Shown here one piece after another: positions 1 through 64,000 of a stretch of DNA of 64,000 nt. How positions within the stretch are numbered: position 1 is the stretch's first letter; every line of letters starts with the position of its first letter. Where the stretch lies: contig JAYEHH010000037.1 in NCBI GenBank assembly GCA_034716235.1, positions 566 to 64,565 of the forward strand, given 5' to 3'. Both the position numbers and the translations under genes were made by a program. The stretch is from Patescibacteria group bacterium (GTDB lineage: Bacteria; Patescibacteriota; Minisyncoccia; CAIUEV01; JAHKAQ01). The notes below the pieces were generated by a model. The model did no database searches and was not told where the DNA came from. It worked only from the letters and a program-made list of their open reading frames with translations.

Positions 1-2
1 CC

Positions 3-224
3 AGAGTAAAGCTTACCAATAAAATGGAAGTTACGGCTTACATTCCAGGGATTGGTCATAATCTGCAAGAGCACTCAATTGTAGTTATCAGAGGTGGCAG
101 AGTAAAGGACTTACCGGGAGTGCGTTATCATGTGGTTAGGGGAGTCTTGGATGCAGCTGGGGTTACTGATAGAAAAAGAGGCCGTAGCAAATATGGAGTC
201 AAGAAGCCTAAAGATAAAAAATAA
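3..224 (+). CDS. rpsL: 30S ribosomal protein S12, C-terminal part (5' end lies outside the window)
   Basis: Translation ...[36 protein letters not shown]... matches the conserved S12 C-terminus; rpsG and fusA follow in the canonical str-operon order. Confidence 0.9.
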
Positions 225-278
225 AAGGTAAGTAATTAATTACGTAATTAATTAAGTAAATAGGTATCTGATTATTAA

Positions 279-725
279 ATGATTAAAAAATATTCCCCCG
301 ATCCTAAATTTGATAATGTTTTAGTTGGACGCTTAATAGGTCAACTAATGAAAAAGGGTAAAAAATCAAAAGCTCAGGACATTATCTATGGTTGCTTTGA
401 TATTATAAATGAAAAAAGTAAGCAGGACCCGCTAGATGTTTTTGATGAAGCGGTAAAAAATGTGACTCCGTCTCTTGAAGTTAGAGCAAAAAGAGTAGGA
501 GGTGCTAATTACCAAGTACCCGTGCCGGTTATGGGGGAAAGAAGAATGACTTTAACTTTGCGTTGGATTCTTGATGCCGCTAGAGCTAAAAAGGGTAAAA
601 TTATGGCTGAAAAACTGGCTTCAGAAATTATGGATGCTTCTAATAAACAAGGTACAGCGGTTAAAAAAAGAGAAGATGTGCATAGAATGGCTGAGGCTAA
701 TAAGGCCTTTGCTCATTTCGCTTAA
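279..725 (+). CDS. rpsG: 30S ribosomal protein S7
   Basis: 148 aa with an S7-like N-terminus ([24 protein letters not shown]); lies between rpsL and fusA. Confidence 0.93.
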
Positions 726-763
726 AACTACAAAAATTATAATTTTTTGTTCTTGCTGTGTAT

Positions 764-962
764 GTCACCCCCGCGAAAGCGGGGGTCCCGAGCAAATTTA
801 GGAAAAACTAACTTGGCAAAGCCTTGTCTAGACGTACCGGGATTCCCGCTTTCGCGGGAATGACAGAATGGGAATGACAGTGAAAAATAGGAGTAGTAGA
901 CCAATTCTCCATTCTCCATTCTCCATTATCAATTCTCAATTATCAATTATCAATTATCAATC
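764..962. repeat. Composite intergenic repeat (GC-rich hairpin module A plus TTATCAA/TTCTCCA heptamer array), left arm flanking fusA
   Basis: gtcacccccgcgaaagcgggggtcccgagcaaatttagg...gtctagacgtaccgggattcccgctttcgcgggaatgacag, then ccattctccattctccattatcaattctcaattatcaattatcaatc directly abutting the fusA ATG. Related copies occur at more than 10 other loci. Confidence 0.75.
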
Positions 963-3092
963 ATGCCTCGTAAATATCCTCTAGAAAAAACAAGAAATAT
1001 TGGCATTATCGCCCATATTGATGCTGGTAAAACAACCGTAACCGAACGGATTCTTTTCTATACGGGGATTTCTCACAAGATTGGAGAGGTTCATGAAGGT
1101 GAAGCAATTATGGATTGGATGGAGCAGGAGCGAGAAAGAGGCATCACTATTACTTCGGCAGCTACCACCTGTTTTTGGTCTCCGTCTGTCTTTGACGAGG
1201 AAGGTCAAGTAAAAGCCGGCAAAAAAGAATATGCCATTAATATTATTGACACTCCAGGGCATGTAGATTTCACAGTTGAAGTAGAGCGTTCTCTACGAGT
1301 TTTAGATGGAGGAGTAGTTATTTTTGATGGGAAAATGGGAGTAGAGCCCCAGTCGGAAACGGTTTGGAGACAAGCAGATAAATATAAAGTGCCTCGCATT
1401 TGTTTTGTTAATAAAATCAATCAAACGGGAGGTGATTTTTATATGAGTCTAGAATCTATTCAAAGCAGATTAAGTCCTAAAGCGGTAGCCATTACTTTGC
1501 CGATTGGAAGTGAACAGGATTTAAAAGGACTTATTGATTTAGTTGAAATGCAGGCTTATGTTTTTACCGATGATGAACATACAATTCTTCAAAAAACTGA
1601 GATTGATAAAGATATGCAAGAAAAAGCTCAGCAATATCATGATCAATTAGTAGAGAAAGTGGCTGAGACTGATGATAAATTATTAGAAGTTTTTTTGGAA
1701 GATGGTAAAATTTCTCCAGCAGAATTAAAATATGCTATTCGGAAAGCTACTTTAACCAGTAAACTATTTCCAGTTATTGGAGGTGATGGAAGAACCGTTA
1801 TTGTGACAAAACTATTAGATTATGTTTTGGATTATCTTCCTAGCCCATTGGATGTACCTGCCGTTGAAGGAGATGATCCTAAATTAGAAACTAAAATTAC
1901 TCGCAAAACGAACGATGAAGAAAGTTTTTCAGCTCTAGCTTTTAAAATTGCCACCGACCCCTTCGTGGGAACTCTTTGTTTTCTGCGGGTTTACTCGGGA
2001 GTTTTAAAAGTTGGAAGTTATATTCTAAACGCTACTAAGGACGAAAAAGAAAGAGTAGGCAGAATTGTTAGAATGCACTCCAACAAGAGAGAAGAAGTAG
2101 AAGAAGTATATGCCGGAGAAATTGCTGCTATTGTTGGTTTGAAAAATACTACTACCGGAGATACCCTTTGTGATGTAAACAACCCTATAATTTTAGAAAA
2201 AATTACCTTCCCAGAACCAGTAATTTCAGTAGCAGTTGAACCTAAAACTAAAGCTGATCAAGAAAAAATGGGTCTGGCTCTCAAGAAATTAGCTCAAGAA
2301 GACCCAACTTTTCAAATAAGGACTGATGAGGAAACTCTAGAGACTATCATTTCCGGTATGGGAGAGTTACATTTGGAAGTTTTGATAGATAGGATGAAAC
2401 GAGAATTTAAAGTGGGAGCTAATATTGGTAAACCTAGAGTGGCCTACAAAGAAGCCATAGCCACAGAAACAGAAGTTGAAGAAAAATATATTCGTCAAAC
2501 CGGTGGACGCGGTCAGTATGGCCATGTTTTATTAAAACTAGAACCTCAAGAAGCCGGTAAAGGATGTGAATTTGTGAATGCCATAAGGGGAGGACGTATT
2601 CCTCAAGAATTTATTCCGGCAGTAGAAAAAGGGATTAAGGGAGCTATGGAAAGTGGAGTGATTGCTGGTTACCCAGTAGTTGATACAAAAGTTACTTTAT
2701 TTGATGGGTCATATCACGAAGTAGATTCTTCAGAAGCAGCTTTTAAAATTGCTGGCTCTAAAGCTTTTAAGAGAGGCTTTAAGGCCGCTAAACCTTATTT
2801 GCTAGAACCAATAATGAAAGTAGAAGTGGTTACTCCAGAACAATTTATGGGAGATGTGGTTGGAGATTTAAGTTCTAGACGAGGAATCGTTGGTAATATG
2901 GAAGATCGGGGTGAAGACAGTGTGTCCGTTAAAGTCATTGCAGCTAATGTGCCGTTATCATCTATGTTTGGATATGCCACCGCCTTGCGTTCTTTAAGCC
3001 AAGGGAGATCTAACTATTCAATGGAATTTAGCCATTATGAAAAAATCCCGGCTAATATTGCAGAAGAAATTATGGGCAAAGAGGAAGAATAA
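963..3092 (+). CDS. fusA: Translation elongation factor G
   Basis: 709 aa; G1 motif AHIDAGKTT and a full EF-G domain set by similarity to canonical EF-G (e.g. DTPGHVDF). Confidence 0.97.
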
Positions 3093-3272
3093 ATGGATAA
3101 TGGATAATTCACAATGCCACCCAAAGGCTGGTCACCCTCTGGGTGAGATAATGGAGAATTGATAATTTCCCTGTCATTCCCGCGAAAGCGGGAATCCCGG
3201 TACGTCTAGGCAAAACTTTGTCAAAATGATTTTCCTAAATTTGCTCGGGACCCTTGCTAGCACGGGGGTGGT
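3093..3272. repeat. Composite intergenic repeat, right arm flanking fusA, inverted relative to 764-962
   Basis: atggataatggataattcac (heptamers), ccaaaggctggtcaccctctgggtga (module B hairpin), ctgtcattcccgcgaaagcgggaatcccggtacgtctaggcaaaactttgtcaaaatgattttcctaaatttgctcgggaccc (module A). This is the reverse complement of the 764-880 element at roughly 85-90% identity. Confidence 0.75.
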
Positions 3273-3293
3273 ACATACATCAGGGGCGAAAAA

Positions 3294-3321
3294 TCTATAA
3301 TCTATAATCTATAATCTATAA
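3294..3321. repeat. Tandem heptamer TCTATAA x4 (each unit contains TATAAT)
   Basis: tctataatctataatctataatctataa immediately upstream of the HD-hydrolase gene. Confidence 0.6.
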
Positions 3322-3329
3322 TTTTCGAA

Positions 3330-3902
3330 GTGAATCCTTTTAAAATAATAAACAAATACTACAATGCTGATTCGGAGGAGTACCAAACATTGGTGCTTCA
3401 TTCAGTCATGGTAGCCAAAAAAGCATTAGAAATTGTTAGCCAACTAACAATCAGTCAATCTATTGCAGAAAATGTTTCCAGAGAATTTATTTATGAAGCT
3501 GCTATGTTGCATGACATTGGATTTAAATTTCCCGGAGAATTAAAAAACAAAACCGAGCTTGCCTCTCAATATCTCACCCATGGTTATTATGGTGCTGAAA
3601 TTTTAAGAAAAGAAGGACTTCCTCAGCATGCTCAAGTGGCTGAAAATCATGTTGGAGTAGGCTTAACTAGACAAGAAATTGAAAATAACAAATGGCCAAT
3701 GCCTCCAAAAGATTATTTTCCTCAAACAATTGAAGAAAAAATTATATCCTATGCGGATTTATTTTATTCAAAAAGTTATAAAACTTCGCCAGGTTTTTTT
3801 AAGGAAAGAACCATGGAAGAGGTTATTGAAAAGATAAAAAAATACCAAAATGGGAGTGAAAAAATCAAAGTTTTTCGAGAATGGGATAAGATTTTTACTT
3901 AA
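3330..3902 (+). CDS. HD-domain phosphohydrolase (YqeK-like size), inserted between fusA and tuf
   Basis: 190 aa with an H...HD signature (LHSVMVAKKA ... AAMLHDIGF) typical of the HD superfamily. Confidence 0.6.
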   Translation: MNPFKIINKYYNADSEEYQTLVLHSVMVAKKALEIVSQLTISQSIAENVSREFIYEAAMLHDIGFKFPGELKNKTELASQYLTHGYYGAEILRKEGLPQHAQVAENHVGVGLTRQEIENNKWPMPPKDYFPQTIEEKIISYADLFYSKSYKTSPGFFKERTMEEVIEKIKKYQNGSEKIKVFREWDKIFT

Positions 3903-4006
3903 TATTTAAGGATTACTTGACTTTAAGTTAAAATTCCGCTAATTATTAACTAATGTATTGCAACAATTACTAAATTATTAATAAGTCTAAGTTTAATAAA
4001 ATAATT

Positions 4007-4063
4007 AAGACCAATTGGGTAAAACTCAATTCTTGATGAAAGCAATTGGGATTGGTCTTTTGA
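4007..4063 (+). promoter_or_regulatory. tuf 5' leader hairpin (9-bp inverted repeat AAGACCAAT/ATTGGTCTT enclosing a duplicated CAATTGGG), followed by a T-run and the RBS
   Basis: aagaccaattgggtaaaactcaattcttgatgaaagcaattgggattggtcttttgaaaaggag; possible attenuator or terminator between the HD gene and tuf. Confidence 0.3.
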
Positions 4064-4079
4064 AAAGGAGTTTTTAAAA

Positions 4080-5273
4080 ATGGCAGAAAAATTTGATCGC
4101 AGTAAACCACACGTAAACGTAGGAACCATTGGTCATGTTGACCATGGTAAAACTACATTAACCGCTGCTATCTTGCATGCTTTGAAGCTGACAGGAAAAT
4201 TAGCCAGCGACAAAGACATTAGTCAAATAGATGCAGCCCCAGAAGAGAAAGAAAGAGGAATTACTATCGCAACAGCTCATGTTGAGTATGAGTCTGACAA
4301 AAGGCACTATGCTCATGTAGATTGTCCAGGGCATGCCGATTACATAAAAAATATGATTACTGGAGCCGCTCAGATGGATGGAGCTATTTTAGTGGTTTCT
4401 GCTACTGATGGTCCTATGCCTCAGACAAGAGAGCATATTCTTTTAGCTCGTCAAGTAGGAGTTCCAGCAATTGTTGTATTTTTAAACAAAGTTGATCAAG
4501 TTGATGATCCTGAATTAATAGATTTGGTAGAAAGTGAAGTCCGAGAACTCTTAAACAAGTATGAATTTGATGGTGATAATGCTTCCATAATTAGAGGGTC
4601 TGCGTTAAAAGCGTTAGAATGCAAAGATAAAGATGATGAAGATATTAAACCCATTTTAGAGCTTGTAACCGCTTTAGATGAAAAAATTCCCGCTCCAGAA
4701 AGAGAAACAGATAAACCTTACCTTATGCCAATAGAAGATATTTTTTCTATTGAAGGGCGAGGGACAGTAGTTACTGGTAGGATTGAGAGAGGTGAAGTAA
4801 ACATTAACGACAAGGTAGAAATTGTAGGTATTAAAGATACCACCGAAACTGTAGTTACGGGGATTGAAATGTTTAACAAAGAGTTGGATAAGGGACAGGC
4901 AGGAGATAACGCCGGGGTTCTTTTAAGAGGAATTAAAAAGGAAGAAATAGAAAGAGGGCAAGTTTTGGCCAAGCCAGGATCTATAACTCCTCACAGTGAG
5001 TTTGAAGCAGAGGTGTATATTTTAACGAAAGAAGAAGGTGGTCGTCACACTCCTTTCTTTACCGGATACAAACCGCAATTCTATATTAGAACTACCGATA
5101 TTACAGGAGATGTCACTCTACCAGAAGGAACTGAAATGGTAATGCCAGGAGATACGATAAGTCTGCAGGCTAAACTGATTGGTAAAGTAGCTATGGAAGA
5201 GGGTATGCGATTTGCGACCAGAGAAGGTGGCAAAACTGTAGGAGCAGGAGTAGTAACTAAGATTATCAAATAA
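4080..5273 (+). CDS. tuf: Translation elongation factor Tu
   Basis: 397 aa with [17 protein letters not shown] and NKVD motifs. Confidence 0.97.
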
Positions 5274-5284
5274 TGAAGTAGCTC

Positions 5285-5319
5285 AACAGAAAGAGGCGGA
5301 TTACCTGCCTCTTTCTGTT
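5285..5319 (+). terminator. Stem-loop after tuf (12-bp stem ACAGAAAGAGGC/GCCTCTTTCTGT); weak T tract
   Basis: aacagaaagaggcggattacctgcctctttctgttg sits 12 nt after the tuf stop; could be a terminator or an RNA-stability hairpin. Confidence 0.4.
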
Positions 5320-5347
5320 GTAAGCTTAATAGATCATTAATAAATAG

Positions 5348-5683
5348 ATGGAAAAGAAGAAAGAGCAAAAGTCAGAGGAAAAATCAAGGATTAGGATTAA
5401 AATTAAAGCTTTTGATCATCGAGTAATTGATCAATCGGCTAAACAGATTATGGATACCGCTGAAAGAACAGGGGCTAAGGTTATCGGACCAGTTCCTCTT
5501 CCTACAGCCATTAATCGTTTCACAGTGAATCGGTCCACCTTTGTCAACAAAGATGCTCGCGATCAATATGAAATGAGAACCCATAAGCGTTTGCTGGATA
5601 TTGAAAATTTTACCCCTAAAACGATTGATTCTTTGATTAACCTTGATTTACCAACAGGAGTAAACGTAGAGATTAAGATGTAG
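5348..5683 (+). CDS. rpsJ: 30S ribosomal protein S10 (with a short Lys/Glu-rich N-terminal extension)
   Basis: [39 protein letters not shown]... is the canonical S10 core. Confidence 0.95.
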
Positions 5684-5859
5684 TCCAGTGTGATTATTTG
5701 GCTGAGTGGTTAATTGTGGTTTAGACAATTTATTGAGCTTATAAATTGAATTTTTTCCATAGAGACGTAAAATTTTGCGTCTTTACAATTTTTTGAAGGT
5801 GCAAAAAAGCTCATTTTTCAAACATTCGAACATTTAGATTGAAGGAATAAATAAAGGTT

Positions 5860-6411
5860 ATGTTTATAATCGGTAAAAAATTGAATATGTCGCAGGTTTG
5901 GGACGATAAGAATAGAATTATCCCCATAACTAAACTAAAGTGTACTCCCAGTAAACTGGTAGGTTTTAAGACAGTGGAAAAAGATGGCTATCAAGCTATA
6001 ATCATTAATTGTGAAGGAATTACTAAAGAATTCAAGCTATCTTCAAAAGTGAAAAATGATTTAAAACAAGGAGCTGAAATAACCGTAAGTTCTTTTGCTC
6101 CAGGAGATCGAGTGAAAATTACCGGTAAAAGTAAGGGGAAAGGATTTCAGGGAGTTGTTAAAAGGCATGGTTTTAAAGGAGGAGGAGCTACTCATGGTCA
6201 TCGGCACGATTTAAGACAAGGTGGTTCAATTGGTTCAGCTTATCCTCAACATGTTATGAAAGGAAAAAAAATGGCCGGTAGAATGGGGAGCGATAAAATT
6301 TCTATCAGCAGGGCTTTAGTGGTCAAAGTAGATGAGAAGGAAAATATTTTAATGGTTAGAGGAGCCATACCGGGTAGAAGAGGCGGAATAGTATTTATTA
6401 GTAAACGATAA
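5860..6411 (+). CDS. rplC: 50S ribosomal protein L3
   Basis: IIGKKLNMSQVWDD... is an L3 N-terminus; RBS aaggaataaataaagg lies upstream. An unusual 176-nt gap separates it from rpsJ. Confidence 0.95.
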   Translation: MFIIGKKLNMSQVWDDKNRIIPITKLKCTPSKLVGFKTVEKDGYQAIIINCEGITKEFKLSSKVKNDLKQGAEITVSSFAPGDRVKITGKSKGKGFQGVVKRHGFKGGGATHGHRHDLRQGGSIGSAYPQHVMKGKKMAGRMGSDKISISRALVVKVDEKENILMVRGAIPGRRGGIVFISKR

Positions 6412-6422
6412 TTATTTTTTTA

Positions 6423-7076
6423 ATGCAACAACCAATTTATAATTTAGACGCCAGCAAACAAGGGGAACTAAAATTAGCTCCCGCAGTGTTTGACGTTCCT
6501 ATGAATTATGATTTGGTTCACAGAGTAGCAGTTTCACTTTCCTCTAACAGAAGACGACCGATAGCTCATACTAAAACTAAAGGAGAAGTCCGCGGTGGAG
6601 GTAAAAAACCATGGAGTCAAAAAGGAACTGGAAATGCACGGGCAGGGTCAATCCGAAGCCCAATTTTTAAAGGTGGTGGAGTTACTTTTGGTCCAAGAAA
6701 CGAAGTGAATTTTCAGAAAAAGATTAATAAGAAAGAACGTAAGAAAGCCTTTGTAGAAGTGCTTTCTAGCAAACTAAGAGATGGTGAGCTTAAAATTATT
6801 GAAAGTTTTAAATTGGAAACACCCAAGACCAAAAAGTTAGCTGATTTATTTAAAAAATTAGGGACTGAGGGTAAATCTGGTCTGGTGGTTACCTTGGAAA
6901 ATAACGATCAGGTAAAGAAATCGTTGGCCAATTTACCAAGGATTAGTTTTGCCCAGGCAGCCAATATTTGCTCATTAGATTTATTGAATTACAAGTTTCT
7001 ATATTTAGAGAAAGCAGTAGTGGGGTATTATGAAAAGAAATACGCTACCGTAGAGGTAAAAAAGAGTAAAAAGTAA
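6423..7076 (+). CDS. rplD: 50S ribosomal protein L4
   Basis: KGEVRGGGKKPWSQKGTGNARAGSIRSP motif. Confidence 0.95.
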   Translation: MQQPIYNLDASKQGELKLAPAVFDVPMNYDLVHRVAVSLSSNRRRPIAHTKTKGEVRGGGKKPWSQKGTGNARAGSIRSPIFKGGGVTFGPRNEVNFQKKINKKERKKAFVEVLSSKLRDGELKIIESFKLETPKTKKLADLFKKLGTEGKSGLVVTLENNDQVKKSLANLPRISFAQAANICSLDLLNYKFLYLEKAVVGYYEKKYATVEVKKSKK

Positions 7077-7084
7077 TTTTTGTT

Positions 7085-7507
7085 ATGGCAGGATTATTAG
7101 AAAAAATTGGAGTAAAAGGTAAAAAGAAGCCAGTTGTTAGTTCGGCTAAAGAAGAGACTAAAAGTAAAGGCAAAGTAGGGAAAAAGCGGTCTCAAAAAGA
7201 GACTAGCGATAAATTGCCAGAGCATAAAGCTAAAGTTGAAAATGCCTATAGAGTTCTTTTGGGCTTTGTAAATACAGAGAAGTCTAGTCAAGATGCTCAG
7301 TTGGGAAAGTATTGTTTTAAGGTTAACCCTAAATTTGGCAAACGGATGATACAGAAAGCGGTAGAGGAATATTATGGAGTAGTAGTGACCAGGGTGAATG
7401 TAATGAATTATAAACCCAAGTCAAAAAGATTTCGTTTAATTAAAGGTACTAGAGGTACTTATAAGAAAGCGGTTGTAACTCTTAAAGATGGAGATAGTAT
7501 AAAATAA
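7085..7507 (+). CDS. rplW: 50S ribosomal protein L23 (with a Lys-rich N-terminal extension)
   Basis: Position in the S10 operon plus an L23-like C-terminal core (YKVLLGFVNTEKS...). Confidence 0.85.
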   Translation: MAGLLEKIGVKGKKKPVVSSAKEETKSKGKVGKKRSQKETSDKLPEHKAKVENAYRVLLGFVNTEKSSQDAQLGKYCFKVNPKFGKRMIQKAVEEYYGVVVTRVNVMNYKPKSKRFRLIKGTRGTYKKAVVTLKDGDSIK

Positions 7508-7512
7508 CACTT

Positions 7513-8346
7513 ATGTTGAAAGTTAAAAAAATTAAAAATAGAGGCAAGCGAGTAATGTCGTATGTATGGGGAGATAAAATTGATCGATCTGCTAAACCCT
7601 ATAAACCGCTTACCCGTACTTTAAAGAAAAGATCTGGGCGAATGCGTTCCGGAAAAATTTCTGTGAGACGCAGAGGAGGGGGGAATCGTAGGAGATATCG
7701 TTTGGTTGATTTTAAGAGAAAGTCTGGGGAATTCAAGGTAGAGAGAATAGAAAAAGATCCTAACCGTAGTGGTTTTATTACCTTGGTTACCGATGAAAAA
7801 GATCGTAAATACTATTTGCCGGCCACCGTTGATATGAATGTTGGTGATACTTTTCAGGCAGGTGAGAAGGTTGCCATTGCTAAGGGCAATCGGACCTGCT
7901 TAGCGAGGATTTTGACCGGTTCTATGGTTTCCAATATTGAACTTTATCCGGGCTCCAGAGGACAATTAGCCAGAGCTGGTGGAACTTATGCAATTGTGAT
8001 GGGACGCGAGAATGGATTGAGCCAACTTAAGATGCCTTCTGGAGAAATTCGTCAGGTTAATGAAGAATGTTATGCTACTATTGGACAAACTTCTAATCTA
8101 GAGAATAATATGATTAGGATAGGGAAGGCTGGCAGAGTGCGTTTAATGGGGCATCGGCCAAAGGTTAGGGGAAAGGCTATGAATGCAGTTGATCATCCAC
8201 ATGGAGGGGGAGAGGGTAATGTATCAATCGGAATGAAACATCCTAAAACTCTTTGGGGGAAACCGGCTTTGGGAGTTAAAACCAGAAAGAAGAATAAACA
8301 AAGTAGTCGGTATATTGTAAAGAGACGAGCACGCAGACGAAAATAA
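7513..8346 (+). CDS. rplB: 50S ribosomal protein L2
   Basis: 277 aa; GHRPKVRGKAMNAVDHPHGGGEG motif. Confidence 0.96.
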   Translation: MLKVKKIKNRGKRVMSYVWGDKIDRSAKPYKPLTRTLKKRSGRMRSGKISVRRRGGGNRRRYRLVDFKRKSGEFKVERIEKDPNRSGFITLVTDEKDRKYYLPATVDMNVGDTFQAGEKVAIAKGNRTCLARILTGSMVSNIELYPGSRGQLARAGGTYAIVMGRENGLSQLKMPSGEIRQVNEECYATIGQTSNLENNMIRIGKAGRVRLMGHRPKVRGKAMNAVDHPHGGGEGNVSIGMKHPKTLWGKPALGVKTRKKNKQSSRYIVKRRARRRK

Positions 8347-8387
8347 ATAAGCTAGAATCGCAATAATTAATTTCAATTTTAATAGAT

Positions 8388-8723
8388 ATGTCCAGAAGTT
8401 TAAAGAAAGGTCCCTATGTGGATCCCAGAATTTTAAAGAAGATTAAAAATTTAAAGCCGGGAGATAAGACAGTGATTAAGACTTGGTCGCGTGATTGCGT
8501 TATTACTCCAGAAATGATAGGCTTCGTTTTTGGCGTGCATAATGGTCAAAAGCATATTGAAGTTTCGATTGCTGAAGAAATGGTAGGTCATAAATTGGGA
8601 GAATTTTCTTTAACTAGAAAGTTTCAAAAGCATGGAGGCAGGATGCAGAAAGAGATAGAACAAGGAGAAAATCAAGTAATGGGAGAATCTCAAAAGGGAG
8701 CCGAAAAGAAGGACGATAAATAA
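8388..8723 (+). CDS. rpsS: 30S ribosomal protein S19 (C-terminal extension)
   Basis: [19 protein letters not shown] ... [11 protein letters not shown]. Confidence 0.95.
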
Positions 8724-8751
8724 GCTTAAAAGGTAATTTCAATTTAATTTT

Positions 8752-9306
8752 ATGCAAGTTAGAGCAAGATTGAAAAATTTTAGAATGTCAGCTAAAAAAG
8801 CCCGCTTAGTGGCTGATTTAGTTAGAGGGGAGAACTTTATTGATGCCAGGGCTCAGTTGCAACATCTGAAAGGTAAAATGGCAGAACCTCTTCTAGGATT
8901 GATTGATTCTTGCGCTGCCAATGGATTACATAATTTTGGGCTAGAAAAAACTAATTTATATATTGATAAAATTGAAGTAGGTGAAGGGACGGTTATGAAA
9001 AGGTGGCGACCAAGGGCTCATGGAAGAGCTTATCCCATTTTTAAAAGAGCTTGTCATATAGAAGTTATTTTAGATGAGATAGAAGCTGGCAAAGGAAGAG
9101 TTAAGGTGAAGAAGCAAAAAGCTAAAACCCTGACCTATAAAGAATTACAGAAAATTACCAGTCAAGCCGATAAGATGTTAAGCAAGCAACAAGAAAAGAA
9201 GCAAAAGGAGAAGAAGCAAGAGCAGGGAAAACAACAGGCTTCCAAAGGAAAGGGTAGCGGTGCAGAACGAGCTATCTCTAAAATTTTTAGAAGAAAAAGT
9301 ATTTAA
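8752..9306 (+). CDS. rplV: 50S ribosomal protein L22 (long KQ-rich C-terminal extension)
   Basis: MSAKKARLVADLVRG...AHGRAYPIFKRACHIEVIL core. Confidence 0.9.
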   Translation: MQVRARLKNFRMSAKKARLVADLVRGENFIDARAQLQHLKGKMAEPLLGLIDSCAANGLHNFGLEKTNLYIDKIEVGEGTVMKRWRPRAHGRAYPIFKRACHIEVILDEIEAGKGRVKVKKQKAKTLTYKELQKITSQADKMLSKQQEKKQKEKKQEQGKQQASKGKGSGAERAISKIFRRKSI

Positions 9307-9311
9307 GTTAT

Positions 9312-9998
9312 ATGGGCAAAAAAATTAATCCAATTAGCTTCAGATTAGGAATTGTAACCGATTGGTCCTCAAAATGGTTTAGCACAAAAGAATATGCTAA
9401 TTTTTTGGAAATGGATTTGGCGATTGAGAAATATATTAAAAAGGTCCTCAAAGGTAGTGCCGTTAAAGATGTAAATATCAGTAGGTCAGAAAATTCCTTA
9501 AAAATTAAAATTTTGTCAGGTCGTCCAGGTATGATAATCGGACGAGGAGGATCGGGAATTGAAGAATTAAAGAATAAGCTTTCTGCTTTACTAATGTCTT
9601 TAAGAAGCAAACAGAAGAAAGGAAAGAAGAAAAGTAAGTTAGAAATTGAGATAGAAGTAGAAGAGGTTAAGAATTTTGAAGAGCATGCAGCTCTAGTTGC
9701 TCAAAGTGTAGCGGAACAGTTAGAAAAGAGGGTGGCTTTCAGAAGAGTTTTGAAAACAACATTGGATTCAGTTTCTAGACAGAGCAATGTAAAAGGAGTA
9801 AAAATAATGGTAGCTGGTCGATTAAATGGAGCTGAAATGAGATCCAAGGAATGGGTTATTGAAGGAGGAATTCCGTTGCACACCTTAAGAGCTAATGTTG
9901 ATTTTGCTAAATATTCTGCGCATACTAATTGTGGGGTAGTTGGCATAAAAGTTTGGATATATAAGGGAGAAGTTTTTAAAAAGGATAAAAGAAGCTAA
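9312..9998 (+). CDS. rpsC: 30S ribosomal protein S3
   Basis: KINPISFRLGIVTDWSSKWF N-terminus, KH domain and S3 C-terminal domain. Confidence 0.95.
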   Translation: MGKKINPISFRLGIVTDWSSKWFSTKEYANFLEMDLAIEKYIKKVLKGSAVKDVNISRSENSLKIKILSGRPGMIIGRGGSGIEELKNKLSALLMSLRSKQKKGKKKSKLEIEIEVEEVKNFEEHAALVAQSVAEQLEKRVAFRRVLKTTLDSVSRQSNVKGVKIMVAGRLNGAEMRSKEWVIEGGIPLHTLRANVDFAKYSAHTNCGVVGIKVWIYKGEVFKKDKRS

Positions 9999-10000
9999 TT

Positions 10001-10405
10001 ATGCTGTTACCAAAGAAAATTAAGCATCGGAAACAACACGAAAGGAAATTCAGACAGGTTACGAAAAGAGGAAGCACTTTAGAATTCGGAAATTTTGGTT
10101 TAAAAGTGCTGGAAGCTACTTGGATATCTTCAAGACAGTTGGAAGCTGCTAGACGAGCTATGACTCGTTATGTACAAAGACAAGGTAAGATTTGGATTAG
10201 GATTTTTCCCGATTCTCCAATTACTCAGAAGGGAGCAGAAGTTCCAATGGGTAAGGGCAAGGGTAGTGTAGACCATTTTGTGGCTGCAGTTAGTCCCGGA
10301 AGAATTATTTTTGAGATAGGTGGGATTGAGAAAGAGATAGCTGAGGTTGCCCTTAAAAGAGCTGGAGATAAAATATCAGCCAAGACTAAAGTTATTAGTA
10401 AATAA
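10001..10405 (+). CDS. rplP: 50S ribosomal protein L16
   Basis: MLLPKKIKHRKQHERKFRQ... canonical L16. Confidence 0.95.
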   Translation: MLLPKKIKHRKQHERKFRQVTKRGSTLEFGNFGLKVLEATWISSRQLEAARRAMTRYVQRQGKIWIRIFPDSPITQKGAEVPMGKGKGSVDHFVAAVSPGRIIFEIGGIEKEIAEVALKRAGDKISAKTKVISK

Positions 10406-10407
10406 TT

Positions 10408-10608
10408 ATGAAAAGAAAAGAATTAATCCAAGTGAATATAGAGAACTTAGAAGATATGGTAAGCTTAAAGAAAAGCGAGTTGTTGAAGTTAAAGTTGGAT
10501 CTCTCAAAAGGGCAAAATGAGGGAGACATTAGAAAGATTAGAAAAGGTAAAAGAGAATTAGCCCAAATTCTAACCATTATTAAAGAAAAAAAGCAACATG
10601 ATAAGTAA
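10408..10608 (+). CDS. rpmC: 50S ribosomal protein L29
   Basis: 66 aa coiled-coil protein in the expected position; ELLKLKLDLSKGQ pattern. Confidence 0.85.
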   Translation: MKRKELIQVNIENLEDMVSLKKSELLKLKLDLSKGQNEGDIRKIRKGKRELAQILTIIKEKKQHDK

Positions 10609-11026
10609 GAAAACACCGTCAAAAAAATTGGTTAATGACTTGGAAACAAAACCGGTAAAAGCTGGTAAGACAAATCCTGTTTCTAAATCCAAGAAAGTTT
10701 TAGCTAAAAAAAAGACTAAAGCTAAATTGGAATACAAGCGGCCTAAATTGAAATTTGAAAGAATCAATACGGATCCATCAGAAAAGAAAGTTGAGATTAA
10801 GAAAAAAATTCAAGGTGTGGTTGTTTCAGATAAAATGGATAAAACGGTGGTAGTTTCTGTGGTTGGGATTAAGGTTCATTCTAAATACCACAAAAGGTAT
10901 AAAAGGAACAAGCGTTATAAAGTCCATGATCCAGAGAATAAATATAAGATTGGGGATGAAGTGGTATTTTCACCATCTAAGCCTTATAGTAAAGGGAAGA
11001 AGTGGGAGGTAGTAGAAAGTTCATAA
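10598..11026 (+). CDS. rpsQ: 30S ribosomal protein S17 (Lys-rich N-terminal extension)
   Basis: GVVVSDKMDKTVVVSVVGIKVHSKYHKRYKRNKRYKVHDPEN core. Confidence 0.9.
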   Translation: MISKKTPSKKLVNDLETKPVKAGKTNPVSKSKKVLAKKKTKAKLEYKRPKLKFERINTDPSEKKVEIKKKIQGVVVSDKMDKTVVVSVVGIKVHSKYHKRYKRNKRYKVHDPENKYKIGDEVVFSPSKPYSKGKKWEVVESS

Positions 11027-11044
11027 AGTTATAAAGTTATAAAG

Positions 11045-11410
11045 ATGATTCAACCAGAGACAAAATTAAAGGTAGCCGATAATAGTGGAGCTAAAATGAT
11101 TAAGTGTTTTCGTGTCCTAGGAGGAACCAGGAAGCGTTATGCTAGATTGGGAGAAATTATTGTCGCCTCGGTAAAGGAAGCTGAGCCAAGAGCTTCAGTT
11201 AAGAAAAAAGAAGTGGTTAGAGCAGTTATTGTTAGGCAGAAATCTCCTCACCGCAGAGCAGACGGTACCTATATTCGTTTTGACGAAAACGCTGCCATTA
11301 TATTAGACGGAGAAGAAATGAAAGCTACTAGGGTGTCTGGTCCTATTGCTCGGGAGATACGAGAGAAAGGATTTAAGAAGATTATATCTTTAGCTCCAGA
11401 AGTTTTATAA
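11045..11410 (+). CDS. rplN: 50S ribosomal protein L14
   Basis: [27 protein letters not shown] canonical L14. Confidence 0.96.
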
Positions 11411-11418
11411 AAATTTTT

Positions 11419-11727
11419 ATGAAGATCAAAAAAGACGACAATGTTATAATAATTTCTGGCAAAGATAAAGGATTTAAAGGGAAGATTGTTCAGATTGATA
11501 ACAAAAAAGACCGAGTAGTAGTTGATGGTGCCAACTTAATTAAAAAGCATATTAAGTCCTCTAAAAAAGGGGAAAAAGGGCAACGAGTTGAAATACCAGC
11601 TCCTCTGCATATTTCTAATGTTCAACTTTATTGTGATAATTGTAAAAAGGGAGTGAAGGTTAGTTTTGCTAAACAAGAAGATGGATCTAAAAAAAGAATT
11701 TGTAAAAAATGTAATCATGAAATCTAA
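11419..11727 (+). CDS. rplX: 50S ribosomal protein L24 with a C-terminal CxxC...CxxC zinc-ribbon-like tail
   Basis: KOW motif IISGKDKGFKGKIV; C-terminal CDNCKKGVKVSFAKQEDGSKKRICKKCNHEI. Confidence 0.9.
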   Translation: MKIKKDDNVIIISGKDKGFKGKIVQIDNKKDRVVVDGANLIKKHIKSSKKGEKGQRVEIPAPLHISNVQLYCDNCKKGVKVSFAKQEDGSKKRICKKCNHEI

Positions 11728-12499
11728 GAGCCAAGCGAAAAAAACTTTAAATAAAGATAAGAAAGTTTCAAACAAGAAACCGGATTCTATTAAAAGAAAA
11801 CCGGCAATAAAAGTAACGAAAAAAGCGAAAGCGATAAAGAAAAAAAAGAATGTTCCAGGCAAAGGGTTGCAGGCGAGCAATGTATATATCAAATATATCT
11901 CAAAAGTATTGCCTGAAATGATGAAGAAGTTTAAATACAAAAGCCCAATGGCGGTGCCTCGGTTAGAAAAAATTGTAGTGAACACAGGAATTGGTCCTTG
12001 GGTGGATAAAAAAGAAGAAGTAAGGGCTGAGATAAAAAAAGACTTAGGAATGATTTGCGGACAAAGACCAGCTCCTACTAGAGCTAGAAAAGCAATCGCT
12101 GGATTTAATATAAGAGAGGGGCAAGAAGTAGGAATGAAAGTTGTTTTAAGAGGGATTAGGATGTATGATTTTCTAGAAAGATTAATTACGGAAGCTCTTC
12201 CCAGAATTAGGGATTTTAGAGGTATCCCAGAGAAAAGTTTTGGAGAAAAAGGAGAACTGAGTTTTGGAATAAAGGAACATATTTCCTTCGCAGAAATTAA
12301 CAGTGAAGATACAGAGAACATTTTTAGTTTAGAGGTAAGTATTGTAAGTACTAGCACTAATAAGCAAGAAGGAGTAGAGTTATTAAAATTACTAGGATTT
12401 CCGATTAGAAGCGATGAAGAAGCGGGCGTGATGGAGAAAATAGAGCCAGACGCAAAAGACTCTAAAAAGGATAAAACGGGGAAGGCAAAGAAGTCTTAG
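11717..12499 (+). CDS. rplE: 50S ribosomal protein L5 (Lys-rich N-terminal extension; start at ATG 11717 overlapping the rplX stop, alternative upstream start 11666)
   Basis: Core ...MAVPRLEKIVVNTGIG...RPAPTRARKAIAGFNIREG...RDFRGI... Confidence 0.88.
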   Translation: MKSKSQAKKTLNKDKKVSNKKPDSIKRKPAIKVTKKAKAIKKKKNVPGKGLQASNVYIKYISKVLPEMMKKFKYKSPMAVPRLEKIVVNTGIGPWVDKKEEVRAEIKKDLGMICGQRPAPTRARKAIAGFNIREGQEVGMKVVLRGIRMYDFLERLITEALPRIRDFRGIPEKSFGEKGELSFGIKEHISFAEINSEDTENIFSLEVSIVSTSTNKQEGVELLKLLGFPIRSDEEAGVMEKIEPDAKDSKKDKTGKAKKS

Positions 12500-12559
12500 G
12501 GTTGCTTTGAACTTATTTAAAGAGTAAGATTTAACATTATCTTTAACTTGTAGGATTTT

Positions 12560-12745
12560 ATGGCAAGACAGGCTTTAATTGAAAAAGCGAAGAAAACACC
12601 TAAATTTAGCACTAGAAAAGTTAGTCGTTGTTTTAGGTGTGGAAGAAATAGAGGATATTTAAGAAAATTTGGGCTTTGTCGTATTTGCTTTAGAGAATTA
12701 GCAGAACAAGGAAAAATTCCAGGGGTGAAAAAAGCCTCTTGGTAA
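12560..12745 (+). CDS. rpsZ: 30S ribosomal protein S14, Zn-binding type Z
   Basis: 61 aa; [23 protein letters not shown]. Confidence 0.92.
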
Positions 12746-12769
12746 TTATTAAATAACTTATTCTAACCA

Positions 12770-13159
12770 ATGGATCCAGTCGCTGATATGTTTAGTGGGA
12801 TTAAAAATGCTCAAGCAAGAAAACATTCCGAAGCAGTTTTCCCTTATTCAAATTTAAAATTTGAAATAGCCAAGCTTTTAAAGGCAGAAGGTTATTTGGA
12901 AAATGTTAAAAAGATTAGTAATGGAGATAACAAGTTTAATTTAAAACTAGCTTTAGGTTATGATGACAATGAAGCTAAGATAACCGATATTAAAAGAGTT
13001 TCCAAACCCGGTTGTCGTGTTTATAAAAATCATCGGCAAATCAAAAAAGTTTTAAACGGAGTGGGCATGGCTGTTATTTCAACTTCTCATGGAATTTTAA
13101 CGGATGATCAAGCCAGAAGGAAGAAAATAGGCGGAGAAATAATTTGTGAAATTTATTAA
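12770..13159 (+). CDS. rpsH: 30S ribosomal protein S8
   Basis: MDPVADMFSGIKNAQ ... canonical S8. Confidence 0.95.
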   Translation: MDPVADMFSGIKNAQARKHSEAVFPYSNLKFEIAKLLKAEGYLENVKKISNGDNKFNLKLALGYDDNEAKITDIKRVSKPGCRVYKNHRQIKKVLNGVGMAVISTSHGILTDDQARRKKIGGEIICEIY

Positions 13160-13161
13160 TT

Positions 13162-13710
13162 ATGTCAAGAATAGGTAGAAAGCAAATTAAAGTGCCCGAT
13201 TCAGTTGAAATAAAATTGGATAAAGGCAAGATTGAAGTTAAGGGTCCAAAGGGTGAGCTGAAGTTTGATATCCATAAAAACATTAAAGTTTCTCAGGAAG
13301 CTAATTTTATTATTGTTGAGCCAAAGAATATTGAAAAGCCGGGCAGTAGAGCTCTCTGGGGTACCGTTAGAATGTTAATTGCCAATATGATTAAAGGGGT
13401 AACGGATGGTTACGAGAAAAAATTAGAATTGCAGGGTACCGGTTATAAAGTTGCAGTTTCAGGGAAAAAATTAACTATGGAATTGGGGTTTTCTCATCCG
13501 GTTGAAATTGAAGCCCCGGAGGGGATTGAATTTTTAGTGGAAAAGAATATCATTACTGTTTCAGGCATTGATAAGCAATTGGTAGGAGAGATGGCAGCTC
13601 AAATAAGATTAAAGAAAAGGCCGGAACCGTATAAGGGGAAAGGTATTAGATATGTTGGTGAATATGTCCGTCGCAAAACAGGTAAAAAAGTGGTTGGGGA
13701 AGACGAATAA
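13162..13710 (+). CDS. rplF: 50S ribosomal protein L6
   Basis: MSRIGRKQIKVPDSVEIKLDKGKIEVKGPKGEL. Confidence 0.95.
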   Translation: MSRIGRKQIKVPDSVEIKLDKGKIEVKGPKGELKFDIHKNIKVSQEANFIIVEPKNIEKPGSRALWGTVRMLIANMIKGVTDGYEKKLELQGTGYKVAVSGKKLTMELGFSHPVEIEAPEGIEFLVEKNIITVSGIDKQLVGEMAAQIRLKKRPEPYKGKGIRYVGEYVRRKTGKKVVGEDE

Positions 13711-13725
13711 TAATAAAGATTATTT

Positions 13726-14079
13726 ATGCATTTATTAAGTAGAGAAATTGCTAGAAAGCAGAGGAAAAAAAGGATTCAGGTCAAGGGGACTAAAGATGTC
13801 CCTCGCCTTTCTGTTTATAGAAGCAATAAGAGAGTGTATCTTCAGCTTATAAATGATGATACTCAAAAAACTCTACAAGGAGTAAGAGGTGAAATTTATG
13901 CTAAAGGTTCGCAAGGAATCGCAATGGCTTTTCAAGCAGGAGAAAAAATTGGAAAATTGGCAGTGAAAGCTAAAATAGAAAGAGCGGTGTTTGATCGAGG
14001 TGGGTATAAATTTCACGGACAGATTAAAGCAGTTCATGAAGGTGCTTTAAAGGGTGGACTTAAATTTTCAAAAGCATAA
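13726..14079 (+). CDS. rplR: 50S ribosomal protein L18
   Basis: PRLSVYRSNKRVYLQLINDD...FDRGGYKFHGQIKA. Confidence 0.9.
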   Translation: MHLLSREIARKQRKKRIQVKGTKDVPRLSVYRSNKRVYLQLINDDTQKTLQGVRGEIYAKGSQGIAMAFQAGEKIGKLAVKAKIERAVFDRGGYKFHGQIKAVHEGALKGGLKFSKA

Positions 14080-14103
14080 CAATAAATTAAGTTTTTATAA
14101 TTT

Positions 14104-14628
14104 ATGAGAGAAACACGCAGGAACCAAAACCATGAATTTGAACAAAAGCTTTTAGATTTAGCTAGAGTAACTCGAGTTGTTAGAGGAGGGCGTCGTTTTC
14201 GTTTTAGAGCGACTATGGCCATTGGGAATAGAAGGGGGAAGGTTGGTATTGGAGTAGCTAAAGGAGCAGATGTAAGCAGTGCGATATCTAAAGCTTTCAA
14301 TAAAGCTAAGAAATCAATTGTTCAAGTTAAAATCTATCAAGGCACCATTCCGCATGCTGTAAAATGTAAATTTAAAAGTGCGCGAGTGCTTTTAAAGCCG
14401 GCCAAGAAAGGACGAGGCATTGTAGTTGGGGGGGCGGTAAGGTCTATTGTGGAATTAGCTGGAATTAGTGATATGTCAGCTAAAATTTTAAAAAGAGGAA
14501 ATAAGGTGAATAATGCCATGGCAGCCCTTAAAGGATTAGCTTCTTTAAAAGATTTTAGTAAGGGCAGACAACATTTAAATAGTAGTAATAAGCAAAATGC
14601 AGATTCACGAGTTAAGACCCAAAAATAA
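14104..14628 (+). CDS. rpsE: 30S ribosomal protein S5
   Basis: VTRVVRGGRRFRFRATMAIGNRRGKVGIGVAKGADV. Its stop overlaps the L15 start; no L30 gene lies between them. Confidence 0.95.
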   Translation: MRETRRNQNHEFEQKLLDLARVTRVVRGGRRFRFRATMAIGNRRGKVGIGVAKGADVSSAISKAFNKAKKSIVQVKIYQGTIPHAVKCKFKSARVLLKPAKKGRGIVVGGAVRSIVELAGISDMSAKILKRGNKVNNAMAALKGLASLKDFSKGRQHLNSSNKQNADSRVKTQK

Positions 14629-15052
14629 GTCTAAGAAAAAGAAAAGAATTGGTCGAGGTGGTAAAAGAGGAACCTATAGTGGTAAAGGTTTAAAAGGCCA
14701 GAAAGCTAGGAGTGGGACAGGAGGAACCAATATTACCGAAAAAGGACGATCTTCTTGGATTAAAAGATTCCCAAAATTGGGAGGTTTTAAGGCTACTCGT
14801 CTTGAAAACTTAGTTGTTAAAAGTAGCGTTATTTCTAAAATGTTTAAAGATGGAGAAACGGTTGACCCTCAAATTTTGCTTAAGAAAAATCTCATCAATA
14901 AACCCAAGAGAGGTGTGTCGGGAAAATTACAATTTGTAAAAATCTTGGATGATGGTCCGATTACTAAAAAATTAAATATCAAAGACTGCCTTACCTCTAA
15001 AGCAGTAAAAAAAATGGTAGAAAAAGCAGGTGGAAAGATAGAGAGAAAGTAG
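14597..15052 (+). CDS. rplO: 50S ribosomal protein L15
   Basis: KRIGRGGKRGTYSGKGLKGQKARSG motif. Confidence 0.9.
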   Translation: MQIHELRPKNKSKKKKRIGRGGKRGTYSGKGLKGQKARSGTGGTNITEKGRSSWIKRFPKLGGFKATRLENLVVKSSVISKMFKDGETVDPQILLKKNLINKPKRGVSGKLQFVKILDDGPITKKLNIKDCLTSKAVKKMVEKAGGKIERK

Positions 15053-15062
15053 AAAGCAATTA

Positions 15063-15150
15063 CCAGTATAAAGTAGAAAGTTCATAAAGTTGAAAGTAGG
15101 AACTTGATAACTTTACAAACTTTACAAACTTTTTACTTTACAAACTTGAC
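15063..15150. repeat. Tandem/palindromic array of AAAGTT/AACTTTACA units
   Basis: agtagaaagttcataaagttgaaagtaggaacttgataactttacaaactttacaaactttttactttacaaacttgacaacc; the same unit family occurs at 11023-11044, 17041-17060, 51047-51125, 52300-52365 and 54103-54125. Confidence 0.6.
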
Positions 15151-15158
15151 AACCTTCC

Positions 15159-15974
15159 ATGCCTTTCTGTTACTTCAATAAAAAAATTATTTCTGAGAAA
15201 AAAGCGAGTGTCTCCTTGAGAGATTTAGGATTGCTTCGTGGTTACGGAGTTTTTGAGGTTTTAACATCTCATCAGCAAGAGTTATTTCTTTTTAAAGAGC
15301 ATTTTAAACGTTTACAGAATTCTGCCAAAGAGCTGAGACTCAAACTACCTGTTTCAGAAAAAAAATTAGAGCTTTTAATAAGGAAATTGCTTGTAAAAAA
15401 TAAATTAGCAGAGGCTAGCATTAGGATTGTTTTAACGGGTGGAGTTTCTCAAGATGGAATTACTTTAGGGAAGAAGCCCACTCTTTTTATTTTGGTTAAT
15501 AAAATTCATAGATTCAAAAAATCAAATTATCTTCAAGGGGTAAAGTTAATGACCGTGGATTATCAGCGAGAAATTCCTCGAGCTAAAATTTCCAACTACA
15601 CCAAGGCCATTAAATTGCAAAAAGAAAAAGATAAAAGAGGAGCAATTGAAATTCTGTATACTCACCAAGGTTTAGTTTTAGAAGCATCAACCAGTAGCTT
15701 CTTTATTTTTAAGGGAAACACCCTGATTACTCCCAAGAATAATATCCTGTTAGGCACTGTCAGGGGTTTTATTTTAAAAATTGCTCGGCAAAAATTTAAA
15801 ATTCAGGAAAGAGATTTGCGGTTGGAAGAATTAAAAAAAGCCGACGAGGCCTTTCTCACTGCGACAATTAAAGAAATAATGCCGGTTGTGAAAGTGGATA
15901 ATTTTAATATTGGTGATGGAAAAGTAGGAGAGAATACCAAATGGTTAATGGAGGAATTTAAAAAGAAACAATAA
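15159..15974 (+). CDS. Class IV PLP-dependent aminotransferase (branched-chain/D-amino-acid aminotransferase or aminodeoxychorismate-lyase family)
   Basis: 271 aa; N-terminal LLRGYGVFE motif and overall fold-type IV pattern. It sits where secY would be expected. Confidence 0.55.
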   Translation: MPFCYFNKKIISEKKASVSLRDLGLLRGYGVFEVLTSHQQELFLFKEHFKRLQNSAKELRLKLPVSEKKLELLIRKLLVKNKLAEASIRIVLTGGVSQDGITLGKKPTLFILVNKIHRFKKSNYLQGVKLMTVDYQREIPRAKISNYTKAIKLQKEKDKRGAIEILYTHQGLVLEASTSSFFIFKGNTLITPKNNILLGTVRGFILKIARQKFKIQERDLRLEELKKADEAFLTATIKEIMPVVKVDNFNIGDGKVGENTKWLMEEFKKKQ

Positions 15975-16094
15975 TATGTAAGATTCCCTAGCATTGTTTA
16001 TGTTTTTCATAATTCATCAACTAAAAATATTCAGAGGTGCTCAAGAAATATCTCATCTTATGCGGAGATAATCAAAGGGCGAGATTCTGTGCTT

Positions 16095-16910
16095 CTATTG
16101 TTTCTGTACTAAAATTATAACTTTTTCTCCTTCTAAAATCCTCTCTTTTTTGCCGGGGAAGTCATGAATACTCTCTAACAGATTTTTGTAAGAGTATTGA
16201 AACCCTTCACCTCTTTTGGTACCAGGGTCATTAGTGATAAAGCGTTGTTTTTTCTCGTCATAACCAGTAATTACTAGGGCGTGATATAGTGGTCCGGGTT
16301 GCTTGAAGTAAGGATTAGCCAAAACTCTGCCAGCTACTGGGACTATGATAATAGATCCCTGAGCAAGATATTTTTTTAAATCTTCTAAGAGATAATTTTG
16401 GACCAATTGATATTTGTCTCCATAAAATTCTTGGGCAAGAGTTATTATTTTTTGAGCATCTAAGTCTGTATGAGCTCCGTAATTTTTCTGCTGATAGGCA
16501 ACCATTTTTAAAATTTCAGCTTCTCCTTCCTGTTTAGATAATTTTTTCTCACCCAGTAAATAGTAATGCGCGATAATAATGGCAGCTTCTTCACAGGCCT
16601 CTCCATGGAGATGGTCCCAATTAGCAAAAGGAGCTTGAGGAATGAAAGGAACTGGATTGTTTATTTTTAAAGGGAGAGGATCTGTTGCCTCTGTTGTTTT
16701 TTTGTTTTTTTGGTTGCTTTCAATACTCGTATCTTTTTCTCCTGTAAGCTTGTCTAGCTGAGCAGTATTTTCTTTAATCTCTTTAAAGATTGGGAAATAG
16801 TCTTTAACTAAATTTGATTTCTGGAAAAAATAATAAAATAAACACCCTAAAACAAGAGTACAAACACTGGCGACTAGAACCCATTTAACACACGGTTTAA
16901 TTTTTCCCAT
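16095..16910 (-). CDS. Membrane-anchored C39-like (papain-fold) peptidase domain protein
   Basis: N-terminal TM helix, then QAPFANWDHLHGEACEEAAIIIAHYY (candidate catalytic Cys) and later HALVITGYDE...FITNDPG (His/Asp), as in Peptidase_C39_2-like domains. Confidence 0.45.
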   Translation of the reverse strand: MGKIKPCVKWVLVASVCTLVLGCLFYYFFQKSNLVKDYFPIFKEIKENTAQLDKLTGEKDTSIESNQKNKKTTEATDPLPLKINNPVPFIPQAPFANWDHLHGEACEEAAIIIAHYYLLGEKKLSKQEGEAEILKMVAYQQKNYGAHTDLDAQKIITLAQEFYGDKYQLVQNYLLEDLKKYLAQGSIIIVPVAGRVLANPYFKQPGPLYHALVITGYDEKKQRFITNDPGTKRGEGFQYSYKNLLESIHDFPGKKERILEGEKVIILVQKQ

Positions 16911-17065
16911 AGGAAATTTTAAAGATTTGTTCTTATTTTATAATTTTAGCTTACTTTTCGTCAAAGGAAAACACAGAAAACTGTCTTTGTTTAATTTATT
17001 TTTTCGATTGTTTTAATAAGTGGAGGAGTAGGGTAGATACAGGTTTGTAAAGTTATAAAGTGACT

Positions 17066-17093
17066 TGTCATTCCCGCGAAAGCGGGAATCCCG
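17066..17093. repeat. Module A hairpin repeat core (GTCATTCCCGCGAAAGCGGGAATCCCGG), left flank of the GIY-YIG gene
   Basis: Exact 28-nt core shared with 3171-3200; cccgc-gaaa-gcggg hairpin. Confidence 0.8.
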
Positions 17094-17120
17094 GGAAGCT
17101 ATAGAATCAAACATTAAATC

Positions 17121-17444
17121 ATGAATAAAAACTATTACGTTTATATTGTAACCAATAATAAGAATAGTACTTTCTATATAGGTATCACTAACAATTTAGA
17201 ACGACGTGTCTATGGACATAAACAAGGGATAGTTAAAGGATTTACTAAACAGTATAATCTCAATAAATTAGTATATTTTGAAGAAACAGGAAATGTTATA
17301 TCTGCAATCTCAAGAGAGAAATGTTTAAAAAAATGGAATAGAAAGTGGAAGGTAGAACTTATTGAGAAAGAGAATCCAAAATGGGAAGATTTAACAAACA
17401 AGTTTCTTCTAAAGCATATCGAGATTCCCGCTTCGCTTGTCTAA
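17121..17444 (+). CDS. Small GIY-YIG nuclease domain protein
   Basis: 107 aa; YYVYIVTNNKNSTFYIGITNNLERRVYGH is a textbook GIY-YIG motif; flanked by inverted copies of the module A repeat. Confidence 0.75.
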   Translation: MNKNYYVYIVTNNKNSTFYIGITNNLERRVYGHKQGIVKGFTKQYNLNKLVYFEETGNVISAISREKCLKKWNRKWKVELIEKENPKWEDLTNKFLLKHIEIPASLV

Positions 17445-17514
17445 TGACAGGCAGGTGCCAAGGATAACAAAAGAATAGATTTCTTAATTGAAAATTATTA
17501 TAATGTTTTTAAAA

Positions 17515-17548
17515 CGTACCGGGATTCCCGCTTTCGCGGGAATGACAG
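17515..17548. repeat. Module A repeat core, inverted copy, right flank of GIY-YIG; contains the ATG of the downstream gene
   Basis: cgtaccgggattcccgctttcgcgggaatgacag is the reverse complement of the 17066-17093 core; its terminal gaATGACAG supplies the start codon at 17542. Confidence 0.8.
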
Positions 17549-19812
17549 CAAATTTAACAACCTTCTTAACCTTCATAACTCTCACCCTCTTTTTCTTTCT
17601 CTTCCCTTTCTCCGTCAGAGCAACGGCGATTGATATTACGGAAAATACAACTTGGAATGAAGATCAAGTAGTGGAGGATAGGGTTATTGTCATGGGAGGA
17701 GCAACTTTAACCATTGAACCGGGAGTCCAAATTAAATTTAAGCCAGGAGGTAATTTAAGAATCTATGGAGATTTAATAGTGGAAGGAGAAAAGAATCAAC
17801 CGGTAATTTTCTTTAGAGAAAAACCTAAGCCAGAGGAAGAAAGGTGGATGTATTATTTAACCTTTGGAGCCGATTCTAATTCTGTCATCAAACATGCAAT
17901 CATTAAAGAGGCTGGTGGTTATTCTGACTCAGGCTCTCGAATGCCGGGAATGAAAATTAGGGGTAATTTAGAAATTTACGACAGTTTAATCACTCAAAAT
18001 TATTGGGCATTAGAAGTGAGAGACGATGGGCATTTAAAAATGAGAAATTCTGATATTTATGATAATCATACAACTTGGGGCGTAGAAGTATTGGGTCATT
18101 CTGCCGCCGCCGATATTGTTGATAATTATTGGGGAGATAATTCAGGCCCCTTTCATTCTTCTTTTAATAAATTGGCTACAGGAGAAAGAATCAATGGAGG
18201 CAATCTTGAATTTACACCCTGGGAAACAAGAGGTAAGAAGCCAATCATTCTAATCCCTGGATTTGGAGAATCTTTAAATTTCGGAAAGTTTTTTCAGAAT
18301 CAAGTAGGGAGATGGTGGCTTTTCCCGCCTACCAAATCAACCTCAGCCTTAAAAACTTTGCTAGAGGATGCTGGCTATGAAGATGAAGTAGATTTATTTG
18401 TTGGTTTTTATGACTGGCGGAAATCAATTCATCAAAATGCGACGGATTATTTAAAGCCAATTATAAATTTGGCTAAAGAAAAATCTGGTTTTAAAGAGGT
18501 GGACATTGTTGCTTTTAGTTTCGGTGGGCTTGTTTCCAGAAGCTATGTCCAAGGGAATTCTTTTGGGTTTGATGTAAATAATTTAATAACTTTAGGGACT
18601 CCCCATCAAGGAATTTCAAAAATTTACACTTTTGCAGCAGGCGGTCAGTTGCCAGCTGGCTGGAACCCCTTACTTTACATTTATCTCTGGTATGAACAAA
18701 TAGAGGAAGGTCAATCTGCCTTGGGTTATATCCAAAATTATTTACCATCCGTTTATGAGATAATGCCCACCTATGATTTCTTAAAAATGTCAGGGAGCTT
18801 GATTAATCATCAAGAAATGTCTATCACCAATAATATTTTGCAAGAGTTAAATAATGGAATTGGAGATTTACAAAATAGGGTAGATGCATTCTTTGTCGGA
18901 GGGACCGATCAACTAACCTTAGACAATATTCCAGTAAGACCACATCTACCAAACGATGGAGCATTTTGGCTGGACGGAGCTCCTGACCCAGCAAGACCAG
19001 TACCCAACAGTACTGAAGGAGATGCGACGGTCCTTACCAAAAGTGCTATTTGGGGAGTAGAAGATATTAAAAGCACTTTAATCCAGAGCCAGCATGAAGA
19101 TTTACCGTTAGAAGCAAAAACAGAAATTGAGAATATTTTAGACATTGATTTAGGAGAAACAAACTTTGATTTTAATTATTCGGAGGATTATCTTATTTTT
19201 TGCTTAGCTTCTCCTTTGGAAGTGGAAATCGTGGATCAGGCAGGGCATAGGCTTTCTCGGGAAATAAATGAAATTGAAAATGCTTATTTTTATGAAGAAG
19301 ATCCGTTGGGAAAAAAAATAATTTTAATTTATAATCCGGATACTGAATATTCAATGGAGGTTTCCGGGTTGGCGAACAGTGATTATAGAATTTTAGCAAT
19401 GTCAGCTGATGCTAATAGTGAAATAGTTTCTGCTGAAATTTCTGCAGAGATTGCTCTAGGAGAAAATGTTGAATATTGGGCAAGAAGAGTGGTGACTGAT
19501 ACCGAGGGAAATGAGCAGGGGGATGCGAATGAGTTAAAAATTGAAATTTATGAGAAAATCGTAGCTGACTATAAAGTGCTTGTTGGTCGAGTAAAAGATT
19601 TTTATAAAACTGGATTTTTGAAAAGTTGGGAGGTCAGACAGGAACTTTTAGAAAGAATACTGGCTAGCTATAATTTTTCAAAGAGAGATCAATTAGAAGA
19701 AGAGGGATTAATGATTGAAGATATAAAAGCAAAGGTTATTGAACTAGAAGTAAATGAGCTACTTGATTCCTCGAGTTCCCAATTGTTACTAGATGCCCTA
19801 GATGAGTTCTAA
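17542..19812 (+). CDS. Secreted protein: N-terminal signal peptide, right-handed parallel beta-helix repeats, LCAT/PGAP1-like alpha/beta-hydrolase (phospholipase/lipase) domain
   Basis: Signal peptide MTANLTTFLTFITLTLFFFLFPFSVRA; beta-helix-like repeats (NSDIYDNHTTWGVEV...); hallmark FYDWRKS and AFSFGG (A-x-S-x-G-G nucleophile elbow). Start reassigned from the TTG at 17488 to the ATG at 17542. Confidence 0.6.
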   Translation: MTANLTTFLTFITLTLFFFLFPFSVRATAIDITENTTWNEDQVVEDRVIVMGGATLTIEPGVQIKFKPGGNLRIYGDLIVEGEKNQPVIFFREKPKPEEERWMYYLTFGADSNSVIKHAIIKEAGGYSDSGSRMPGMKIRGNLEIYDSLITQNYWALEVRDDGHLKMRNSDIYDNHTTWGVEVLGHSAAADIVDNYWGDNSGPFHSSFNKLATGERINGGNLEFTPWETRGKKPIILIPGFGESLNFGKFFQNQVGRWWLFPPTKSTSALKTLLEDAGYEDEVDLFVGFYDWRKSIHQNATDYLKPIINLAKEKSGFKEVDIVAFSFGGLVSRSYVQGNSFGFDVNNLITLGTPHQGISKIYTFAAGGQLPAGWNPLLYIYLWYEQIEEGQSALGYIQNYLPSVYEIMPTYDFLKMSGSLINHQEMSITNNILQELNNGIGDLQNRVDAFFVGGTDQLTLDNIPVRPHLPNDGAFWLDGAPDPARPVPNSTEGDATVLTKSAIWGVEDIKSTLIQSQHEDLPLEAKTEIENILDIDLGETNFDFNYSEDYLIFCLASPLEVEIVDQAGHRLSREINEIENAYFYEEDPLGKKIILIYNPDTEYSMEVSGLANSDYRILAMSADANSEIVSAEISAEIALGENVEYWARRVVTDTEGNEQGDANELKIEIYEKIVADYKVLVGRVKDFYKTGFLKSWEVRQELLERILASYNFSKRDQLEEEGLMIEDIKAKVIELEVNELLDSSSSQLLLDALDEF

Positions 19813-19945
19813 ATTCAAGAATTTAGAACTCTTTTTATAAAAGTGATTTTTTATAAAAAATAGGTTACAATGTAAATATAATTTAACATAGTAGAAGTAG
19901 GGATATTCAAATAAACATTCATGGTCTTAAAAACCATTAAAGATT

Positions 19946-20161
19946 ATGCAAAAACCATATTACGAAAAACCAAATTTTAAATTATATAAAACAGATAGTT
20001 TAGAGTTTCTAGCACAATTACCAGAAAATTCTATTGATATGATTTTTGCCGATCCTCCCTATTTTCTTTCAAGTGGAAGTTTCACCTGCCACAATGGAAA
20101 AATGGTAAATGTAAAAAAGGGAGATTTTATAATTTTTCGACAAAAGAAACCATGCAATTAA
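19946..20161 (+). pseudogene. N-terminal 71-aa fragment of a DpnA/beta-class N6-adenine (GATC) DNA methyltransferase; truncated, displaced by the downstream gene
   Basis: MQKPYYEKPNFKLYKTDSLEFLAQLPENSIDMIFADPPYFLSSG...VNVKKGDF matches the N-terminus and DPPY motif IV of DpnA-like MTases. The reading frame ends after 71 aa and overlaps the start of the next ORF. Confidence 0.65.
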
Positions 20162-20919
20162 TTTTGAATACAGATTTAGCTACTCAATACAAAAGTCAAT
20201 CTCAGAAAGTTAGAGTTTTGACTGAAAATTGGGTAAAAAATGAGATTTTTTGTCCGAATTGTGGGAATATTATTTCTAAATATCCAAACAATAAGCCAGT
20301 TGGAGATTTCTATTGTTCTGATTGTTTAGAAGATTATGAATTAAAAAGTAAAAAAGATTCAATTGGTAATAAAATTGTTGATGGAGCTTATAAAACAATG
20401 ATTGAAAGATTACAAAGCTCTACAAATCCAAATTTTTTCTTTTTAAACTATAATTTGCATACTTACGAAGTTGTAAATTTTGTTGTTATTCCAAAACATT
20501 TTTTTATTCCAGAAATAATTGAAAAAAGGAGACCCTTATCAGAGAATGCTCGTCGTGCTGGCTGGGTTGGTTGTAGTATTTTATTACAAAGTATTCCTGA
20601 AAGTGGAAAGATTTTCTACATTAAAAATCAACGAAAACAAAAAAAAGAAAAAGTTTTAAAAAATTGGCAAAAGACTTTATTTTTAAGACAACCTCAAGAA
20701 ATAGAATTAAAAGGCTGGATTTTAGATATTATGAAGTGCATTGATAAATTAGGGAAAAAGAAATTTTCGCTCGAAGAAATGTATTCATTTGAGAAAATCT
20801 TATCAGAAAAATATCCTGAGAATAATCATATTAAGGATAAAATAAGACAACAACTCCAGTTTTTAAGAGATGAAGGTTATTTAGATTTTTTATCTCGTGG
20901 TATTTATCGTTTAAAATAA
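20152..20919 (+). CDS. DpnI-like methylation-dependent (G-m6A-TC) type IIM restriction endonuclease: PD-(D/E)XK catalytic domain plus C-terminal winged helix
   Basis: 255 aa. From my memory of the S. pneumoniae DpnI sequence, the blocks match closely: YKSQSQKVRVLTENWV, FCPNCGN, DFYCSDC, ELKSKK, DGAYKTM, NPNFFFLNY, RRAGWVGC, GLFLR, NNHIKDKIRQQLQFLRD. Length is also the same. Confidence 0.75.
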   Translation: MQLILNTDLATQYKSQSQKVRVLTENWVKNEIFCPNCGNIISKYPNNKPVGDFYCSDCLEDYELKSKKDSIGNKIVDGAYKTMIERLQSSTNPNFFFLNYNLHTYEVVNFVVIPKHFFIPEIIEKRRPLSENARRAGWVGCSILLQSIPESGKIFYIKNQRKQKKEKVLKNWQKTLFLRQPQEIELKGWILDIMKCIDKLGKKKFSLEEMYSFEKILSEKYPENNHIKDKIRQQLQFLRDEGYLDFLSRGIYRLK

Positions 20920-20922
20920 AAA

Positions 20923-22218
20923 ATGGAAAAAGAAAAGTTAGCTAAAAAGAAAAAGAAGAAGACTATGTCTTTGTCTTTCCCGAATGATTTTTTTTGGGGA
21001 AGTTCTACTTCGTCTTATCAAGTAGAGGGTGGGAATGTAAATGACTGGAGCCAATGGGAAAAGAAAAATGCTAAAAAATTAGCTCATTCGGCAAAAAGTT
21101 ATTGGAAACCTTGGCAAATAAAAAAATTTCCCCAAATACTTTCTCCAGATAATTATATTTGCGATAAAGCTTGTGATCACTATCATCGCTACGAAGAGGA
21201 CTTTGATTGGATTAAATCCTTACATCAAAATGCCCATCGTCTTTCTATAGAGTGGTCACGAATAGAACCAGCAGAAGGAAGATTTGATAAAAAAGAACTC
21301 CAGCATTATAGGAAAGTGCTAGAGGCTTTAAGGGCGAGAGGAATTGAACCTTTTGTAACTTTGAAACATTATACTAATCCAATCTGGCTTTCTGAAAAGG
21401 GAGGAATAGCGAGCCCAGCTTATCCGCGTTTATTTTCTCGTTATGTTCAAAAAGTGGTTCAAGAATTGGGCGATCTTTGCCAATATTGGATTACGGTGAA
21501 TGAACCGATGGTGATTATTCATAATGCCCATCTAACAAATAATTCTTGGCCCGGAGAAAAAAGCCTTATAAAAGCTCATAAATATTTTACTGCAACGGTT
21601 AAAGCTCACAATATGGCTTATGATTGCATTAAGCAAAAATTTCCCCAGGCTCAGATTGGTGTCGCCAAGCTTTTAAATTCTTGGGAACCGGTCAATAAAA
21701 AATCTTTCCTAGATATGTTAACCGTTAGATTAGCTCGTTATTTTAGCAATGAAAAATTTATCAACGCGATAAAATCTAAATTAGATTTTATAGGAGTAAA
21801 TTATTATTTTCATGATCAATTAAAATTTCCGTATCAACGTGTAACTACAAAAACGAAAGTTTCTGATTTGAATTGGGAAATTTATCCCAAGGGTATCTAT
21901 AAAGTATTGCAGGAAATTAAAAAATATAATCTTCCAATTTATATTACGGAAAATGGCTTAGCGGATGCGAGTGATAAATATAGAGCAGATTTTATTAAGG
22001 AACATCTGTTTTGGATAAATAAAGCCATTCAAGAAAAAATTCCAGTTAAAGGATATTTTCATTGGTCCCTTATGGATAATTTTGAGTGGAATAAAGGTTT
22101 TTGGCCTCGTTTTGGTCTTCTAGAAATAGATTATCACACGCTGACAAGAAAACTTCGTCCTAGTGGTAAAATTTACGCTGAAATTTGTGCTACTAATAAG
22201 CTTAAATTTGATAAATGA
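20923..22218 (+). CDS. Glycoside hydrolase family 1 (beta-glucosidase/beta-galactosidase)
   Basis: FPNDFFWGSSTSSYQVEGG N-terminal signature; TVNEP (acid/base) and YITENG (nucleophile) motifs. Confidence 0.9.
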   Translation: MEKEKLAKKKKKKTMSLSFPNDFFWGSSTSSYQVEGGNVNDWSQWEKKNAKKLAHSAKSYWKPWQIKKFPQILSPDNYICDKACDHYHRYEEDFDWIKSLHQNAHRLSIEWSRIEPAEGRFDKKELQHYRKVLEALRARGIEPFVTLKHYTNPIWLSEKGGIASPAYPRLFSRYVQKVVQELGDLCQYWITVNEPMVIIHNAHLTNNSWPGEKSLIKAHKYFTATVKAHNMAYDCIKQKFPQAQIGVAKLLNSWEPVNKKSFLDMLTVRLARYFSNEKFINAIKSKLDFIGVNYYFHDQLKFPYQRVTTKTKVSDLNWEIYPKGIYKVLQEIKKYNLPIYITENGLADASDKYRADFIKEHLFWINKAIQEKIPVKGYFHWSLMDNFEWNKGFWPRFGLLEIDYHTLTRKLRPSGKIYAEICATNKLKFDK

Positions 22219-23129
22219 TTTTAGGCTTAACAATTGCAATCTTCGCTTATTTTTTAAATGCTATCACAACGATAGTGGATAAGTATTTATTACGACGTTC
22301 TGTCCCCAGTCCGATAAGCTATGGTTTTTACATGGGGATTTTAAGTATTTTTGCTCTTCCGCTTTTTATTTTTGGATTTGAATACCCAGGTTTTCTTTTA
22401 TTACTGTTTGATTTTTTAGCCGGCTTCGTTTTCTTGATTTCCATTTTGCTAATGTATGTTGCTTTGAAGAATGGAGAGGCTTCTAGAGTGATGCCAATTA
22501 TTGGAGGGCTAACCCCGATTCTACTTTATGTTTACGAAACCTTAATCGCCAAGAACCACATTGGCAGTGGGCAACTAGTAGCCTGTAGCCTGTTAATTGC
22601 TGGAAGTATTTTAATCTCAATGAGAATAAAAAATAATAAAAAACATCAGCAACGAATACATTTTGAGAGTTTAGGCATTGCGACTCTCTCTGCTTTTTTC
22701 TTAGCTGGCTATTTTATTTTGATAGATCAAATTTACACAACCCAGGTTTTTATAGCTGGTTTTGTTTGGACTAGAATAGGCAGTTTTTTAGGAGCCCTAT
22801 TATTACTAAGCTTTCAAAAAAATCGAAAGAAAATATTTATTACTACCAAAAAAATAAAATTAACTGTAGCCAGTATTGTAATCTCTAATAAAATTATTGC
22901 TGGGATAGCTTTTATTTTGTTAAATTTAGCTGTAGCTAAATCTTCTGGTTTGATAGTAAATTCATTAAATGGGACGCAATATGTATTTTTGTTCTTAATG
23001 ATTATTATTCTATCGTATAAATATCCTAAAATAATCAAAGAAAAGTTTAATAAATGGGTAATTTGGCAAAAGTCTTTGGCACTTGTTTTGGTTGGGATGG
23101 GATTAGTTCTCCTTTTTATAGCCAATTAG
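22215..23129 (+). CDS. DMT-superfamily (EamA-like) 10-TM transporter
   Basis: Two internal repeats each with a G-x-AS-x-V/I motif (ALKNGEASRVMPIIGG; AVAKSSGLIVNSLNG). Start overlaps the GH1 stop by 4 nt, so the two are probably co-transcribed. Confidence 0.55.
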   Translation: MILGLTIAIFAYFLNAITTIVDKYLLRRSVPSPISYGFYMGILSIFALPLFIFGFEYPGFLLLLFDFLAGFVFLISILLMYVALKNGEASRVMPIIGGLTPILLYVYETLIAKNHIGSGQLVACSLLIAGSILISMRIKNNKKHQQRIHFESLGIATLSAFFLAGYFILIDQIYTTQVFIAGFVWTRIGSFLGALLLLSFQKNRKKIFITTKKIKLTVASIVISNKIIAGIAFILLNLAVAKSSGLIVNSLNGTQYVFLFLMIIILSYKYPKIIKEKFNKWVIWQKSLALVLVGMGLVLLFIAN

Positions 23130-23186
23130 GGGTATCTAGATAAATTTTAAATTTTCAAATAAAATCGTTTGTCTTTGTTGGATGGG

Positions 23187-23253
23187 TCATTCCCGCCTTT
23201 ACAGGAATGACATATCTGTCAGTGAATTATCTAACTTTTACAGGAATGACAGG
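23187..23253. repeat. Degenerate module A-like repeat pair (GTCATTCCCGCCTTTACAGGAATGACA ... TTTTACAGGAATGACAGG)
   Basis: Same GTCATTCC...GGAATGAC termini as module A with an altered loop. Confidence 0.55.
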
Positions 23254-23294
23254 TCTCGCGACAAAAAATTTTCTAACTTTAAAATTTCTTCCTC

Positions 23295-24299
23295 ATGTTA
23301 TCTAAAAAAATAAAATTATTCACATTAGTATTAATTTTGGTTTTTGGTAGTGGCCTATTTTTAATGCTCCGTAAGCCTTCAAATTATACGGAAGATATTA
23401 AATGGGGAATTACTTATTCTAAATTTTTTGCAGAAAAAGCAGGGCTTGATTGGCAAAAAACCTACCTTGCTATTTTAGATGACCTGGGAAGTAAAAAGAT
23501 ACGCTTGCCCGTCTATTGGCAATTTGTAGAGCAGAAAGAAGGGGAGTACGACTTTGCAGACCTAGACTGGATGATGGAGGAGGCCGAAAAACGTCAAGTA
23601 GAAATCATTTTAGTTGTTGGAAGAAAAGTACCTCGTTGGCCAGAATGTCATATTCCTGATTGGGCAAGAGAGCTAGATGAATCTGAGCAACAAGCGAAAA
23701 TACTTAAACTTATTGAAGTAGTGGTTAAACGTTATCGAGAGTCTGATAGTCTTGCCGTTTGGCAGATTGAGAATGAACCCTTCTTAGCTTTTGGAGAATG
23801 TCCAGCTCTAGATGTTGACTTTCTTGATCAAGAAATAAAGAAAACAAAGTCATTGGATCCAAAACATCCAATCTTAATTACGGATAGCGGAGAAATGAGT
23901 ATTTGGCTTAGGGCGGCCAAAAGGGGAGATATCTTTGGAACAACCATGTATAGAATAATTTGGAATAAACATTTGAAGTATTTCAAGTATCCTCTACCTC
24001 CAAGGTTTTTCTGGATGAAAGCTAACTTAATAAATTTATTCTATAAAGATAAACCGATAATTGTTTGTGAACTCCAAGGAGAATATTGGGGACCCAAACA
24101 ATCCTATGAAACTCCATTGGCGCTTGAAATGGAACATTATCCCTTGGAAGAATTTCAGCAGAGCTTAGCTTATGCGAAAGCGGTTGGATTTGGTGAAGTT
24201 TATTTGTGGGGAGTAGAATGGTGGTACTGGCTCAAAGAAGAACATGGTGATGCTACCTATTGGGAAGAAGCTAAAACATTACTTCAACAATCAGATTAA
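23295..24299 (+). CDS. Secreted/membrane-anchored TIM-barrel glycoside hydrolase (GH5/GH113-like)
   Basis: N-terminal TM/signal; WQIENEP (NEP acid/base motif); later CELQGEYWG is a candidate nucleophile region. Confidence 0.45.
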   Translation: MLSKKIKLFTLVLILVFGSGLFLMLRKPSNYTEDIKWGITYSKFFAEKAGLDWQKTYLAILDDLGSKKIRLPVYWQFVEQKEGEYDFADLDWMMEEAEKRQVEIILVVGRKVPRWPECHIPDWARELDESEQQAKILKLIEVVVKRYRESDSLAVWQIENEPFLAFGECPALDVDFLDQEIKKTKSLDPKHPILITDSGEMSIWLRAAKRGDIFGTTMYRIIWNKHLKYFKYPLPPRFFWMKANLINLFYKDKPIIVCELQGEYWGPKQSYETPLALEMEHYPLEEFQQSLAYAKAVGFGEVYLWGVEWWYWLKEEHGDATYWEEAKTLLQQSD

Positions 24300-24324
24300 A
24301 AATAATAACACATAAGAATTTATC

Positions 24325-25197
24325 ATGAAATTTACTATTGGTTTTGACATTGGAGGGTCTAGTATCAAAAGTGTTGTTTACGGCAAGGGGAAAATAATGT
24401 TTAAACATTCCGAGGATAGTCGGGATATTACCAATATCCACGAACTTACAAAAAAATTATCTAAAATATACCAAAAAATGCACCGGCAATTTAAAATTGA
24501 AAAAAATCCATTGGTTGGGGTAGCTATTGCTGGAGTTTTAGACAAAAAAAGAGAGATTATGTTGAAAAGTCCAAATATTCCCTATTTAGATGGGCTAAAT
24601 TTAAGAAAAATATTCACCAAACAGCTTAAGGGAAGAATTTTTTTGGAGAATGACGCCAACTGTTTTCTTATTAGAGAAAAAGAAAAAGGAGTACTCAAAA
24701 ATATTAAAAGTGCTTTCTGCCTAACTCTAGGAACGGGCATTGGAGGAGCAATTCTTTTAAATGGAGAAATTTATAGAGGATATAATGGAGCAGCTGGAGA
24801 AATAGGACATATGATTATGGGAGAAAAAAATAATTTTGAATTTGAAGATTTAGCTTCAATAAAATTATTGAAAAAACATTTGAATCTTGGTCCCCAAGAA
24901 GTCAAAAAATTAGCAGACATTGGCGATAAAAAAGCCTTGAAGGTTTTAAAAACTTTCGGAGAGAATTTAGGAGCAGGTATCGCGAATATTATAAATATTT
25001 ATGATCCGCAACTTATAATTATTGGAGGAGGATGCGCCCAGCTTAAAAAACACCTTTTGCCAGTAGTGGAAAAAGTAGTAAGGAGTAAGATTGTCTCCCC
25101 ACCAGCTAAAACAACTGAAATAATTTTTATTTGGGAAGGCTCTAAATCTATTTTTGTGGGAGCAGAAGGAGCAGCTATTATGACTCAAAAAAAATAA
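24325..25197 (+). CDS. ROK-family sugar kinase (glucokinase-like)
   Basis: FDIGGSSIK ATP-binding start; LENDANCF; GTGIGGAILLNGEIYRGYNGAAGEIGHM. Confidence 0.8.
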   Translation: MKFTIGFDIGGSSIKSVVYGKGKIMFKHSEDSRDITNIHELTKKLSKIYQKMHRQFKIEKNPLVGVAIAGVLDKKREIMLKSPNIPYLDGLNLRKIFTKQLKGRIFLENDANCFLIREKEKGVLKNIKSAFCLTLGTGIGGAILLNGEIYRGYNGAAGEIGHMIMGEKNNFEFEDLASIKLLKKHLNLGPQEVKKLADIGDKKALKVLKTFGENLGAGIANIINIYDPQLIIIGGGCAQLKKHLLPVVEKVVRSKIVSPPAKTTEIIFIWEGSKSIFVGAEGAAIMTQKK

Positions 25198-25284
25198 TAT
25201 TTTTTGCTAAAAAACCACTAGAGTGTTTTTTTAAATAATGTATAATAGATTACATCGCATAATAGATTTATAGATTAAAACAAA

Positions 25285-27609
25285 ATGTTATCTAAAAAAC
25301 CAGCTATTTTTATTTTATTTTATACCCTGCTTTTTACTTTTCCGATTGTTTTTTTCTTGTTTTTTAGAATTCCCGGTAAATATGCAGATACCTATCAAGT
25401 TTGGGGAAAAGCATTGGAATTTAGGAATCTAATCGCAGAAAAGGGAATAATTGAGACTATTGGGTGGCAATTACATAATCTACGGATTACTCCCATTGAA
25501 GCCATTGGTTGGGCTCAAAAAATTACCAATCAATTTATGGGCTATAATTTAGTCTGGTTGTTTTCTTTTTTTATGGCAGCTTGGGGGATGTATTGCCTGG
25601 CTAATTATTTGATTAAAAACCGTTTTGCAGCCATTACTTCGGCCATAATTTTTTCTTTTTCTCCTTTCCATTTTTTTCAAGGAATATCTACCAATATTGG
25701 AACAATGCACTACGAATGGATTCCGTTTTTTGTCCTGTATTTGATTAAATTTTTAAGAAATACCAAATTAAAGGATTTTCTTCTAACTGCTTTGTTTTTA
25801 GTGTTGATTGCTCTAGCCGAACATCAACTGCTAGCCTTTACTTTAATTCTAGCGAGTATTTTAACGGTGGCCTTTCTTATAAAAAATCGCCGGGTTCTTT
25901 ATCGGTTTAAATTTTGGCTTTATGGGGCAGGAGGTATCTTAATTTTGTTACTAGCCATTAAATTTATTTTCGGAGGATTACTAGAAGTCACCCAATCGGA
26001 AGAAAATTATTTAGATCCTGGATCGGATCAAGTAAAGCGTTATTCAACCGATGCCGTTGATTTTTTTGTTCCTGCTTCAATCAATCCTTTTTGGGGAGAA
26101 AAATTTAATTATTTACGTAAAGATACAGAAGCCAATGGAATGGGACGACAATCTAATTATATTGGTTATACGGTAATATTTTTAATATTGCTTTCTTTAC
26201 TAAGCCTCTTAGGTACTCAAAAAAGACCCGCTATTAAATTATTTTTTTTAGGTATAGGTATTTTCTTTGCTATTTTAAGTCTAGGACCCTACTTACACTG
26301 GAAAGGAGAAATTAGGGAAGGGCTCTGGATGCCGTACACCTTTTTATACGAGCATATCCCTTTTTGGTATATTATCCGAACGGTTAATCGTTTGTATGTT
26401 ATTTCTTTGTTAGGTTTTGCCTTGTCAGCAGGGTTTGGTCTAAACTATGTTTTAAGTTTTTTAGATGGTAAGAAAAAAAAGGCCACAGAGGAAGAGAATG
26501 AAAAAAATAGAAAAAACAGAGTAGAGGCTCAGGAAGAAAAACCGAATAATATTTCTCAAAAAGAGAAAGCAGTACTTTCTCCAAGACAAATAAGGATAGA
26601 ACAGAATAAAGTAGCTGGCACTAAATTTTCTAAATTTCTTAAAAATAAATCTCTTGAATTTTTTAGAAACAAGCCTTTATTTATAACCACTATTTTTATT
26701 TTATTAATTTCCATAGAGTATTTAAGCATCCCGGTTCCTACTCTTACCTTAGATTATAGTCGGTTTTATGATGATTTGGCCGCTGAGGAAGGGGATTTTT
26801 CAATTATAGATATTCCCGGAGCCACCAGTTATGATTATGGCTCCAAGTTGATGTTCTACGATCGCATTCACCAAAAGAATAATTTAGCCGGTATGGATTT
26901 TGCTAGGATTATTGAAGATAAGTGGGATTTTCAAAAAAATACTCCCATTTTAGGTGATTTATTGTACAGTCTTTCTACTGGAGGGAAGCCTCCCAACAAG
27001 GAAATTATTAATGATTATTATTATAATTTAGCTACTAAGATATTGAATTTTTACAATATAAAATATATTATAGTTTCTAAGGCCTATCTCAGGGATAGTA
27101 AAAAATTTGATGGTGAAGCCTATGAAAATACTTTGAATTTCATTGATGGCCAATTAGATGCCGAACTGGTTTATGAGGATAACTTTTTAGTGGCTTTTAA
27201 AATTAATCCAAGTAAGCAACTAGATGGATGGTTTTTAGCTCTAGATCTTACTGGAGATTATTGGGCAAAAAAGGAAGGAGAAAAAGACTCTGTGGCTCGT
27301 TGGGCCAAAAATGGAGCCAGTTTAAGGCTAGTTAATATGGGTGACTCTCCTCAAAAAATACGCTTGTCTTTTAAGACTAGAATTAGAGATCTTCGGAGGG
27401 TGGAAGTTTATCTAAATGGGGTTAAACAAGGTGGTTTTAAAACTAAGGAAAAGAAAGAAGAGCATGCTGTCCTGTTAGAAGAAGTTGTTCCGGGAGACAA
27501 TCGGATAGTTTTTAAAATCTTAGACCTAGCTGGAAATTATGTAGAAAGCTATGAGCTAAAAAAGGGAATTAAATTTTCTAATTTCAAAACTGTGAGTTGG
27601 GACAAATAG
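25285..27609 (+). CDS. Large polytopic membrane protein with a C-terminal extracytoplasmic domain (YfhO/GT-C-like putative glycosyltransferase)
   Basis: At least 12 predicted TM helices in the first ~400 aa, a KE-rich linker, then a ~330-aa soluble domain; architecture only, no diagnostic motif recognised. Confidence 0.3.
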   Translation: MLSKKPAIFILFYTLLFTFPIVFFLFFRIPGKYADTYQVWGKALEFRNLIAEKGIIETIGWQLHNLRITPIEAIGWAQKITNQFMGYNLVWLFSFFMAAWGMYCLANYLIKNRFAAITSAIIFSFSPFHFFQGISTNIGTMHYEWIPFFVLYLIKFLRNTKLKDFLLTALFLVLIALAEHQLLAFTLILASILTVAFLIKNRRVLYRFKFWLYGAGGILILLLAIKFIFGGLLEVTQSEENYLDPGSDQVKRYSTDAVDFFVPASINPFWGEKFNYLRKDTEANGMGRQSNYIGYTVIFLILLSLLSLLGTQKRPAIKLFFLGIGIFFAILSLGPYLHWKGEIREGLWMPYTFLYEHIPFWYIIRTVNRLYVISLLGFALSAGFGLNYVLSFLDGKKKKATEEENEKNRKNRVEAQEEKPNNISQKEKAVLSPRQIRIEQNKVAGTKFSKFLKNKSLEFFRNKPLFITTIFILLISIEYLSIPVPTLTLDYSRFYDDLAAEEGDFSIIDIPGATSYDYGSKLMFYDRIHQKNNLAGMDFARIIEDKWDFQKNTPILGDLLYSLSTGGKPPNKEIINDYYYNLATKILNFYNIKYIIVSKAYLRDSKKFDGEAYENTLNFIDGQLDAELVYEDNFLVAFKINPSKQLDGWFLALDLTGDYWAKKEGEKDSVARWAKNGASLRLVNMGDSPQKIRLSFKTRIRDLRRVEVYLNGVKQGGFKTKEKKEEHAVLLEEVVPGDNRIVFKILDLAGNYVESYELKKGIKFSNFKTVSWDK

Positions 27610-27649
27610 TGGTTAAGCTATTATGCTAATCTAACACTTGATATAATCT

Positions 27650-29524
27650 ATGAGTTATAAAGTAAAAAATAAATTTACCATTCTTATAATTTTAGCTATC
27701 CTCGTCTTATTTGGTGCCTGTCTTCGTTTATATCGGCATGATGATTTCCTACATTTTCAATTAGATCAAGCCCGAGATGCTATGGTTATTAGCAAAGCTG
27801 TTGAAGAAGGATTGGGAGAGTTGCCCTTATTGGGCCCAAGAGCTGCTGGAACAATGTTGAGATTGGGACCAGCTTTTTACTATTTGGAGTATCTGAGCGC
27901 TAAATTATTCGGTAATTCTCCAGCCGGGATGAATGGTATTAATTTGTGGCTTTCTATTTTTTCTATCCCACTTATTTATTTGTTGTTTCGTTGGTATTTT
28001 TCTCGTCTGACCAGTGTTTCTATTACAACAATTTATACAGTGTCTTTATTTACGGTAACCTATGGACGCTTTGCCTGGAACCCCAATCCGCTCCTTTTCT
28101 TTGTTCCTAGCCTTCTTATCAGTTTGTTATTGTTAGCTAAAGGTGGGAATAAACGGACTCAAATATGGTTTATCTATCTAACTGCTATTTTATTGGCTAC
28201 TACTATTCAGCTTCATTTCTTAGCTTTTATAGTTTTCCCATTATTGATTTTTCTGTTTTTACTTTATCAAAAATTAAGAGACAAATTTTTTACCACTGCT
28301 GAAAAAATACCAAAAATTTCTCAACATTATTGGTTGCATTACTTATTGGCTGGGGTATTAATTCTAGCAATAAATACTCCTATTTTTATAAATGAATATC
28401 TAACTCAAGGAGATAATACTAAAGAATTTTTTGAAGCAGTTGTTGCTAAGACCGAAAAAAATGAAAGGTACAGCCAGCTAGAGAAATTAACCAGGAATGC
28501 GGGAAAGTATGCTCAAGGTTATTTCTTAATAGTGACTGGTGTTGAAAAAACTAAAGTTCCAGAAGTTTGGTTTACAAAGGGGAGTTGGATAATCAATACT
28601 ACTGCCGATGTTGTCTGCGATTATACTTGCAGAAAAAGACTTCCATTGATGTCGGTAGCAGTGCTTTTTTTTATGGGAGGAATAACTTTCTTTTTGAATG
28701 ATATAATAAAACTTTGGAAACGAAAGGCTAAAAAGGAGTCCGATCTAAAAAAAATCAATTTCTTGGTTTTAAATGTTTTGCTTTTTAGTATTACTTTCTT
28801 TGTTTTTTTATCATCTGCTTTTAAATTTCCGCCTAGGTTTTTACTAACAACTTTTCCAGTAGCTTTTGTTTTTTTGGGATTGTGGTTAGAAAAACTGAGT
28901 AGCGTTGTGGGTATAATAGCAAAAAAAATCAATGCTAAAATTACTAAACAGGGGATTAGTAAAATTAAAGCAGGATTGATAATCTTAATAACTTTAATGT
29001 TGGCTTACTTTAATCTAATGTTTGTTATTGAACGTTTCATTTCTCAATCAGCGGCTCATACAGAAAATTATATTAATGTTGAAAGAGACTTGGTGCTTAA
29101 GGAAGATATTCGTTTTACCTTACTCCAGCAAAATTTAATTGTTGATTGGATTTTAGAGAATTCAAACAACAACCCAATTTTTGTTTGGGCACCACCTAAA
29201 TATTACCGTCCCTTTCTTTACCATTTAAGATATCAAAGAGGTAGAAAAAATAGTCGAAGATTGCGTTGTAGTGCTCCCTGTAGCCAAGCAACATATTTTG
29301 CAATAACTCGGGCCACTGCTCCAGATGATTTTTTCGAAAAAGATGGAAAATTGTTCAAGGCCGTAATCAGCCAAAATTTTGGTACCTTTGTGGCACATAA
29401 GCTTATTCTTAAAGATGCTAGTTCAGCAGAACAGGAGCAATGTGAGCCTTTTACAGAAAAAAAAGCGGAAAGTTATGCTAGAAGATATACCTGGAAAGAA
29501 GCCTTTAACCCAGCTTCTAGATAG
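27650..29524 (+). CDS. GT-C fold glycosyltransferase, ArnT/PMT (GT39/GT83)-like
   Basis: N-terminal TM then LRLYRHDDF...LDQARDA (DE-type loop motif), multiple TM helices, C-terminal soluble domain. Confidence 0.45.
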   Translation: MSYKVKNKFTILIILAILVLFGACLRLYRHDDFLHFQLDQARDAMVISKAVEEGLGELPLLGPRAAGTMLRLGPAFYYLEYLSAKLFGNSPAGMNGINLWLSIFSIPLIYLLFRWYFSRLTSVSITTIYTVSLFTVTYGRFAWNPNPLLFFVPSLLISLLLLAKGGNKRTQIWFIYLTAILLATTIQLHFLAFIVFPLLIFLFLLYQKLRDKFFTTAEKIPKISQHYWLHYLLAGVLILAINTPIFINEYLTQGDNTKEFFEAVVAKTEKNERYSQLEKLTRNAGKYAQGYFLIVTGVEKTKVPEVWFTKGSWIINTTADVVCDYTCRKRLPLMSVAVLFFMGGITFFLNDIIKLWKRKAKKESDLKKINFLVLNVLLFSITFFVFLSSAFKFPPRFLLTTFPVAFVFLGLWLEKLSSVVGIIAKKINAKITKQGISKIKAGLIILITLMLAYFNLMFVIERFISQSAAHTENYINVERDLVLKEDIRFTLLQQNLIVDWILENSNNNPIFVWAPPKYYRPFLYHLRYQRGRKNSRRLRCSAPCSQATYFAITRATAPDDFFEKDGKLFKAVISQNFGTFVAHKLILKDASSAEQEQCEPFTEKKAESYARRYTWKEAFNPASR

Positions 29525-29601
29525 ACTTTCTTGCCAATTGGGTTTATCTTGTATAGAGTTGGAAGATTAGTAGAAACTTTAAAAACTTTAAACTACCTAC
29601 C

Positions 29602-30540
29602 ATGACCGTTAAACAAATCTATCAATTAGCTATCCAAGCAGGGATTAAAAATGATTTACGGAGTCAAAAAGTTATCAATGAACAGCTTAAACAAGCAAAA
29701 GCAAAATATCAAAAACTTGATAAAGTAAAAAAGAAATTTTTTGACAAAGAGCGTTTAACCAATCCTTTTTCGGACAGTCGAACCCATGTTGATGCCAATA
29801 AAAAATCCGTAAAGAAAGCTTTGGTTGGTATTGATATCACCAGTGGCGAAGTATTACTGGCTAAAGAATTAGGAGTGGATTTAATTATAGGCCATCATCC
29901 AGTTGGTTTAGCTTTGCATGGGTTAGACGATGTAATGCGTCTTCAAGCAGATGTTTTGGAAATGTACGGAGTTCCTATTAATGTTGCCGAAGGGGTATTG
30001 AAGGAAAGAATTTCTGAAGTAGCTAGAGGAGTTCATTCTTCCAATTCTTTCGTTTCGGTAGATGTGGCTCGTAATTTAGGGATTAGTTTTATGAATTTAC
30101 ATACTCCGGCAGATAATATGGTGGCCACTTTTATTAAAAGACGATTAGAAAAAGAAAAGCCACTTTATGTTAAGGAAATTCTAGCTTCTTTGGAAAAAAT
30201 TCCCGAATACCAAGAAGCAATGAGAAGAGGTTCTGCCCCCGCTCTTTACTCTGGCAATCCTGAGAATAGGACTGGAAAAATCGCTGTAACGGAAATAACG
30301 GGAGGGACAGAAGGATCTCCAGCTATTTATGAAAAAATGGCTAATGCTGGTATTGGAACAATTATTGCAATGCACCAATCGGAAAAACATGCTCGCAGTG
30401 CTAAAAAAGCTCATATTAATGTGGTAGTAGCTCCGCATATTGCTTCAGACTCAATCGGTATGAATTTAATCATGGATATATTAGAAAAAAAAGGTATTCA
30501 GATAATAGTTGCCGGAGGGTTTATTAGAGTAAAAAGATAA
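29602..30540 (+). CDS. NIF3/YbgI-like dinuclear-metal-centre protein
   Basis: LIIGHHPVG (compare YbgI VIVHHGYF), NLHTPADN (compare HLPLDAHPE), C-terminal IIAMHQSEKHARSAKKAHINVVVAPHIASDSIG (compare ...AGHHATE...). Confidence 0.45.
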   Translation: MTVKQIYQLAIQAGIKNDLRSQKVINEQLKQAKAKYQKLDKVKKKFFDKERLTNPFSDSRTHVDANKKSVKKALVGIDITSGEVLLAKELGVDLIIGHHPVGLALHGLDDVMRLQADVLEMYGVPINVAEGVLKERISEVARGVHSSNSFVSVDVARNLGISFMNLHTPADNMVATFIKRRLEKEKPLYVKEILASLEKIPEYQEAMRRGSAPALYSGNPENRTGKIAVTEITGGTEGSPAIYEKMANAGIGTIIAMHQSEKHARSAKKAHINVVVAPHIASDSIGMNLIMDILEKKGIQIIVAGGFIRVKR

Positions 30541-30580
30541 TAAACATTGTAGCAATTAATTATTTAGTAGGATTATTAAT

Positions 30581-31852
30581 ATGTATAAGCTAAAGAAGAC
30601 AAAAGCCGGATTAGCCATTATTACTGCTCCCGTTAAAGGAATAAAAACTGTTACAGTAATGGCTTTATTTGGCGTAGGCTCAAAATATGAGAATCGAAAA
30701 AATAGAGGAGCGGCTCATTTTGTAGAGCACATGATGTTTAAGGGCACCGATAAAAGACCTAGCCCTAAAATTATTTCTGAAGATTTAGATAAAATTGGGG
30801 GAGAGTATAATGCTTTTACAGGTAAAGAATATACTGGATACTATGTTAAAGTAGATTCTGGTCATTTGGATTTAGCTCTAGATTGGATTTCAGATATTAT
30901 TCTTAATTCTCAGTTCAACAAAAAGGAAATGGACAAAGAAAGAAGAGTAATTTTAGAAGAAATGAATATGTGCCAAGACAATCCAATGCAATATGTGGAA
31001 GATATCTATGAAACTTTAATTTATGGAGATCAGCCAGCTGGTTGGGAAATATTGGGGACTAAAGGAATTGTCAATAATATCTCCAGAGCGAAATTAGTTG
31101 CCTTTAAACAAAAAAACTATGTGCAGTCTAATTGTGTCGTTTGTTTAAGTGGCCATTTCGGTAAAAATATAGAAAAACGAGTAGAAAAATATTTTTCTAA
31201 TTTACCCACTGGTAACCCAAATACCAAGTTGAAAGTCAAAGAAGCTCAGCAAGTTTTTCGTTCTAAGATGCAATATAAAAAGACCGATCAAAGCCATTGC
31301 ATTCTAGGTTTTCGAGCGACCGATTTATTTAACAAGGAACGCTATCCTTTAAGTCTAATAGCTACTATTCTTGGGCAAGGGATGAGCTCTCGTTTATTTC
31401 TTGAGATTAGGGAAAAAAGAGGATTAGCTTATTATATCAATGCCAGCTTAGAACTTTATACCGACTCGGGTTATTTAGCGGTTCAGGCAGGATTAGATAG
31501 TTCAAGGCTGGAAGAGGCAGTAAAAGCTATCTTAGGTGAATTTCATAAAATGACTCAAGAAAAAGTAGGAACAGATGAACTTAAAAAAGCTAAAGAGTAT
31601 TTAAGGGGTAGAAGTTCAATCTCTATGGAATCTTCAAATGCTCAGGCTCTTTATTATGGAAATCAACAAATTCTTAAGAAAAAAATTGAAACTTTAGAGG
31701 AGAAGTTTAAAATATTAGAGCAAGTTACTCCAGCTGATATTTTAAGAGTAGCCAAAAAGACTTTTTCTCCCAAGGCACTTAACTTGGCAGTTATTGGTCC
31801 ACGCAGGCAAAGCCAGAAAATGAAAAAAATTCTTCAAGAGTGGTATAAGTAA
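30581..31852 (+). CDS. M16-family zinc peptidase (insulinase/PqqL-like)
   Basis: Inverted zinc-binding motif HFVEH at the N-terminus; two M16 half-domains. Confidence 0.85.
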   Translation: MYKLKKTKAGLAIITAPVKGIKTVTVMALFGVGSKYENRKNRGAAHFVEHMMFKGTDKRPSPKIISEDLDKIGGEYNAFTGKEYTGYYVKVDSGHLDLALDWISDIILNSQFNKKEMDKERRVILEEMNMCQDNPMQYVEDIYETLIYGDQPAGWEILGTKGIVNNISRAKLVAFKQKNYVQSNCVVCLSGHFGKNIEKRVEKYFSNLPTGNPNTKLKVKEAQQVFRSKMQYKKTDQSHCILGFRATDLFNKERYPLSLIATILGQGMSSRLFLEIREKRGLAYYINASLELYTDSGYLAVQAGLDSSRLEEAVKAILGEFHKMTQEKVGTDELKKAKEYLRGRSSISMESSNAQALYYGNQQILKKKIETLEEKFKILEQVTPADILRVAKKTFSPKALNLAVIGPRRQSQKMKKILQEWYK

Positions 31853-31860
31853 TCAAATCA

Positions 31861-32886
31861 ATGTCAAAAACTACTATTGATATTTCGGCAGGCACCATTT
31901 ACCGAACAATTTTTATTGTGCTGGTATTGATTTTTTTGTATTACGTAGCTGATATTCTATTACTTATTTTTATTTCTTTTATCATTGTTTCTACCCTTTC
32001 TCCTTTAGTTGATAAGCTGGAAATGAAAAAAATTCCTCGTTCTGTAAGTACAGTATGTATATATGCTGGTGCTCTTTTTGGATTTGGCTACTTGATTTCG
32101 TTAGCAGTACCGCCATTGATAAGTCAAAGCAGGGGATTGCTAGAACATCTGCCTCAATATTGGAGCAATATTACTGCTAGTTCTTGGGCTAGACATCTTT
32201 TTAATATTAACGAGGCGACTGATGTTTCCGATAGCCAAATATTTCAAATGATTGGAGAAAAGTTATCTTTCTCGCAAGGTTTTTTTTCTAAAGCAGGCTC
32301 TTTATTGATTCGTTTTGTTTATTTTGCAGTTATTTTTTCCTTGTCTTTCTACATGACAATCCAGAAAGATGCTTTGAAAAAGGGGATTAAAATGTTAGTG
32401 CCCCAAAAACATAAACGCTATGCAGTTTATTTAGCTGATAGAATTCAGGAGAAAATGGGACGCTGGTTGCAGGGGCAACTAATATTGAATGTCATTGTAG
32501 GCGGTTTGGTTTATTTAGCACTTTTCTTATTGGGAGTTCCCTATGCCTTAGTCTTAGCTTTAGTGGCTGGATTTTTAGAGTTTATTCCCAATATTGGTCC
32601 TATCATTGCAACTATTTTTGCAGCCGTAGTGGCTTTGACGGTTAGCCCTTTAGTGGCTATTCTAACAGTAGCTGTTTTTATAGTTATCCAACAGCTAGAG
32701 AATCATTTTATTGTTCCCCTGGTGATGAAAAAGGCGGTAGGGTTGAATCCGGTGGTAGTTATTGCGGTTATCTTAATAGGTTTTAAGCTAGGAGGACCAC
32801 TGGGAGCGTTAATGGCAGTTCCAATTACTACAGCCTTATCAGTTTTCATCAAAGACTTGCTTGATAGAGGTGGCAATAACGCCTAA
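31861..32886 (+). CDS. AI-2E family transporter (PerM/UPF0118)
   Basis: 341 aa with 8 TM helices and typical AI-2E topology and N-terminus. Confidence 0.75.
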   Translation: MSKTTIDISAGTIYRTIFIVLVLIFLYYVADILLLIFISFIIVSTLSPLVDKLEMKKIPRSVSTVCIYAGALFGFGYLISLAVPPLISQSRGLLEHLPQYWSNITASSWARHLFNINEATDVSDSQIFQMIGEKLSFSQGFFSKAGSLLIRFVYFAVIFSLSFYMTIQKDALKKGIKMLVPQKHKRYAVYLADRIQEKMGRWLQGQLILNVIVGGLVYLALFLLGVPYALVLALVAGFLEFIPNIGPIIATIFAAVVALTVSPLVAILTVAVFIVIQQLENHFIVPLVMKKAVGLNPVVVIAVILIGFKLGGPLGALMAVPITTALSVFIKDLLDRGGNNA

Positions 32887-32906
32887 CTATTTTATAATTA
32901 TTTTTT

Positions 32907-34331
32907 ATGAAATATTTTATCACTACTCCAATTTTTTATGCTAACGCTGAGCCGCATATTGCACATGCTTATACGGCAGTTATTGCTGATGTGTTGGCTC
33001 GTTTTCATCGTCAGCAAAAAGATGATGTCTTTTTTCTGGCTGGAATGGATGAACACGGAAATAAAGTTTTTAAAAAAGCAGAAGAAGCTGGCAAAACGCC
33101 TCAAGATTTCTGTGATGAAATTGCCGAAAAATTTGAGCAAACTTGGAAGAATTTAGACATTAGCTATGATAAATTTATTCGAACCACCAGCGAGGAGCAT
33201 AAAAAGGGAGCTCAGTTTATTTTGAATAAATTATATGCCAAAAAAGATATTTACCAAAAAGATTACACGGGTCTTTACTGTGAAGGTTGTGAGAAGTTTA
33301 TTACCAAGAAAGAGTTAGTTAACGGAGAATGTCCAGATCACAAGAAAAAGCCAATAGTAGTTAAAGAAAAGAATTATTTTTTCAAATTAGCAAGTTATTT
33401 ACCGGAGATAAAAAGAAAAATAGAGACTGGAGAATTATTAATAAAGCCCGAAAAGAGAAAGAACGAAGTGTTAAAGATGCTTGAACAAAAGCAGGAAGAT
33501 ATTTCAGTTTCTCGAGAATCTGTAAAATGGGGGATTGATGTGCCTTTTGATAAAAAACAAACAATTTATGTTTGGGTAGAGGCTTTAACTAACTACATTA
33601 CAGCTTTGGGCTATGGCGAGAAAGGGGAAAAAGCAGAACTTTTCCAAAGATATTGGCCCGCGGATCTTCATTTAGTTGGTAAAGATATTATTAAATTTCA
33701 TACTATTCACTGGCCGGCCATGCTTTTGGCGCTAGGTCTTCCTCTGCCAAAACAAATTTATGCCCATGGTTTTATTACTGTTTCTGGAGAAAAAATGAGT
33801 AAGACCATTGGTAATGTTATAAGCCCTAACGACTTGGTGAAAAGGTGGGGTAGTGATGCTGTGCGTTATTTACTCCTGTCTCAATTTCCGCTAGGAGAAG
33901 ACGGAGATGTTTCTTTGAAGAAAATGCAAGCTCGGTATGAAGCTGATTTGGCCAATGATTTAGGAAATTTACTTCAGCGAACCTTGGTGATGATGAAAAA
34001 ATATGAGGTTGAACCAGCCGTTGATAACCCTGCTGATACTTTTGATTTTAATGAAAATAAATTTACAGAACATTTAAATAAACTTGAAATTACTGAAGCT
34101 CTGGCAATGATTAGGCAGATTATTACCGATGGGAATAAATATATTGAAGAGAAAAAACCATGGGAATTGGCTAAAGATAATCTAAAAGAATGCCGACGAA
34201 TTTTAGAGGATTTACATTTTCGCTTAAAATTGGTGGGTTCTTTAATTCAGCCTTTTATGCCTAGGGTTTCTCAAGAAATGTTAAAGCAACTAAAAACAAT
34301 GGATCCAGAGCCGATGTTCAAGAAGGGCTAG
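32907..34331 (+). CDS. metG: Methionyl-tRNA synthetase (short form)
   Basis: HIGH-class motif PHIAHAYT; KMSKT (KMSKS); CxxC...CP zinc knuckle CEGCEKF...GECPDH. Confidence 0.95.
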   Translation: MKYFITTPIFYANAEPHIAHAYTAVIADVLARFHRQQKDDVFFLAGMDEHGNKVFKKAEEAGKTPQDFCDEIAEKFEQTWKNLDISYDKFIRTTSEEHKKGAQFILNKLYAKKDIYQKDYTGLYCEGCEKFITKKELVNGECPDHKKKPIVVKEKNYFFKLASYLPEIKRKIETGELLIKPEKRKNEVLKMLEQKQEDISVSRESVKWGIDVPFDKKQTIYVWVEALTNYITALGYGEKGEKAELFQRYWPADLHLVGKDIIKFHTIHWPAMLLALGLPLPKQIYAHGFITVSGEKMSKTIGNVISPNDLVKRWGSDAVRYLLLSQFPLGEDGDVSLKKMQARYEADLANDLGNLLQRTLVMMKKYEVEPAVDNPADTFDFNENKFTEHLNKLEITEALAMIRQIITDGNKYIEEKKPWELAKDNLKECRRILEDLHFRLKLVGSLIQPFMPRVSQEMLKQLKTMDPEPMFKKG

Positions 34332-34332
34332 G

Positions 34333-34477
34333 AGTTTGTAAAGTTTAGGTAATGGATAATGGACGATGGAGAATTGACAATTGATAATGAATAATGCCAG
34401 CCTCTGGCTGGCGATTCCTTACCAAATTAGTTTCTCCTAAATTTGCTCGGGACCCCCGCCTACGCGGGGGTGACAAG
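34333..34477. repeat. Composite repeat (GGATAAT heptamers, module B-like AATGCCAGCCTCTGGCTGGC, module A half AAATTTGCTCGGGACCCCCGC...GCGGGGGTGAC)
   Basis: Same module order as 3093-3272. Confidence 0.65.
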
Positions 34478-34497
34478 TCACTTTTTAACTTATATTT

Positions 34498-35352
34498 ATG
34501 TCGTCTCCTAAAATTATTGATTCCCATGCTCATTTGAATTTTTCCGACTTTGATACAGATCGGGATGCTATTTTAGACGATACTTTAGATTCAGGAACAT
34601 GGGTCATAAATGTAGGATCTAATTTTGAAACCAGTAGAAAAGCGGTTGAAATCGCTCAACGGTATTCTCAAGGGGTTTATGCAGCGGTGGGGATTCATCC
34701 CATTCATGTTTTGGACGAAGGATCTAGTAGAGAGGCGATATTAGACTTGATCCAGAATAATGAAAATGTAGTAGCTATTGGAGAAATCGGGCTGGATTAT
34801 TTTCATCTAGAAAGCGAGAAAGGAAAATTAAAGGCGAATGAAGAAGATGCTCAATTTGTAGCAGTAGTCAAGAAAAAACAACAGACATTGCTTGCTCAAC
34901 AGCTGGAATTAGTAAGGGCTGTAAATTTACCGGTTATTTTTCATTGTCGCCATTATAAAAACTACGATGCTCATTATGATATGCTGAAAGTTATAGAGAA
35001 GTTTGCCACTTTGTATCAAAATTTTAAATTGCAAGGGGTGGTACATTGTTACACGGGCAATCTACAGTTAGCTGAAATTTATTTAAGGTTGGGGCTTTAT
35101 CTTGGCTTTACTGGAGTGATTACTTTTTCTGATGATTATAATGAGATTATCAAAAAAACTCCCCTAGAAAGAATCCTTATTGAAACTGATTCTCCCTATT
35201 TATCTCCTGAGCCAAAAAGAGGAAAAAGAAATGTACCCGAAAATGTTAAATATGTTGCTGAGAAAATTGCTAAAATAAAAGGGATTAAAGTCTCTGAAGT
35301 AAGGAGCCAAACAGTGAAAAATACAAAGGAACTGTTTGGGCTAGGTAATTGA
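34498..35352 (+). CDS. tatD: TatD-family metal-dependent DNase/hydrolase
   Basis: IIDSHAHLNFSDF N-terminal motif; 284 aa with an insertion. Confidence 0.88.
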   Translation: MSSPKIIDSHAHLNFSDFDTDRDAILDDTLDSGTWVINVGSNFETSRKAVEIAQRYSQGVYAAVGIHPIHVLDEGSSREAILDLIQNNENVVAIGEIGLDYFHLESEKGKLKANEEDAQFVAVVKKKQQTLLAQQLELVRAVNLPVIFHCRHYKNYDAHYDMLKVIEKFATLYQNFKLQGVVHCYTGNLQLAEIYLRLGLYLGFTGVITFSDDYNEIIKKTPLERILIETDSPYLSPEPKRGKRNVPENVKYVAEKIAKIKGIKVSEVRSQTVKNTKELFGLGN

Positions 35353-35745
35353 CAATGGACAATTGACAATGGAGAATGCCAGCCAGAGGGTGACAATCTT
35401 TTTCCCACTGTCATTCCCGTCCCGTCATCCCAGCATTCGCGGGACAGGTCCGACGGGATAAATTCCAGCCCGCCTAAGCTCGCTAACTAATGTACCCATT
35501 ACAGTTTTGTGACACGGCGAGGCAAGCGGGAATCCCGAGCAAATTTAGGAAAGGCTAACACAACTTGTCATTCCCGCCTGCGCGGGAATGACAAATAAAA
35601 TTGTGAAGCGGGGGTGACAGTGGAGAAGCATTCCATAATTGTAAATTGCCAGCCAAAGGCTCGCATGGACACGGCGAGACTGGCTGGTTTGTCTCGCCGA
35701 AGGCTGGTCACCCTCTGGGTGAAAAATTATTTTCCCTTGTCCCCA
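35349..35745. repeat. Large composite repeat block (heptamers, module B, module C CCCGTC..CGCGGGACAGG..GACGGG, module D, module A, module B) upstream of tRNA-Leu; inverted partner at 44827-44990
   Basis: 35399-35545 is ~92% identical to the reverse complement of 44827-44986, including the unique segment gctaactaatgtacccattacagttttgtgacacggcgaggcaagcggg. Confidence 0.75.
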
Positions 35746-35819
35746 TACTTAAGAAATGATACGTTTATTGATAGAAAGCATGCTAATGGTCAGAGGTTAA
35801 TAGTTAGTAGTTGCGAAGC

Positions 35820-35903
35820 GCCGCGGTGGCGGAACTGGTAGACGCGCCAGCTTTAGGAGCTGGTGAGATTTATCTTGTGGGAGTTCAAATCTCCCCCGCG
35901 GCA
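35820..35903 (+). tRNA. tRNA-Leu (anticodon TAG), class II with long variable arm
   Basis: Acceptor GCCGCGG/CCGCGGC, D-arm GCGGAACTGGTAGACGC, anticodon stem CCAGC/GCTGG with loop TTTAGGA (TAG), variable arm TGAGATTTATCTTGT, T-arm GGGAG-TTCAAAT-CTCCC, discriminator A; CCA not encoded. Confidence 0.8.
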
Positions 35904-35907
35904 CCCT

Positions 35908-38900
35908 ATGTCTATTTTCAAAACTCACTATAAAAAACTAAATACTGGTCAGAAAAAAGCCGTTGACTCTCTTGAGGGACCAGTAATGGTAGCCGCTGGT
36001 CCTGGAACCGGTAAAACGGAAGTTTTAGCTTTGCGAATTGTTAATCTTATTCGGCAGAAAAAAGCCAACCCAGAAGAAATTTTAGCGCTTACTTTTAGTA
36101 ATAGCGCTACGGTTTCTATGCGGAGGAGAGTAACGAAATTTTTAGGAGCTCAAGCTTATAATATTGGTATTAAAACTTTCCATAGTTTTTGTAATGATGT
36201 TATTAGTCAATATCCGGACAAATTTGTACTTCTTAAAGAATTGAGCCAGTTAAATGAATTGGAATCAATAAAAATTATTAAAACTATTTTACGCAGAGGA
36301 AAATTTAAACAGTTGAAACCTTTTTACAGCCCCTACTGCCACCAAAAAGAAATTATTAGTACCATAAGTCAGCTTAAACAGGAAGGGGTTTCACCAAAAG
36401 AATTGGAGAGTGCTCTAGAAACAATGGCTCAAGATTTAGAGGACACTAAAAAGATTAATCCTAGAACAGGCAAGCCTACCGGTAAATGGCAAACTCAATA
36501 CAAGCAATGGGAAAAATTAAATGATTTGTTAAAAATTTATCAAGAATATTTAGAGAAAACTCATCGGGAGGGTTGGTATGATTTTAGCGATATGATTACC
36601 TGGGTGACGGAGAAATTAAAAGAAGACCAGGAATTAAGAAATTATTATCGTGATCAGTTCAAATATATTTTGAGTGACGAATATCAGGATACGAATATCC
36701 CCCAAAGTGAAGTTATTGAAATTTTAGGCAAACCTCAAAAAAATCCTAATATTTTTATAGTAGGAGATGATGACCAGTCAATTTATCGTTTTCAAGGGGC
36801 TAGCCTGGATAATATTATTTCTTTTGAGAAAAAATATCCGACAGCCAAAATTATTCCTCTTAATATCAATTACCGTTCTCAACAAAAAGTGGTATCTCTC
36901 TCCAAGACTTTGATTGAAAAAAATGAAGAGAGGTTAGTGAATGTTACTCAGCAGGCTATTGATAAAAATATTCAATCATTTGCCGAGAAAGAGCAAGGGG
37001 GTCAAGTTTCGCTAGCCGAATTTTCCGAATCAGCGGTGGAAGATTATTTTATTGCTCAAAAAATTAAAGAATTGCATAAAAAGGGGATTCCTTTTAAGGA
37101 GATGGCTATTATTAACAGAACTAATCAAGATGTTTCTCAAATAGCCGATTATCTTATTAAGGCGGGTATCCCGGTAGAAATGTCTAGCACCGGCTCTATT
37201 CTTGATAAAAAAGAAACTAAGGAGATTATGAGCCTGTTAGCGGTAGCCGTTACTCCCCATAGTAACGCTATTATTTATGAGGCTATGAGTTTGGAGGTTT
37301 GGGAAATTGAACCGCGAGATTTTCTAGAATTTACCTATCAAGCCGGTAAAGAGAAAATTAACTACTTTGATTTTTTCAACCGATTAGAAAGTGAGTCAGA
37401 GAAAAAATCACTAGAAAATACAACTAAATGGCAAGACTTTAAAAAGATTAAATTTTTCTTTGAGACGGTTGCTCGTTGGCATCAGGAAAGTGTATCTACG
37501 CCGGCGATTTTAATGTTAGAAAAAGTTATCAATGATTCGGGGCTCATTAAAAGTTGTCTAGAAAAAAAAGATATTAGAAAACTTAATCGAATATTCTCGC
37601 TATTTTCTTTTGTGAAAGAAAATAATCGTAAGAATCCTTTTTTAAAGTTAAAGAGCGTAATAAATGATTTAGAAATAATGCGGGAAGACAGATTAACCAT
37701 TAAAGAAAAGGAGCTTTCTATGGCAGAGGATGATGTGCGAGTTATCACAGCTCACGCCGCTAAAGGTTTAGAATTTGAAGTAGTCTTTATTCCTCGGCTG
37801 TATCAAGGTAACTGGGACGGAAAAAGAAAAAACCAAGTTATCAAAATTCCTTGGAATCTTTTAACTAGACTCAAAAGAGAAGAAAACGAATCGGCAAAAA
37901 GTGATGATGAAAGAAGACTGTTTTTTGTAGCTCTTACCCGGGCTAAAAGTCAGCTATTTTTAAGCCGAGCCGATCGTTACGATTATTTGAATAGTTCTGG
38001 GGAGAAAACTCCTTCTAGGTTTCTAGCAGAAATTGACAGCCAGTTAGTAAAAAAGTGTTCTCCTGAAAAATACGAGGATGCGACCTTAGCAAGAATGAAA
38101 ATTGAACTTAAAAAAACACCAATTGTCAAAAAGGGGAATCGGTTAAAACAGGAAACCAGTTTCTTGCGTCAAAGAGTGGAGGACTTAGCTCTGAGTCCTA
38201 CCAGTTTAAACCTTTATCTAAATTGTCCTCGTCGGTATAAATACGAGAAATTATTGATGATTCCTAGCGCTAAAAATAAAGCGGCTTCTTTGGGAACGGC
38301 TATTCATGAGGCACTAGAGAAGTTTTTTCAAGATTTCCAAAAAGATAAAAAGGTCAATCAGGCTTCTTTGATTTCCTTTTTTAGAGAGGCTGTAGCAAAG
38401 GAAGTTTTGGCTAAAAGTGATTTGGAAGATATGCTTAGGGAGGGAGAAAGACTCTTGAATGATTATTATGCAGAATACAGTCAAGATTTTGTAAAACCGG
38501 TAGAGCTAGAAATGAGTTTCGGTAAGGTTTATTTATCGGGGGCATCAGCAACCAACAAGAAAAATGAGAAGGCGGTTTTATTGACCGGTAAAATAGATAA
38601 AATTGAAAAAATTAGCCAACAGGAAAAAACTGAAAAAGGCAAAATTCCGGTCAAAGTTATTGATTACAAAACAGGAATGCCTCAAACTAAAAATCAGATT
38701 TTAGGTAATACAAAAAACTCATCTGGAGATGTTTACCGACAAATGGTTTTCTATAAGCTACTCTCTCTTTTAGATAAAAAATTTCCTTATTCAGTGACAG
38801 AAGTTGAAGTTGATTTTATTAAATCTCAAAATGGACGCTTCAGAAGAGAAAGTTTTGAAATAACTAAAGAAGAAACAGATAAATTACAAAAACAAATTAA

Positions 38901-39006
38901 CGAAGTAGTCAGAAAAATAAAAAATTTAGAATTTGGACCAACTAAAGATACCAGGAATTGCCAGCGTTGCGATTTGAAGGATCTTTGTTCCTTGGTTGAA
39001 GAATAG
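35908..39006 (+). CDS. UvrD/PcrA-family SF1 helicase fused to a C-terminal Fe-S-cluster RecB/Cas4-like PD-(D/E)XK nuclease
   Basis: Walker A AAGPGTGKT, helicase motifs (DEYQDTN, QSIYRFQGA, VITAHAAKGLEFEVVF). C-terminal GKIDKIEKI...VIDYKTG...YRQMVFYKLL (D...D/ExK...QxxxY) plus four Cys (CPRRYKY...CQRCDLKDLC). Start moved to the ATG at 35908 because the upstream GTG lies inside the tRNA. Confidence 0.8.
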   Translation: MSIFKTHYKKLNTGQKKAVDSLEGPVMVAAGPGTGKTEVLALRIVNLIRQKKANPEEILALTFSNSATVSMRRRVTKFLGAQAYNIGIKTFHSFCNDVISQYPDKFVLLKELSQLNELESIKIIKTILRRGKFKQLKPFYSPYCHQKEIISTISQLKQEGVSPKELESALETMAQDLEDTKKINPRTGKPTGKWQTQYKQWEKLNDLLKIYQEYLEKTHREGWYDFSDMITWVTEKLKEDQELRNYYRDQFKYILSDEYQDTNIPQSEVIEILGKPQKNPNIFIVGDDDQSIYRFQGASLDNIISFEKKYPTAKIIPLNINYRSQQKVVSLSKTLIEKNEERLVNVTQQAIDKNIQSFAEKEQGGQVSLAEFSESAVEDYFIAQKIKELHKKGIPFKEMAIINRTNQDVSQIADYLIKAGIPVEMSSTGSILDKKETKEIMSLLAVAVTPHSNAIIYEAMSLEVWEIEPRDFLEFTYQAGKEKINYFDFFNRLESESEKKSLENTTKWQDFKKIKFFFETVARWHQESVSTPAILMLEKVINDSGLIKSCLEKKDIRKLNRIFSLFSFVKENNRKNPFLKLKSVINDLEIMREDRLTIKEKELSMAEDDVRVITAHAAKGLEFEVVFIPRLYQGNWDGKRKNQVIKIPWNLLTRLKREENESAKSDDERRLFFVALTRAKSQLFLSRADRYDYLNSSGEKTPSRFLAEIDSQLVKKCSPEKYEDATLARMKIELKKTPIVKKGNRLKQETSFLRQRVEDLALSPTSLNLYLNCPRRYKYEKLLMIPSAKNKAASLGTAIHEALEKFFQDFQKDKKVNQASLISFFREAVAKEVLAKSDLEDMLREGERLLNDYYAEYSQDFVKPVELEMSFGKVYLSGASATNKKNEKAVLLTGKIDKIEKISQQEKTEKGKIPVKVIDYKTGMPQTKNQILGNTKNSSGDVYRQMVFYKLLSLLDKKFPYSVTEVEVDFIKSQNGRFRRESFEITKEETDKLQKQINEVVRKIKNLEFGPTKDTRNCQRCDLKDLCSLVEE

Positions 39007-39087
39007 ATTTGTCTAAATTTGCTCGGGATTGTCATCCAAGGGGTGACCAGCCCGGCACATTTAAGAAATGTTTAATTTTGTTTGGTT

Positions 39088-39115
39088 GTAGAGACGCAAG
39101 ATTTTGCGTCTCTAC
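39088..39115 (+). promoter_or_regulatory. Perfect 10-bp palindromic hairpin GTAGAGACGC-N8-GCGTCTCTAC; a homologous element lies at 5762-5790
   Basis: gtagagacgcaagattttgcgtctctac versus atagagacgtaaaattttgcgtctttac upstream of rplC. A third related hairpin is at 39195-39222 (tagagacaggttttaaacctgtctcta). Confidence 0.4.
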
Positions 39116-39306
39116 GGAAAATAATCACAATCGTAATAAATTTGGACCACAATCTAAAAATTGTCTCACGTTAGGTAGACGCGGAGATAACAAATAGAGA
39201 CAGGTTTTAAACCTGTCTCTACAAATTTAAAATTTCTTTCATCTTCCTTTAATTTATTTTTTCAGGTCTTTTAATAATCTATTCTCTATACTGAATTAGA
39301 ATAATT

Positions 39307-40005
39307 TTGAAGAACGGAGGTGATAAAATGAGCAATAGAAAATTTTCAGCTAATTCTTTTGAAGCTTCCAATGGTAACCTTGCCTTTCTGGGAAGCCGAA
39401 AAAGAAAAATTGTCTTAGCCACTTTAATTTTATTGGTGCTTGCTTTTGCCTTAAGTGTTCGTTCTTATTTTTCTGCCGATAAAGGCATTCTTGGAAATAA
39501 TGTGGCTATGGCTACCTTGGATTTAGAAATAACTGAAGAAGATGGTTCAGCATTAACCCCTTTTGATTTTGGAGATATTTATCCAGGTTGGAATCATGAA
39601 ATGCGGGGGAAAATTAAAAATGTCGGTTCGGCGGATTTGATTTTTAGAACACAGGTACAGGGTGGTACTGCCGATTTTGAAAGTCTAGCCAGGACCATTC
39701 TTTATGATTTGCAAATAAAAAATGAGTTTGGAGTGATGGTTTATTCTCAAAATGGCTATTTGGATAATCTAGGATCAGATAATTGTCTTATGAACATTGC
39801 TATTAATCCGAACGATTCTTTTGTTTATTCTCTTAGCTTAAACATCCCGGTTGATATGGATGATCATACCACTCCCGAAAATGACGACGACAACCAGTAT
39901 CAGGGGAAGAATGCTCAATTTGATTTTGTGATTCAATCCACTCAAGCAAATAATACGAGCTGGACCGGACTTTTGACAGGTTTTAATTTCCCTCATCAAG
40001 CCTAA
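39307..40005 (+). CDS. TasA/CalY/camelysin-family (peptidase M73-like) secreted protein with SipW-cognate-type signal peptide
   Basis: TM/signal then SYFSADKGILGNNVAMATLDLEI (compare TasA AAFNDIKSKDATFASGTLDL), DIYPGW...KNVGSADL (compare NLKPGD...ENNGSLAI) and C-terminal QYQGKNAQFDFVIQSTQANNTSWTG (compare KYQGNSIKLQFSFEATQWNG). Confidence 0.6.
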   Translation: MKNGGDKMSNRKFSANSFEASNGNLAFLGSRKRKIVLATLILLVLAFALSVRSYFSADKGILGNNVAMATLDLEITEEDGSALTPFDFGDIYPGWNHEMRGKIKNVGSADLIFRTQVQGGTADFESLARTILYDLQIKNEFGVMVYSQNGYLDNLGSDNCLMNIAINPNDSFVYSLSLNIPVDMDDHTTPENDDDNQYQGKNAQFDFVIQSTQANNTSWTGLLTGFNFPHQA

Positions 40006-40104
40006 AAGTTATGAAGTCCAGAAATTTAAGTCATTAGGCTTAACAAGTTTGAAGTGGCAATAATTAGGTGGTAGTAACTAGGAATTAATTAATTAGTAAA
40101 TTTA

Positions 40105-41391
40105 ATGCTGAAAACTCTCGGGCTCATTTGCTTGTTATTTATAACGATTAGTTGTTGGGTTGAGCCGGAATATGCCGAAGCTAATTTTTCCAAAAGTTTC
40201 TTTGTTCAAAACAACAGACTGGGTTTAGGGGATTGGACAAGTCCTAGCCTAGAAATTATTCAAAGTCCTCAGGAAAATATGGCTTACGAGAGTTTAAGCA
40301 TTAGGGTTAAAGGGGTAGATACTATTTCTGCTATTAGTAATTTTGAATACTTACTTTATTCGCATACCCCAGCTGATCTTGCGTCGGATTGGGTTCAAAC
40401 ATTAAAAACAATTACTTGCGACGACCCAGAAGAAAATTCAGAAAGTGAAGGTCTGACTCAAGAAAAAGAAATACTATTGTCTTTAGATAAAATTGAAAAT
40501 TCAAATCATAAACTTTGCCTTGATGATGAAATATGGTGCGAAGATGGCCCGCTACCTGCTGGAGAATACTATTTAATTATTCACGCTTATGACTCCAGCC
40601 AGACCCTGGATGTTTTAGGAAACAAAAGTGAAGATTTAATCTACCAATTTATCAAAAAAGAAGCTCAAGTTATTTGCCAACTAGGAACTATTAAAGTTAA
40701 AGCAGGAGAAGAAATTAATTTTCCTAATGTTACTTGTGCTGACGAACCGGAACTTGAAGAAATTAAGTGGGATTTAGACGAAGCGGACGGAGTAGATTTT
40801 ACTAATCCCGATTTATTGGGTAACGCTCCTATATTAACGGAAGGAATTACCATCCCAGGCACCTATTCTGTTACCGTTGAAGCTAAAAATATAGAGGGAA
40901 TAGTTAAAAGACAATCTTTCAGAATGGATGTAAGCAATCCCGTACTTAATTATGGAGATTTAATCATTAATGAATTTATTCCAAACCCTGTCGGAGATGA
41001 CAAGGCTGTAATGCCAGCAGGGGAATGGGTAGAAATCTATAATAAATTGGCAGTAGGAATAGATTTATTGGGATTTGTAGTTTATGACAACTATGATGAA
41101 CATGATTTGCCTTTAACTAAAAATAATTGTCAGGATAATTCTACCTTAATTTTCCCGCACTCTTATAAAGTGATATACCGAAATGGTGATCCACAATTCT
41201 CACTCAATAATAGTGGTTTAGAAAAAATTCGTCTCTTTAATGGATTTATAGAAAACGAGGCTATTATTTTAACTGATTATGAATATTCAGGAGGAGTCAT
41301 AGAGGGAAAATCTTTGGCTCGGATGCCTAATCTTGACGGTGATTTTCAGCAAATGGTTCCTACTCCAGGAGAAGAAAACAAAAATCCCTGA
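40105..41391 (+). CDS. Secreted protein with C-terminal lamin-tail domain (LTD)
   Basis: Signal peptide MLKTLGLICLLFITISCWVEPEYAEA; LTD signature DLIINEFIPNPVGDDKAVMPAGEWVEIYN...LGFVVYDN. Confidence 0.6.
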   Translation: MLKTLGLICLLFITISCWVEPEYAEANFSKSFFVQNNRLGLGDWTSPSLEIIQSPQENMAYESLSIRVKGVDTISAISNFEYLLYSHTPADLASDWVQTLKTITCDDPEENSESEGLTQEKEILLSLDKIENSNHKLCLDDEIWCEDGPLPAGEYYLIIHAYDSSQTLDVLGNKSEDLIYQFIKKEAQVICQLGTIKVKAGEEINFPNVTCADEPELEEIKWDLDEADGVDFTNPDLLGNAPILTEGITIPGTYSVTVEAKNIEGIVKRQSFRMDVSNPVLNYGDLIINEFIPNPVGDDKAVMPAGEWVEIYNKLAVGIDLLGFVVYDNYDEHDLPLTKNNCQDNSTLIFPHSYKVIYRNGDPQFSLNNSGLEKIRLFNGFIENEAIILTDYEYSGGVIEGKSLARMPNLDGDFQQMVPTPGEENKNP

Positions 41392-41408
41392 CATTGCAGG
41401 GATTTTTG
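41381..41408 (+). terminator. Rho-independent terminator after the LTD gene
   Basis: aaatccctg-acattg-cagggattt followed by ttgtt; 9-bp stem overlapping the stop codon. Confidence 0.55.
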
Positions 41409-41534
41409 TTAACTAAGCTTATGTTTAAACCGAGTAATTTGTGGGTAAAGTACGACGAAGAATATACCTCGGAAATCTTTTATTTTTGTTCATTTTATTC
41501 TATCTATTCTGTAAATTAATTAATTTACAGACAT

Positions 41535-42233
41535 TTACAGGCTCGGAACTTGCTGGCTAAAAACTTTTAAGTGATCCAGTTGTCCCGGTGTTAATGTCTT
41601 CGACGCTTCTAAAGCTGACTCAATATCACTTTCAGAAAATGCTTTCGTTTCTCCTATGTTGAGTCGGGAGGAATATCCCATTTTTTTCGCTAAATAATCC
41701 TCCATGTAAATCTTGTGTTCCGCAGTGACTGAGGAATCATTATGAGTATCCAAATACTGACTGACCGCTGAACGGGCTAAAGTTGTTAAACTGTCGCCAC
41801 TAGCAGCCGTTACTTCATAAGAACCATTAGTTTGGGAAACTACCGCTTCCTGTTTAGGAGCTTCTTCTACTGCTTCTGCTGCTTCTGCTACTGCTTCTTT
41901 CACTTCATCTCCAGTAGCTATTTCATCTCCAGTTTTTTCTTCAATGCCAGCTACTTGTTCTGCATCAGCATCTCCCTCTTCTTCATCAGCAAGTTTAGCA
42001 GAATCTTCTTCAATTAATTTCTGTAAATCTGTTTTTTCAGTAGTTTCTTCTGCTAATTTTTCTCCAGCATCTTCAGCCCCTCGTTTAGAATAGGAGTAAA
42101 CTCCTAAAGCGATAACTAAGACAATAACAATTGATAGAACTATTCGAACATTGTCCTGTATCCAAGTTTTGATTTCCGAAGGCCAATTTCCTGAAGGTTC
42201 AGGAATATCACCTTCATTCTTCATCTTGCTCAC
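41535..42233 (-). CDS. Hypothetical membrane-anchored acidic protein (N-terminal TM, Glu/Ala-rich linker, ~90-aa C-terminal domain)
   Basis: ORF with TM helix IVLSIVIVLVIALGVY and a low-complexity AEAAEAVEEA region; no recognisable family. Confidence 0.4.
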   Translation of the reverse strand: MSKMKNEGDIPEPSGNWPSEIKTWIQDNVRIVLSIVIVLVIALGVYSYSKRGAEDAGEKLAEETTEKTDLQKLIEEDSAKLADEEEGDADAEQVAGIEEKTGDEIATGDEVKEAVAEAAEAVEEAPKQEAVVSQTNGSYEVTAASGDSLTTLARSAVSQYLDTHNDSSVTAEHKIYMEDYLAKKMGYSSRLNIGETKAFSESDIESALEASKTLTPGQLDHLKVFSQQVPSL

Positions 42234-42408
42234 CTCCCTTCATTTATTTTTGTAACAAACTTTTAATAAAAGTTTCGACCGTTAGGCAATCCTAGCAATA
42301 GAGCCAGTAAGTGTCAAACGAATGTGGTTACAATGTCTAATAATATACCATTAAAACCAATGTTATATACTAGAATAGAATCTAGGTGCTATAAATGCGA
42401 TTTATTAT

Positions 42409-43353
42409 TTATTTTATTTCTTTTTTAATTCTCAACACTCTATATTTTTTACTTAGGTCTTTAAAGAATTGAACATCTGAGAAGGCATTTTTCTTTTGCA
42501 GATACAGCTCTAATGGTTTCTTTTGCCGAGGGTCTATCTCCAGAAAGGTGTAACAGGTTGTTTTGTTTTCTAAACTAGCAATTTGGTCTAACAGTTTTTT
42601 AATGAGTTCCATCCCCATATCTTTAGCGATTAGAGCTGATTTGGGTTCATATTTAATATCCGGTGCTGTAGCTAGGTATTGTTTTTTTGAAAGATAGGGC
42701 AAATTAGCGGTAATTATTAAAGAGGAAAATTTATTTAGCTTATTTTTAGAAAGAAAAGATAAAAGATCTGCTTGAAAAACCTTTAATTTCTGATGAGGAT
42801 TATGTTTTTTAAAATTTTGGGAAGCTATTTTTAAAGCCTCGGCCGATTTATCGGAAGCAAAATAAGTTATTTTTTGACTAGCCTCTAGTTTTTTAGCCAG
42901 AGCGGTAATAATACAACCGCTACCAGTACCAACATCAACCACTAACAAAGAAGTTTGTTTCTCATTATTATTCTCTTTATTTTCTTGGATATTTTTGTTC
43001 CCATCCTTATTTTGTTGAAATTTGCCAATAGTTTGTAGAGTAAGATCTACCAACAATTCAGTTTCAGGGCGAGGGATGAGAGTATTTCTATCTACTCTAA
43101 AGTTTAGACCATAGAATTCTTTAGATTCAGCCAAATAAGCCATTGGCTCTCCTTGCATCCTGCGCTTAATCAGACGATTAATTTTATTTTGAGTGTTTTT
43201 AGCTACCAAAAAAGTTGGGTTAGCATAAATCCATTCTTTTGTTTTCTTTAAAATCTGACCAATAATTAATTCACTATCTAGCGGAGAGAGAGGAGATTGA
43301 GCTAAGATTTCTTGTAAAGTTTTAGTAGGTAAAGTTTTTTGGCTGGTATCCAT
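42409..43353 (-). CDS. prmC: Release-factor glutamine N5-methyltransferase PrmC/HemK (with a low-complexity N/K-rich insertion)
   Basis: LIPRPETELLVD, VVDVGTGSGCI (SAM motif I), ITANLPYL (NPPY-type motif IV); directly downstream of prfA. Confidence 0.85.
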   Translation of the reverse strand: MDTSQKTLPTKTLQEILAQSPLSPLDSELIIGQILKKTKEWIYANPTFLVAKNTQNKINRLIKRRMQGEPMAYLAESKEFYGLNFRVDRNTLIPRPETELLVDLTLQTIGKFQQNKDGNKNIQENKENNNEKQTSLLVVDVGTGSGCIITALAKKLEASQKITYFASDKSAEALKIASQNFKKHNPHQKLKVFQADLLSFLSKNKLNKFSSLIITANLPYLSKKQYLATAPDIKYEPKSALIAKDMGMELIKKLLDQIASLENKTTCYTFLEIDPRQKKPLELYLQKKNAFSDVQFFKDLSKKYRVLRIKKEIK

Positions 43354-43368
43354 AGTAAGAAGAATAGG

Positions 43369-44451
43369 TTATACCGAATAGTTATTTTCTTCAGCCGTCA
43401 TTTTCAATTTTAATTCTTGCTTTTTTAGGGCTTCTAAAATATCATCAATTTCTCCATCCATTATTTTTTCCATACCGTGCCAACTTTGTCCTATCCGATG
43501 GTCAGTCACTCTGTCTTGAGGAAAATTATAGGTGCGGATTTTCTCGCTACGGTCCCCAGTGCCAATTTGAGAACTCCTTAAGTTGCTAGCTTTCTTTTGT
43601 TTCTCTTCTTTATCATGGGCTAGCAAACGAGAGCGTAAAATAGAAAAAGCTTTCGCCTTGTTTTTATGTTGAGATTTTTCATCCTGACAGGTAACCACAA
43701 GATTGGTTGGTAAGTGAGTTAGGCGAATAGCAGAATCGGTAGTATTAACACTTTGCCCTCCGGGTCCCGAGGAACGGTAAGTATCTATTTTGACCTCCTC
43801 AGGTTTTATCTCAATATCATGTTCTTCGGCCTGAGGAAGAACAGCTACCGTAGCGGTAGAGGTATGAATCCGACCACTTTTTTCAGTTTCTGGAATGCGC
43901 TGTACTCGATGAACCCCAGATTCATGTTTCAATATTCCGTAGATATCTTTTCCATCAATTTGAGCAATTATTTCTTTGGTTCCACCTATGTTATTTTTAC
44001 TGGCGTTAAGAATAGCTATTTTGAAATCATTTCTTTCTACATAGCGACTATACATTCTAAAAATATCACCAGCAAAAATACCTGCCTCGTCTCCACCAGC
44101 TCCCGCTCTTATTTCTACAATAACATTGCGAGCATCATCCGGATCACGAGCAATGGTTAAGTAATTAAACTCTTTCCGCAATTGCTTTAATTCTTTAGAG
44201 AATTTTAAATTTTCTTCCTCAGCCATAGTCACCAATTCTGTCTCTTCTGCTTCTTTAATCAACCCCTCATTCTCTTGAATGGAATTGTTTAGTTTGTTGA
44301 TTTTATCTACAACCTCTTTTATTTTTCTTAACTCAGCATGTTCTCTACTGAGAGCTTTTAGTTTCTGGACATCAGAAACTATCTTAGGGTCACTAAGTTT
44401 TTCAGAGATTTCCTCATATCTCTTCAAGTATTTTTTATAGAGATTAGACAT
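43369..44451 (-). CDS. prfA: Peptide chain release factor 1
   Basis: PET tripeptide (RF1 PxT type), GGQ motif SGPGGQSVNTTDSAIRLTHLPT, RAGAGGDEAGIFAGDIFRMY. Start set at MSNLYKK (44451) because the upstream in-frame extension is encoded by the heptamer repeat. Confidence 0.9.
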   Translation of the reverse strand: MSNLYKKYLKRYEEISEKLSDPKIVSDVQKLKALSREHAELRKIKEVVDKINKLNNSIQENEGLIKEAEETELVTMAEEENLKFSKELKQLRKEFNYLTIARDPDDARNVIVEIRAGAGGDEAGIFAGDIFRMYSRYVERNDFKIAILNASKNNIGGTKEIIAQIDGKDIYGILKHESGVHRVQRIPETEKSGRIHTSTATVAVLPQAEEHDIEIKPEEVKIDTYRSSGPGGQSVNTTDSAIRLTHLPTNLVVTCQDEKSQHKNKAKAFSILRSRLLAHDKEEKQKKASNLRSSQIGTGDRSEKIRTYNFPQDRVTDHRIGQSWHGMEKIMDGEIDDILEALKKQELKLKMTAEENNYSV

Positions 44452-44456
44452 AGAGA

Positions 44457-44600
44457 TTGATGGACAATGGATAATGGATGAATATCTTTTTCTAATTTTC
44501 AATTTTATTTGTCATTCCTGTAAAAGTTAGGTAATTCGTTGACAGATATGTCATTCCCGCGTAGGCGGGAATCCAGAAACTAGAATAAAATTTCTGAGAC
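44457..44600. repeat. Composite repeat (GGATAAT/GGACAAT heptamers plus module A variants GTCATTCCTGTAAAAG... and GTCATTCCCGCGTAGGCGGGAATCCAGAAACTAGAATAAAAT)
   Basis: Near-identical to 54125-54180 (gtcattcccgcgaaggcgggaatccagaaactagaataaaatta). Confidence 0.65.
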
Positions 44601-44739
44601 TAAATACAAATTAACAATTACTAGAAAGCTGACCTGTATCATTTTCTAAGTTTCATATAGCTTTACTAGAAGAAATAAGTATTATTTAAAAGTTATTTTA
44701 CTGTTACAGTAAAATAAGTGCAGTATGTTTTAGAAATCT

Positions 44740-44990
44740 GGATTCCTGCCTTCCTGCCTCACCTACCTCACGGTAGGCAGGCGGTAGGCAGGCACGGGGA
44801 ATGACAAATAAGAAAGTATTGTCTAAAACGTCTCGGGACCCCCGCTTGCCTCGCCGTGCCACAAAATTGTAATGGGTACATTAGTTAGCGAGTTTAGGCG
44901 GGCTGGAGTTTATCCCGTCGGACCTGTCCCGCGAATGCTGGGGTGACGGGGCGGGAATGACAGGGGAAAAAGCTAGTTGGCTTTGATCTT
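44740..44990. repeat. Large composite repeat block, inverted partner of 35399-35545; includes CACCTACCT-type microsatellite
   Basis: cctcacctacctcacggtaggcaggcggtaggcagg ... then the reverse complement of modules A/D/C as at 35399-35545. Its end overlaps the 3' end of rpmE. Confidence 0.75.
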
Positions 44991-45317
44991 GGTCTTGGCC
45001 TTGGCTTTGGCTTTCTTTCCAACCTTAAGATCGCTAATTTTTTTCTTGCCAATAATTTTTTTCTTGGTTTTCTTTTTAGCCTTCTTAGCGCTGGTAACTA
45101 CTTTTTTTTCAATGCTCTTGGATTTACCGAGTCTTTTCATGAAACGGTCAACTCTTCCTGTGGCATCTACAATTTTTTTCTTGCCTGTATAGAAAGGATG
45201 ACAAGCGCTACAAATTTCTATATCCATGGTAGAAACAGAAGCTCTAGTTTTTACTACATTGCCGCAAGCACATTTAATAGTGCAAGGACCATATTCTGGG
45301 TGGATGTCTTTTTTCAT
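44973..45317 (-). CDS. rpmE: 50S ribosomal protein L31 (Lys-rich C-terminal extension)
   Basis: MKKDIHPEYGPCTIKCACGNVVKTRAS...ICSACHPFYTGKKK canonical L31 Zn-ribbon. Confidence 0.9.
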   Translation of the reverse strand: MKKDIHPEYGPCTIKCACGNVVKTRASVSTMDIEICSACHPFYTGKKKIVDATGRVDRFMKRLGKSKSIEKKVVTSAKKAKKKTKKKIIGKKKISDLKVGKKAKAKAKTKIKAN

Positions 45318-45533
45318 AATTGGTTAGTTATATTTTTTCTATGTCAATAAAATCGCATATTTGCGGGAAATAGTCAATTGAATTTACAATCCCATCGGTT
45401 ATCGGTCGTTAGAGCCATTTGCGTCGTTACCTTGTTACGGTATATAATGCCAATAAGGAAGTTGTAGTTGAGTGACATTTTTGAGTAAGTGGGTCTGAGA
45501 AATTTTAAGCTTGTCAGCCTTAATAAAAAAAAG

Positions 45534-46625
45534 ATGACAGAATTAAAAACTATAGACAAAAATGATGTTTCTAACAAGACGGTTGTTTTGAGAGTGGACT
45601 TTAATTGCCCGATTAAAAAAGGACAGGTCCTAGATACTTATCGGATTGATCGTAGCCTAGACACAATCCAGTATCTATTTAATAACGGGGTTAAAAAAAT
45701 TGTTATCTTGGCTCACTTAGGGCGTCCTAACGGAAAATTTAAAAAATCGCTTTCTCTGGCACCAATAGTAGCAGTTTTTGCTAATAGAATGGCAGATTTT
45801 GGTTTGGGGGATTTTAATATTAAGTTACTCAAATACAAAAAAGATGTTGGAGAATGTGTGGCCGAGGCTAATAAAATAAAAAACAGAGTAACCTTTTTAC
45901 CCAATATTCGTTTCTGGAAAGAAGAAATAGAAAATAATGAAGATTTTAGTAAAAAACTGGCCGAATTGGGTGAAATTTTTGTAAATGATGCCTTTAGCGT
46001 TGCTCATCGGTTACAGGCCTCAGTTGTAGGCATTCCTAAATATCTGCCCAGTTACGCTGGATTTCTTTTAGCAACCGAAGTAAAACAAATTGAGGAAACT
46101 ATTAAACATCCAGTTAGCCCTGCTGTAGCTGTAATTGGAGGAGTAAAATTAGAAACTAAAATCCCTGTTTTAAAATCTTTAGCTAAAAATTATGATAAAA
46201 TTTTAGTGGGAGGACTAATCGCCGTTGAATTGCAGAAGGAATCTCCAGCAGCCAAAGAGCTACTAAAACATTTTTCAGCTGGCAAACTAATACTTCCGCT
46301 AGGATACAAAGACGAAAAAAAACGAGATATAAATGAAGAAACGGCTCAAAAGTTTGCCAAAATAATTGCTTCTGCCAAAACAATTCTTTGGAACGGACCT
46401 TTGGGAAAATTTGAGGAGGCACCTTTTGACAAGGGAAGCAAAATTGTTGGTCAAGCTGTCGCCGAATCTAAAGCCTACACAATGGCTGGAGGTGGAGAAA
46501 CCAATGCCCTGCTTAAAATACTTGGAATTTTTGATAAAATAGACTTTGTTTCTACTGGAGGAGGAGCGATGTTGAAACTTATCGGAGAAGGAGAATTGCC
46601 AGGAGTAAAAGTTCTGAGACAATAA
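45534..46625 (+). CDS. pgk: Phosphoglycerate kinase
   Basis: VVLRVDFNCPIKKGQVLDTYRIDRSLDTIQYL...AHLGRPNG N-terminal motifs; C-terminal GGGA...L; ATG at 45534 preferred over the upstream GTG. Confidence 0.92.
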   Translation: MTELKTIDKNDVSNKTVVLRVDFNCPIKKGQVLDTYRIDRSLDTIQYLFNNGVKKIVILAHLGRPNGKFKKSLSLAPIVAVFANRMADFGLGDFNIKLLKYKKDVGECVAEANKIKNRVTFLPNIRFWKEEIENNEDFSKKLAELGEIFVNDAFSVAHRLQASVVGIPKYLPSYAGFLLATEVKQIEETIKHPVSPAVAVIGGVKLETKIPVLKSLAKNYDKILVGGLIAVELQKESPAAKELLKHFSAGKLILPLGYKDEKKRDINEETAQKFAKIIASAKTILWNGPLGKFEEAPFDKGSKIVGQAVAESKAYTMAGGGETNALLKILGIFDKIDFVSTGGGAMLKLIGEGELPGVKVLRQ

Positions 46626-46671
46626 AAATCAAGGCAATGGAATATCTTGACCCTATTTTTAAATTTATTTC

Positions 46672-47931
46672 ATGAAAATTAAAAAAATCACTGCTTATGA
46701 AATTCTCGATTCCCGAGGGAATCCGACAGTTAGAGTCAAACTTACAACGGAGAATGGAGCATTAGCCTCTGCTAATGTTCCCTCAGGAGCTTCAACGGGA
46801 GAACACGAGGCTTTAGAATTAAGAGATAATGATCCAGCCAGATTTAATGGTAAGGGGGTTTTACAAGCAATTAAAAATATAAAGGAGAAAATTGCCCCTG
46901 AGTTAATCGGTATGGAAATAACCGATCAAGAAAAAATTGATCAGAAAATGATTCAACTGGACGGAACTGCCAATAAGACAAATTTAGGAGCTAACTCTAC
47001 CCTAGGAGTTTCGCTAGCTATTGCTAGAGCAATGGCCGAAGAAAAACATTTACCACTCTATAAATATTTAGCGCAACTTAATGGCTCTGCAGAAGAAGAA
47101 ATTGTCTTCCCTAATCCAATGTGCAATGTTATCAACGGTGGCGCTCATGCTGATTCTGGGATGGATATTCAGGAATATATGCTTGTTGCTACAGGGATTG
47201 ACTCTGTTCAAGAAAAGGTTAGAGCTTTATCGGAAATCTATCATGCTTTAAAAACAAGGCTCAAAAAAGATAAATATACTATAGCGGTTGGCGATGAAGG
47301 AGGATTTGCCCCAAGACTTAAAAGCAATGCAGAGCCATTGGAATATTTAACGGTGGCCACCGAAGAAGCTGGTTATAAAGTAGGAAAAGATATTAATTTT
47401 GCTCTTGATGTAGCTGCTTCTGAATTCTATGATCCGCAATCTCAGAAATATATTTTAAAGCTGGATGAGAAAGAATTATCAGCTGAAGAATTAATCAGTT
47501 ACTATGAGGAACTAATCGCCAAATATCCAATAATCATCATAGAAGATGGGTTGGCAGAAGATGATATTGAAGGCTGGAAACTATTTAATCAAAAATGCGG
47601 AGAAAAAATCAGTATTATGGGAGATGATTTTACCGTAACCAATAAACAAAGATTGAATTGGGCGTTAGAGAATAAAGCTCTCAATAGTATTCTCATAAAG
47701 CCTAACCAGATTGGAACCCTTACCGAAACTCTAGAATGTATAAAAATAAGTCAGGAGCAAGGATTGAAAATAGCAATTTCTCATAGAAGTGGAGACACTC
47801 GGGATGACTTTATTGCCGATTTAGCGGTAGGAGTTGGAGCAGACTGGCTTAAATCTGGTTCAATGGCTAGAAGCGAAAGAGTATCTAAATATAATCGTCT
47901 GCTGGAAATTAAAAACGAAGAAGCAAATTAA
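46672..47931 (+). CDS. eno: Enolase
   Basis: ITAYEILDSRGNPTV N-terminus; SHRSGDTRDDFIADLAVG signature. Confidence 0.97.
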   Translation: MKIKKITAYEILDSRGNPTVRVKLTTENGALASANVPSGASTGEHEALELRDNDPARFNGKGVLQAIKNIKEKIAPELIGMEITDQEKIDQKMIQLDGTANKTNLGANSTLGVSLAIARAMAEEKHLPLYKYLAQLNGSAEEEIVFPNPMCNVINGGAHADSGMDIQEYMLVATGIDSVQEKVRALSEIYHALKTRLKKDKYTIAVGDEGGFAPRLKSNAEPLEYLTVATEEAGYKVGKDINFALDVAASEFYDPQSQKYILKLDEKELSAEELISYYEELIAKYPIIIIEDGLAEDDIEGWKLFNQKCGEKISIMGDDFTVTNKQRLNWALENKALNSILIKPNQIGTLTETLECIKISQEQGLKIAISHRSGDTRDDFIADLAVGVGADWLKSGSMARSERVSKYNRLLEIKNEEAN

Positions 47932-47942
47932 TTTTGAAAATA

Positions 47943-49487
47943 ATGGAATCTCAAAAAAATACTAATCCTTACGTAGCTGTTATCTTAGATGGTTTTGGTA
48001 TGGCTCCGAAATATGAAGGTAATGCAGTAGAACTTGCTAGAAAACCAAACTATGACAAATTAAAAAAGCAATATCCCTATACAGAATTAGGGGCATCAGG
48101 AAAAGATGTTGGGCTAGAAGCTGGTGGAATGTCGGGAAGTGAAGTAGGGCATACCAACATTGGCGCCGGGCGAGTAATTGAACAAGAATCAAAAATTATT
48201 TCTCAGGGTATTGACGATAAGACATTTTTTCAAAATCCGGTTTTACTAAAAGCGGTAAATCATGTAGAAAAAATTGGTTCTAGATTACATCTGGTGGGGC
48301 TTCTCTCTAGTGATAACAGCCCTCACTCAAAACTCAAACATTTTACTGCCATTTTAGAAATAGCCAAACAAAAAGGGATTAGTGAAGTTTTTATTCATTT
48401 TTTTACTGATGGTCGAGATTCTAAGCCTCAGAGTGCAGAAAAACATTTGAAAAAGTGGAACAATATAATGGATACAATTGGAATTGGAAAAGTGGCTACT
48501 GTCGGAGGTAGGTTTTACGGAATGGATAGGGTTAAAAATTGGGATCGGTTAAAAATGGCTTATAATGCCATGGCTAAAGGAGAAGGAGAAAAAGCTGATT
48601 CTGCCCAAGAAGCCATTAAGCAAGCCAGGGCTCAGAAATTAATCGATGAATATATTTTGCCCACGGTAATTTATGAGCAAGGAAAACCAGTTGCTAAAAT
48701 AGCAGACAACGATGCAGTTATCTTTTTCAATCTGCGATCAGATAGAGCTCGACAACTAACCAAACTATTTGTTTTAGAAGAATCAACGGAAACAGAGTTA
48801 CCTCAACCGAGAGTCAAAAATCTTTTCTTTGTTACTCTGACTGATTTTGGTCCCGATATTAATACGCACACTGCTTTTGCTGCTAATAATATCTATCAAA
48901 CCCTACCTAGCGCCTTGGCTAATTCTCGACAATTATATATTTCAGAAACGGAAAAATTTGCCCACGTAACTTTTTTTCTCAATGGGGGCTTTCCGGATTC
49001 TGTCGCTGGAGAAAAACGAATTATGATTCCTTCTCCAGATGTGAATTCCTACGCCGAAACTCCAGAAATGTCTGCTAAAGCCATTACAGATGTTATAATA
49101 AAATATACAGAAGAAGAAGCCTATGATTTTATTTTGGTCAATTATCCCAATCCAGACATGCTTGGCCATACCGGAGATATAAAGGCAACGGTCAAAGGGA
49201 TAGAATTTGTAGATAAATGTTTAGGGAGGCTCTGGAAAGAAATTCAGAAACGGGAAGGAGGAATGTTTGTTTTTGCTGACCATGGGAATGCAGACGAAAT
49301 GCTTGATAAAAAAACGGGAGAAAAATTGACTTTCCATACAACAAATCCGGTTCCTTTTATTATGGCTTATGATAAGCTGAGAGGAAAGAAGTTAGCGACC
49401 GGTGGAAAATTAGGGAATATCGCTCCGTCTATCTTAAAAACTATGGATATAAAAAAGGAAAGAAAGATGGGAGAAGAATTATTTTAA
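47943..49487 (+). CDS. gpmI: 2,3-bisphosphoglycerate-independent phosphoglycerate mutase
   Basis: VILDGFGMAPKYEGNAV, TDGRDSKPQSAEKHL, ADHGNADEM motifs of iPGM. Confidence 0.92.
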   Translation: MESQKNTNPYVAVILDGFGMAPKYEGNAVELARKPNYDKLKKQYPYTELGASGKDVGLEAGGMSGSEVGHTNIGAGRVIEQESKIISQGIDDKTFFQNPVLLKAVNHVEKIGSRLHLVGLLSSDNSPHSKLKHFTAILEIAKQKGISEVFIHFFTDGRDSKPQSAEKHLKKWNNIMDTIGIGKVATVGGRFYGMDRVKNWDRLKMAYNAMAKGEGEKADSAQEAIKQARAQKLIDEYILPTVIYEQGKPVAKIADNDAVIFFNLRSDRARQLTKLFVLEESTETELPQPRVKNLFFVTLTDFGPDINTHTAFAANNIYQTLPSALANSRQLYISETEKFAHVTFFLNGGFPDSVAGEKRIMIPSPDVNSYAETPEMSAKAITDVIIKYTEEEAYDFILVNYPNPDMLGHTGDIKATVKGIEFVDKCLGRLWKEIQKREGGMFVFADHGNADEMLDKKTGEKLTFHTTNPVPFIMAYDKLRGKKLATGGKLGNIAPSILKTMDIKKERKMGEELF

Positions 49488-49514
49488 TTAATGATTTTTT
49501 AATTTATTAAACAT

Positions 49515-50453
49515 ATGGATAATCAACTTACTACTATTGGTTCAGCTACTAGGGATATTTTTCTAATTCCTAAAAAGGTGGATATAATTGACAATAAAAA
49601 AGATTTAACTCGTCAAAAACTGATGGCTTTTGAATATGGGGCTAAAGAAACAGTTGATTATCTAAGTATCCATACGGGAGGAACGGCGGTAAATGTAGCA
49701 GTGGGATTGGCAAGGCAAGGGATAAAAACTGCTGCCAATTGTGCCGTTGGTAACGATGAATCAGGTCAATCAGTTTTGGACACTCTAAAGAAAGAAGGAG
49801 TAGCTACTTCTTTAGTAGCCATTTCCCAGCACAGTAAAACTGATCGCTCTCTTATTATTCTAGATAAAAAAACAGGCGAACGGACGGTATTTATTAACAA
49901 AAGTGCCAGTCGGCACTTAACAGTTGACTGCTCTTCAATTGAATCGGAATCCATATTCCTTTCCTCTCTAAAATATAATTGGGAAAAAAAGTTTAAAGTA
50001 CTTGAAAAATGTGTAGTCGCTTCTCATAAAAGATTATTCTTTACCCCCGGAACGGCTCAAATTAAAGCGGGCACAGAAAAATTGGCCGATTTCCTGCGAC
50101 AGGTTGAAGTGATATTTCTTAATGAGGACGAAGCTCTTGAATTTACTCGTCAAAAAACAAAAGTAGAAATTAAAGAAATGATGAAAGATATTTATAGCTA
50201 TGGTCCTAAAGTGGTGGTGATTACCGCCGGGGAAAAAGGAGTTTATGTTTATAGTGACCATACCTTTTTTCATACTCCTTCTGAAAAAATAAAAATTAAG
50301 GATGCTACTGGGGCGGGAGACGCTTTTACTTCGGGCTTTTTAGCAACGTATCTCAGAGGTGGGTCATTGAAAGTGGCGGTTAAGAATGGTATCCGCAACT
50401 CTGTTTCAGTAATAACTCACCTTGGAACATTAGAAGGATTATTAAAAAAATAA
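49515..50453 (+). CDS. PfkB-family carbohydrate kinase (ribokinase-like)
   Basis: GGTAVNVAVGLARQG (motif 1) and DATGAGDAFTSGFLA (motif 2). Confidence 0.8.
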   Translation: MDNQLTTIGSATRDIFLIPKKVDIIDNKKDLTRQKLMAFEYGAKETVDYLSIHTGGTAVNVAVGLARQGIKTAANCAVGNDESGQSVLDTLKKEGVATSLVAISQHSKTDRSLIILDKKTGERTVFINKSASRHLTVDCSSIESESIFLSSLKYNWEKKFKVLEKCVVASHKRLFFTPGTAQIKAGTEKLADFLRQVEVIFLNEDEALEFTRQKTKVEIKEMMKDIYSYGPKVVVITAGEKGVYVYSDHTFFHTPSEKIKIKDATGAGDAFTSGFLATYLRGGSLKVAVKNGIRNSVSVITHLGTLEGLLKK

Positions 50454-50462
50454 ATTATTTTT

Positions 50463-51050
50463 ATGCAACGAATTCCTATCGAAATTTCAGCACGGCACTT
50501 ACACCTATCGCGAGCTGATACAGATATTATTTTTGGGAAAGGCTACCAATTACATGTTTTTAAAAAATTATCGCAACCAGGATCTTTTTCTACTCAAGAA
50601 ACTGTTAAAATAATTTACAAGGGAAAATCTGGGGAAAAAAGTTTAGAGAAAGTTAGAATCATTGCTCCTCTAAGAGATCATTCTCAGCTGGAGCTTGCTG
50701 GAACAGATGCTCGACGGTTAGGAGCTAAGCCTCCTATTCGTCTTAGTGGGAATATTGAGGGTACCCCTGGGTTTGAAATTGTAGGGCCAGCAGGAGCAGT
50801 GGCTAAAGAAGAAGGGATGATAATTGCCAAAAGACATTTACATGTTTCTCCTAAAGAAGCGGAGGAGTTATCCCTTAAAAACGGAAATGAAATTAAGGTT
50901 AAAGCTGGTGGAGATGGAGAACGAGAGCTTATTTTTTGCAAAGTGGTTGTGAGGGTGGCAGAAAATTTCAAATTAGCCATGCATATTGATACCGATGAAA
51001 GTAACGCCGTTGGTATGACAAGTTGTGGATATGGGGAAATAACTTTATAA
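50463..51050 (+). CDS. pduL: PduL-type phosphate acyltransferase (phosphotransacetylase/propanoyltransferase)
   Basis: Duplicated PduL motifs ISARHLHLSRAD...IFG and IAKRHLHVSPKEAEEL; the acetate kinase gene follows immediately. Confidence 0.75.
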   Translation: MQRIPIEISARHLHLSRADTDIIFGKGYQLHVFKKLSQPGSFSTQETVKIIYKGKSGEKSLEKVRIIAPLRDHSQLELAGTDARRLGAKPPIRLSGNIEGTPGFEIVGPAGAVAKEEGMIIAKRHLHVSPKEAEELSLKNGNEIKVKAGGDGERELIFCKVVVRVAENFKLAMHIDTDESNAVGMTSCGYGEITL

Positions 51051-51125
51051 CCTTATAACTTTACAACTTTACAAACTTTACAAACTTTATAAACTTTACA
51101 AATTTTATAACTTTATGAACTTTCT
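51047..51125. repeat. Tandem nonamer array CTTTACAAA (about 8 units, degenerate)
   Basis: ccttataactttacaactttacaaactttacaaactttataaactttacaaattttataactttatgaactttc between pduL and ackA. Confidence 0.7.
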
Positions 51126-52181
51126 ATGTCTATCTTAGCTATAAATTCAGGAAGCCAAACTTTAAAGTACAAGCTGTACCAAGCGGAAAGTTTTAAATTA
51201 ATAAAAGAAGGAAAGATTGAAAATATCGGGTTTGGTAAAATAAAAAATCATTTTGAAGCTATTAATCAGGTCAGGGAAGAAATTCAAGAATATGAGTCAG
51301 AACTTAAAATTATTGGACACCGTTACGTCAATGGAGGACTGGAATTCATTGATCCTCAAGTCATAGATCAAGCTAAGGCGAAAACTCTGGAACAATATAA
51401 TAGCTTAGCCCCTCTCCATAATCCAGCCAACTTAGCAGGAATCAGGGCTACCTTAAAAATGATTCCGCAAGCTACAAATGTAGCGGTTTTTGATACGCAT
51501 TTTTACAAAGATCTTCCAGAAGTAGCTTGGCGCTATGCTTTAAATAAAAAAATAGCTGACGAGAATAATTATCGTCGCTTAGGTTTTCATGGTATTTCTC
51601 ACGCCTATGCTGTTTCTCAAGTTGCTACCGTTCTGAAAAAGAAGGTTAATGAAATGAAAATAATTTCTTTGCATTTAGGGGGAGGAGCCAGTATAACGGC
51701 TACCAATAATGGTAAGGTGGTGGATACCAGTATGGGCTTTACTCCGGCAGAGGGCTTAATGATGATGACCCGTTCTGGTGATATTGATCCAGGGATTCTT
51801 ATTGATTTAGTCAGGAAGGGGATGGGAGGAGATGAGTTGGACGAACTCCTGAATTACCAAAGCGGTATTTACGGTATTTGTAATAAGCAAAGCATGTTAG
51901 CAGTGTTGGAAGATTTAAAAGAGAAAAAAACTAAAGATGTTCAATTAGCTTTTGAAATGTATGTTTATCGGATTAAGAAATATATCGGAGCTTACTATGC
52001 GATTTTAGGAGGTTGTGATGCTTTAGTTTTCACGGGGACAATAGGGGCTGGCAATCCTGAGACCCGAGAAGCCGTAATGGAAGGCCTAGATTTTGTTGCC
52101 GAGGTTCCAGTATTAGTTATTCCTACCGATGAAGAAATTATGATTGCTAAAGAGGCATACGATGTAGTGAAAAGTTCATAA
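51126..52181 (+). CDS. ackA: Acetate (propionate) kinase, compact 351-aa form
   Basis: ILAINSGSQTLKYKLY N-terminus; FHGISHAY; C-terminal VIPTDEEIMIAKEA. Confidence 0.85.
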   Translation: MSILAINSGSQTLKYKLYQAESFKLIKEGKIENIGFGKIKNHFEAINQVREEIQEYESELKIIGHRYVNGGLEFIDPQVIDQAKAKTLEQYNSLAPLHNPANLAGIRATLKMIPQATNVAVFDTHFYKDLPEVAWRYALNKKIADENNYRRLGFHGISHAYAVSQVATVLKKKVNEMKIISLHLGGGASITATNNGKVVDTSMGFTPAEGLMMMTRSGDIDPGILIDLVRKGMGGDELDELLNYQSGIYGICNKQSMLAVLEDLKEKKTKDVQLAFEMYVYRIKKYIGAYYAILGGCDALVFTGTIGAGNPETREAVMEGLDFVAEVPVLVIPTDEEIMIAKEAYDVVKSS

Positions 52182-52185
52182 AGGA

Positions 52186-52365
52186 ATTTTTTACACAGAG
52201 GGTGATCCGCCTCTGGATAATGGATAATGGATAATGGACAATTGATGATTCCACCTAGAGGGTGACCAGTCTCTGGCTGGTTGCTTAATGACAAGTTCGT
52301 AAAGATGGGACAATTCATAATTTCTTAATCACTTTATGAACTTTATGAACTTTATGAACTTTCTA
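52186..52365. repeat. Composite repeat (module B AGAGGGTGATCCGCCTCTGG, GGATAAT heptamers, module B AGAGGGTGACCAGTCTCTGGCTGG, tandem CTTTATGAA x3)
   Basis: cacagagggtgatccgcctctggataatggataatggataatggacaattgatgattccacctagagggtgaccagtctctggctggttgc...ctttatgaactttatgaactttatgaactttc. Confidence 0.65.
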
Positions 52366-52384
52366 CTTTTAAATTACATTGCTT

Positions 52385-54103
52385 ATGAAAAAATGGATTT
52401 TACGGTCTCAACCGGGAGACAAATACAGAAAAAAGTTTTCTAATTATTCTAAATTTGTTCAAACCATTTTTTACCAGATAGGTATTAAGACTGACAAGGA
52501 GGCGGAAGATTTTTTTGGTTTAGACTATGAAAATGGATTGCATGATCCCCAGCTACTTTCGGGAATGGAGAAAGGAGCTGAAAGGATTTTAAAGGCTATT
52601 AAAAATAACGAGCAGATTGCTATTTACGGTGACTATGACGCTGACGGAGTAACAGCGACTGCCGTTTTGAGTCAATTCTTTAAAGAATTGAAAATTGAGC
52701 CAGTTGTTTATATCCCTGAACGAGTTAATGAAGGTTATGGTTTGAATGGAAAAGCGATTGATTATCTTAAGGACAAAAAAGTTAAATTAGTTATTACCGT
52801 AGATACTGGCATTAGAAATGTTGAAGAAGCTCAACTTTTTAAAGAAGAAGGAATTGATTTAATTATTACCGACCATCATTCATTGCCAGAAAAGCTTCCC
52901 GAGGCAGTTGCCGTTATTAATCCTCATCAAGATAAAGGGAAATATCCTTTTGAAGATTTAGCGGGAGTGGGAGTGGCTTTCAAATTGGTCCAATTTTTGA
53001 TTGGTAAAATAGGCGAGAATAAATTTTCGGCTGGTTTTGAAAAATGGCTTTTAGATTTAGTAGCCTTGGGGACAATAGCCGACATGGTCCCTCTCAAAGG
53101 AGAGAATAGAATTTTAGCTAAATATGGTCTTATTGTTTTAAGCAAAACTAAGAGATTTGGATTAAGGTCATTAATGAGCAATACTAGAATTTCTCTTAAC
53201 GACGAACAGCCAATTACTTCAGAAACGGTAGCTTTTCAAATAGCTCCCAGAATAAATGCGGCCGGTAGAATGGACCACGCTAATAATGCCTTGGTCCTCC
53301 TAAATGCAGAGAATAACACCGAAGCTAAGAAATTAGCCGACCAATTAGAAGATCAAAATAAAGCGCGTAGGAACATTACCAGTAAAATTCTTAGAGAAAC
53401 AGAAAAAATGGACTTTGGTGATAAAAAGATTATTATTGTCGGTAAAGATAGCTGGCCACTTGGCGTGATAGGATTGGCGGCGGGCAAACTTTGTGATAAA
53501 TTTAATCGTCCCGTTTTAGTTTATGGCAAGGACGGAAATCAAGTGCGTGGTTCCGCCAGAAGTATAGTTGGTTTCAATATTATAAAAGCATTGGATGAAT
53601 TGGATGATTTATTGGTGGCTCATGGAGGGCATAAACAGGCAGCCGGGTTTACTGTTCCCAGAGAGAAGTTGTCAGAATTTAAAGAAAGGTTAGAAAAGAT
53701 TGCAGAACAGGAAATACAAACAAAAGACTTGATGGCTAAACAAAAGATTAATTATAGGATTAACTTTAATGAGATAGGGAAGGATTTAGAGGAGGAGTTA
53801 AAAGCTTTTGAGCCTTATGGAGTTGGCAATCAAGAACCAGTTTTTTTAATTAAAGATGCTCAAGTTTGCCAAGCAAAATTTGTTGGTAAAACACAAAAAC
53901 ATTTAAAACTATTGGTTTGCGAGGGAAAAAAGAAAGCAGGTTTAATAAAGTATATTGGTTGTATTGGGTTTAATTTTGAAAATTACACCGGCAAAATAAA
54001 GCCGGGAGATTTGATAGACATTGTGTTTAATTTAAGTGTTAATAATTTTAATGGCAAAGCAGCATTAGAATTTAAAATGATAGACCTGAGAGTGAAAAGT
54101 TAA
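52385..54103 (+). CDS. recJ: Single-stranded-DNA-specific exonuclease RecJ
   Basis: DHH family motifs: DYDADGVTATAVL, VDTGIRN, ITDHHS; DHHA1 C-terminal region GGHKQAAGF. Confidence 0.9.
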   Translation: MKKWILRSQPGDKYRKKFSNYSKFVQTIFYQIGIKTDKEAEDFFGLDYENGLHDPQLLSGMEKGAERILKAIKNNEQIAIYGDYDADGVTATAVLSQFFKELKIEPVVYIPERVNEGYGLNGKAIDYLKDKKVKLVITVDTGIRNVEEAQLFKEEGIDLIITDHHSLPEKLPEAVAVINPHQDKGKYPFEDLAGVGVAFKLVQFLIGKIGENKFSAGFEKWLLDLVALGTIADMVPLKGENRILAKYGLIVLSKTKRFGLRSLMSNTRISLNDEQPITSETVAFQIAPRINAAGRMDHANNALVLLNAENNTEAKKLADQLEDQNKARRNITSKILRETEKMDFGDKKIIIVGKDSWPLGVIGLAAGKLCDKFNRPVLVYGKDGNQVRGSARSIVGFNIIKALDELDDLLVAHGGHKQAAGFTVPREKLSEFKERLEKIAEQEIQTKDLMAKQKINYRINFNEIGKDLEEELKAFEPYGVGNQEPVFLIKDAQVCQAKFVGKTQKHLKLLVCEGKKKAGLIKYIGCIGFNFENYTGKIKPGDLIDIVFNLSVNNFNGKAALEFKMIDLRVKS

Positions 54104-54612
54104 AAGTTTATAAAGTTAGAAAGTTAAACTATTAAAGTCATTCCCGCGAAGGCGGGAATCCAGAAACTAGAATAAAATTATCATTGATAAATAATGGATG
54201 GTGATTATCAAAAACACTAGCCTACATAAATTTACTAGAAGAAATAAATATTGTTAAGAATTGGCTTATTGTTATAATGAAATAAAATTGGTGCATTCTA
54301 AATTTCTAGATTCCCGTCCGGCATCCCAGCATCCGCGGGACAGGTTCGCCGGATTGCACTTCCCTACCTCACCTACCTCACCTACCTCACGGCAGACAAG
54401 TGGCAGACAAGTGGCAGACAGGCGCGGGGAATGACAGGGGAAAAAGGCTGACTGGCTTGTCTCGCCGAAGGCTCGCCTAAACTCGGTGAGGCTAGAGGAG
54501 ATCCCGAGCAAATTTAGAAAAAAACTAATTTGGCAAGGCTCTGCCTAGACGTACCGGGATTCCCGCTTTCGCGGGAATGACAGGAATGCAACTTTACAAA
54601 CTTTTAACTATT
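54103..54612. repeat. Composite repeat block (AAAGTT units, module A, module C, CACCTACCT x3 and GGCAGACAAGT x3 microsatellites, module A)
   Basis: gtcattcccgcgaaggcgggaatccagaaactagaataaaatta; cccgtccggcatcccagcatccgcgggacaggttcgccgg; cctcacctacctcacctacctcacggcagacaagtggcagacaagtggcagaca; ...gtctagacgtaccgggattcccgctttcgcgggaatgacagg (near-identical to 828-866). Confidence 0.7.
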
Positions 54613-54616
54613 TATT

Positions 54617-55033
54617 ATGACAGACAAAATAATTATTTATTCCGATGGTGGATCAAGGGGCAACCCCGGACCGGCAGCCATTGGAGCTTTAGTGGAAATT
54701 AATGGCAATGCCTTTGAGGTGTCAGAATGTATCGGAAAAGCTACTAATAATATTGCTGAGTATGAAGCAGCTATTGCTGGTCTTAAAAAAGCTCAACAAC
54801 TTTTAGGTAAGCGTAGGGCTAAGATGGCAACAGCGGAGTGTTTTTTAGATAGTGAATTGGTGGTAAAACAAATAAATGGAGAGTACAAGATTAAAGAGTC
54901 AACACTTTACGCGCCTTTTATAGAACTGAGAAATTTAACCCTTGATTTTAGGAAAGTTAAGTTTGTTCATATTAAAAGAGAACTAAATAAAAAAGCAGAC
55001 AGTCTAGTTAATCAAGCGTTGGACAGTGCTTAA
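54617..55033 (+). CDS. rnhA: Ribonuclease HI
   Basis: IIYSDGGSRGNPGPAAIG, NNIAEYEAAIAGL, ...DSELVVKQI...; conserved catalytic DEDD context. Confidence 0.9.
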   Translation: MTDKIIIYSDGGSRGNPGPAAIGALVEINGNAFEVSECIGKATNNIAEYEAAIAGLKKAQQLLGKRRAKMATAECFLDSELVVKQINGEYKIKESTLYAPFIELRNLTLDFRKVKFVHIKRELNKKADSLVNQALDSA

Positions 55034-55133
55034 TTATCAAAAGTCCTGTTAGTGTTTTGTATGTTAGGTTATTATGTTTACAAAAATATAATTGGTTAGT
55101 AATCTATAGCTAATAATTTATAAATTTTTGATC

Positions 55134-55841
55134 ATGCAAGTTGTTATTTTAGCTGCTGGAAAAGGTACTCGTATTAAACCATTGTCTAATGATACACCTA
55201 AGCCACTCATAGAAATTATTCCAGGAGTTTCTATTGTGGATAAAACTATTGAAGCCCTTCCTGATGAAATAGACGAAATTATTTTTGTGGTTAATTATCA
55301 CCAAGAACAAATTAGAAAAAAATATGGCAATAAAATAGGAAACAGGAAAGTTTCTTATGTGGTCCATGAAAAATTAGATGGAACCGCTCAGGCTCTTTGG
55401 CAATGCATAGACATTTTAAAAAATGATTTCCTAGTACTTTGTGGAGATGATATTTACAGCCAACAAGATCTTAAAAAACTTATTAAACATCCCTTGGCGT
55501 TGCTTGTAGCAGAAAGAAGCGGAACACCAAAGGGGGGACAGGTGGTTGTAGATGAAAAGCAACGGTTAATTGAGATCGTGGATTATCCTAAGGTAAAACT
55601 TGGAAAATACTTATTCAACACTGGAGCCTACAAATTAACTCGCTTATTTTTTGAATTTGAGCAGGTTTTAATAAAAAAAGATAGTGACGAGTATGGTCTT
55701 CCGCAGACCTTAGCCCAAGTTGCCCAAAAGCATGCAGTAGTGGTTGAGAAAACAGAGGCTCTCTATTTACAAATAAATACCTTAGAGGATTTAGAAAAAG
55801 CTAAAGAGACTTTGAGCAATAATGGTAAAAATATCAATTGA
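55134..55841 (+). CDS. Sugar-phosphate nucleotidyltransferase (NTP_transferase domain)
   Basis: VVILAAGKGTRIKPLSNDTPKPLIEI N-terminal signature; ATG at 55134 preferred over the TTG at 55128. Confidence 0.8.
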   Translation: MQVVILAAGKGTRIKPLSNDTPKPLIEIIPGVSIVDKTIEALPDEIDEIIFVVNYHQEQIRKKYGNKIGNRKVSYVVHEKLDGTAQALWQCIDILKNDFLVLCGDDIYSQQDLKKLIKHPLALLVAERSGTPKGGQVVVDEKQRLIEIVDYPKVKLGKYLFNTGAYKLTRLFFEFEQVLIKKDSDEYGLPQTLAQVAQKHAVVVEKTEALYLQINTLEDLEKAKETLSNNGKNIN

Positions 55842-55865
55842 ACTTTAAAAGACAAGAAAAAAATA

Positions 55866-55886
55866 AAAGACCGGTTGGTCTTTTGG
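55866..55886 (+). terminator. Rho-independent terminator
   Basis: aaagacc-ggtt-ggtctttt 25 nt after the stop codon. Confidence 0.5.
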
Positions 55887-56347
55887 GAGGATGGGAGGGG
55901 AGAGATGTTAGGCTTTTAAAAAATTGCCCTTTTCTCCCCTCCCTGAGGAGGTAATAATGAGCTTCCATTAGTATAGAGATAAAAAACTTTTTGTCAACAC
56001 CTCGCATCAAATCATTTAAAATGACACCGAAAGTTTCCTTGATACATCATCTAAAATAACACCCAAATTTATGATAATATTATGAGTCAATTACCTTTAG
56101 AAATGATATACTCAAGGGTTTTTTAAAAAAATAAAAAGGCTCTGTTGGGCCTTTAAAAAAATGGTGAGGAAGAAGTGTGGGGAATCAGGGTGCTTGTTAG
56201 CAGGTTCACACTTCTTCCTCTCTAGGAGGATAGAGATAAAAAACTATTTTAAATATAGCGTTTAAAGTGATTTTTGTCAATAGAAAATGTAGTTAGTGCA
56301 AATTCTTGAATTTACACTAGAAGCATTTTTATTAAAAATAATTAAAA

Positions 56348-57001
56348 ATGGAAATTTTTAATCTGAAAGATGAGAATGATTTTGTTGAAGCAGTTAGTAT
56401 TGCCTCTGACTATCTCCAGAGAGGAAAAATAATTGTTTATCCAACGGACACTATTTATGGTTTTGGTTGTGATGCTAAAAACAGGGAAGCTATAGAAGCT
56501 ATTCGTAAATTGAAAATGCGTGAGCAGGAAAAACCTTTTTCGGTAATTATGAAAGATATTACAGAAATTAAGAAATATGTTATTCTTAATAAAATAAGAG
56601 AAAATTTCTTGCAACGAGTTTTCCCTGGTAAATTTACAGTGATTTTAACAAGTAAAAATAAATTTCCAGTTGAACTTACTGGAGGAGGAAAAACTTTAGG
56701 GGTGCGCATTCCTAATTATAGATTGACCAATCATATTGCTGAGAAGTTTGGGAAGCCTTATGTGACTACCAGTGTTAATGTCTCAACGGAAAAACCGGAA
56801 ATTCGAGGTGAGGAAATCATTAGAAAATATCAACGACGGCTTCCTAGGCCAGATTTAGTAATTAATGCCGATGAGTTAATCCAAAAGGATGGGGAATTAA
56901 TGGCTTCAACGGTTATTGATTTGACCAAGGAGAAACCTCAAATTATCCGAATAGGAATAATGAAGCCCAAAGCTTTATTAAAATTATTAAAAGCTTGGTA
57001 A
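56348..57001 (+). CDS. tsaC: L-threonylcarbamoyladenylate synthase TsaC/YrdC
   Basis: IVYPTDTIYGFGCDAKNREAIEAIRKLKMREQEKPFSVIM YrdC signature. Confidence 0.85.
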   Translation: MEIFNLKDENDFVEAVSIASDYLQRGKIIVYPTDTIYGFGCDAKNREAIEAIRKLKMREQEKPFSVIMKDITEIKKYVILNKIRENFLQRVFPGKFTVILTSKNKFPVELTGGGKTLGVRIPNYRLTNHIAEKFGKPYVTTSVNVSTEKPEIRGEEIIRKYQRRLPRPDLVINADELIQKDGELMASTVIDLTKEKPQIIRIGIMKPKALLKLLKAW

Positions 57002-57025
57002 AAAATAAATATAATTTAAACAAAT

Positions 57026-58237
57026 ATGCTTTCTGTTTTTAGTTTATTTCGCAGGTTGAATATTTTTCCTAAGATGTCCAGAGAGTTGGCAGAACAATAC
57101 CTTTCGGTTTTACTCCGTAATTTTGGGATAGGACTCATCCGTCTTTTTGAACCAGTCTATATTTATAAATTAGTTGGAGAACAAATTAAATGGGTGGCTC
57201 TTTACTATGGAGCAACTTATCTGATTCGTTTTTTCTTTATTCCTCTGGCAGGAAAAATTTCAGCTAGATATGGTTTTGAACGTTCTATGACCATGTCGCT
57301 TCCTCTGCAAATAGCCTATTTTTACATACTAACCCTGATTGGCGACCATCACCAGCTAATTTTTGTAGCTCCTTTCTTGTCAGCTCTTTCGTCATCAATT
57401 TATTGGATAGCCTATCACACCAATTTTGCTCATTATGGCGATGACCAAATAAGAGGAAAACAATATTCTGGTTTAAGCTTAATTAATGATATTTTTGCAG
57501 TTGTAGCTCCAATTGTTGGAGGCATTCTTTTAGCTATTTTTAACTTCCAGGTTTTGTTTGTTGTTGCCGGTGTAATCATCTTACTTTCTTGTGTCCCGAT
57601 GCTTTCTACTAAAGAAAAATTTGCACCTTCAAGATTTTCCTATTTTAGAGCTTTAAAAAGAATTATTACTTCCTACAAAACCTATAAACATAATTATCTG
57701 CTATCTTATATAGGCTATGGAGCAGATGTTATTTCTGGAACTTTTTGGGCCATCTTCATAGCAATTATGCTTAAAAATGATTTTTCATTGATGGGCTTTT
57801 TAAGTGGAGCGGTTGCTTTATTGATCGCCACTTACTCAGTGTATATTGGAAGTGCCTATGATAAGCGTAACTTTAATCGAAACCAATCCTCTTATTACAC
57901 CTCTTTAATTATTTATATAGCTTCTTGGCCATTAAGGGTTTTAGCTATTGGTTGGTGGGAGATTTTGTTAATGAAGATTGTGGTTGGTCTGAGTGGTCGG
58001 AGCTTAGAAATAGGTACGATTCCAGCTATGTATCGTCGGGCGGGGATTTATGGCAATTTAAAATATATTGTTTTCTTTTCTCAATCAATTAATTTAGGAA
58101 GAATTCTTTTGTTAGCTATTATTTTCTTTTGGGATTTCTCGCTAGGTATTGGTTGGCAAGAAATATTTATTCTGGGTGGAATTTGGTCAATTCTTATGGG
58201 AGCAATGTGGAGAAAGAAGAGTAGGGGGATTGCTTAA
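57026..58237 (+). CDS. MFS-type transporter (12 TM)
   Basis: Polytopic; MFS motif A-like LAGKISARYGFER between TM2 and TM3. Confidence 0.5.
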   Translation: MLSVFSLFRRLNIFPKMSRELAEQYLSVLLRNFGIGLIRLFEPVYIYKLVGEQIKWVALYYGATYLIRFFFIPLAGKISARYGFERSMTMSLPLQIAYFYILTLIGDHHQLIFVAPFLSALSSSIYWIAYHTNFAHYGDDQIRGKQYSGLSLINDIFAVVAPIVGGILLAIFNFQVLFVVAGVIILLSCVPMLSTKEKFAPSRFSYFRALKRIITSYKTYKHNYLLSYIGYGADVISGTFWAIFIAIMLKNDFSLMGFLSGAVALLIATYSVYIGSAYDKRNFNRNQSSYYTSLIIYIASWPLRVLAIGWWEILLMKIVVGLSGRSLEIGTIPAMYRRAGIYGNLKYIVFFSQSINLGRILLLAIIFFWDFSLGIGWQEIFILGGIWSILMGAMWRKKSRGIA

Positions 58238-58305
58238 AGATTAAAGGGTTTCAGGAATTACTATGATAAGTTACGGCGTTATTTCAAATGATGTGACGCG
58301 AAAGT

Positions 58306-58334
58306 TTGACAGTTACGGTCTCTTTGTTTATATT
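58306..58334 (+). promoter_or_regulatory. Sigma-70-type promoter candidate for the 16S rRNA gene (TTGACA-N17-TATATT)
   Basis: ttgacagttacggtctctttgtttatatt about 115 nt upstream of the mature 16S 5' end. Confidence 0.45.
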
Positions 58335-58566
58335 AAATAAACCGCTGGGCACAAATAGTCGAGCGGTGTTTAAAATAGTGTCCCTTAACAATTTAAGAGC
58401 AAGATAATTGTACAATTCTAATTTTGTACGGTTACCCAACTATTTTTTTTAGAGAGTTTGATCCTGGCTCAGGACGAACGCTGGCAACGTGGATAAGGCA
58501 TGCAAGTCGAGCGGCGCGACTGCCAACTCCTAACATTTAACCAATAACAAACATTAAGCATCTAAG

Positions 58567-58917
58567 ATGTTGAGGTATAGAAATTTTAAGGTCTATAAAG
58601 ACGCAAAAGATTTTCATAAATTAACGGTTAAACTAGCTTCTCAATTTTCTGGAGGCTTCAATTATTTAAGTAACCAGATCCGGAGAAGTTCACTATCGGT
58701 TGTACTGAATATTGCCGAGGGATCGGCAAAGGGTTCAGATAAAGATTTTAATTGTTATTTAAAAAACTCATTGGGCTCAATGAGTGAAACTTTAGCAGGA
58801 TTTGAAATTGCTTTAGAGTTTCAATTAATTTCTCTTTCAGATTTTGAAAATATTGAGGCTAAGGCTAAAAGTATTATTAAACAACTGGGAGGTTTTTCAA
58901 AAAAGTTAAAAGGTTAA
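58567..58917 (+). CDS. Four-helix-bundle 'rRNA intervening-sequence (IVS) protein' encoded inside the first 16S insertion
   Basis: 116 aa. KDAKDFHKLTVKLASQF...SNQIRRSSLSVVLNIAEGSAKGSDKDFNCYLKNSLGSMSETLAGFEIA matches the family normally found in 23S IVS elements (RRS/A-x-SI/V-x-NIAEG; ...GS..E...L). Confidence 0.7.
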   Translation: MLRYRNFKVYKDAKDFHKLTVKLASQFSGGFNYLSNQIRRSSLSVVLNIAEGSAKGSDKDFNCYLKNSLGSMSETLAGFEIALEFQLISLSDFENIEAKAKSIIKQLGGFSKKLKG

Positions 58918-59068
58918 TAGTTAGAAGTTGGTAGTTGCGTAGCGGCAAACGGGTTAGTAACACGTGAGAATCTACCCTAAAGTTTGGAATAACTCGGAGA
59001 AATCCGAGATAATACCAAATATGTTCTTCGGAGTAAAGCCTTCGGGCGCTTTAGGAGGAGCTCGCGTA

Positions 59069-59105
<37 letters not shown>

Positions 59106-59165
59106 TATGACGGTTAGGGAGCGTGAGAGCGTGATTCCCAACATTGGCACTGAAACACTGGCCAA

Positions 59166-59196
<31 letters not shown>

Positions 59197-59763
59197 CCAC
59201 AATGGGGGAAACCCTGATGGAGCGACGTTGCGTGCGGGATGACGGCCTTCGGGTTGTAAACCGCTTTTGTAGGAGATGAATACGCTCAACTTTTTTGATT
59301 TTATTTTTGATTATGTTTTTTATAATTAATAGAATTAAAAAACTTGGGCGTATGACAGTATCCTTTCGAATAAGAGGTTGCTAACTCTGTGCCAGCAGCA
59401 GCGGTGATACAGAGACCTCGAGCGTTGTCCGGATTTATTGGGCGTAAAGGGTTCGTAGGGGGTTTGAAGGGTTTCAAGTAAAATCTTAAGGCTCAACCTT
59501 GAGTTGGCTTGAAAAACTAGCAAACTAGAGCATACCAGAGGTGTTTAGAACTCATGGTGTAGGAGTGAAATCCGTTGAGATCATGGGGAATACCAAAGGC
59601 GAAGGCATAACACTAGGGTATTGCTGACCCTGAGGGACGAAAGCGTGGGGAGCGAAATGGATTAGATACCCATGTAGTCCACGCTGTAAACGATGAGCGC
59701 TAGATATTTGAGGCTTCGACCCCTTGAGTGTCACAGCTAACGCATTAAGCGCTCCGCCTGGGA

Positions 59764-59795
<32 letters not shown>

Positions 59796-59914
59796 AGACG
59801 GGGATCCGCACAAGCGGTGGAGCGTCCGGTTTAATTCGATAATAAGCGTGGAACCTTACCAGGACTTGACATCCCACGATAGCTTTAGAAATAAAGTTTC
59901 CTTCGGGCGTGGTG

Positions 59915-59945
<31 letters not shown>

Positions 59946-60257
59946 CTGTGAAGTGTTCCGTTAAGTCGGGAAACGAGCGCAACCCTTGTCATGTGTTAAA
60001 TTTCTCACATGATACTGCTCGGGTTAACCGAGAGGAAGGCAGGGATGACGTCAAATCAGCATGGCCCTTATGTCCTGGGCTACACGGGCGCTACAATGGC
60101 AAATACAAAGGGTAGCCAAGTCGTAAGACGGAGCTAATCCTCCAAAGTTTGTCTTAGTTCGGATTGAAGGCTGCAACTCGCCTTCATGAAGCTGGAATCG
60201 CTAGTAATCGTGAATCAGCCACGTCACGGTGAATATGTTCCCGGATCTTGTACTCAC

Positions 60258-61176
60258 AATAAAAGCGCCAGGCAGTTTAATAATCCAGAGAGTTAAAATC
60301 TCTCCCTCTGTTCGTCGCAGAGCGTAATAGAAAGATAGGCCTTAAACCGCGAGGTTGAGGCTGAAGGATCTTAAAATAAACTGCAGTCAGATATTTTCAC
60401 AGGCAGTATTGACCCTTGATTGGGCGGTGAGCATGGGGAAAATACGCTAAAAATGCCTATCTGAATGCAGGGAACGGAGTATTAAATAACCCTGGGAGAT
60501 CTTATATTGTCCCACCCAAATTTTTAGTGACTAATAAAAATTGTTATATATTTATTATATGATGAGTAGTCACCATAAATTTGGGCGGGTAATGAAACTT
60601 AAGCAATGTAAGAAGTCAGCTGAGTCATAGTAACTTTCAATGCTATATTGAAACGAAGGACTCATTTTAATGTTATGAAGAAAATAAATTTCGACTATAT
60701 CGTTGGATTGGTAGATGGAGAAGGAAGTTTTACGGTTTATGTAAAAAATCCCTATCTATTGAAAAAAGTAAAGCGTCGATCCAAGGTAGAACCAAGATTT
60801 TATCTTAAGCTTATAGACAAAGATAAAGAGAGTCTCTATAAGCTAAAAGAATTTTTTGGGTGCGGAAATGTTTATTTTCAAAGAGATAGAAGAGCCAACC
60901 ATAGAAATTGTTATCGGTATGAAGTAGTAGCAAGGCAAAATTTGCAGAAGATTATAATACCTTTTTTCAAGAAACATGAATTGAGATTGAGATCAAAGGC
61001 TTATGATTTTAAAATTTTCTGTAAAATAATGGAAAAAATAATAAGGAAAGAACATTTAACTCAAAATGGTTTGGAAAGAATATTCTTCTTGAAGATGAAA
61101 ATGCATTAGAACTCGTCGTATGCGGGAAATCCGCAGGTACGATGGGAACGTCAATGCCAAGTTTCTGGCAGATAAT
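60258..61176 (+). mobile_element. Intron-like insertion (~919 nt) in the 16S 3' domain at about E. coli position 1399/1400, carrying a homing-endonuclease ORF
   Basis: The conserved TGTAC(A/T)CAC and CGCCCGTCACACC halves of the 1390-1410 region are split by 0.9 kb; boundaries are approximate (+/- a few nt). Confidence 0.65.
60648..61109 (+). CDS. Single-motif LAGLIDADG homing endonuclease
   Basis: 153 aa; FDYIVGLVDGEGSFTV (LAGLIDADG motif), ...FFGCGNVYFQRD... typical family architecture. Confidence 0.85.
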   Translation: MKRRTHFNVMKKINFDYIVGLVDGEGSFTVYVKNPYLLKKVKRRSKVEPRFYLKLIDKDKESLYKLKEFFGCGNVYFQRDRRANHRNCYRYEVVARQNLQKIIIPFFKKHELRLRSKAYDFKIFCKIMEKIIRKEHLTQNGLERIFFLKMKMH

Positions 61177-61880
61177 CGCCCGTCACACCAAGAGAGTTGG
61201 TAAGTCCTGAAAGATCGCTTTAAGCGGCATTACGGACAGATCAGCAATAGGGGTGAAGTCGTAACAAGGTATCCGTAGGGGAATCTGCGGATGGATCACC
61301 TCCTTTCTAGGGAGAAAAATCTTGATTGCTTTCTCGTTTTTCACGAGATACCTGCAATCTACATTGGTCGAGAGATAACCTAAATTTATTTAGAATATCT
61401 TTCTGATAAGTTTGATTTTATCAAGCTTATCAAGGTTCTGGAGAGACCTAAACTGCTCCACTAAGTCCTCAGCAGAGTACGCCGAGGCATGTTGGGTAAC
61501 CATATAAAATTAGAATTTAAAAATCTTGTTTGTTAAGTTTTGGGAAGAGTTTGAGAGCAAAAATTGGCACAGAGCCGAAGCTTAAACCTCCATATGCCAC
61601 TCGTGTGGTAATACATTGAAAAATGTCGGAGTTGCTCGGACTTTTAGTAAAAGAGCCGTAGAGAATTTTCTACAATCTGCTCAAGTCATTATTGACTATA
61701 AACAAGGGATGGCACAGAATCAGCTGACTGCGCTGGGTTAAACCAATTAAGCCCACCCTCTTTCAAACTTTCCCAATCAATTTTAGGGAATCTAATATGA
61801 TTCCCTCCAAAACTTAGCAAACAAGTAATAAATTTCTCCGGAAACGATTCTGAAGAACTAAAAAGGGGGGAGATTTTAAA

Positions 61881-61906
61881 AAGACACCCGAGTGGGTGTT
61901 TTTTGA
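61881..61906. terminator. Bidirectional rho-independent terminator between the rRNA transcript (+) and the convergent ABC operon (-)
   Basis: aaaaagacaccc-gagt-gggtgttttttg: 6-bp GC-rich stem flanked by an A-run and a T-run. Confidence 0.55.
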
Positions 61907-62146
61907 GTTGGGGGAGGTATTCTCCCTTGACTTCCACCCCCACGAAGCTAATTTGTCCTTGTTAATAATTAAACAATGACAAACTTATATAAAATTTCAT
62001 CTCTCAAAGAATTCAAAGCCACAACACGAGAAATAGTAGGAGAGCGTCACATTTAATTTGGTTAATTGTAACATTTATGTTATAATTAGAGCATAAAAAT
62101 GTTACAATTATTTTGGGTAAAAGAGTAAGATCTAATTTGTTTTTCT

Positions 62147-62893
62147 CTACACCTGAATTTTTGAAAAAGAATAGCTTCCAATTAATAAAAACAAAAAAGC
62201 GACAGCGAGGAGAACACTAATATCGGTTAATAATCCAAATTGAGAAATGTCTGTTAAGATATTTCTCAAAGCGTCTACTCCGTAAGTAAGAGGATTTATT
62301 TTTGCTAAGGAGACGATAGTTTTCGGCAGACCCTCTAGCGGGAATAAAGCTCCAGAGAGAAAAAATAAAGGCATGACTAAAAAATTTACGATTAGATGAA
62401 AGCCTTGCATATCTTCTAGGTGAGAAGCAATAGCCGTTCCTAAAGCGGTAAAAAGTAAGGATACCAAAAGCATAATAGAGATAGCAAAGAAAATATTTAA
62501 ATAGCTGATAGGACGAAATCCGGCGGCTAGAGACATCAGTAATACTAAAATCCCTTGTGTGGTAGCTACTGTAGCTCCTCCTAATGTTCGGCCGAGCATA
62601 ATATTAAAGCGTGAAATTGGGGCTACCAAAGTTTCTTTTAGAAAGCCGAACTGCCGGTCCCAGATTAGTTCCATGCCTGAAAAAGTAGCGGAAAAGATAA
62701 TGCTCATTCCGATAATTCCCGGAGCTAAAAATTCTAGATAGTTGCCCTCTCCCGCTTTTTGGAAGATTGGTCCGAAGCCGTAACCTAAAGCTAGCAAGAA
62801 AAGCAAAGGCTGAGCCAAAGATCCTATTAATCTGGATTTGGAACGAAAATGTCGTTTGATTTGCCTAAGCCATAAAATATAGATTGCGTTCAT
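62147..62893 (-). CDS. ABC-2 type transporter permease
   Basis: 248 aa with 6 TM helices, directly downstream of the ABC ATPase. Confidence 0.75.
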   Translation of the reverse strand: MNAIYILWLRQIKRHFRSKSRLIGSLAQPLLFLLALGYGFGPIFQKAGEGNYLEFLAPGIIGMSIIFSATFSGMELIWDRQFGFLKETLVAPISRFNIMLGRTLGGATVATTQGILVLLMSLAAGFRPISYLNIFFAISIMLLVSLLFTALGTAIASHLEDMQGFHLIVNFLVMPLFFLSGALFPLEGLPKTIVSLAKINPLTYGVDALRNILTDISQFGLLTDISVLLAVAFLFLLIGSYSFSKIQV

Positions 62894-62899
62894 TTTAAA

Positions 62900-63685
62900 T
62901 TAGCGCTTATTTCTAAATAATCTCATTCGATCAATACCAGTACCTATTTCCTCCCGAATGTTTTTCCCTGTTAGTTTCAAAAAAGCTTTCTCGAGTGAAC
63001 TGGCGTCGGTTTTCTCTTTTAACTCTTTAGCGGATCCATCCGCAATTATTTTCCCATTATCTATAATAACAATGCGTTTAGCAATTTTTTCTGCCTCTTC
63101 CAAATAATGAGTGGTAAAGAATATGGTAGTTTTATTTTTCGTATTTAATTTTTGAATATAGTGCCAAACATGATTTCTGGTTTGCGAATCAAGTCCTAAG
63201 GTTGGTTCATCTAAGAAAAGTATTTTAGGGTGGTGAATAAATCCGCGGGCGATTTCTAGTCGGCGCTTCATCCCACTGGAGAATTTTTTTACTAGATCTT
63301 TCCTGCGGTCCCACAATTCTACGAATTTTAATAATTCTTTAACTCTTTCCCGTCGCACTTTCCGAGGGATACTATAAAGTATTCCATGAAACTCCATATT
63401 TTCGTAGGCGGTAAGTTCATCATCTAGACTGGGATCTTGAAAAACGATTCCAAAAGACCGCCGTACTTCGTTTGGATCTTTCAGAGTGTCGTAGCCGTTA
63501 ATTTTTATTCGGCCGCTATTTTGCCGCAGAAGAGTAGTAAGCATTTTTATGGTGGTTGACTTGCCAGCGCCGTTTGGTCCTAAAAAAGCAAAAAGTTCTC
63601 CCTTTTTAACGCTGAAGGAAATATTATCAACGGCAGTTAAGCCGTTGAATTTTTTAGTGAGATTTTTTACTTGGATTGCTTCCAT
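62900..63685 (-). CDS. ABC transporter ATP-binding protein
   Basis: Walker A GPNGAGKST, signature FSSGMKRRLEIA, Walker B ILFLDEPT, H-loop. Confidence 0.93.
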   Translation of the reverse strand: MEAIQVKNLTKKFNGLTAVDNISFSVKKGELFAFLGPNGAGKSTTIKMLTTLLRQNSGRIKINGYDTLKDPNEVRRSFGIVFQDPSLDDELTAYENMEFHGILYSIPRKVRRERVKELLKFVELWDRRKDLVKKFSSGMKRRLEIARGFIHHPKILFLDEPTLGLDSQTRNHVWHYIQKLNTKNKTTIFFTTHYLEEAEKIAKRIVIIDNGKIIADGSAKELKEKTDASSLEKAFLKLTGKNIREEIGTGIDRMRLFRNKR

Positions 63686-64000
63686 AGAGGCAGGCTATAA
63701 AAAAGTAAGAATGGAATTTTTTATTGCACTCCTTCTTTATAGCATTATTGGTTAGATTCTCAAGGGTTGTTTATTTAATTGTTAGCTTATTTGAAACTAA
63801 CGAATTTTGTAAATAACGCTAGGGTAGCTTTCTTCCGATAGGAGCATTAGTCTTTAACACTTGAGCCAGGGTGTAAAAACCCTGGTTTTATTTTAGTCTA
63901 GATCGTCAAGGGGATTACAAAAACGATCTTCTCCGAATTTTCCGGTAGATATTAGTTTCTTGGGAATTATTAAAACTTTCTAAAGTTTTTATTAAAGCTT

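Follow-up and report, generated by a model that had tools for sequence, protein, structure and literature searches.

Inverted repeats around fusA in a Patescibacteria contig are probably copies of a dispersed hairpin family whose Ssn nuclease is encoded nearby

The GC-rich inverted repeats that flank fusA in this Patescibacteria contig are most probably (probability about 0.85) independent copies of a dispersed, mosaic, intergenic family of Ssn-related motif (SRM) repeats, the cognate nuclease of which, Ssn, is encoded in the window, i.e., the whole 64-kb stretch of DNA analysed here. Ssn nucleases and their SRM/NTS hairpin repeats were described by Chenal et al. 2025 (Nat Commun 16:2388; PMC11893778), and the SRM class includes the Neisseria NTS/dRS3 repeat. 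The fusA arrangement is a new example of this known system, not a fusA-specific device.

The inverted flanks of fusA

The ORF at 963-3092 (+), encoding 709 aa, is fusA (EF-G; Pfam GTP_EFTU, EFG_III, EFG_IV, EFG_C). It lies between rpsG and an HD-domain gene in a co-oriented operon, the spacers of which (726-962 and 3093-3329, 237 nt each) are occupied by the elements listed below.

726 to 962, no strand assigned: rpsG-fusA spacer, 237 nt, an AT-rich lead-in followed by SRM hairpin doublet A and a heptamer array
763 to 866, plus strand: doublet A, two inverted SRM hairpins with heads (TGTCA) outward and a 47-nt spacer carrying the reverse complement of AAATTTGCTCGGGA
763 to 790, plus strand: SRM hairpin, GGGGG-stem variant TGTCACCCCCGCGAAAGCGGGGGTCCCG, a match to the published SRM pattern
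838 to 865, minus strand: SRM hairpin TGTCATTCCCGCGAAAGCGGGAATCCCG, the same sequence as both ends of the ssn unit
902 to 961, minus strand: heptamer array CAATTAT/CCATTCT (as read on plus), period 7, 8.6 copies, stopping 1 nt before the fusA ATG (963)
963 to 3092, plus strand: fusA (EF-G), from its Pfam domains
3092 to 3166, plus strand: heptamer arrays, AATGGAT at 3092-3108 and GATAATGGAGAATTGATAAT at 3147-3166
3171 to 3272, minus strand: doublet B, an inverted copy of A, its inner SRM at 3172-3199 (+) intact
3292 to 3322, plus strand: AATCTAT heptamer array, 4.4 copies, adjoining the GTG start (3330) of the HD-domain gene

An earlier note, made from the letters of the window, had described fusA as bracketed by inverted copies of a composite GC-rich repeat, and the alignments bear this out. 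In a multiple alignment, 763-866 and the reverse complement of 3171-3272 are identical at 88 of 104 positions; inverted-repeat arms lie at 795-866/3171-3242 (72 nt, 83% complementary) and 742-806/3230-3294 (65 nt, 78% complementary), and the longest identical run common to doublets A and B is 39 nt, CTAGACGTACCGGGATTCCCGCTTTCGCGGGAATGACAG. Both motifs named in that note were recovered, the hairpin CCCGCGAAAGCGGG at 769-784, 844-859 and 3178-3193 and the second motif AAATTTGCTCGGGACCC at 783-799 (-) and 3237-3253 (+), as were the heptamer arrays adjoining the start and stop of fusA (902-961; 3092-3108). The AATGGAT array begins on the last base of the fusA stop codon, and a palindromic module, CCACCCAAAGGCTGGTCACCCTCTGGGTGA at 3117-3146, splits the arrays 3′ of the gene. 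These heptamer arrays are part of the roughly 230-nt inverted flanks and belong to no described SRM; a search of 184 other loci found no heptamer or nonamer array of this kind in any of them, and the tandem arrays at gene boundaries are lineage-specific. Promoter-like matches within the heptamer array are a product of its periodicity.

The rpsG-to-hairpin junction is identical in a separate assembly, Logan SRR26901924, which is represented by one short contig (L185) that was found by rpsG look-up and stops inside the hairpin; the junction is therefore not an assembly artefact. The repeat-gene-repeat outline is the same as that of a composite element, and the 39-nt identical run lies inside 85% identity over 104 nt, such that the inverted copies could serve as a recombination substrate inverting or mobilising fusA, either as an invertible segment or as a composite-transposon-like cassette. 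However, the rpsG-fusA-HD synteny is ancestral, being found in the nearest relative, so fusA was not brought in; an inverted essential gene would be antisense in its own operon; and the junction is unchanged in the only independent contig. We regard inversion or mobilisation of fusA as very improbable.

A directional hairpin and a GIY-YIG nuclease gene

The building block of the flanks is a 28-nt directional hairpin, TGTCAT-TCCCGC-GAAA-GCGGGA-ATCCCG, with a TGTCAT head, an 8-bp GC stem, a GAAA loop and an ATCCCG tail. The hairpin core has 12 matches in the window vs. 0.22 expected from shuffles. The published SRM search pattern, HGTCWYN(0-2)YYVSBRHN(0-5)WNVSBRGN(0-2)RNCYNB (PMC11893778), matches nine times, whereas 100 dinucleotide shuffles gave a mean of 0.07 and a maximum of 2. 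The fusA flanks account for three of the nine matches (763, 838 and 3172), and all nine fall in spacers of a window that is 86.5% coding. The copies occur in both orientations at a density of about one strict SRM per 7 kb across the 64 kb, and hundreds of motif copies genome-wide have been reported for Ssn/SRM systems (PMC11893778). As single-stranded DNA, the intact hairpins fold at -9 to -10.8 kcal/mol (z -3.0 to -4.4), with the hairpin at 763-790 reaching -10.8 kcal/mol (z -4.35) and the whole of doublet A -29.9 kcal/mol (z -6.3). The outer SRM of doublet B (about 3243-3272) has decayed, with no fold left (z +0.65).

The strict Neisseria NTS consensus, CGTCATTCCCGCGMAVGCGGGAATCYRG, has no strict match in the window, and the window repeats are thus SRMs rather than NTS in the narrow sense. 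The copy closest to this consensus, at 54136-54163, agrees at 27 of 28 positions, and the fusA copies depart from it at base 1 (T not C) and in the tail (CCCG not CYRG). The head tag is TGTC in eight of the nine copies and AGTC in one.

The key to identifying the fusA-flanking repeats is the ssn gene, located 14 kb from fusA and framed by the same hairpins.

17121 to 17444, plus strand: ssn, single-domain GIY-YIG nuclease gene, 107 aa
17066 to 17547, plus strand: SRM-ssn-SRM unit, comprising SRM(+) at 17066-17093, ssn at 17121-17444 and SRM(-) at 17520-17547

GIY-YIG is the only domain of the product (Pfam E 1.1e-16). The outer 29-nt ends of the unit are perfectly complementary with their heads outward, and a degenerate inner SRM(-) at about 17420-17450 overlaps the 3′ end of the ORF. 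A tblastn search found the only homolog in the N. gonorrhoeae chromosome at E 5e-22, and the pairwise alignment, ungapped over 85 aa, gave 48% identity (E 5e-32); both values lie below the E < 1e-10 by which SsnA homologs were defined in PMC11893778. The gonococcal homolog has 94 aa, carries Y6/Y17/E64 as in PMC11893778 and has NTS repeats around its gene. Residues Y8/Y19/E66 of the window Ssn align with Y6/Y17/E64, the three SsnA residues targeted by mutation in that study. Exact-sequence look-up gave no match on record for the window Ssn or EF-G, and NCBIfam had no informative model. A PDB sequence search with Ssn returned weak UPF0213 matches (1zg2, 1ywl) and no Ssn structure, together with spurious WD40 matches arising from a KxWNR word. 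The idea that the GIY-YIG/hairpin unit is a new system was rejected, the pairing being already described in PMC11893778.

The same association recurs among 75 metagenomic homolog loci, 44 of which passed a strict flanking inverted-repeat test. The SRM pattern is present on at least one side at 49/75 loci and on both sides at 24/75, and the gene-SRM association reported in PMC11893778 stands at 71% and 42%, respectively. Of 33 upstream SRMs, 27 are in "+" orientation, and of 54 downstream SRMs, 50 are in "-" orientation, i.e., with heads outward, and the hairpins comprise 24 distinct stems with many compensating stem variants.

The window shares several features with the published Ssn/SRM systems and departs from them in others. 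The hairpin is directional in the same way, running from a GTCAT head through a GC stem and a short loop to an ATCC tail. The hairpin-flanked GIY-YIG gene encodes a single domain of about 100 aa, with 48% identity to the Neisseria ortholog. The repeats lie in spacers, cluster around genes and form inverted pairs at a distance of about 105 nt, an arrangement also seen next to Neisseria ssnA (L184 405-509). The host, however, is a Patescibacteria MAG of 35% GC, a group absent from PMC11893778. The head is TGTC instead of CGTC and the tail CCCG, with an additional GGGGG-stem sub-variant. The repeats are also joined to the lineage-specific heptamer/nonamer arrays and a CCAGCC/GGCTGG palindrome.

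Three further systems invite comparison. The CGTC-tagged REPs, intergenic mosaic elements of Neisseria of which CGTC-1 is dRS3 (Di Nocera et al. 2013; PMC3733652), are likewise short, GC-rich and palindromic, carry a conserved tag at one end, occur mostly as dimers and are clustered into mosaics in Neisseria and Wolbachia, whereas that study found no dedicated enzyme and the window tag is TGTC or, once in nine, AGTC. The analogy with REP/REPIN-RAYT was drawn by the Ssn authors themselves (PMC11893778). There, too, a single hairpin-flanked gene accompanies the same hairpins as dispersed inverted doublets in spacers, and the hairpin is recognised in its single-stranded form by the enzyme, which cuts beside the conserved tag. 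The window system does not belong to that class, as the flanked gene encodes a GIY-YIG nuclease rather than an HUH/Y1 (IS200/IS605-like) tyrosine transposase and the tag is TGTCAT (GTCAT) rather than GTAG; Ssn, moreover, is not known to carry out strand transfer. Correia/NEMIS MITEs resemble the window elements in length (100-300 nt), in terminal inverted repeats and lack of coding capacity, and in being inserted beside genes and co-transcribed. However, the ends of the window elements are self-complementary hairpins, no target-site duplication was found at element ends on reading by eye, and the associated gene is not a DDE transposase.

Kinship of the copies and the RNA-level readings

The repeat is not peculiar to fusA: full or partial copies occupy at least nine other spacers of the window, including the following.

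34419 to 34475, minus strand: half doublet D, which lies upstream of tatD, contains SRM(-) at 34448-34475 and matches A at 52/58 positions
35400 to 35596, plus strand: composite downstream of tatD, with an SRM-like hairpin, doublet spacer E and a palindromic end TGTCATTCCCGCCTGCGCGGGAATGACA
39006 to 39031, plus strand: doublet-spacer fragment TCTAAATTTGCTCGGGA, directly 3′ of the stop of an AddA-like gene
44549 to 44971, plus strand: SRM(+) at 44549-44576 opening an element of about 270 nt, which has an AT-rich core and a long GC stem at the far end
54136 to 54584, plus strand: mosaic filling the recJ-rnhA spacer, SRM(+) at 54136-54163, then an element of about 300 nt, then doublet C
54480 to 54584: doublet C, with SRM(-) at 54555-54582

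The SRM-like hairpin at 35400-35548 has about 110 nt inserted in its loop, and a 91% inverted copy of this 149-nt module (44823-44971) follows the AT-rich-core element at 44549. The 300-nt element of the recJ-rnhA mosaic contains CCTACCTCA and GGCAGACAAGT micro-arrays. Spacers with SRMs show a tendency to follow one another (p about 0.015-0.1), suggesting that placement may be not wholly random.

Doublet A agrees with its partner B at 72/81 positions vs. 75/82 with doublet C, and at 45/58 with B vs. 52/58 with D; for each fusA copy, the window contains others that resemble it at least as well as its partner does. In the nearest relative (L001, 80% EF-G identity), the rpsG-fusA-HD order is the same, and the two spacers measure 87 and 17 nt and lack SRMs. 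Other relatives (L043, L009 and L024) have different SRMs beside fusA; a different, SRM-bounded element follows fusA in a relative other than L001. Independent MITE-like insertion at operon punctuation sites, one of the possibilities raised in the earlier note, is supported both by the dispersal of the family through the window, with the fusA copies not closest kin, and by the relatives, with their repeat-free spacers in L001 and other SRM elements beside fusA elsewhere. The note had also found an essential gene exactly between inverted repeats unexpected, yet members of this repeat class usually lie in a repeat-gene-repeat arrangement (PMC11893778). As for fusA being an insertion hot spot, all four non-coding SRM matches in 80 fusA loci adjoin fusA, but this is only suggestive because fusA-adjacent spacers make up 14-53% of the spacer length in these loci and are enlarged by the insertions themselves.

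A selected, fusA-specific regulation, in which the two flanks pair over long range across the mRNA (or as DNA), is very improbable. The cross-UTR pairing suggested earlier is indeed predicted, with RNAcofold giving -249.5 kcal/mol for 726-962 plus 3093-3329 vs. -145.9 kcal/mol folded apart (a gain of -103.6 kcal/mol, 149 intermolecular pairs), and the two spacers are of equal length, 237 nt. However, any inverted repeat gives such a gain, and the pairing is not specific to this pair: cofolding the fusA flanks with copies from elsewhere in the window also yields gains, of -51.0 and -67.1 kcal/mol, and each flank is as close as or closer to such copies than to its partner. Moreover, the outer hairpin of doublet B is decayed, the local fold of doublet A competes, and relatives lack the pairing, the repeats being absent in L001 and different elements occupying the fusA spacers of others.

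RNA-level roles have been proposed for REP, BIME and Correia elements. The doublets might accordingly act mainly as RNA, punctuating the str operon as local hairpins for processing or stabilisation, or as attenuators, at the junctions of rpsG, fusA and the HD gene, which we consider unlikely, though less so than the pairing across fusA. Doublet A folds at -56.2 kcal/mol as RNA, the elements lie in spacers of a co-oriented operon, and CGTC/GTAG REPs are reported to be transcribed and to be located, for the most part, downstream of coding regions (PMC3733652). Against this, copies occur in both orientations, the nearest relative lacks the elements, and RNA is not a substrate of SsnA (PMC11893778). 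A terminator scan found no terminator-like site coinciding with the elements, and Rfam 15 at gathering and permissive thresholds gave no family for them, its only matches in the window being 16S rRNA and one tRNA, with a best match in 700-3400 of 25 bits vs. a gathering score of 66. An RNA-level effect is compatible with the SRM explanation, as a side effect.

Proposed action and significance

Characterised SsnA cleaves only single-stranded DNA, on one strand, a few nucleotides 5′ of the motif (PMC11893778). By homology, the window Ssn would bind the SRM hairpin in single-stranded DNA only and would cut the SRM-bearing strand a few nucleotides 5′ of the head. The elements may have spread as non-autonomous derivatives of the SRM-ssn-SRM unit, and their inverted orientation around fusA would be incidental, a 1 in 2 outcome. 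One consequence may be that Ssn cuts single-stranded DNA at gene boundaries, e.g., in incoming transforming strands, and the doublets would, as a by-product, form strong hairpins in the str-operon transcript. A single cut per strand is insufficient by itself to explain transposition, and PMC11893778 does not show SRM mobilisation by Ssn; in Neisseria, Ssn cutting lowers recombination of repeat-gene-repeat DNA (PMC11893778).

A broader and rather improbable proposal is that, in this ultra-small Patescibacteria genome, Ssn/SRM may have come to mark gene boundaries genome-wide. Doublets fused to oriented heptamer/nonamer arrays, preferentially in consecutive spacers, would bracket single genes, among them EF-G, TatD, the AddA-like helicase-nuclease and RecJ, such that Ssn would cut taken-up or exposed single-stranded DNA into gene-sized pieces, and the doublets would replicate, REPIN-like, by an Ssn-dependent route.

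No new mechanism of fusA regulation is indicated. For annotation, the repeats explain GC-rich islands, contig breaks and spurious "IPAFAGMT"-type peptide tails in such MAGs. The Ssn family has been proposed as single-stranded DNA tools, and the window adds to it a new, natural candidate pair of enzyme and motif, with heads of the TGTCAT type and stems in two variants. The Ssn/SRM pairing is now extended to the Candidate Phyla Radiation, organisms with very small genomes that are thought to rely on ComEC and pili for taking up DNA (PMC12455944). A nuclease cutting incoming single strands where gene boundaries are marked could therefore be of consequence for recombination in them.

Inverted islands beside fusA and their copies

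The window is AT-rich (GC content ~35%). On its + strand, ribosomal protein genes come after rpsL-rpsG-fusA-HD-tuf, with the nearest matches of the EF-G being Patescibacteria/CPR MAGs in every case. Two spacers of equal length (237 nt), rpsG-fusA and fusA-HD, each contain one GC-rich island, i.e., copy A (763-866, 5' of fusA) and copy B (3171-3272, 3' of fusA). These islands are inverted copies of each other, identical at 88/104 positions and including a 39-nt identical run. A heptamer array lies between fusA and each island, reaching the ATG on one side and the stop codon on the other, and the two arrays are mutually inverted; the earlier note's description of inverted islands and heptamers at the ends of fusA is thus correct. 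A contig of an independent assembly (L185, Logan SRR26901924) shows the same rpsG-to-hairpin junction and ends within the hairpin, and breaks of this kind are a typical effect of repeats.

Each island is a doublet of two 28-nt hairpins, TGTCA(C/T)(C/T)CCCGCGAAAGCGGG(G/A)(G/A)TCCCG, which are inverted with their TGTCA ends pointing outward and separated by a 47-nt spacer holding the AAATTTGCTCGGGA and CTAGACGTACC motifs. When folded as single-stranded DNA, the hairpins form an 8-bp stem closed by a GAAA loop (z -3 to -4.4); the outer hairpin of copy B has decayed and lost its folding. The window contains 12 hairpin-core matches vs. 0.22 expected, and copies of the family occur exclusively in spacers, in both orientations, though the window is 86.5% coding. 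The hairpin element is not special to fusA.

Other copies of the hairpin family
34419-34475, full or partial doublet (copy D, a half)
35510-35596, full or partial doublet
54480-54584, full or partial doublet (copy C)
39006-39031, doublet fragment
23186-23251, doublet fragment
44549-44816, AT-rich-core element (~270-300 nt) with the same hairpins as ends
54136-54437, AT-rich-core element (~270-300 nt) with the same hairpins as ends
35400-35548 and 44823-44971, two copies (91%) of a 149-nt module, the second inverted

A GIY-YIG gene enclosed by the hairpins

The window hairpins resemble the Neisseria dRS3 repeat, which was earlier classed among the "CGTC-tagged REPs" as mainly dimeric and with its enzyme not known (PMC3733652). 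The dRS3 literature leads to Chenal et al. 2025 (PMC11893778), who defined the Neisseria NTS (CGTCATTCCCGCGMAVGCGGGAATCYRG) and the wider Ssn-related motif (SRM), and reported that, across phyla, NTS/SRM motifs flank genes for a class of small GIY-YIG proteins with a single domain (Ssn, cd10448). The published SRM pattern has 9 matches in the window vs. 0.07 expected, three of them in the fusA flanks and two flanking a GIY-YIG gene. The strict NTS consensus has no match in the window, the best copy agreeing at 27/28 positions.

This gene, a 107-aa ORF (17121-17444) with GIY-YIG as its only domain (E 1.1e-16), is enclosed by perfect 29-nt inverted copies of the hairpin (17066-17094, 17520-17548). 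Its only homolog in an N. gonorrhoeae chromosome (one filed among plasmids), a 94-aa protein with NTS repeats all round, aligns gap-free over 85 residues at 48% identity. The residues mutated in PMC11893778, Y6, Y17 and E64, are present in this homolog and align with Y8, Y19 and E66 of the window protein, which are invariant or near-invariant. Among the 75 metagenome homolog loci with sufficient flank, 44 have an inverted repeat around the GIY-YIG gene by a strict test, and most of the remainder have TGTCAT-stem-loop-stem-ATCCAG arms with stems unlike between the two arms. Across loci, 24 distinct perfect stems preserve pairing, and the orientation is consistent ("+" upstream in 27/33, "-" downstream in 50/54). 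The identities of motif and gene, and their association, are direct observations. Taken together, the pattern matches and the flanked SsnA-like gene with its aligned residues identify the window repeats as SRMs of an Ssn system. The 149-nt module, with a TGTCATTCCCG head, a GCGGGAATCCCGAG tail and a variant hairpin nested within the insert, looks like an SRM hairpin with ~110 nt inserted in its loop. Patescibacteria are not mentioned in PMC11893778, and a literature search found no paper linking Ssn to them; what is new is the Ssn/SRM system in Patescibacteria, which in other respects is as published.

Two side observations concern these records. Within 17503-17560, the 5' end of a 756-774-aa alpha/beta-hydrolase-like ORF is overlapped by the SRM(-) (17520-17547). 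An ATG within GGGAATGACA (17542) would begin the signal-peptide-like sequence MTANLTTFLTFITLTLFFF, and with the earlier ATG (17503) the hairpin would be translated into the peptide IPAFAGMT; tails of a like origin are present on homologs, e.g., P0003, P0015 and P0031. The N. gonorrhoeae records NZ_CP119140.1 and NZ_CP119142.1 (PLSDB) are chromosome-sized (~2.17 Mb), yet filed as plasmids.

Tandem arrays and a companion palindrome

Much of the inverted sequence beside fusA consists of tandem arrays specific to this lineage, together with a companion palindrome.

Arrays and palindromic modules
902-961, 3092-3166, 34350-34396, 35347-35378, 44460-44479, 52214-52246, heptamer arrays (AATGGAT/AATTGAT/AATGGAG and variants) directly at gene ends
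15101-15156, 51039-51123, 52331-52362, 54589-54615, nonamer arrays of the AACTTTACA type
11006-11044, 15065-15099, 17032-17061, 54091-54128, nonamer arrays of the reverse type
3114-3147, 34397-34420, 35377-35398, 35649-35722, 52195-52280, second palindromic module (CCAGCC-N3-5-GGCTGG; TCACCC-TCT-GGGTGA) at the ends of heptamer arrays

Five heptamer arrays after stop codons give AATGGAT when read along the gene, and two before start codons (fusA and, on the - strand, a release-factor gene) read in the opposite sense. The nonamer arrays stand directly before start codons, their reverse complement outside SRM heads or behind stop codons; therefore, several spacers and the ssn unit (17041-17109 vs. 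17504-17572, 75% complementary) have inverted structures nested in one another. Window-type heptamer arrays are absent from all 184 other loci, and the nonamer arrays were not found in other loci. In other metagenome contigs (L081-L093), the second palindromic module also occurs beside the Ssn homologs closest to the window protein; it may represent either a companion site or a REP-like family in its own right.

Elsewhere, the window contains a complete 16S rRNA gene (58832-60309) and only one tRNA gene in 64 kb. No 23S/5S match was found in the whole window, including 3.7 kb downstream of the 16S, and the rRNA genes appear unlinked.

Origin and predicted effect of the fusA flanks

The earlier note had offered independent MITE-like insertions, which the comparisons support. 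A and B are not mutual nearest kin: in the shared right part, A agrees with C at 75/82 and with B at 72/81, and in the left half with D at 52/58 and with B at 45/58. The closest relative, L001 (EF-G 80% identity), keeps the rpsG-fusA-HD order with spacers of 87 and 17 nt, neither containing an SRM, i.e., the insertions are polymorphic between species. The next relative, L043 (73% EF-G identity), has a different 275-nt element (6184-6458) with CCCGGG-stem SRM ends directly 3' of fusA. In L009, an NTS-like hairpin lies 57 nt past the fusA stop, and L024 has an SRM ~190 nt upstream of fusA. The fusA-flank repeats are independent insertions into a conserved operon, at the few spacers with room for them, and two copies have a prior of one half for being inverted. 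The spacer 5' of fusA in L043 (3800-3925) holds a near-perfect palindrome of ~120 nt, and small palindromic elements seem to be tolerated beside fusA in this clade.

Pairing between the 5' and 3' UTRs, also suggested earlier, is extensively predicted: the two spacers co-fold at -249.5 vs. -145.9 kcal/mol with 149 intermolecular pairs. However, pairing them with copies from other sites also brings gains of -51 and -67 kcal/mol, and doublet A by itself folds at -56 kcal/mol. Because the repeats are absent in relatives, a fusA-specific long-range interaction is unsupported. No terminator-like sites or Rfam families coincide with the elements.

A second bracketed gene, tatD (34498-35352), lies between partial copies in inverted orientation. 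Spacers with SRMs follow one another slightly more often than by chance (p ~0.015-0.1, varying with the null), in keeping with the clustering around genes described in Neisseria. Genes between such spacers (34332-39031, 52182-54616) encode a TatD DNase, an AddA-like UvrD/PD-(D/E)XK helicase-nuclease and RecJ, besides EF-G; an RNase H gene adjoins the RecJ region, and the release-factor gene has SRM modules upstream. The sample is too small to judge a preference for DNA-metabolism genes.

SsnA binds its hairpin in single-stranded DNA alone, cutting that strand a few nucleotides upstream, and in N. meningitidis its action on NTS lowers transformation by NTS-gene-NTS DNA (PMC11893778). The window Ssn would recognise TGTCAT-type hairpins. 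The same authors hypothesise, on the analogy of RAYT/REP, that repeats descend from or propagate through an SRM-ssn-SRM unit, and the doublets and larger elements here may have done likewise. If single-strand specificity, cutting 5' of the head and lower recombination of repeat-flanked DNA carry over from PMC11893778, then in this lineage, which is regarded as naturally competent (PMC12455944), single strands would be cut beside fusA, with predicted top-strand cuts at ~760 and 3169 and a bottom-strand cut at ~868.

Follow-up and report, generated by a model that had tools for sequence, protein, structure and literature searches.

An Ssn/SRM repeat-nuclease system predicted among the intergenic repeats of a Patescibacteria genome

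The 64-kb window analyzed here (the whole stretch of DNA under study) belongs to the genome of a Patescibacteria (CPR) bacterium that probably carries an Ssn/SRM system, to which a probability of about 0.8 is given. This system was described for SsnA of N. meningitidis and its NTS/SRM hairpin repeats (Nat Commun 2025, PMC11893778); in Neisseria, the NTS hairpin is the target of the small single-strand-specific nuclease Ssn (PMC11893778). Judged by sequence, the core repeat of the window (Module A of the first-pass annotation) is the 28-nt Ssn-related motif (SRM), the hairpin known in Neisseria as NTS/dRS3, and no orphan REP. The product of the gene at 17121–17444 is the predicted nuclease and putative cognate enzyme of these SRMs.

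The SRM hairpin and its loci

The SRM is an oriented 28-nt DNA hairpin consisting of GTC, an 8-bp stem (ATTCCCGC/GCGGGAAT), a 4-nt loop, and then C. The published SRM pattern had nine strict matches in the window (0.09 expected; 100 dinucleotide shuffles), seven of them with at most two mismatches to the Neisseria consensus CGTCATTCCCGCGMAVGCGGGAATCYRG, which was taken from PMC11893778. The dRS3 pattern ATTCCC-N8-GGGAAT was matched eight times (0.01 expected). With a covariance model, nine SRM copies scored 41–49 bits and one 27.6 bits, whereas the opposite strand scored only 10–12 bits, and the copies are therefore oriented. Hairpin covariation was checked in 42 distinct SRM 28-mers (window and fetched loci): the stem was paired in 98.5% of cells and is preserved by compensatory changes, which were found at three of the eight stem pairs (31 cells; 0 of 500 shuffles as high). 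G2-T3-C4 and C25 were invariant among the 28-mers; these positions (GTC, C25) govern cleavage and binding according to PMC11893778. The exact window 28-mer was found across many phyla.

Self-BLAST of the window delimited 33 repeated segments, 2,142 bp in all, in about 15 intergenic regions and extending over 736–54610, with one unrelated pair at 58400/61491. All segments were intergenic or overlapped gene ends by a few bases. The modules named in the first-pass annotation were all recovered, in place or shifted by a few bases. Its description of the family as REP/BIME-like holds for hairpin-forming intergenic repeats, dispersed over the 64 kb of the window, in mosaics, but the core module is not new, being the described NTS/SRM motif (PMC11893778).

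A REPIN-like doublet at 763–865 comprises an SRM variant at 763–790 (+), in which TT>CC is compensated by AA>GG, a 47-nt spacer, and an SRM at 838–865 (−); it folded as a single long DNA hairpin (−30.3 kcal/mol, z = −5.5). Its inverted copy at 3172–3270 (inverted repeats with 742–866) has an intact SRM at 3172–3199 (+), a spacer, and a decayed SRM at 3246–3270 (−). The SRM variant at 34448–34475 (−; SRM pattern, covariance model, inverted repeat), with the stem ACCCCCGC/GCGGGGGT, is accompanied by half a doublet spacer (34419–34447), and the perfect palindrome GTCATTCCCGCCTGCGCGGGAATGAC at 35567–35592 is an SRM-like hairpin (27.6 bits; dRS3 pattern). The composite at 44.5 kb has as its left border an SRM at 44549–44576 (+) with the shared 3' flank AAACTAGAATAAAATT. 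The composite at 54 kb is bordered by SRMs at 54136–54163 (+; SRM pattern), with one mismatch to the Neisseria NTS consensus, and 54555–54582 (−; SRM pattern, direct repeat), the latter preceded by a doublet spacer (54495–54554). Partial copies were a decayed SRM-like palindrome at 23186–23211 with a half-site at 23236–23253 (weak covariance model match; inverted copy of 23186–23253 at 44510–44572), a doublet-spacer fragment with a Module B-like piece at 39006–39055 (+; direct repeat) directly after an addA-like gene, and an SRM remnant at 52285–52304.

The ssn gene and its neighborhood

The gene at 17121–17444 (+) encodes a 107-aa single-domain GIY-YIG nuclease homologue (Pfam PF01541, E = 1e-16). 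No partner gene had been named in the first-pass annotation, in which this homologue, located between two SRMs, was overlooked. In a pairwise comparison, the protein was 48% identical to the gonococcal SsnA orthologue, ungapped over 85 aa (E = 5e-32), and the catalytic residues were kept (Y8/Y19/E66, corresponding to Y6/Y17/E64 in N. gonorrhoeae). The tblastn search gave one match in each of two N. gonorrhoeae chromosomes, leading to a 94-aa ORF with Y6, Y17, and E64, in agreement with the description of SsnA. Homologues with about 60% identity came from many phyla and shared the invariant residues. The window protein was 100% identical to an NCBI protein named from a Patescibacteria MAG. It differs from the Neisseria enzyme by a 13-aa C-terminal tail, part of which is encoded by a decayed SRM (17421–17450) overlapping the 3' end of ssn.

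The ssn unit is bordered by an SRM at 17066–17093 (+; SRM regex; covariance model 49 bits), whose 5' GTC end points outward, and another at 17520–17547 (−; SRM pattern; covariance model). Such bracketing of the gene by outward-facing SRMs is the published NTS-ssnA-NTS layout; the orientation is reversed relative to the gonococcal ssn locus, with + SRMs upstream and − SRMs downstream of the window gene. A 9-mer array at 17040–17061 (+) lies 5' of the left SRM and has an inverted counterpart at 17559–17579. The right SRM is inside the N-terminal region of a lipase-like ORF and, as had been noted earlier, supplies its ATG (17542), before a signal-peptide-like sequence; in frame, the SRM reads GIPAFAGMT. 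The other reported case of a repeat within coding sequence also held: the N-terminal extension of prfA is spurious, the ORF from TTG-44502 crossing a heptamer array (44460–44479, +; TRF) just upstream of ATG 44451 (minus strand), the RF1-like start.

SRMs directly adjoin ssn in five other Patescibacteria loci (L052, L138, L142, L143, and L144), and the gene and motif are thus linked at six CPR ssn loci including the window. In L142–L144, SRMs were present only beside ssn, so the enzyme alone does not produce the expansion. The fusA loci of relatives had only three SRMs in 639 kb, and the S7-fusA spacer was 237 bp in the window versus about 15–20 bp in L059 and L062. On these sequence comparisons, the SRM expansion in the window is interpreted as lineage-specific and unusually dense.

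The nearly identical oriented 28-nt hairpin, the bracketed gene, the strong genomic over-representation, and a symbiont-type host, as in most SRM-rich genomes of PMC11893778, are all in common with the described Ssn/NTS system. Unlike there, the system resides in a Patescibacteria/CPR genome with a GC content of about 35%, a phylum unmentioned in the main text of PMC11893778, and the repeats are surrounded by tandem AT-rich arrays and additional hairpin modules that are undescribed in that work.

Companion modules and AT-rich arrays

The SRMs are accompanied by further hairpins, namely Modules B and C and the microsatellites; some of these sit within SRM loops, which gives NIME/BIME-like mosaics. 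What ties Modules B and C, like the AT-rich arrays, to Ssn is their co-location. Module B is a pair of adjacent hairpins at 3117–3146 (+; CCAGCC..GGCTGG and TCACCC..GGGTGA), each with a 6-bp stem and a 3-nt loop, and further copies were located at 34396–34412, 35378–35394, 35697–35722, 52196–52216, and 52251–52280. Three copies of Module C were found (35422–35456, +; 54318–54352, +; 44915–44949, −). The first and the last of these belong to a 149-nt composite repeat at 35400–35548 (+) and its inverted copy at 44823–44971 (−), which were 91% complementary in the inverted-repeat alignment.

A long-loop SRM-like hairpin at 44738–44806 (−), with self-complementary CCTGCC/CCTACC and GGTAGGCAGG loop repeats, folded at −18 kcal/mol (z = −4.4). 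In its paralogue at 54306–54448 (−; alignment; TRF), Module C (54318–54352) is nested, while being missing at that position in the 44-kb copy. The microsatellites (CCTACCTCA)x3.1 at 54363–54390 and (GGCAGACAAGT)x2.7 at 54391–54420 (TRF), previously listed as separate elements, are expanded loop sequences within SRM-like hairpins. An AT-rich promoter-like module at 54222–54311 (+) contains TTGTTA-16-TATAAT and an upstream TG (54251–54278), and has a degenerate paralogue at about 44655–44745.

Module B copies (86–88% identical) were present in two other Patescibacteria genomes (L052 and L138), and the promoter-like module was 88% identical over 91 nt to L138 807–897 (another MAG). Module B, half-site arrays, long-loop SRMs, or the promoter-like module recurred in the genomes holding P0003 and P0004. 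In Neisseria NIMEs (dRS3 ATTCCC-N8-GGGAAT plus RS repeats), the same dRS3 pattern likewise brackets other repeated segments in variable intergenic mosaics. The Neisseria RS elements are presumably unrelated in sequence to the doublet spacer, Modules B and C, and the promoter-like module of the window, and the AT-rich arrays are new compared with NIMEs.

The AT-rich arrays of 7-mers and 8–9-mers are the outermost layer, 5' of the SRMs and on the same strand, which is the predicted cleavage side; most likely they originated by local tandem duplication of the element flank. AAAGTT-N2-3-AAAGT occurred 18 times (0.76 expected), as did AATKGANAATKGA (0.16 expected). Besides the one near prfA, heptamer arrays were detected by TRF at 902–961 (−; AATKGAN), abutting the fusA ATG; at 3092–3108 and 3144–3165 (+; span 3092–3165), beginning at the fusA stop codon and flanking Module B on both sides; at 34350–34396 (+), past the metG stop codon; at 35347–35378 (+), overlapping the tatD stop codon and containing the promoter-like match TTGACA-17-GAGAAT; and at 52214–52246 (+), flanked by two Module B copies.

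Arrays of longer units, also from TRF, included the 8–9-mer array AAAGTTNNN at 11016–11044 (+), which spans the rpsQ stop codon, ends at the rplN ATG, and has no SRM; about ten copies of the 9-mer AACTTTACA at 51039–51123 (−), ending at the ackA ATG; a 9-mer array at 52323–52362 (−), upstream of recJ and adjoined by the SRM remnant at 52285–52304; and an 8–9-mer array at 54091–54128 (+), which includes part of the recJ stop codon region and precedes the SRM at 54136 on its 5' side, with an inverted counterpart (54586–54604) 5' of the SRM at 54555 (−). At 15065–15156 (TRF), two 9-mer arrays in inverted arrangement, (AAAGTT..)n followed by (AACTTT..)n, lack a GC-rich core and form a DNA hairpin (−13.1 kcal/mol, z = −3.1); this locus may correspond to the filled sites in an 'empty' state.

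Alternative explanations and the proposed mechanism

The GC-rich hairpins may instead act at the RNA level, as transcript-end stabilizers, terminators, or small-RNA genes, with the arrays as promoters or leaders; the nuclease link would then be incidental. This is considered unlikely as the main explanation, and it is compatible with the Ssn/SRM one. Every copy is intergenic, T/A-rich tails follow the Module B hairpins, and near-consensus sigma-70-type matches occur in the heptamer arrays and the 54222–54311 module, but the total of promoter-like matches was no higher than the shuffled expectation. The 115-nt sRNA FtrB (Rfam RF02748), which Francisella tularensis does transcribe, has an SRM inside (hairpin GTCATTCCCGCGTAGGCGGGAATC), and two window SRMs match it weakly. 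The score was 31 bits against a family threshold of 66 bits, and only the hairpin is common to both, so the window copies were rejected as FtrB genes. The oriented GTC and C flanks, kept across phyla, fit protein-DNA recognition and not a terminator; moreover, the SRMs lack T-tracts, point both with and against the direction of transcription, and in their RNA form are not bound by N. meningitidis SsnA.

Somewhat less probable still is copying of the SRM doublets by a Y1 transposase encoded elsewhere, with Ssn as a passenger or secondary user of the hairpins. The Neisseria NTS/SRM repeats have also been attributed to RAYT transposase, and a Group 2 RAYT is regarded as maintaining the Neisseria 21-mer ATTCCCGCGCAGGCGGGAATC, found here too, as a population of REPINs. 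Like REP/BIME and REPIN-RAYT systems of Proteobacteria, the window has short GC-rich extragenic palindromes, inverted doublets giving long hairpins (763–865), mosaic clusters at operon ends, and a partner gene between its own repeats. That partner is, however, a GIY-YIG nuclease homologue and not an IS200-like Y1 transposase, and ssn is the only repeat-bracketed gene in the window and the five other CPR loci. The Pfam scan of the approximately 44 window ORFs gave no RAYT, Y1 transposase, or IS, bearing out an earlier statement, although the search covered a minor part of the genome. RAYT-type REPs have a conserved GTAG at the 5' side, where the window SRMs have GTCA.

In IS200/IS605 'peel and paste' elements, sub-terminal DNA hairpins are likewise recognized single-stranded, the cut lies a few bases beyond the hairpin, and target-site duplications are lacking. 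Their enzyme differs from Ssn in fold and chemistry, and the border hairpins of the window place the cleavable strand on opposite strands, so one-strand excision in the IS200/IS605 style is not obviously possible.

The MITE-like reading, with composites as DDE-type IS deletion derivatives that have terminal inverted repeats and are moved in trans by a transposase encoded elsewhere, is very improbable: inverted SRMs do bound the composites and contigs of related genomes break at such repeats, but target-site duplications of at least 4 bp were absent at seven composite borders, as were transposase remnants, the ssn unit and composites share SRM ends alone, and these ends exactly match a motif whose known partner protein differs.

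For the favored Ssn/SRM system, we infer its action from the N. meningitidis enzyme. When DNA becomes single-stranded in the course of uptake/transformation, replication, or repair, a hairpin would form in the SRM strand, and Ssn would bind the stem and the 3' C and nick a few nucleotides 5' of GTC; SRM-bearing single-stranded DNA would thereby be fragmented, which may alter recombination substrates. Patescibacteria have been reported to be naturally competent via ComEC and pili (PMC12455944). Multiplication of the SRMs may have proceeded mainly through inverted doublets and through larger units bounded by outward-facing SRMs, which would have gained Modules B and C, microsatellite long-loop variants, half-site repeats, and the AT-rich promoter-like module, giving mosaic intergenic elements like the Neisseria NIMEs. 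The window would thus add a new, unusually repeat-laden example, in Patescibacteria, of a repeat-nuclease system first described in 2025.

The SRM hairpin

Repeat finding and self-BLAST of the window (GC ~35%, nearly all genes on the + strand) placed 2,142 bp in repeats, divided among 33 segments that are all intergenic or barely touch gene ends. Of the 36 intergenic regions above 40 bp in length, about 15 were repeat-bearing. The first-pass annotation had placed a family of repeat modules at ~15 loci, and each listed module was found where it had been described; the observation was confirmed, and the interpretation attached to it is partly supported.

A full-text literature search with the sequence of the hairpin module named Module A reached the description of the Ssn nucleases, published in 2025. 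In Neisseria, a 28-nt hairpin with a fixed orientation, named NTS (consensus CGTCATTCCCGCGMAVGCGGGAATCYRG), includes the dRS3 repeat (ATTCCC-N8-GGGAAT), and the generalized form of NTS is the SRM, or Ssn-related motif (PMC11893778). The published SRM search pattern matched the window nine times, against a mean of 0.09 and a maximum of 2 in 100 dinucleotide shuffles, and the dRS3 pattern eight times against 0.01 expected. Seven of the nine SRMs had at most two mismatches from the Neisseria NTS consensus, and one had at most one. A covariance model returned the same nine at 41–49 bits and one extra copy at 27.6 bits; the opposite strand scored only 10–12 bits, and the copies are thus oriented.

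The window and the fetched comparison loci together supplied 42 different SRM 28-mers, in which 98.5% of stem cells were paired. Compensatory changes were present in three of the eight stem pairs (31 cells), and none of 500 shuffles matched the observed covariation, which bears out the hairpin conservation that the first-pass annotation had proposed to check. Two window SRMs, at 763 and 34448, carry a TT>CC / AA>GG double compensated change. G2, T3 and C4 (the 5' GTC) and C25 (the 3' C) were without variation among the 42 28-mers. The 3' flanks of the window SRMs sort into three sub-families, two of which make up a 103-bp doublet at 763–865 that folds as a single long hairpin (−30.3 kcal/mol, z = −5.5). 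A second copy of this doublet (3172–3270) is inverted and half-decayed, and those at 34419–34475 and 54495–54582 are partial.

A search of one genome per species returned 51 loci with exact GTCATTCCCGCGAAAGCGGGAATCCCGG, from Alphaproteobacteria, Gemmatimonadota, Ignavibacteria, Terriglobia, Planctomycetes, Zixibacteria, Omnitrophota, Dehalococcoidia and one Taylorbacteria genome of the candidate phyla radiation (CPR). In most of them the 28-mer formed the left arm of an inverted doublet whose spacer was 12–45 nt long. The SRMs at these 51 loci from other phyla are dispersed copies, and tblastn of Ssn, the protein described below, found no gene for it next to an SRM there. The 25-nt SRM core was also seen in 95 stretches of viral or proviral contigs (IMG/VR, loci L146–L225).

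The ssn gene and its product

The ORF at 17121–17444 (+), named ssn here, encodes a protein of 107 aa with PF01541 (GIY-YIG) as its sole Pfam domain. It is flanked by pattern-matching SRMs on both sides (17066–17093 on the + strand and 17520–17547 on the − strand), and SRMs directly adjoin ssn in all five further Patescibacteria loci (L052, L138, L142, L143 and L144). A protein on record for a Patescibacteria MAG has the identical sequence. In NCBIfam the sole match, to a group I intron endonuclease family, was sub-threshold, and no PADLOC model matched. The hits of a PDB sequence search were set aside, those to WD40 repeats as spurious and those to UPF0213 as weak.

The Neisseria counterpart, SsnA, is a 94-aa GIY-YIG protein that binds NTS and cuts a few bases upstream of it, on single-stranded DNA only; cleavage is governed by the three bases 5' of the palindrome and binding by the C just 3' of it, and ssnA genes are typically flanked by the motif (PMC11893778). 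With the window Ssn, tblastn gave a single hit in each of two gonococcal chromosomes (filed among plasmids), and its E-value of 5e-22 lies below the published homology cut-off for Ssn (tblastn E < 1e-10). The gonococcal ORF hit is 94 aa long, its Y6, Y17 and E64 agree exactly with the published SsnA, and NTS copies surround it. The two proteins are 48% identical over 85 residues without gaps (pairwise E = 5e-32). Y8, Y19 and E66 of the window protein align to the catalytic Y6, Y17 and E64, with the equivalent positions unchanged across 13 homologues. Across many phyla, homologues show ~60% identity and share the invariant positions.

The matching hairpin, its over-representation, covariation and oriented flanks, the homologue, its catalytic residues and the flanked gene were all found; judged by sequence, the window carries an Ssn/SRM system in Patescibacteria, with ssn as the predicted gene for the cognate enzyme of the SRM. 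The SRMs have expanded here to an unusual density and in several layers.

An SRM read in frame (GIPAFAGMT) makes up the C-terminal tail of Ssn in its closest relatives, and the same reading appears at the N-terminus of a lipase-like ORF in the window. This peptide and false N-terminal extensions are spurious coding sequence arising from repeats, which matters for annotation. On the Patescibacteria contig L144, two small GIY-YIG genes lie 8 kb apart (10001–10297 and 18537–18821), the first flanked by SRMs and a different hairpin (CTGGATTCCCAATCAAGTTGGGAATGACAC); this arrangement hints at paired enzyme and motif variants.

Arrays, companion modules and composites

AT-rich tandem arrays of heptamers and of 8-9-mers accompany the hairpins. 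AAAGTT-N2-3-AAAGT was found 18 times in the window against 0.76 expected, and AATKGANAATKGA 18 times against 0.16. The arrays form inverted pairs around an intergenic core: right after a stop codon they read AATGGAT or AAAGTTATA on the coding strand, and right before a start codon the reverse complement of these. At least seven of the nine window SRMs face outward with same-strand arrays at their 5' side, where cleavage is predicted; none of the nine has arrays at its 3' side. The junction AAAGTGACTTGTCA is found at 17055 and again, in inverted form, at 34472, with a similar flank in L052, which suggests that the 8-9-mer arrays grew out of the flank of the element itself. None of the related loci examined showed such arrays, which therefore appear specific to the lineage of the window. 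The inverted array pair at 15065–15156 is without a GC core (hairpin fold z = −3.1), and a perfect (AATCTAT)x4.4 array just upstream of an HD-domain gene (3292–3322) has a unit unlike both main array families.

In AATTGAC/AATGGAT orientation the heptamers always point into the GC-rich composite and give promoter-like matches with a 17-nt spacer. Their 7-nt period yields −35/−10-like hexamers at this spacing (e.g., TTGACA-17-GAGAAT, 35349–35377), and arrays with such hexamers are located at 902–961, 3092–3165, 34350–34396, 35347–35378, 44460–44479 and 52214–52246. The total count of promoter-like matches in the window was not above shuffled expectation. Only 4 of the 52 genes in the whole window have a Shine-Dalgarno-type GGAG, GAGG or AGGA in the 20 nt that precede the start codon, for which reason a reading of the arrays as Shine-Dalgarno replacements was dropped. 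Gene leaders are AT-rich, several consist wholly of tandem arrays, and the 16S 3' end still keeps CCUCC despite the scarcity of such sites.

In arrangement the composites resemble Neisseria NIME/dRS3 mosaics, where dRS3 repeats bracket other repeated segments. The two biggest (44503–44972 and 54104–54616) are paralogous to each other. In both, an SRM (+) is followed by a common AT-rich stretch and an SRM-like hairpin with a much expanded loop. The microsatellites, which had been taken for modules of their own, turned out to lie inside this loop in a large composite. Module C is nested in the expanded loop of one large composite and missing from that of the other, and is thus a separate unit; it is also found in the loop of a second SRM-like stem (35410–35460) and belongs to a 149-nt repeat with inverted copies at 35400 and 44823. 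Module B consists of two 6-bp-stem hairpins, usually adjoining heptamer arrays. One or both of the genomes marked by the proteins P0003 and P0004 (L138–L141, L052–L057) also have Module B, long-loop SRMs and tandem arrays of half-sites, (GCGGGAATGACAGTGAAAAA)n. The 20-nt unit GCGGGAATGACAGTGAAAAA is the SRM 5' half plus its 5' flank; it stands in tandem ~10 times downstream of ssn in a related genome (L139 400–670, L141 830–1100), and a two-unit version is present in the window at 866–891. The strain variants L052 and L053 differ by one 41-bp indel beside SRM half-sites.

The AT-rich non-coding module at 54222–54311 is 88% identical over 91 nt to positions 807–897 of L138, from a MAG whose Ssn is only 71% identical to that of the window. 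This disparity suggests a mobile or strongly constrained promoter cassette. The module contains TTGTTA-16-TATAAT with an upstream TG (54251–54278), of the extended −10 type, the best sigma-70-type match of its region. If there is something new here, it could lie in this portable promoter-like module and in the relationship of arrays to SRMs.

The gene fusA sits between the arms of a ~220-bp inverted repeat made of doublet and arrays. Repeat-bracketed genes at 34498–39006 and 52379–55033 act on DNA ends or single strands: a TatD DNase, an AddA-like UvrD helicase with a PD-(D/E)XK nuclease domain, RecJ and RNase H. Given the number of repeat-bearing intergenic regions, this bracketing may be a coincidence. 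The 16S rRNA gene is split (58832–61309): the Rfam match stops at 60309, the 3' part (CCGTCACACC...AAGTCGTAACAAGGTATCC...GGATCACCTCCTTTCT) lies at 61180–61309, and the ~900-nt insertion holds a LAGLIDADG endonuclease ORF (60648–61109). A 34-nt inverted repeat around the split gene (58407–58440 / 61491–61524) may be a 16S processing stem. The gene at 20152–20919 encodes a methyl-directed type II restriction enzyme resembling DpnI (Pfam domains DpnI and DpnI_C; PADLOC mREase_II, E = 1e-121), and an adjacent methyltransferase was not noted in the window.

Spread of the repeats and biological setting

Relatives for comparison came from one metagenome scan with EF-G, and 639 kb of these distant genomes (59–69% EF-G identity) held three SRMs against nine strict copies in the 64-kb window. 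The S7–fusA spacer was ~15–20 bp in relatives where S7 precedes fusA and 237 bp in the window. Inverted ends were present, with no target-site duplications of at least 4 bp at seven composite borders, and no transposase was found among the ~44 window ORFs scanned; the MITE-like reading of the first-pass annotation is not supported on these grounds. An origin of the composites as ssn-deletion derivatives was not visible, as blastn between the ssn unit and the two large composites gave similarity at the SRM ends only. With no target-site duplications, no transposase and no ssn remnants in the composites, we can only infer the route of copy spread.

One such route, which we consider unlikely, is that the units between outward-facing SRMs are cassettes mobilized or remodeled by Ssn itself, which would make them single-strand DNA mobile elements of a new kind. 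Repeated nicking by Ssn and subsequent slipped re-synthesis would then have left the arrays and half-site arrays at the outer 5' flank of the SRMs as scars, and the inverted array pair at 15065–15156 would be an emptied site. With the cassettes, promoters (the 54222–54311 module and the promoter-like heptamer arrays) would have spread through a streamlined genome nearly without Shine-Dalgarno use.

An RNA-level role of the hairpin modules would fit the findings without sufficing to explain them. Francisella expresses a region with an SRM as the small RNA FtrB; the window scored 31.4 and 30.9 bits with the FtrB model (RF02748), below the Rfam gathering threshold of 66 bits, and a permissive Rfam scan of the composites gave nothing above threshold. 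The oriented SRM flanks are conserved across phyla and hence argue for protein recognition of DNA rather than a role as RNA, and SsnA of N. meningitidis does not bind the RNA form (PMC11893778). It is quite improbable that a RAYT (REP-associated Y1 transposase) elsewhere in the genome maintains the SRMs as a REPIN population, as the same repeat has been treated in Neisseria: ssn was the only repeat-bracketed gene seen in six CPR loci. The REP/BIME-like reading of the first-pass annotation stood in part: the inverted doublet at 763–865 can fold as one hairpin in the manner of REPINs; the repeat-flanked RAYT (IS200-like Y1 transposase) that would go with it was absent from the ~44 window ORFs scanned, in agreement with the earlier statement that the window has no RAYT/Y1 transposase or IS. 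Readings as CRISPR, integron attC sites, terminators only or an assembly artefact were rejected on the architecture, the lack of T-tracts and the finding of these modules again in independent assemblies.

This compact genome is convenient for asking how the repeats spread, since it has one ssn, a clear set of hairpins both intact and decayed, and sites that may be "empty" or "filled"; the same question has stood for two decades for Neisseria dRS3/NTS. It also shows that even a streamlined AT-rich genome can devote ~40% of its longer intergenic regions to hairpin mosaics, and its Ssn is a place to ask whether the specificity of the nuclease suits single-stranded DNA tools. Patescibacteria are not mentioned in the main text of PMC11893778. 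The searchable literature held no report of such repeats in Patescibacteria. The host range of the recently found Ssn/hairpin-repeat system is thus extended to the CPR. Organisms of this radiation are thought to live by DNA uptake from hosts and surroundings. Patescibacteria are regarded as naturally competent (PMC12455944), which gives a plausible setting for a Neisseria-type role of Ssn; by analogy, Ssn may plausibly trim incoming single-stranded DNA in this organism.

Follow-up and report, generated by a model that had tools for sequence, protein, structure and literature searches.

Lecithin:cholesterol acyltransferase (LCAT) and group XV phospholipase A2 (LPLA2) both catalyse transacylation, and the LCAT segment between the PG strand and the YDWR motif is a membrane-binding domain. 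In Bacillus licheniformis BlEst2 and Thermoanaerobacter EstA3, a C-terminal β-sandwich serves, depending on the study, as a binding site for long acyl chains or as an inhibitor of the proenzyme; the title of Protein Data Bank (PDB) entry 6WPX names a BlEst2 propeptide form inhibited by C-terminal domains. Entry 4R1D is cited in T6SS papers for the Pseudomonas aeruginosa antibacterial lipase effector Tle4/TplE. Among peptidases, PF13529 or 3ERV-like domains occur in mycobacteriophage LysA, whose N5 domain has been assigned to the 3ERV-like class.

The window (the whole 64,000-nucleotide stretch of DNA that was analysed) carries an esterase gene and a peptidase gene related to these enzymes. We give slightly better than even chances to the reading that they encode two separate extracytoplasmic enzymes, neighbours in one Patescibacteria clade, the esterase acting on lipid acyl esters and the peptidase on the cell's own wall.

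Gene layout and the inserted element

The ORF list places both reading frames where a preliminary description of this DNA had put them:

16095–16910, minus strand: gene for a membrane-tethered PF13529 (C39-like) cysteine peptidase, 271 aa (ORF, Pfam)
17067–17546, no strand assigned: inserted element splitting the gene pair (sequence, repeat search, synteny, Pfam)
17542–19812, plus strand: gene for a putatively exported, multi-domain serine esterase, 756 aa from ATG 17542 (ORF list)

Both genes are real and look catalytically intact, and both come from known enzyme superfamilies. They had been described as divergent neighbours; the opposite strands hold, but immediate adjacency does not, as a 324-nt GIY-YIG gene (17121–17444; Pfam GIY-YIG, 1e-16) separates them here, compared with a peptidase–esterase spacing of 87–138 bp in relatives. 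The GIY-YIG gene is flanked by inverted copies (17067–17091 and 17522–17546) of a 25–28-nt hairpin repeat, found seven times against zero expected in the repeat search and folding with −14.9 kcal/mol. The inserted element is absent from the syntenic loci L001 and L003. Flanking genes in the window are of sugar/envelope type (GH1, EamA, GH5-like, ROK and PMT_2).

The 3′ repeat copy overlaps the esterase start codon. Candidate starts are ATG 17542 (756 aa), ATG 17503 (769 aa) and TTG 17488, and the identical NCBI protein (P0001) has 769 aa and begins at ATG 17503. As ATG 17542 falls within a copy of the hairpin repeat, translation may actually begin at 17503 or 17488; residue numbers are counted here from ATG 17542.

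Domains and candidate substrates of the esterase

The AlphaFold2 model of the esterase (pLDDT 88.9) has an N-terminal helix of low pLDDT, an all-β N-terminal region (30–220), an α/β core (232–535), a β-sandwich (550–671) and a helical bundle (677–755). The features, all on the plus strand, are as follows:

17542–17622: predicted signal peptide, aa 1–27, predicted cleavage VRA/TA
17623–18225: short right-handed parallel β-helix, aa 28–228 (AlphaFold2, PF13229, PDB profile)
18235–19146: α/β-hydrolase domain, aa 232–535 (Pfam, invariant columns, PDB profile, Foldseek)
aa 239–244: PGFGES motif
18409–18420: YDWR motif, aa 290–293
18511–18528: AFSFGG nucleophile elbow, aa 324–329
18517–18519: nucleophile Ser326
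19021–19023: catalytic Asp494
19093–19095: catalytic His518
19183–19557: C-terminal β-sandwich, aa 548–672 (AlphaFold2; conserved with the catalytic domain family-wide)
19570–19806: C-terminal helical bundle, aa 677–755 (AlphaFold2)

The leader is hydrophobic and ends in V25-R26-A27, followed by T28; hydropathy gives hydrophobic windows at residues 2–30 only, and a membrane anchor is absent. In six orthologues the −1 residue is small and the −3 residue small or uncharged, in agreement with the cleavable signal peptide of the preliminary description, and we infer from these sequence features that the protein is Sec-exported and its leader cleaved. The β-helix repeats noted there are likewise borne out: AlphaFold2 places short strands throughout the region, which closes with a conserved NYWGDNSGP motif (nt 18124). 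The esterase's own β-helix falls below the Pfam cut-off (E 0.002–0.06; PF13229, E 0.0019); PF13229 is matched by 10 of the 14 aligned homologous domains (best 9e-20), and from the PDB a profile of the β-helix retrieves NosD (7o0y, 8e-4), alginate lyase and AlgE4. In the β-sandwich, Y603 is invariant and P558, I596 and G609 nearly so (33-sequence alignment). The modeled bundle helices span residues 677–689, 696–714, 718–737 and 743–755, and similar helical tails are seen in many homologues.

The YDWR and A-x-S-x-G-G (here AFSFGG) motifs previously ascribed to an α/β-hydrolase are present in the modeled core, and the Ser/Asp/His triad for which a check had been proposed is found as S326, D494 and H518, invariant with YDWR across the 33 sequences. 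His518 and Asp494 would activate Ser326 in the elbow. The usual lipase cap position is taken by a helical insertion (about residues 355–447). Three Pfam matches exceed their gathering scores (Palm_thioest, 8e-10; LCAT, 8e-8; PGAP1, 2e-6) with partial model coverage, 55–148 residues around the nucleophile; because they cover just these surroundings, the family assignment is ambiguous. A profile search of PDB sequences retrieves LPLA2 (3.2e-12), LCAT (5e-12), 4r1d (1e-10) and also B. subtilis LipA, and aligns PVIxxPG, YDWR, AHSMGG, LGTPxG and the Asp motif GDGTV with LPLA2 and LCAT. By Foldseek, BlEst2 (1.4e-9) is the best match, with LPLA2 (1.2e-7), LCAT (4e-6) and family I lipases; the PHB depolymerase PhaZ7 and the GPI deacylase PGAP1 are also among the matches (Foldseek or PDB profile). 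The esterase is nearest LPLA2/LCAT by sequence profile and nearest BlEst2 by fold. Its earlier placement in the LCAT/phospholipase family stands for motifs and profile and fails for full membership: because it has no equivalent of the LCAT segment from the PG strand to YDWR and contains a single cysteine, the protein is LCAT-like, short of a full LCAT-family member.

The observed residues and fold suggest a serine hydrolase of acyl esters, within the cluster of lipases, LCAT-LPLA2 and PGAP1. Phospholipase is a reasonable guess from the sequence, and lipase, esterase, acyltransferase and polyester or polysaccharide esterase are also possible; the likeliest substrates would be lipid acyl esters, the enzyme then being a phospholipase A, lysophospholipase or lipase that might also carry out transacylation. 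Patescibacteria generally lack lipid synthesis of their own, and the most plausible role would therefore be to free fatty acids or lysolipids from lipids that lie outside the cell or belong to its neighbours. The β-helix would probably retain the enzyme at surfaces rich in glycans; the β-sandwich, which accompanies the catalytic domain family-wide and also in BlEst2, may take up acyl chains or cover the active site. Probst 2020 (PMC7242380) reports an enrichment of lysolipids in CPR and suggests phospholipase A as one source. For the lipid-breakdown step still to be pinpointed in Patescibacteria, the esterase offers a candidate that can be tested. The lysolipid-rich membranes described there, and LCAT and LPLA2 as best profile matches, would also suit an enzyme that works mainly as an acyltransferase like LCAT or PDAT, shifting acyl chains from lipid to lipid at the cell surface and so remodelling the producer's scavenged membrane lipids. 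With a predicted cleavable leader, no membrane anchor and the LCAT/LPLA2 segment between the PG strand and YDWR missing, we hold that role to be very unlikely.

The accessory domain and genomic context bear on a further candidate substrate, an esterified polymer bound by the β-helix: polysaccharide or peptidoglycan bearing O-acyl groups, a polyester (PHB, for example) or a surface glycopolymer with a lipid anchor. Right-handed β-helices of the NosD, alginate-lyase and AlgE types typically bind or process polysaccharides, PhaZ7 and PGAP1 are among the matches, and the window neighbours are sugar/envelope genes. The gene for one distant homologue (L006) is part of a glycosyltransferase/ABC-2 exporter cluster, with the ABC-2 permease on one side and its ATPase on the other; this hints that the substrate is a surface polymer of the cell itself and not a foreign lipid. 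A polymer substrate is nonetheless improbable for the esterase in our estimate, given that the top profile matches are phospholipid- or lipid-acting enzymes with YDWR and GDGTV and that the nearest protein by fold, a lipase, likewise has the C-terminal sandwich.

The peptidase and its pairing with the esterase

The product of the minus-strand gene fits its earlier description as a transmembrane (TM)-anchored, papain-fold C39-like peptidase. PF13529 is covered over the whole model (5.9e-11; 43.6 bits against a cut-off of 24), the NCBI name is "C39 family peptidase" and AlphaFold2 predicts a papain-like domain at residues 82–268 (pLDDT 89.1). The features are all on the minus strand:

16812–16895: transmembrane anchor, aa 6–33 (hydropathy, AlphaFold2 helix 6–33)
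16671–16811: low-complexity linker, aa 34–80 (pLDDT 47–57, gappy alignment columns)
16107–16667: papain-fold catalytic domain, aa 82–268 (conserved columns, Foldseek)
16593–16595: Cys106
16281–16283: His210
16227–16229: Asp228

Q92, C106 and H210 are invariant and N227 and D228 at least 90% conserved among 38 sequences; the linker is poorly conserved, variable in length and disordered in the model. Lysines 3, 5 and 9 precede the TM helix, and the catalytic domain should therefore face outward; the single N-terminal helix and the flexible linker of about 47 residues would place it outside the membrane. Cys23 was considered as a lipobox cysteine and rejected, as it is not conserved in the 38-sequence alignment.

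Foldseek against the PDB returns Alr0975 (1.3e-6, TM 0.59), 3ERV in third place (5.6e-6), PeiR (7e-5) and cathepsins, with an uncharacterised entry also among the best; the top match is a glutathione-cleaving, phytochelatin-synthase-like enzyme and not a wall hydrolase. Against BFVD, phage endolysins and lysozymes (1.6e-7 to 6e-6) follow two unnamed entries (about 2e-8), and a PHROGs search gave no lysin match. More than 1,335 homologous clusters share 40–60% identity, the named ones nearly all Patescibacteria, and a VanZ membrane domain is fused in 11 of the best 120 of these more than 1,335 matches. At 45 unrelated peptidase loci (for example L008), YkuD stands at −1 in five, MurD in five and MurB in four, the most frequent neighbour family reaching at most 8 of the 45. 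Because the peptidase is Patescibacteria-wide, with VanZ fusions, nearby YkuD/Mur genes and an endolysin-like fold, and in keeping with its conservation and tethering, we favour a role on the cell's own wall over host attack. The Cys106/His210/Asp228 domain would most likely cut peptide or isopeptide bonds there, in peptidoglycan stems or wall-attached proteins.

Alr0975 as top fold match and the relation of PF13529 to C39 leader peptidases could instead point to a processor of proteins or peptides, such as a peptidase for leaders or propeptides or a γ-glutamyl peptide transpeptidase resembling phytochelatin-synthase homologues. Such an enzyme might even mature the esterase by removing its C-terminal domains, in line with the inhibited BlEst2 propeptide form named in the 6WPX title and with conservation of the pair in one clade. 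We regard this as decidedly unlikely: the peptidase occurs in more than 1,000 lineages, the hydrolase lies within 6 kb at 0 of 80 other peptidase loci, ABC transporter and bacteriocin-like genes are absent next to the peptidase, and Pfam gives no match to PF03412 or PF05023.

The two genes are adjacent in one clade only (five genomes, hydrolases at least 40% identical), and no peptidase was found at the distant hydrolase loci examined. The preliminary description had seen candidate host-interaction effectors here, and as a host-attack toolkit the peptidase would open the host wall and the β-helix lipase then hit the host membrane, as in mycobacteriophage LysA/LysB. The divergent pair and its short common intergenic region are kept down to 40% hydrolase identity while the flanks change, both products are predicted to be extracytoplasmic, the hydrolase profile matches 4r1d and phage endolysins match the peptidase fold. 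Against this, a TM helix (in some relatives a VanZ domain) ties the peptidase to the membrane of the cell that makes it, and its conservation is housekeeping-like; the genes part company outside the clade, within which the whole region is collinear, so that adjacency may be inherited gene order. The esterase family comprises 268 clusters at E ≤ 1e-30, and 162 of 220 homologues have an N-terminal hydrophobic leader plus accessory domain; its patchy distribution means that it is not a general CPR lipid-acquisition route. With leaderless members in Chloroflexi and Halobacillus, the distribution survey once proposed for CPR and free-living bacteria divides: the peptidase is Patescibacteria-wide, but the hydrolase is not CPR-specific. 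We consider host attack unlikely; the analyses lend no support to the reading as a pair of host-interaction effectors, and a two-part system is not demonstrated.

Comparison with described enzymes

The peptidase shares Pfam family and fold with PF13529 proteins such as B. anthracis 3ERV and phage endolysin domains; unlike phage endolysins, it is chromosomal, Patescibacteria-wide, outside any lysis cassette and equipped with an N-terminal TM anchor and linker. Alr0975 (Nostoc, C83) and PeiR, a pseudomurein endoisopeptidase, have its papain-like Cys/His/Asp arrangement at 12–18% identity, and act on glutathione and pseudomurein, respectively; the peptidase itself does not match PF05023. C39 bacteriocin-processing peptidases (PF03412) have the papain fold and Pfam clan in common with it, but the PF03412 match is absent, and at the peptidase loci examined no ABC exporter was found fused to the peptidase or next to it, nor any genes for double-glycine or bacteriocin-like peptides nearby.

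No T6SS is known in Patescibacteria. Tle4 is T6SS-delivered and paired with an immunity protein, whereas the esterase has a predicted Sec leader, and no immunity-like gene was seen beside it. The profile match to Tle4/TplE (4R1D, 1e-10) lies around the nucleophile, and Tle4/TplE is a precedent for lipases of the same cluster being deployed against neighbouring bacteria. BlEst2 (PDB 6WPX/6WPY) and EstA3 resemble the esterase as secreted bacterial lipases or esterases with a catalytic α/β domain and then a C-terminal β-sandwich, but lack its β-helix and helical bundle, and sequence similarity is confined to the nucleophile region (3e-5, profile), with no link through YDWR seen. With LPLA2 and LCAT (PF02450) the esterase has in common PVxxxPG, YDWR, the xHSxG elbow, LGxPxGG and the GDGTV Asp, a similar order and spacing of Ser/Asp/His, and a helical insertion after the strand that follows the nucleophile. 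In the interval from the PG strand to YDWR, about 55 residues of LCAT are unmatched in the esterase, where the two motifs stand 45 residues apart, and its one cysteine makes the disulfides of LCAT/LPLA2 impossible. It differs from both in being bacterial, with predicted Sec export, and in adding an N-terminal β-helix, a C-terminal sandwich and a helical bundle.

Gene neighbourhood and a putative mobile element at the esterase start

The window is Patescibacteria (CPR) DNA, and NCBI lists proteins identical to both products for a Patescibacteria group bacterium MAG. The peptidase and the esterase lie beyond a ribosomal protein operon, in a region organized as follows:

14597-15052, rplO, last gene of the ribosomal protein operon
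15159-15974, class IV aminotransferase
16095-16910, minus strand, membrane-tethered C39-like cysteine peptidase (271 residues)
17121-17444, small GIY-YIG gene
17542-19812, plus strand, esterase (756 residues, numbered from the ATG at 17542)
19946-20161, 71-residue DNA methyltransferase remnant with a DPPY motif, upstream of the DpnI-like gene
20152-20919, DpnI-like methyl-directed restriction endonuclease (Pfam DpnI, 1e-82, and DpnI_C)
22215-23129, EamA-type transporter
23295-24299, GH5-like protein
25285-29524, conserved 774-residue ORF, then a PMT_2-type glycosyltransferase

Beyond the DpnI-like gene the order is GH1, EamA, GH5-like, ROK, the 774-residue ORF and the PMT_2 glycosyltransferase. 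In most bacteria rplO is followed by secY-adk-map; in the clade of five genomes that keep the peptidase and esterase adjacent it is followed by the peptidase, with the class IV aminotransferase in between except in L003, as seen in the window and in the relatives' loci L001, L003 and L169. The preliminary description had called the peptidase a divergent neighbour of the esterase; the opposite orientation stands, but in the window the GIY-YIG gene separates the pair.

This GIY-YIG insertion is absent from the syntenic loci L001 and L003, and a REP-like hairpin (GTCATTCCCGCGAAAGCGGGAATCC; 8-bp stem, GAAA loop) flanks it on both sides in inverted orientation. The repeat search located seven copies in the window, with none expected by chance (840-864, 3173-3197, 17067-17091, 17522-17546, 44550-44574, 54137-54161 and 54557-54581); those at 17067-17091 and 17522-17546 are the flanking pair. 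The esterase ATG at 17542 lies within the 3' copy, which codes for the peptide GIPAFAGMT, and P0002, a 76%-identical homologue, has the same N terminus as the window esterase. It looks as if a small mobile GIY-YIG/hairpin element has reshaped the esterase gene at its 5' end. Another inverted hairpin pair, at 54137-54581, surrounds ∼400 bp with no convincing ORF and no Rfam match, perhaps what is left of a further copy that has decayed. Scanning the intergenic region for promoters and terminators returned no more sites than chance.

Several other features of the window were recorded. L001 has neither the DpnI-like gene nor the methyltransferase remnant, and GH1 there directly follows the esterase; 19946-20919 resembles a restriction cassette acquired by insertion or exchange. 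The 774-residue ORF precedes the PMT_2 gene in the window, L001, L003 and L169. It has no Pfam family recorded in the relatives and is more conserved than the esterase (70% identity in L001, 58% in L003); the two may form an uncharacterised envelope glycosylation pair. The window also carries a complete bacterial 16S rRNA gene (58832-60309; Rfam, 1183 bits) and a tRNA-Leu (35820-35905).

Architecture and relatives of the esterase

By hydropathy and sequence, the sole hydrophobic segment of the esterase is N-terminal and ends in VRA, followed by TA, which places a predicted Sec-type cleavage site at VRA^TA. Six orthologues, read by eye, have VKA, ADA, ARA, VSA, CWA and TKA at this point, keeping small residues at -3 and -1, in agreement with the cleavable signal peptide proposed earlier. 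The n-region is positively charged only if translation starts at 17503 (the ATG of the 769-residue NCBI call) or at the TTG at 17488.

A confident AlphaFold2 model built with the homologue alignment (pLDDT 88.9, pTM 0.81) divides the chain into five parts.

Domains of the esterase in the AlphaFold2 model
N terminus: leader helix
Residues 30-220: all-beta domain of short regular strands
Residues 232-535: alpha/beta core, with a helical insertion at ∼355-447
Residues 550-671: beta-sandwich
Residues 677-755: four-helix bundle

Across 33 aligned homologues, P234, P239, Y290, W292, R293, S326, D494 and H518 are among the positions that never vary. The YDWR motif spans residues 290 through 293, the presumed nucleophile S326 sits in AFSFGG (the A-x-S-x-G-G motif of the preliminary description) and D494 in GDATV, so that the Ser326/Asp494/His518 triad is present and invariant. 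[quoted passage not shown] With the alpha/beta core present in the model and the catalytic residues in the alignment, the preliminary description does not fall for want of them.

The parallel beta-helix proposed for the N-terminal domain was harder to see in the protein itself, whose own match to PF13229 is weak (18.3 bits, where the cut-off is 25.9, at E 0.0019; E range 0.002-0.06). When the equivalent domains of 14 homologues were aligned, 10 matched PF13229 (best 9e-20) and three matched NosD; a profile of the domain searched against the PDB found NosD (8e-4), an alginate lyase and AlgE4, which is a mannuronan epimerase. The domain ends in a conserved NYWGDxSGP motif, and we accept it as a probable short right-handed beta-helix.

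Structural and profile searches place the catalytic domain in the lipase/LCAT-LPLA2/PGAP1 cluster. Foldseek against the PDB matched BlEst2, a Bacillus licheniformis lipase (1.4e-9), LPLA2 (1.2e-7) and LCAT (4e-6), along with family I lipases, PhaZ7 and PlaB (E range for LPLA2, LCAT and the many lipases, 1e-9 to 1e-4). The alignment profile searched against PDB sequences ranked LPLA2 (3.2e-12) and LCAT (5e-12) at the top, with the PVIxxPG, YDWR, AHSMGG elbow, LGTPxG and GDGTV aspartate motifs aligned. The next ranks were 4r1d, B. subtilis LipA, family I lipases, PGAP1 and PhaZ7; T6SS papers cite 4r1d for the lipase Tle4/TplE. Pfam returned Palm_thioest (8e-10), LCAT (8e-8) and PGAP1 (2e-6), all above their cut-offs; the three matches overlap, and each is partial and centred on the nucleophile. 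PF02450 reaches 32.4 bits against a cut-off of 21 while covering only model positions 75 through 215 of 392, and on the overlapping stretch Palm_thioest outscores it (39.3 bits). Neither the esterase nor the peptidase matched any NCBIfam family, or any lysin or lipase family in PHROGs. On sequence, the nearest relatives of the esterase appear to be phospholipase A and acyltransferase enzymes.

The likeness to the LCAT family claimed in the preliminary description holds only in part. In common with LCAT and LPLA2, the esterase has an alpha/beta-hydrolase core, a Ser/Asp/His triad in the family motifs and YDWR ahead of the nucleophile. In contrast, ∼55 LCAT residues between the PG strand and YDWR have no counterpart in the esterase, where only 45 residues separate PGFGES from YDWR; we take the missing residues to be the membrane-binding domain of published structures. 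By both this spacing and the LCAT alignment, the membrane-binding insertion of the family is absent. Where LCAT and LPLA2 carry their cap domain, the esterase model has the helical insertion at ∼355-447. A single cysteine, C554, means that the esterase cannot form the LCAT/LPLA2 disulfides, and its added modules are lacking in the eukaryotic enzymes. The C-terminal sandwich recalls that of BlEst2 and EstA3, which has been linked to long-chain substrate binding or proenzyme inhibition. Because of the short PG-YDWR interval, the single cysteine and the extra modules, we describe the protein as a bacterial, exported member of the lipase/LCAT-LPLA2/PGAP1 cluster rather than a full member of the LCAT family.

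A membrane-tethered peptidase of the cell envelope

The peptidase matches PF13529 over almost the whole model (5.9e-11; 43.6 bits against 24; positions 3 through 142 of 143). In its AlphaFold2 model (pLDDT 89.1) a TM helix (residues 6 through 33) and a disordered linker to ∼80 lead to a papain-like domain (82 through 268), as the preliminary description of a TM-anchored, papain-fold, C39-like enzyme had it. Among 38 homologues Q92, C106 (EACEEA) and H210 (YHALV) are invariant, and conservation is at least 90% at N227 and D228 (TNDPGT), so that the papain fold comes with its catalytic Cys and His plus Asp/Asn. Lysines before the TM helix predict an outward-facing catalytic domain. A lipoprotein signal was considered, as LVLGC at Cys23 fits a lipobox, and rejected: close homologues lack the cysteine, and the helix stays hydrophobic beyond it. 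A weak spanin-like match to the TM helix and linker, the only peptidase match in PHROGs, was judged spurious.

Foldseek against the PDB returned the phytochelatin-synthase-like Alr0975 (1.3e-6, at 12-14% identity), 3ERV, a C39-like protein of B. anthracis (5.6e-6), PeiR, which is a pseudomurein endoisopeptidase (7e-5), and cathepsins. When viral models were searched, the top fold matches that carry a name were phage endolysins and lysozymes (1.6e-7 to 6e-6), and two unnamed models scored ∼2e-8; mycobacteriophage LysA is known to contain PF13529/3ERV-like domains. Searches of PDB sequences with the single sequence and with a profile found nothing meaningful. Family C39 proper comprises bacteriocin leader peptidases, which are partnered with or fused to ABC exporters and act on double-glycine leaders. 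The peptidase differs from it, with no match to PF03412 at E≤0.1 and no ABC exporter beside the gene in the window, L001, L003 or the peptidase loci L007 and L008, or among the recurrent neighbours of 45 unrelated metagenomic peptidase loci. Likeness to the C83 phytochelatin synthases is structural only, as the peptidase has no Pfam match to PF05023.

The family is large and well conserved, with more than 1,335 clusters at 90% identity, of which the named ones are nearly all from Patescibacteria; across candidate phyla, members are 40-60% identical to the window peptidase, and the nearest named relatives are Moranbacteria MAGs. Eleven of the 120 best matches carry a VanZ multi-pass membrane domain, which in four aligned fusions lies N-terminal to the peptidase, where other members have a single anchor only. 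Genes that recur beside the peptidase in the 45 metagenomic loci encode an EamA-type transporter (8), Hsp20 (6), a DHH phosphoesterase (5), a GH5-like protein with a TM anchor (5), a YkuD L,D-transpeptidase immediately upstream (5), MurD (5) and MurB (4); L008 exemplifies a locus with recurrent envelope neighbours. No neighbour exceeds 8 of 45, so none dominates, though the overall context is the cell envelope.

The EamA and GH5-like families of the window also recur by C39_2 peptidases and YkuD in unrelated CPR metagenome loci (L089-L168), where the GH5-like representative is TM-anchored; this suggests an old, loosely conserved envelope neighbourhood of EamA, GH5-like, peptidase and YkuD genes.

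Given how strongly the family is conserved, its tether to the producer membrane, its fusions to VanZ, its envelope context and its endolysin-like fold, the most economical reading is that the peptidase acts on the cell's own wall, its substrate probably being peptidoglycan stems or wall-linked proteins. From the endolysin and PeiR fold matches, the YkuD and Mur neighbours in a minority of loci and the VanZ fusions we infer cleavage of wall peptides. A role as a host effector, raised in the preliminary description for both proteins, is unlikely for the peptidase. Our literature searches found no description of this family in CPR; it is of separate interest, since it ranks among the better conserved of the extracytoplasmic enzyme families in Patescibacteria.

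Adjacency, distribution and possible roles

Peptidase and esterase adjacency is kept in five genomes: the window, L001/L002, L170 (where a contig end cuts the peptidase), L169 and L003/L004, with esterase identities to the window of 60% (L001/L002), 61% (L170), 44% (L169) and about 40% (L003/L004). The gap between the genes is 87-138 bp in the relatives. The genes downstream of the pair differ among the five genomes. The wider region is collinear in this clade. The esterase is among the clade's faster-evolving genes, at 60% and 41% identity as against 61-85% and 50-72% for ribosomal proteins. Beyond these closely related genomes the adjacency is lost: no peptidase lies near the esterase homologues at ∼30% identity (L005, L006 and L171) or at the esterase loci L009-L088, and no esterase homologue lies within 6 kb of 80 peptidase loci. 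At these loci, the two genes do not form a widely conserved pair. Because the link disappears outside the clade, we conclude that the adjacency is lineage-specific and is not evidence for a conserved two-component system; it may reflect co-regulation within the clade.

An exhaustive HMMER scan of 1.84 billion representative proteins with the esterase found 268 clusters at E≤1e-30, 2,401 at ≤1e-10 and 6,699 at ≤1e-3, some of the weaker matches arising from beta-helix repeats in giant proteins. Of the 220 homologues that were retrieved and contain the nucleophile motif, 162 begin with a hydrophobic leader (median 846 residues, nucleophile at ∼353); the other 58 are leaderless, ∼580 residues long, and begin directly with the hydrolase. 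In species-representative genomes long matches occur in Saccharibacteria, Moranbacteria, Collierbacteria, Paceibacterota and Giovannonibacteria and, outside CPR, in Chloroflexaceae and Halobacillus locisalis; short nucleophile-elbow matches extend to many free-living phyla and DPANN archaea. Therefore the catalytic core is not CPR-specific. The comparison of CPR with free-living bacteria that had been proposed thus divides: exported forms with variable N-terminal, surface-type domains are typical of CPR, but the core is shared. Occurrence of the family is patchy, and our literature searches found no account of it in CPR.

Beyond the export signals, folds, intact conserved catalytic residues, family relationships and distribution described here, the esterase probably hydrolyses acyl esters of lipids, and its beta-helix would target it to a surface; substrates other than lipid esters are possible. 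According to one study, Patescibacteria have no lipid biosynthesis, but their membranes consist of ordinary acyl lipids and are rich in lysolipids, for which phospholipase A action on neighbours is suggested as the source (PMC7242380); according to another, no mechanism of lipid breakdown or uptake has been identified in CPR (PMC11665869). These points keep a host-effector role for the esterase possible, if speculative. Against it count the patchy family and a distant homologue within an own-genome surface-glycopolymer cluster.

That homologue, P0008 (30% identity), is encoded at 6001-8568 of L006 in a glycosyltransferase/epimerase cluster, with an ABC-2 permease on one side and an ABC ATPase three genes on at the other, a hint that some members of the family may have the producer's surface glycopolymer, or the lipid anchor of that polymer, as their substrate.

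The most far-reaching reading joins these strands. Exported beta-helix and LCAT/LPLA2-like esterases, found in hundreds of Patescibacteria clusters, could supply the lipid breakdown that is otherwise missing from lipid-auxotrophic epibionts; through its beta-helix the enzyme would dock on the glycan surface of a neighbour, phospholipase A activity would release lysolipids and fatty acids for the CPR cell, and in this clade the adjacent wall peptidase would complete an envelope-opening pair. We consider this combination improbable as a whole. The esterase matters mainly because it offers a candidate, open to testing, to fill a recognised gap in CPR biology: exported and with an intact predicted active site, it is a concrete, clonable candidate for the lipid-breakdown step. 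At the molecular level both features of the preliminary description are real and correctly described. Both proteins belong to known enzyme kinds, and neither is unusual in fold or chemistry; their value is as testable candidates rather than as a new kind of system.
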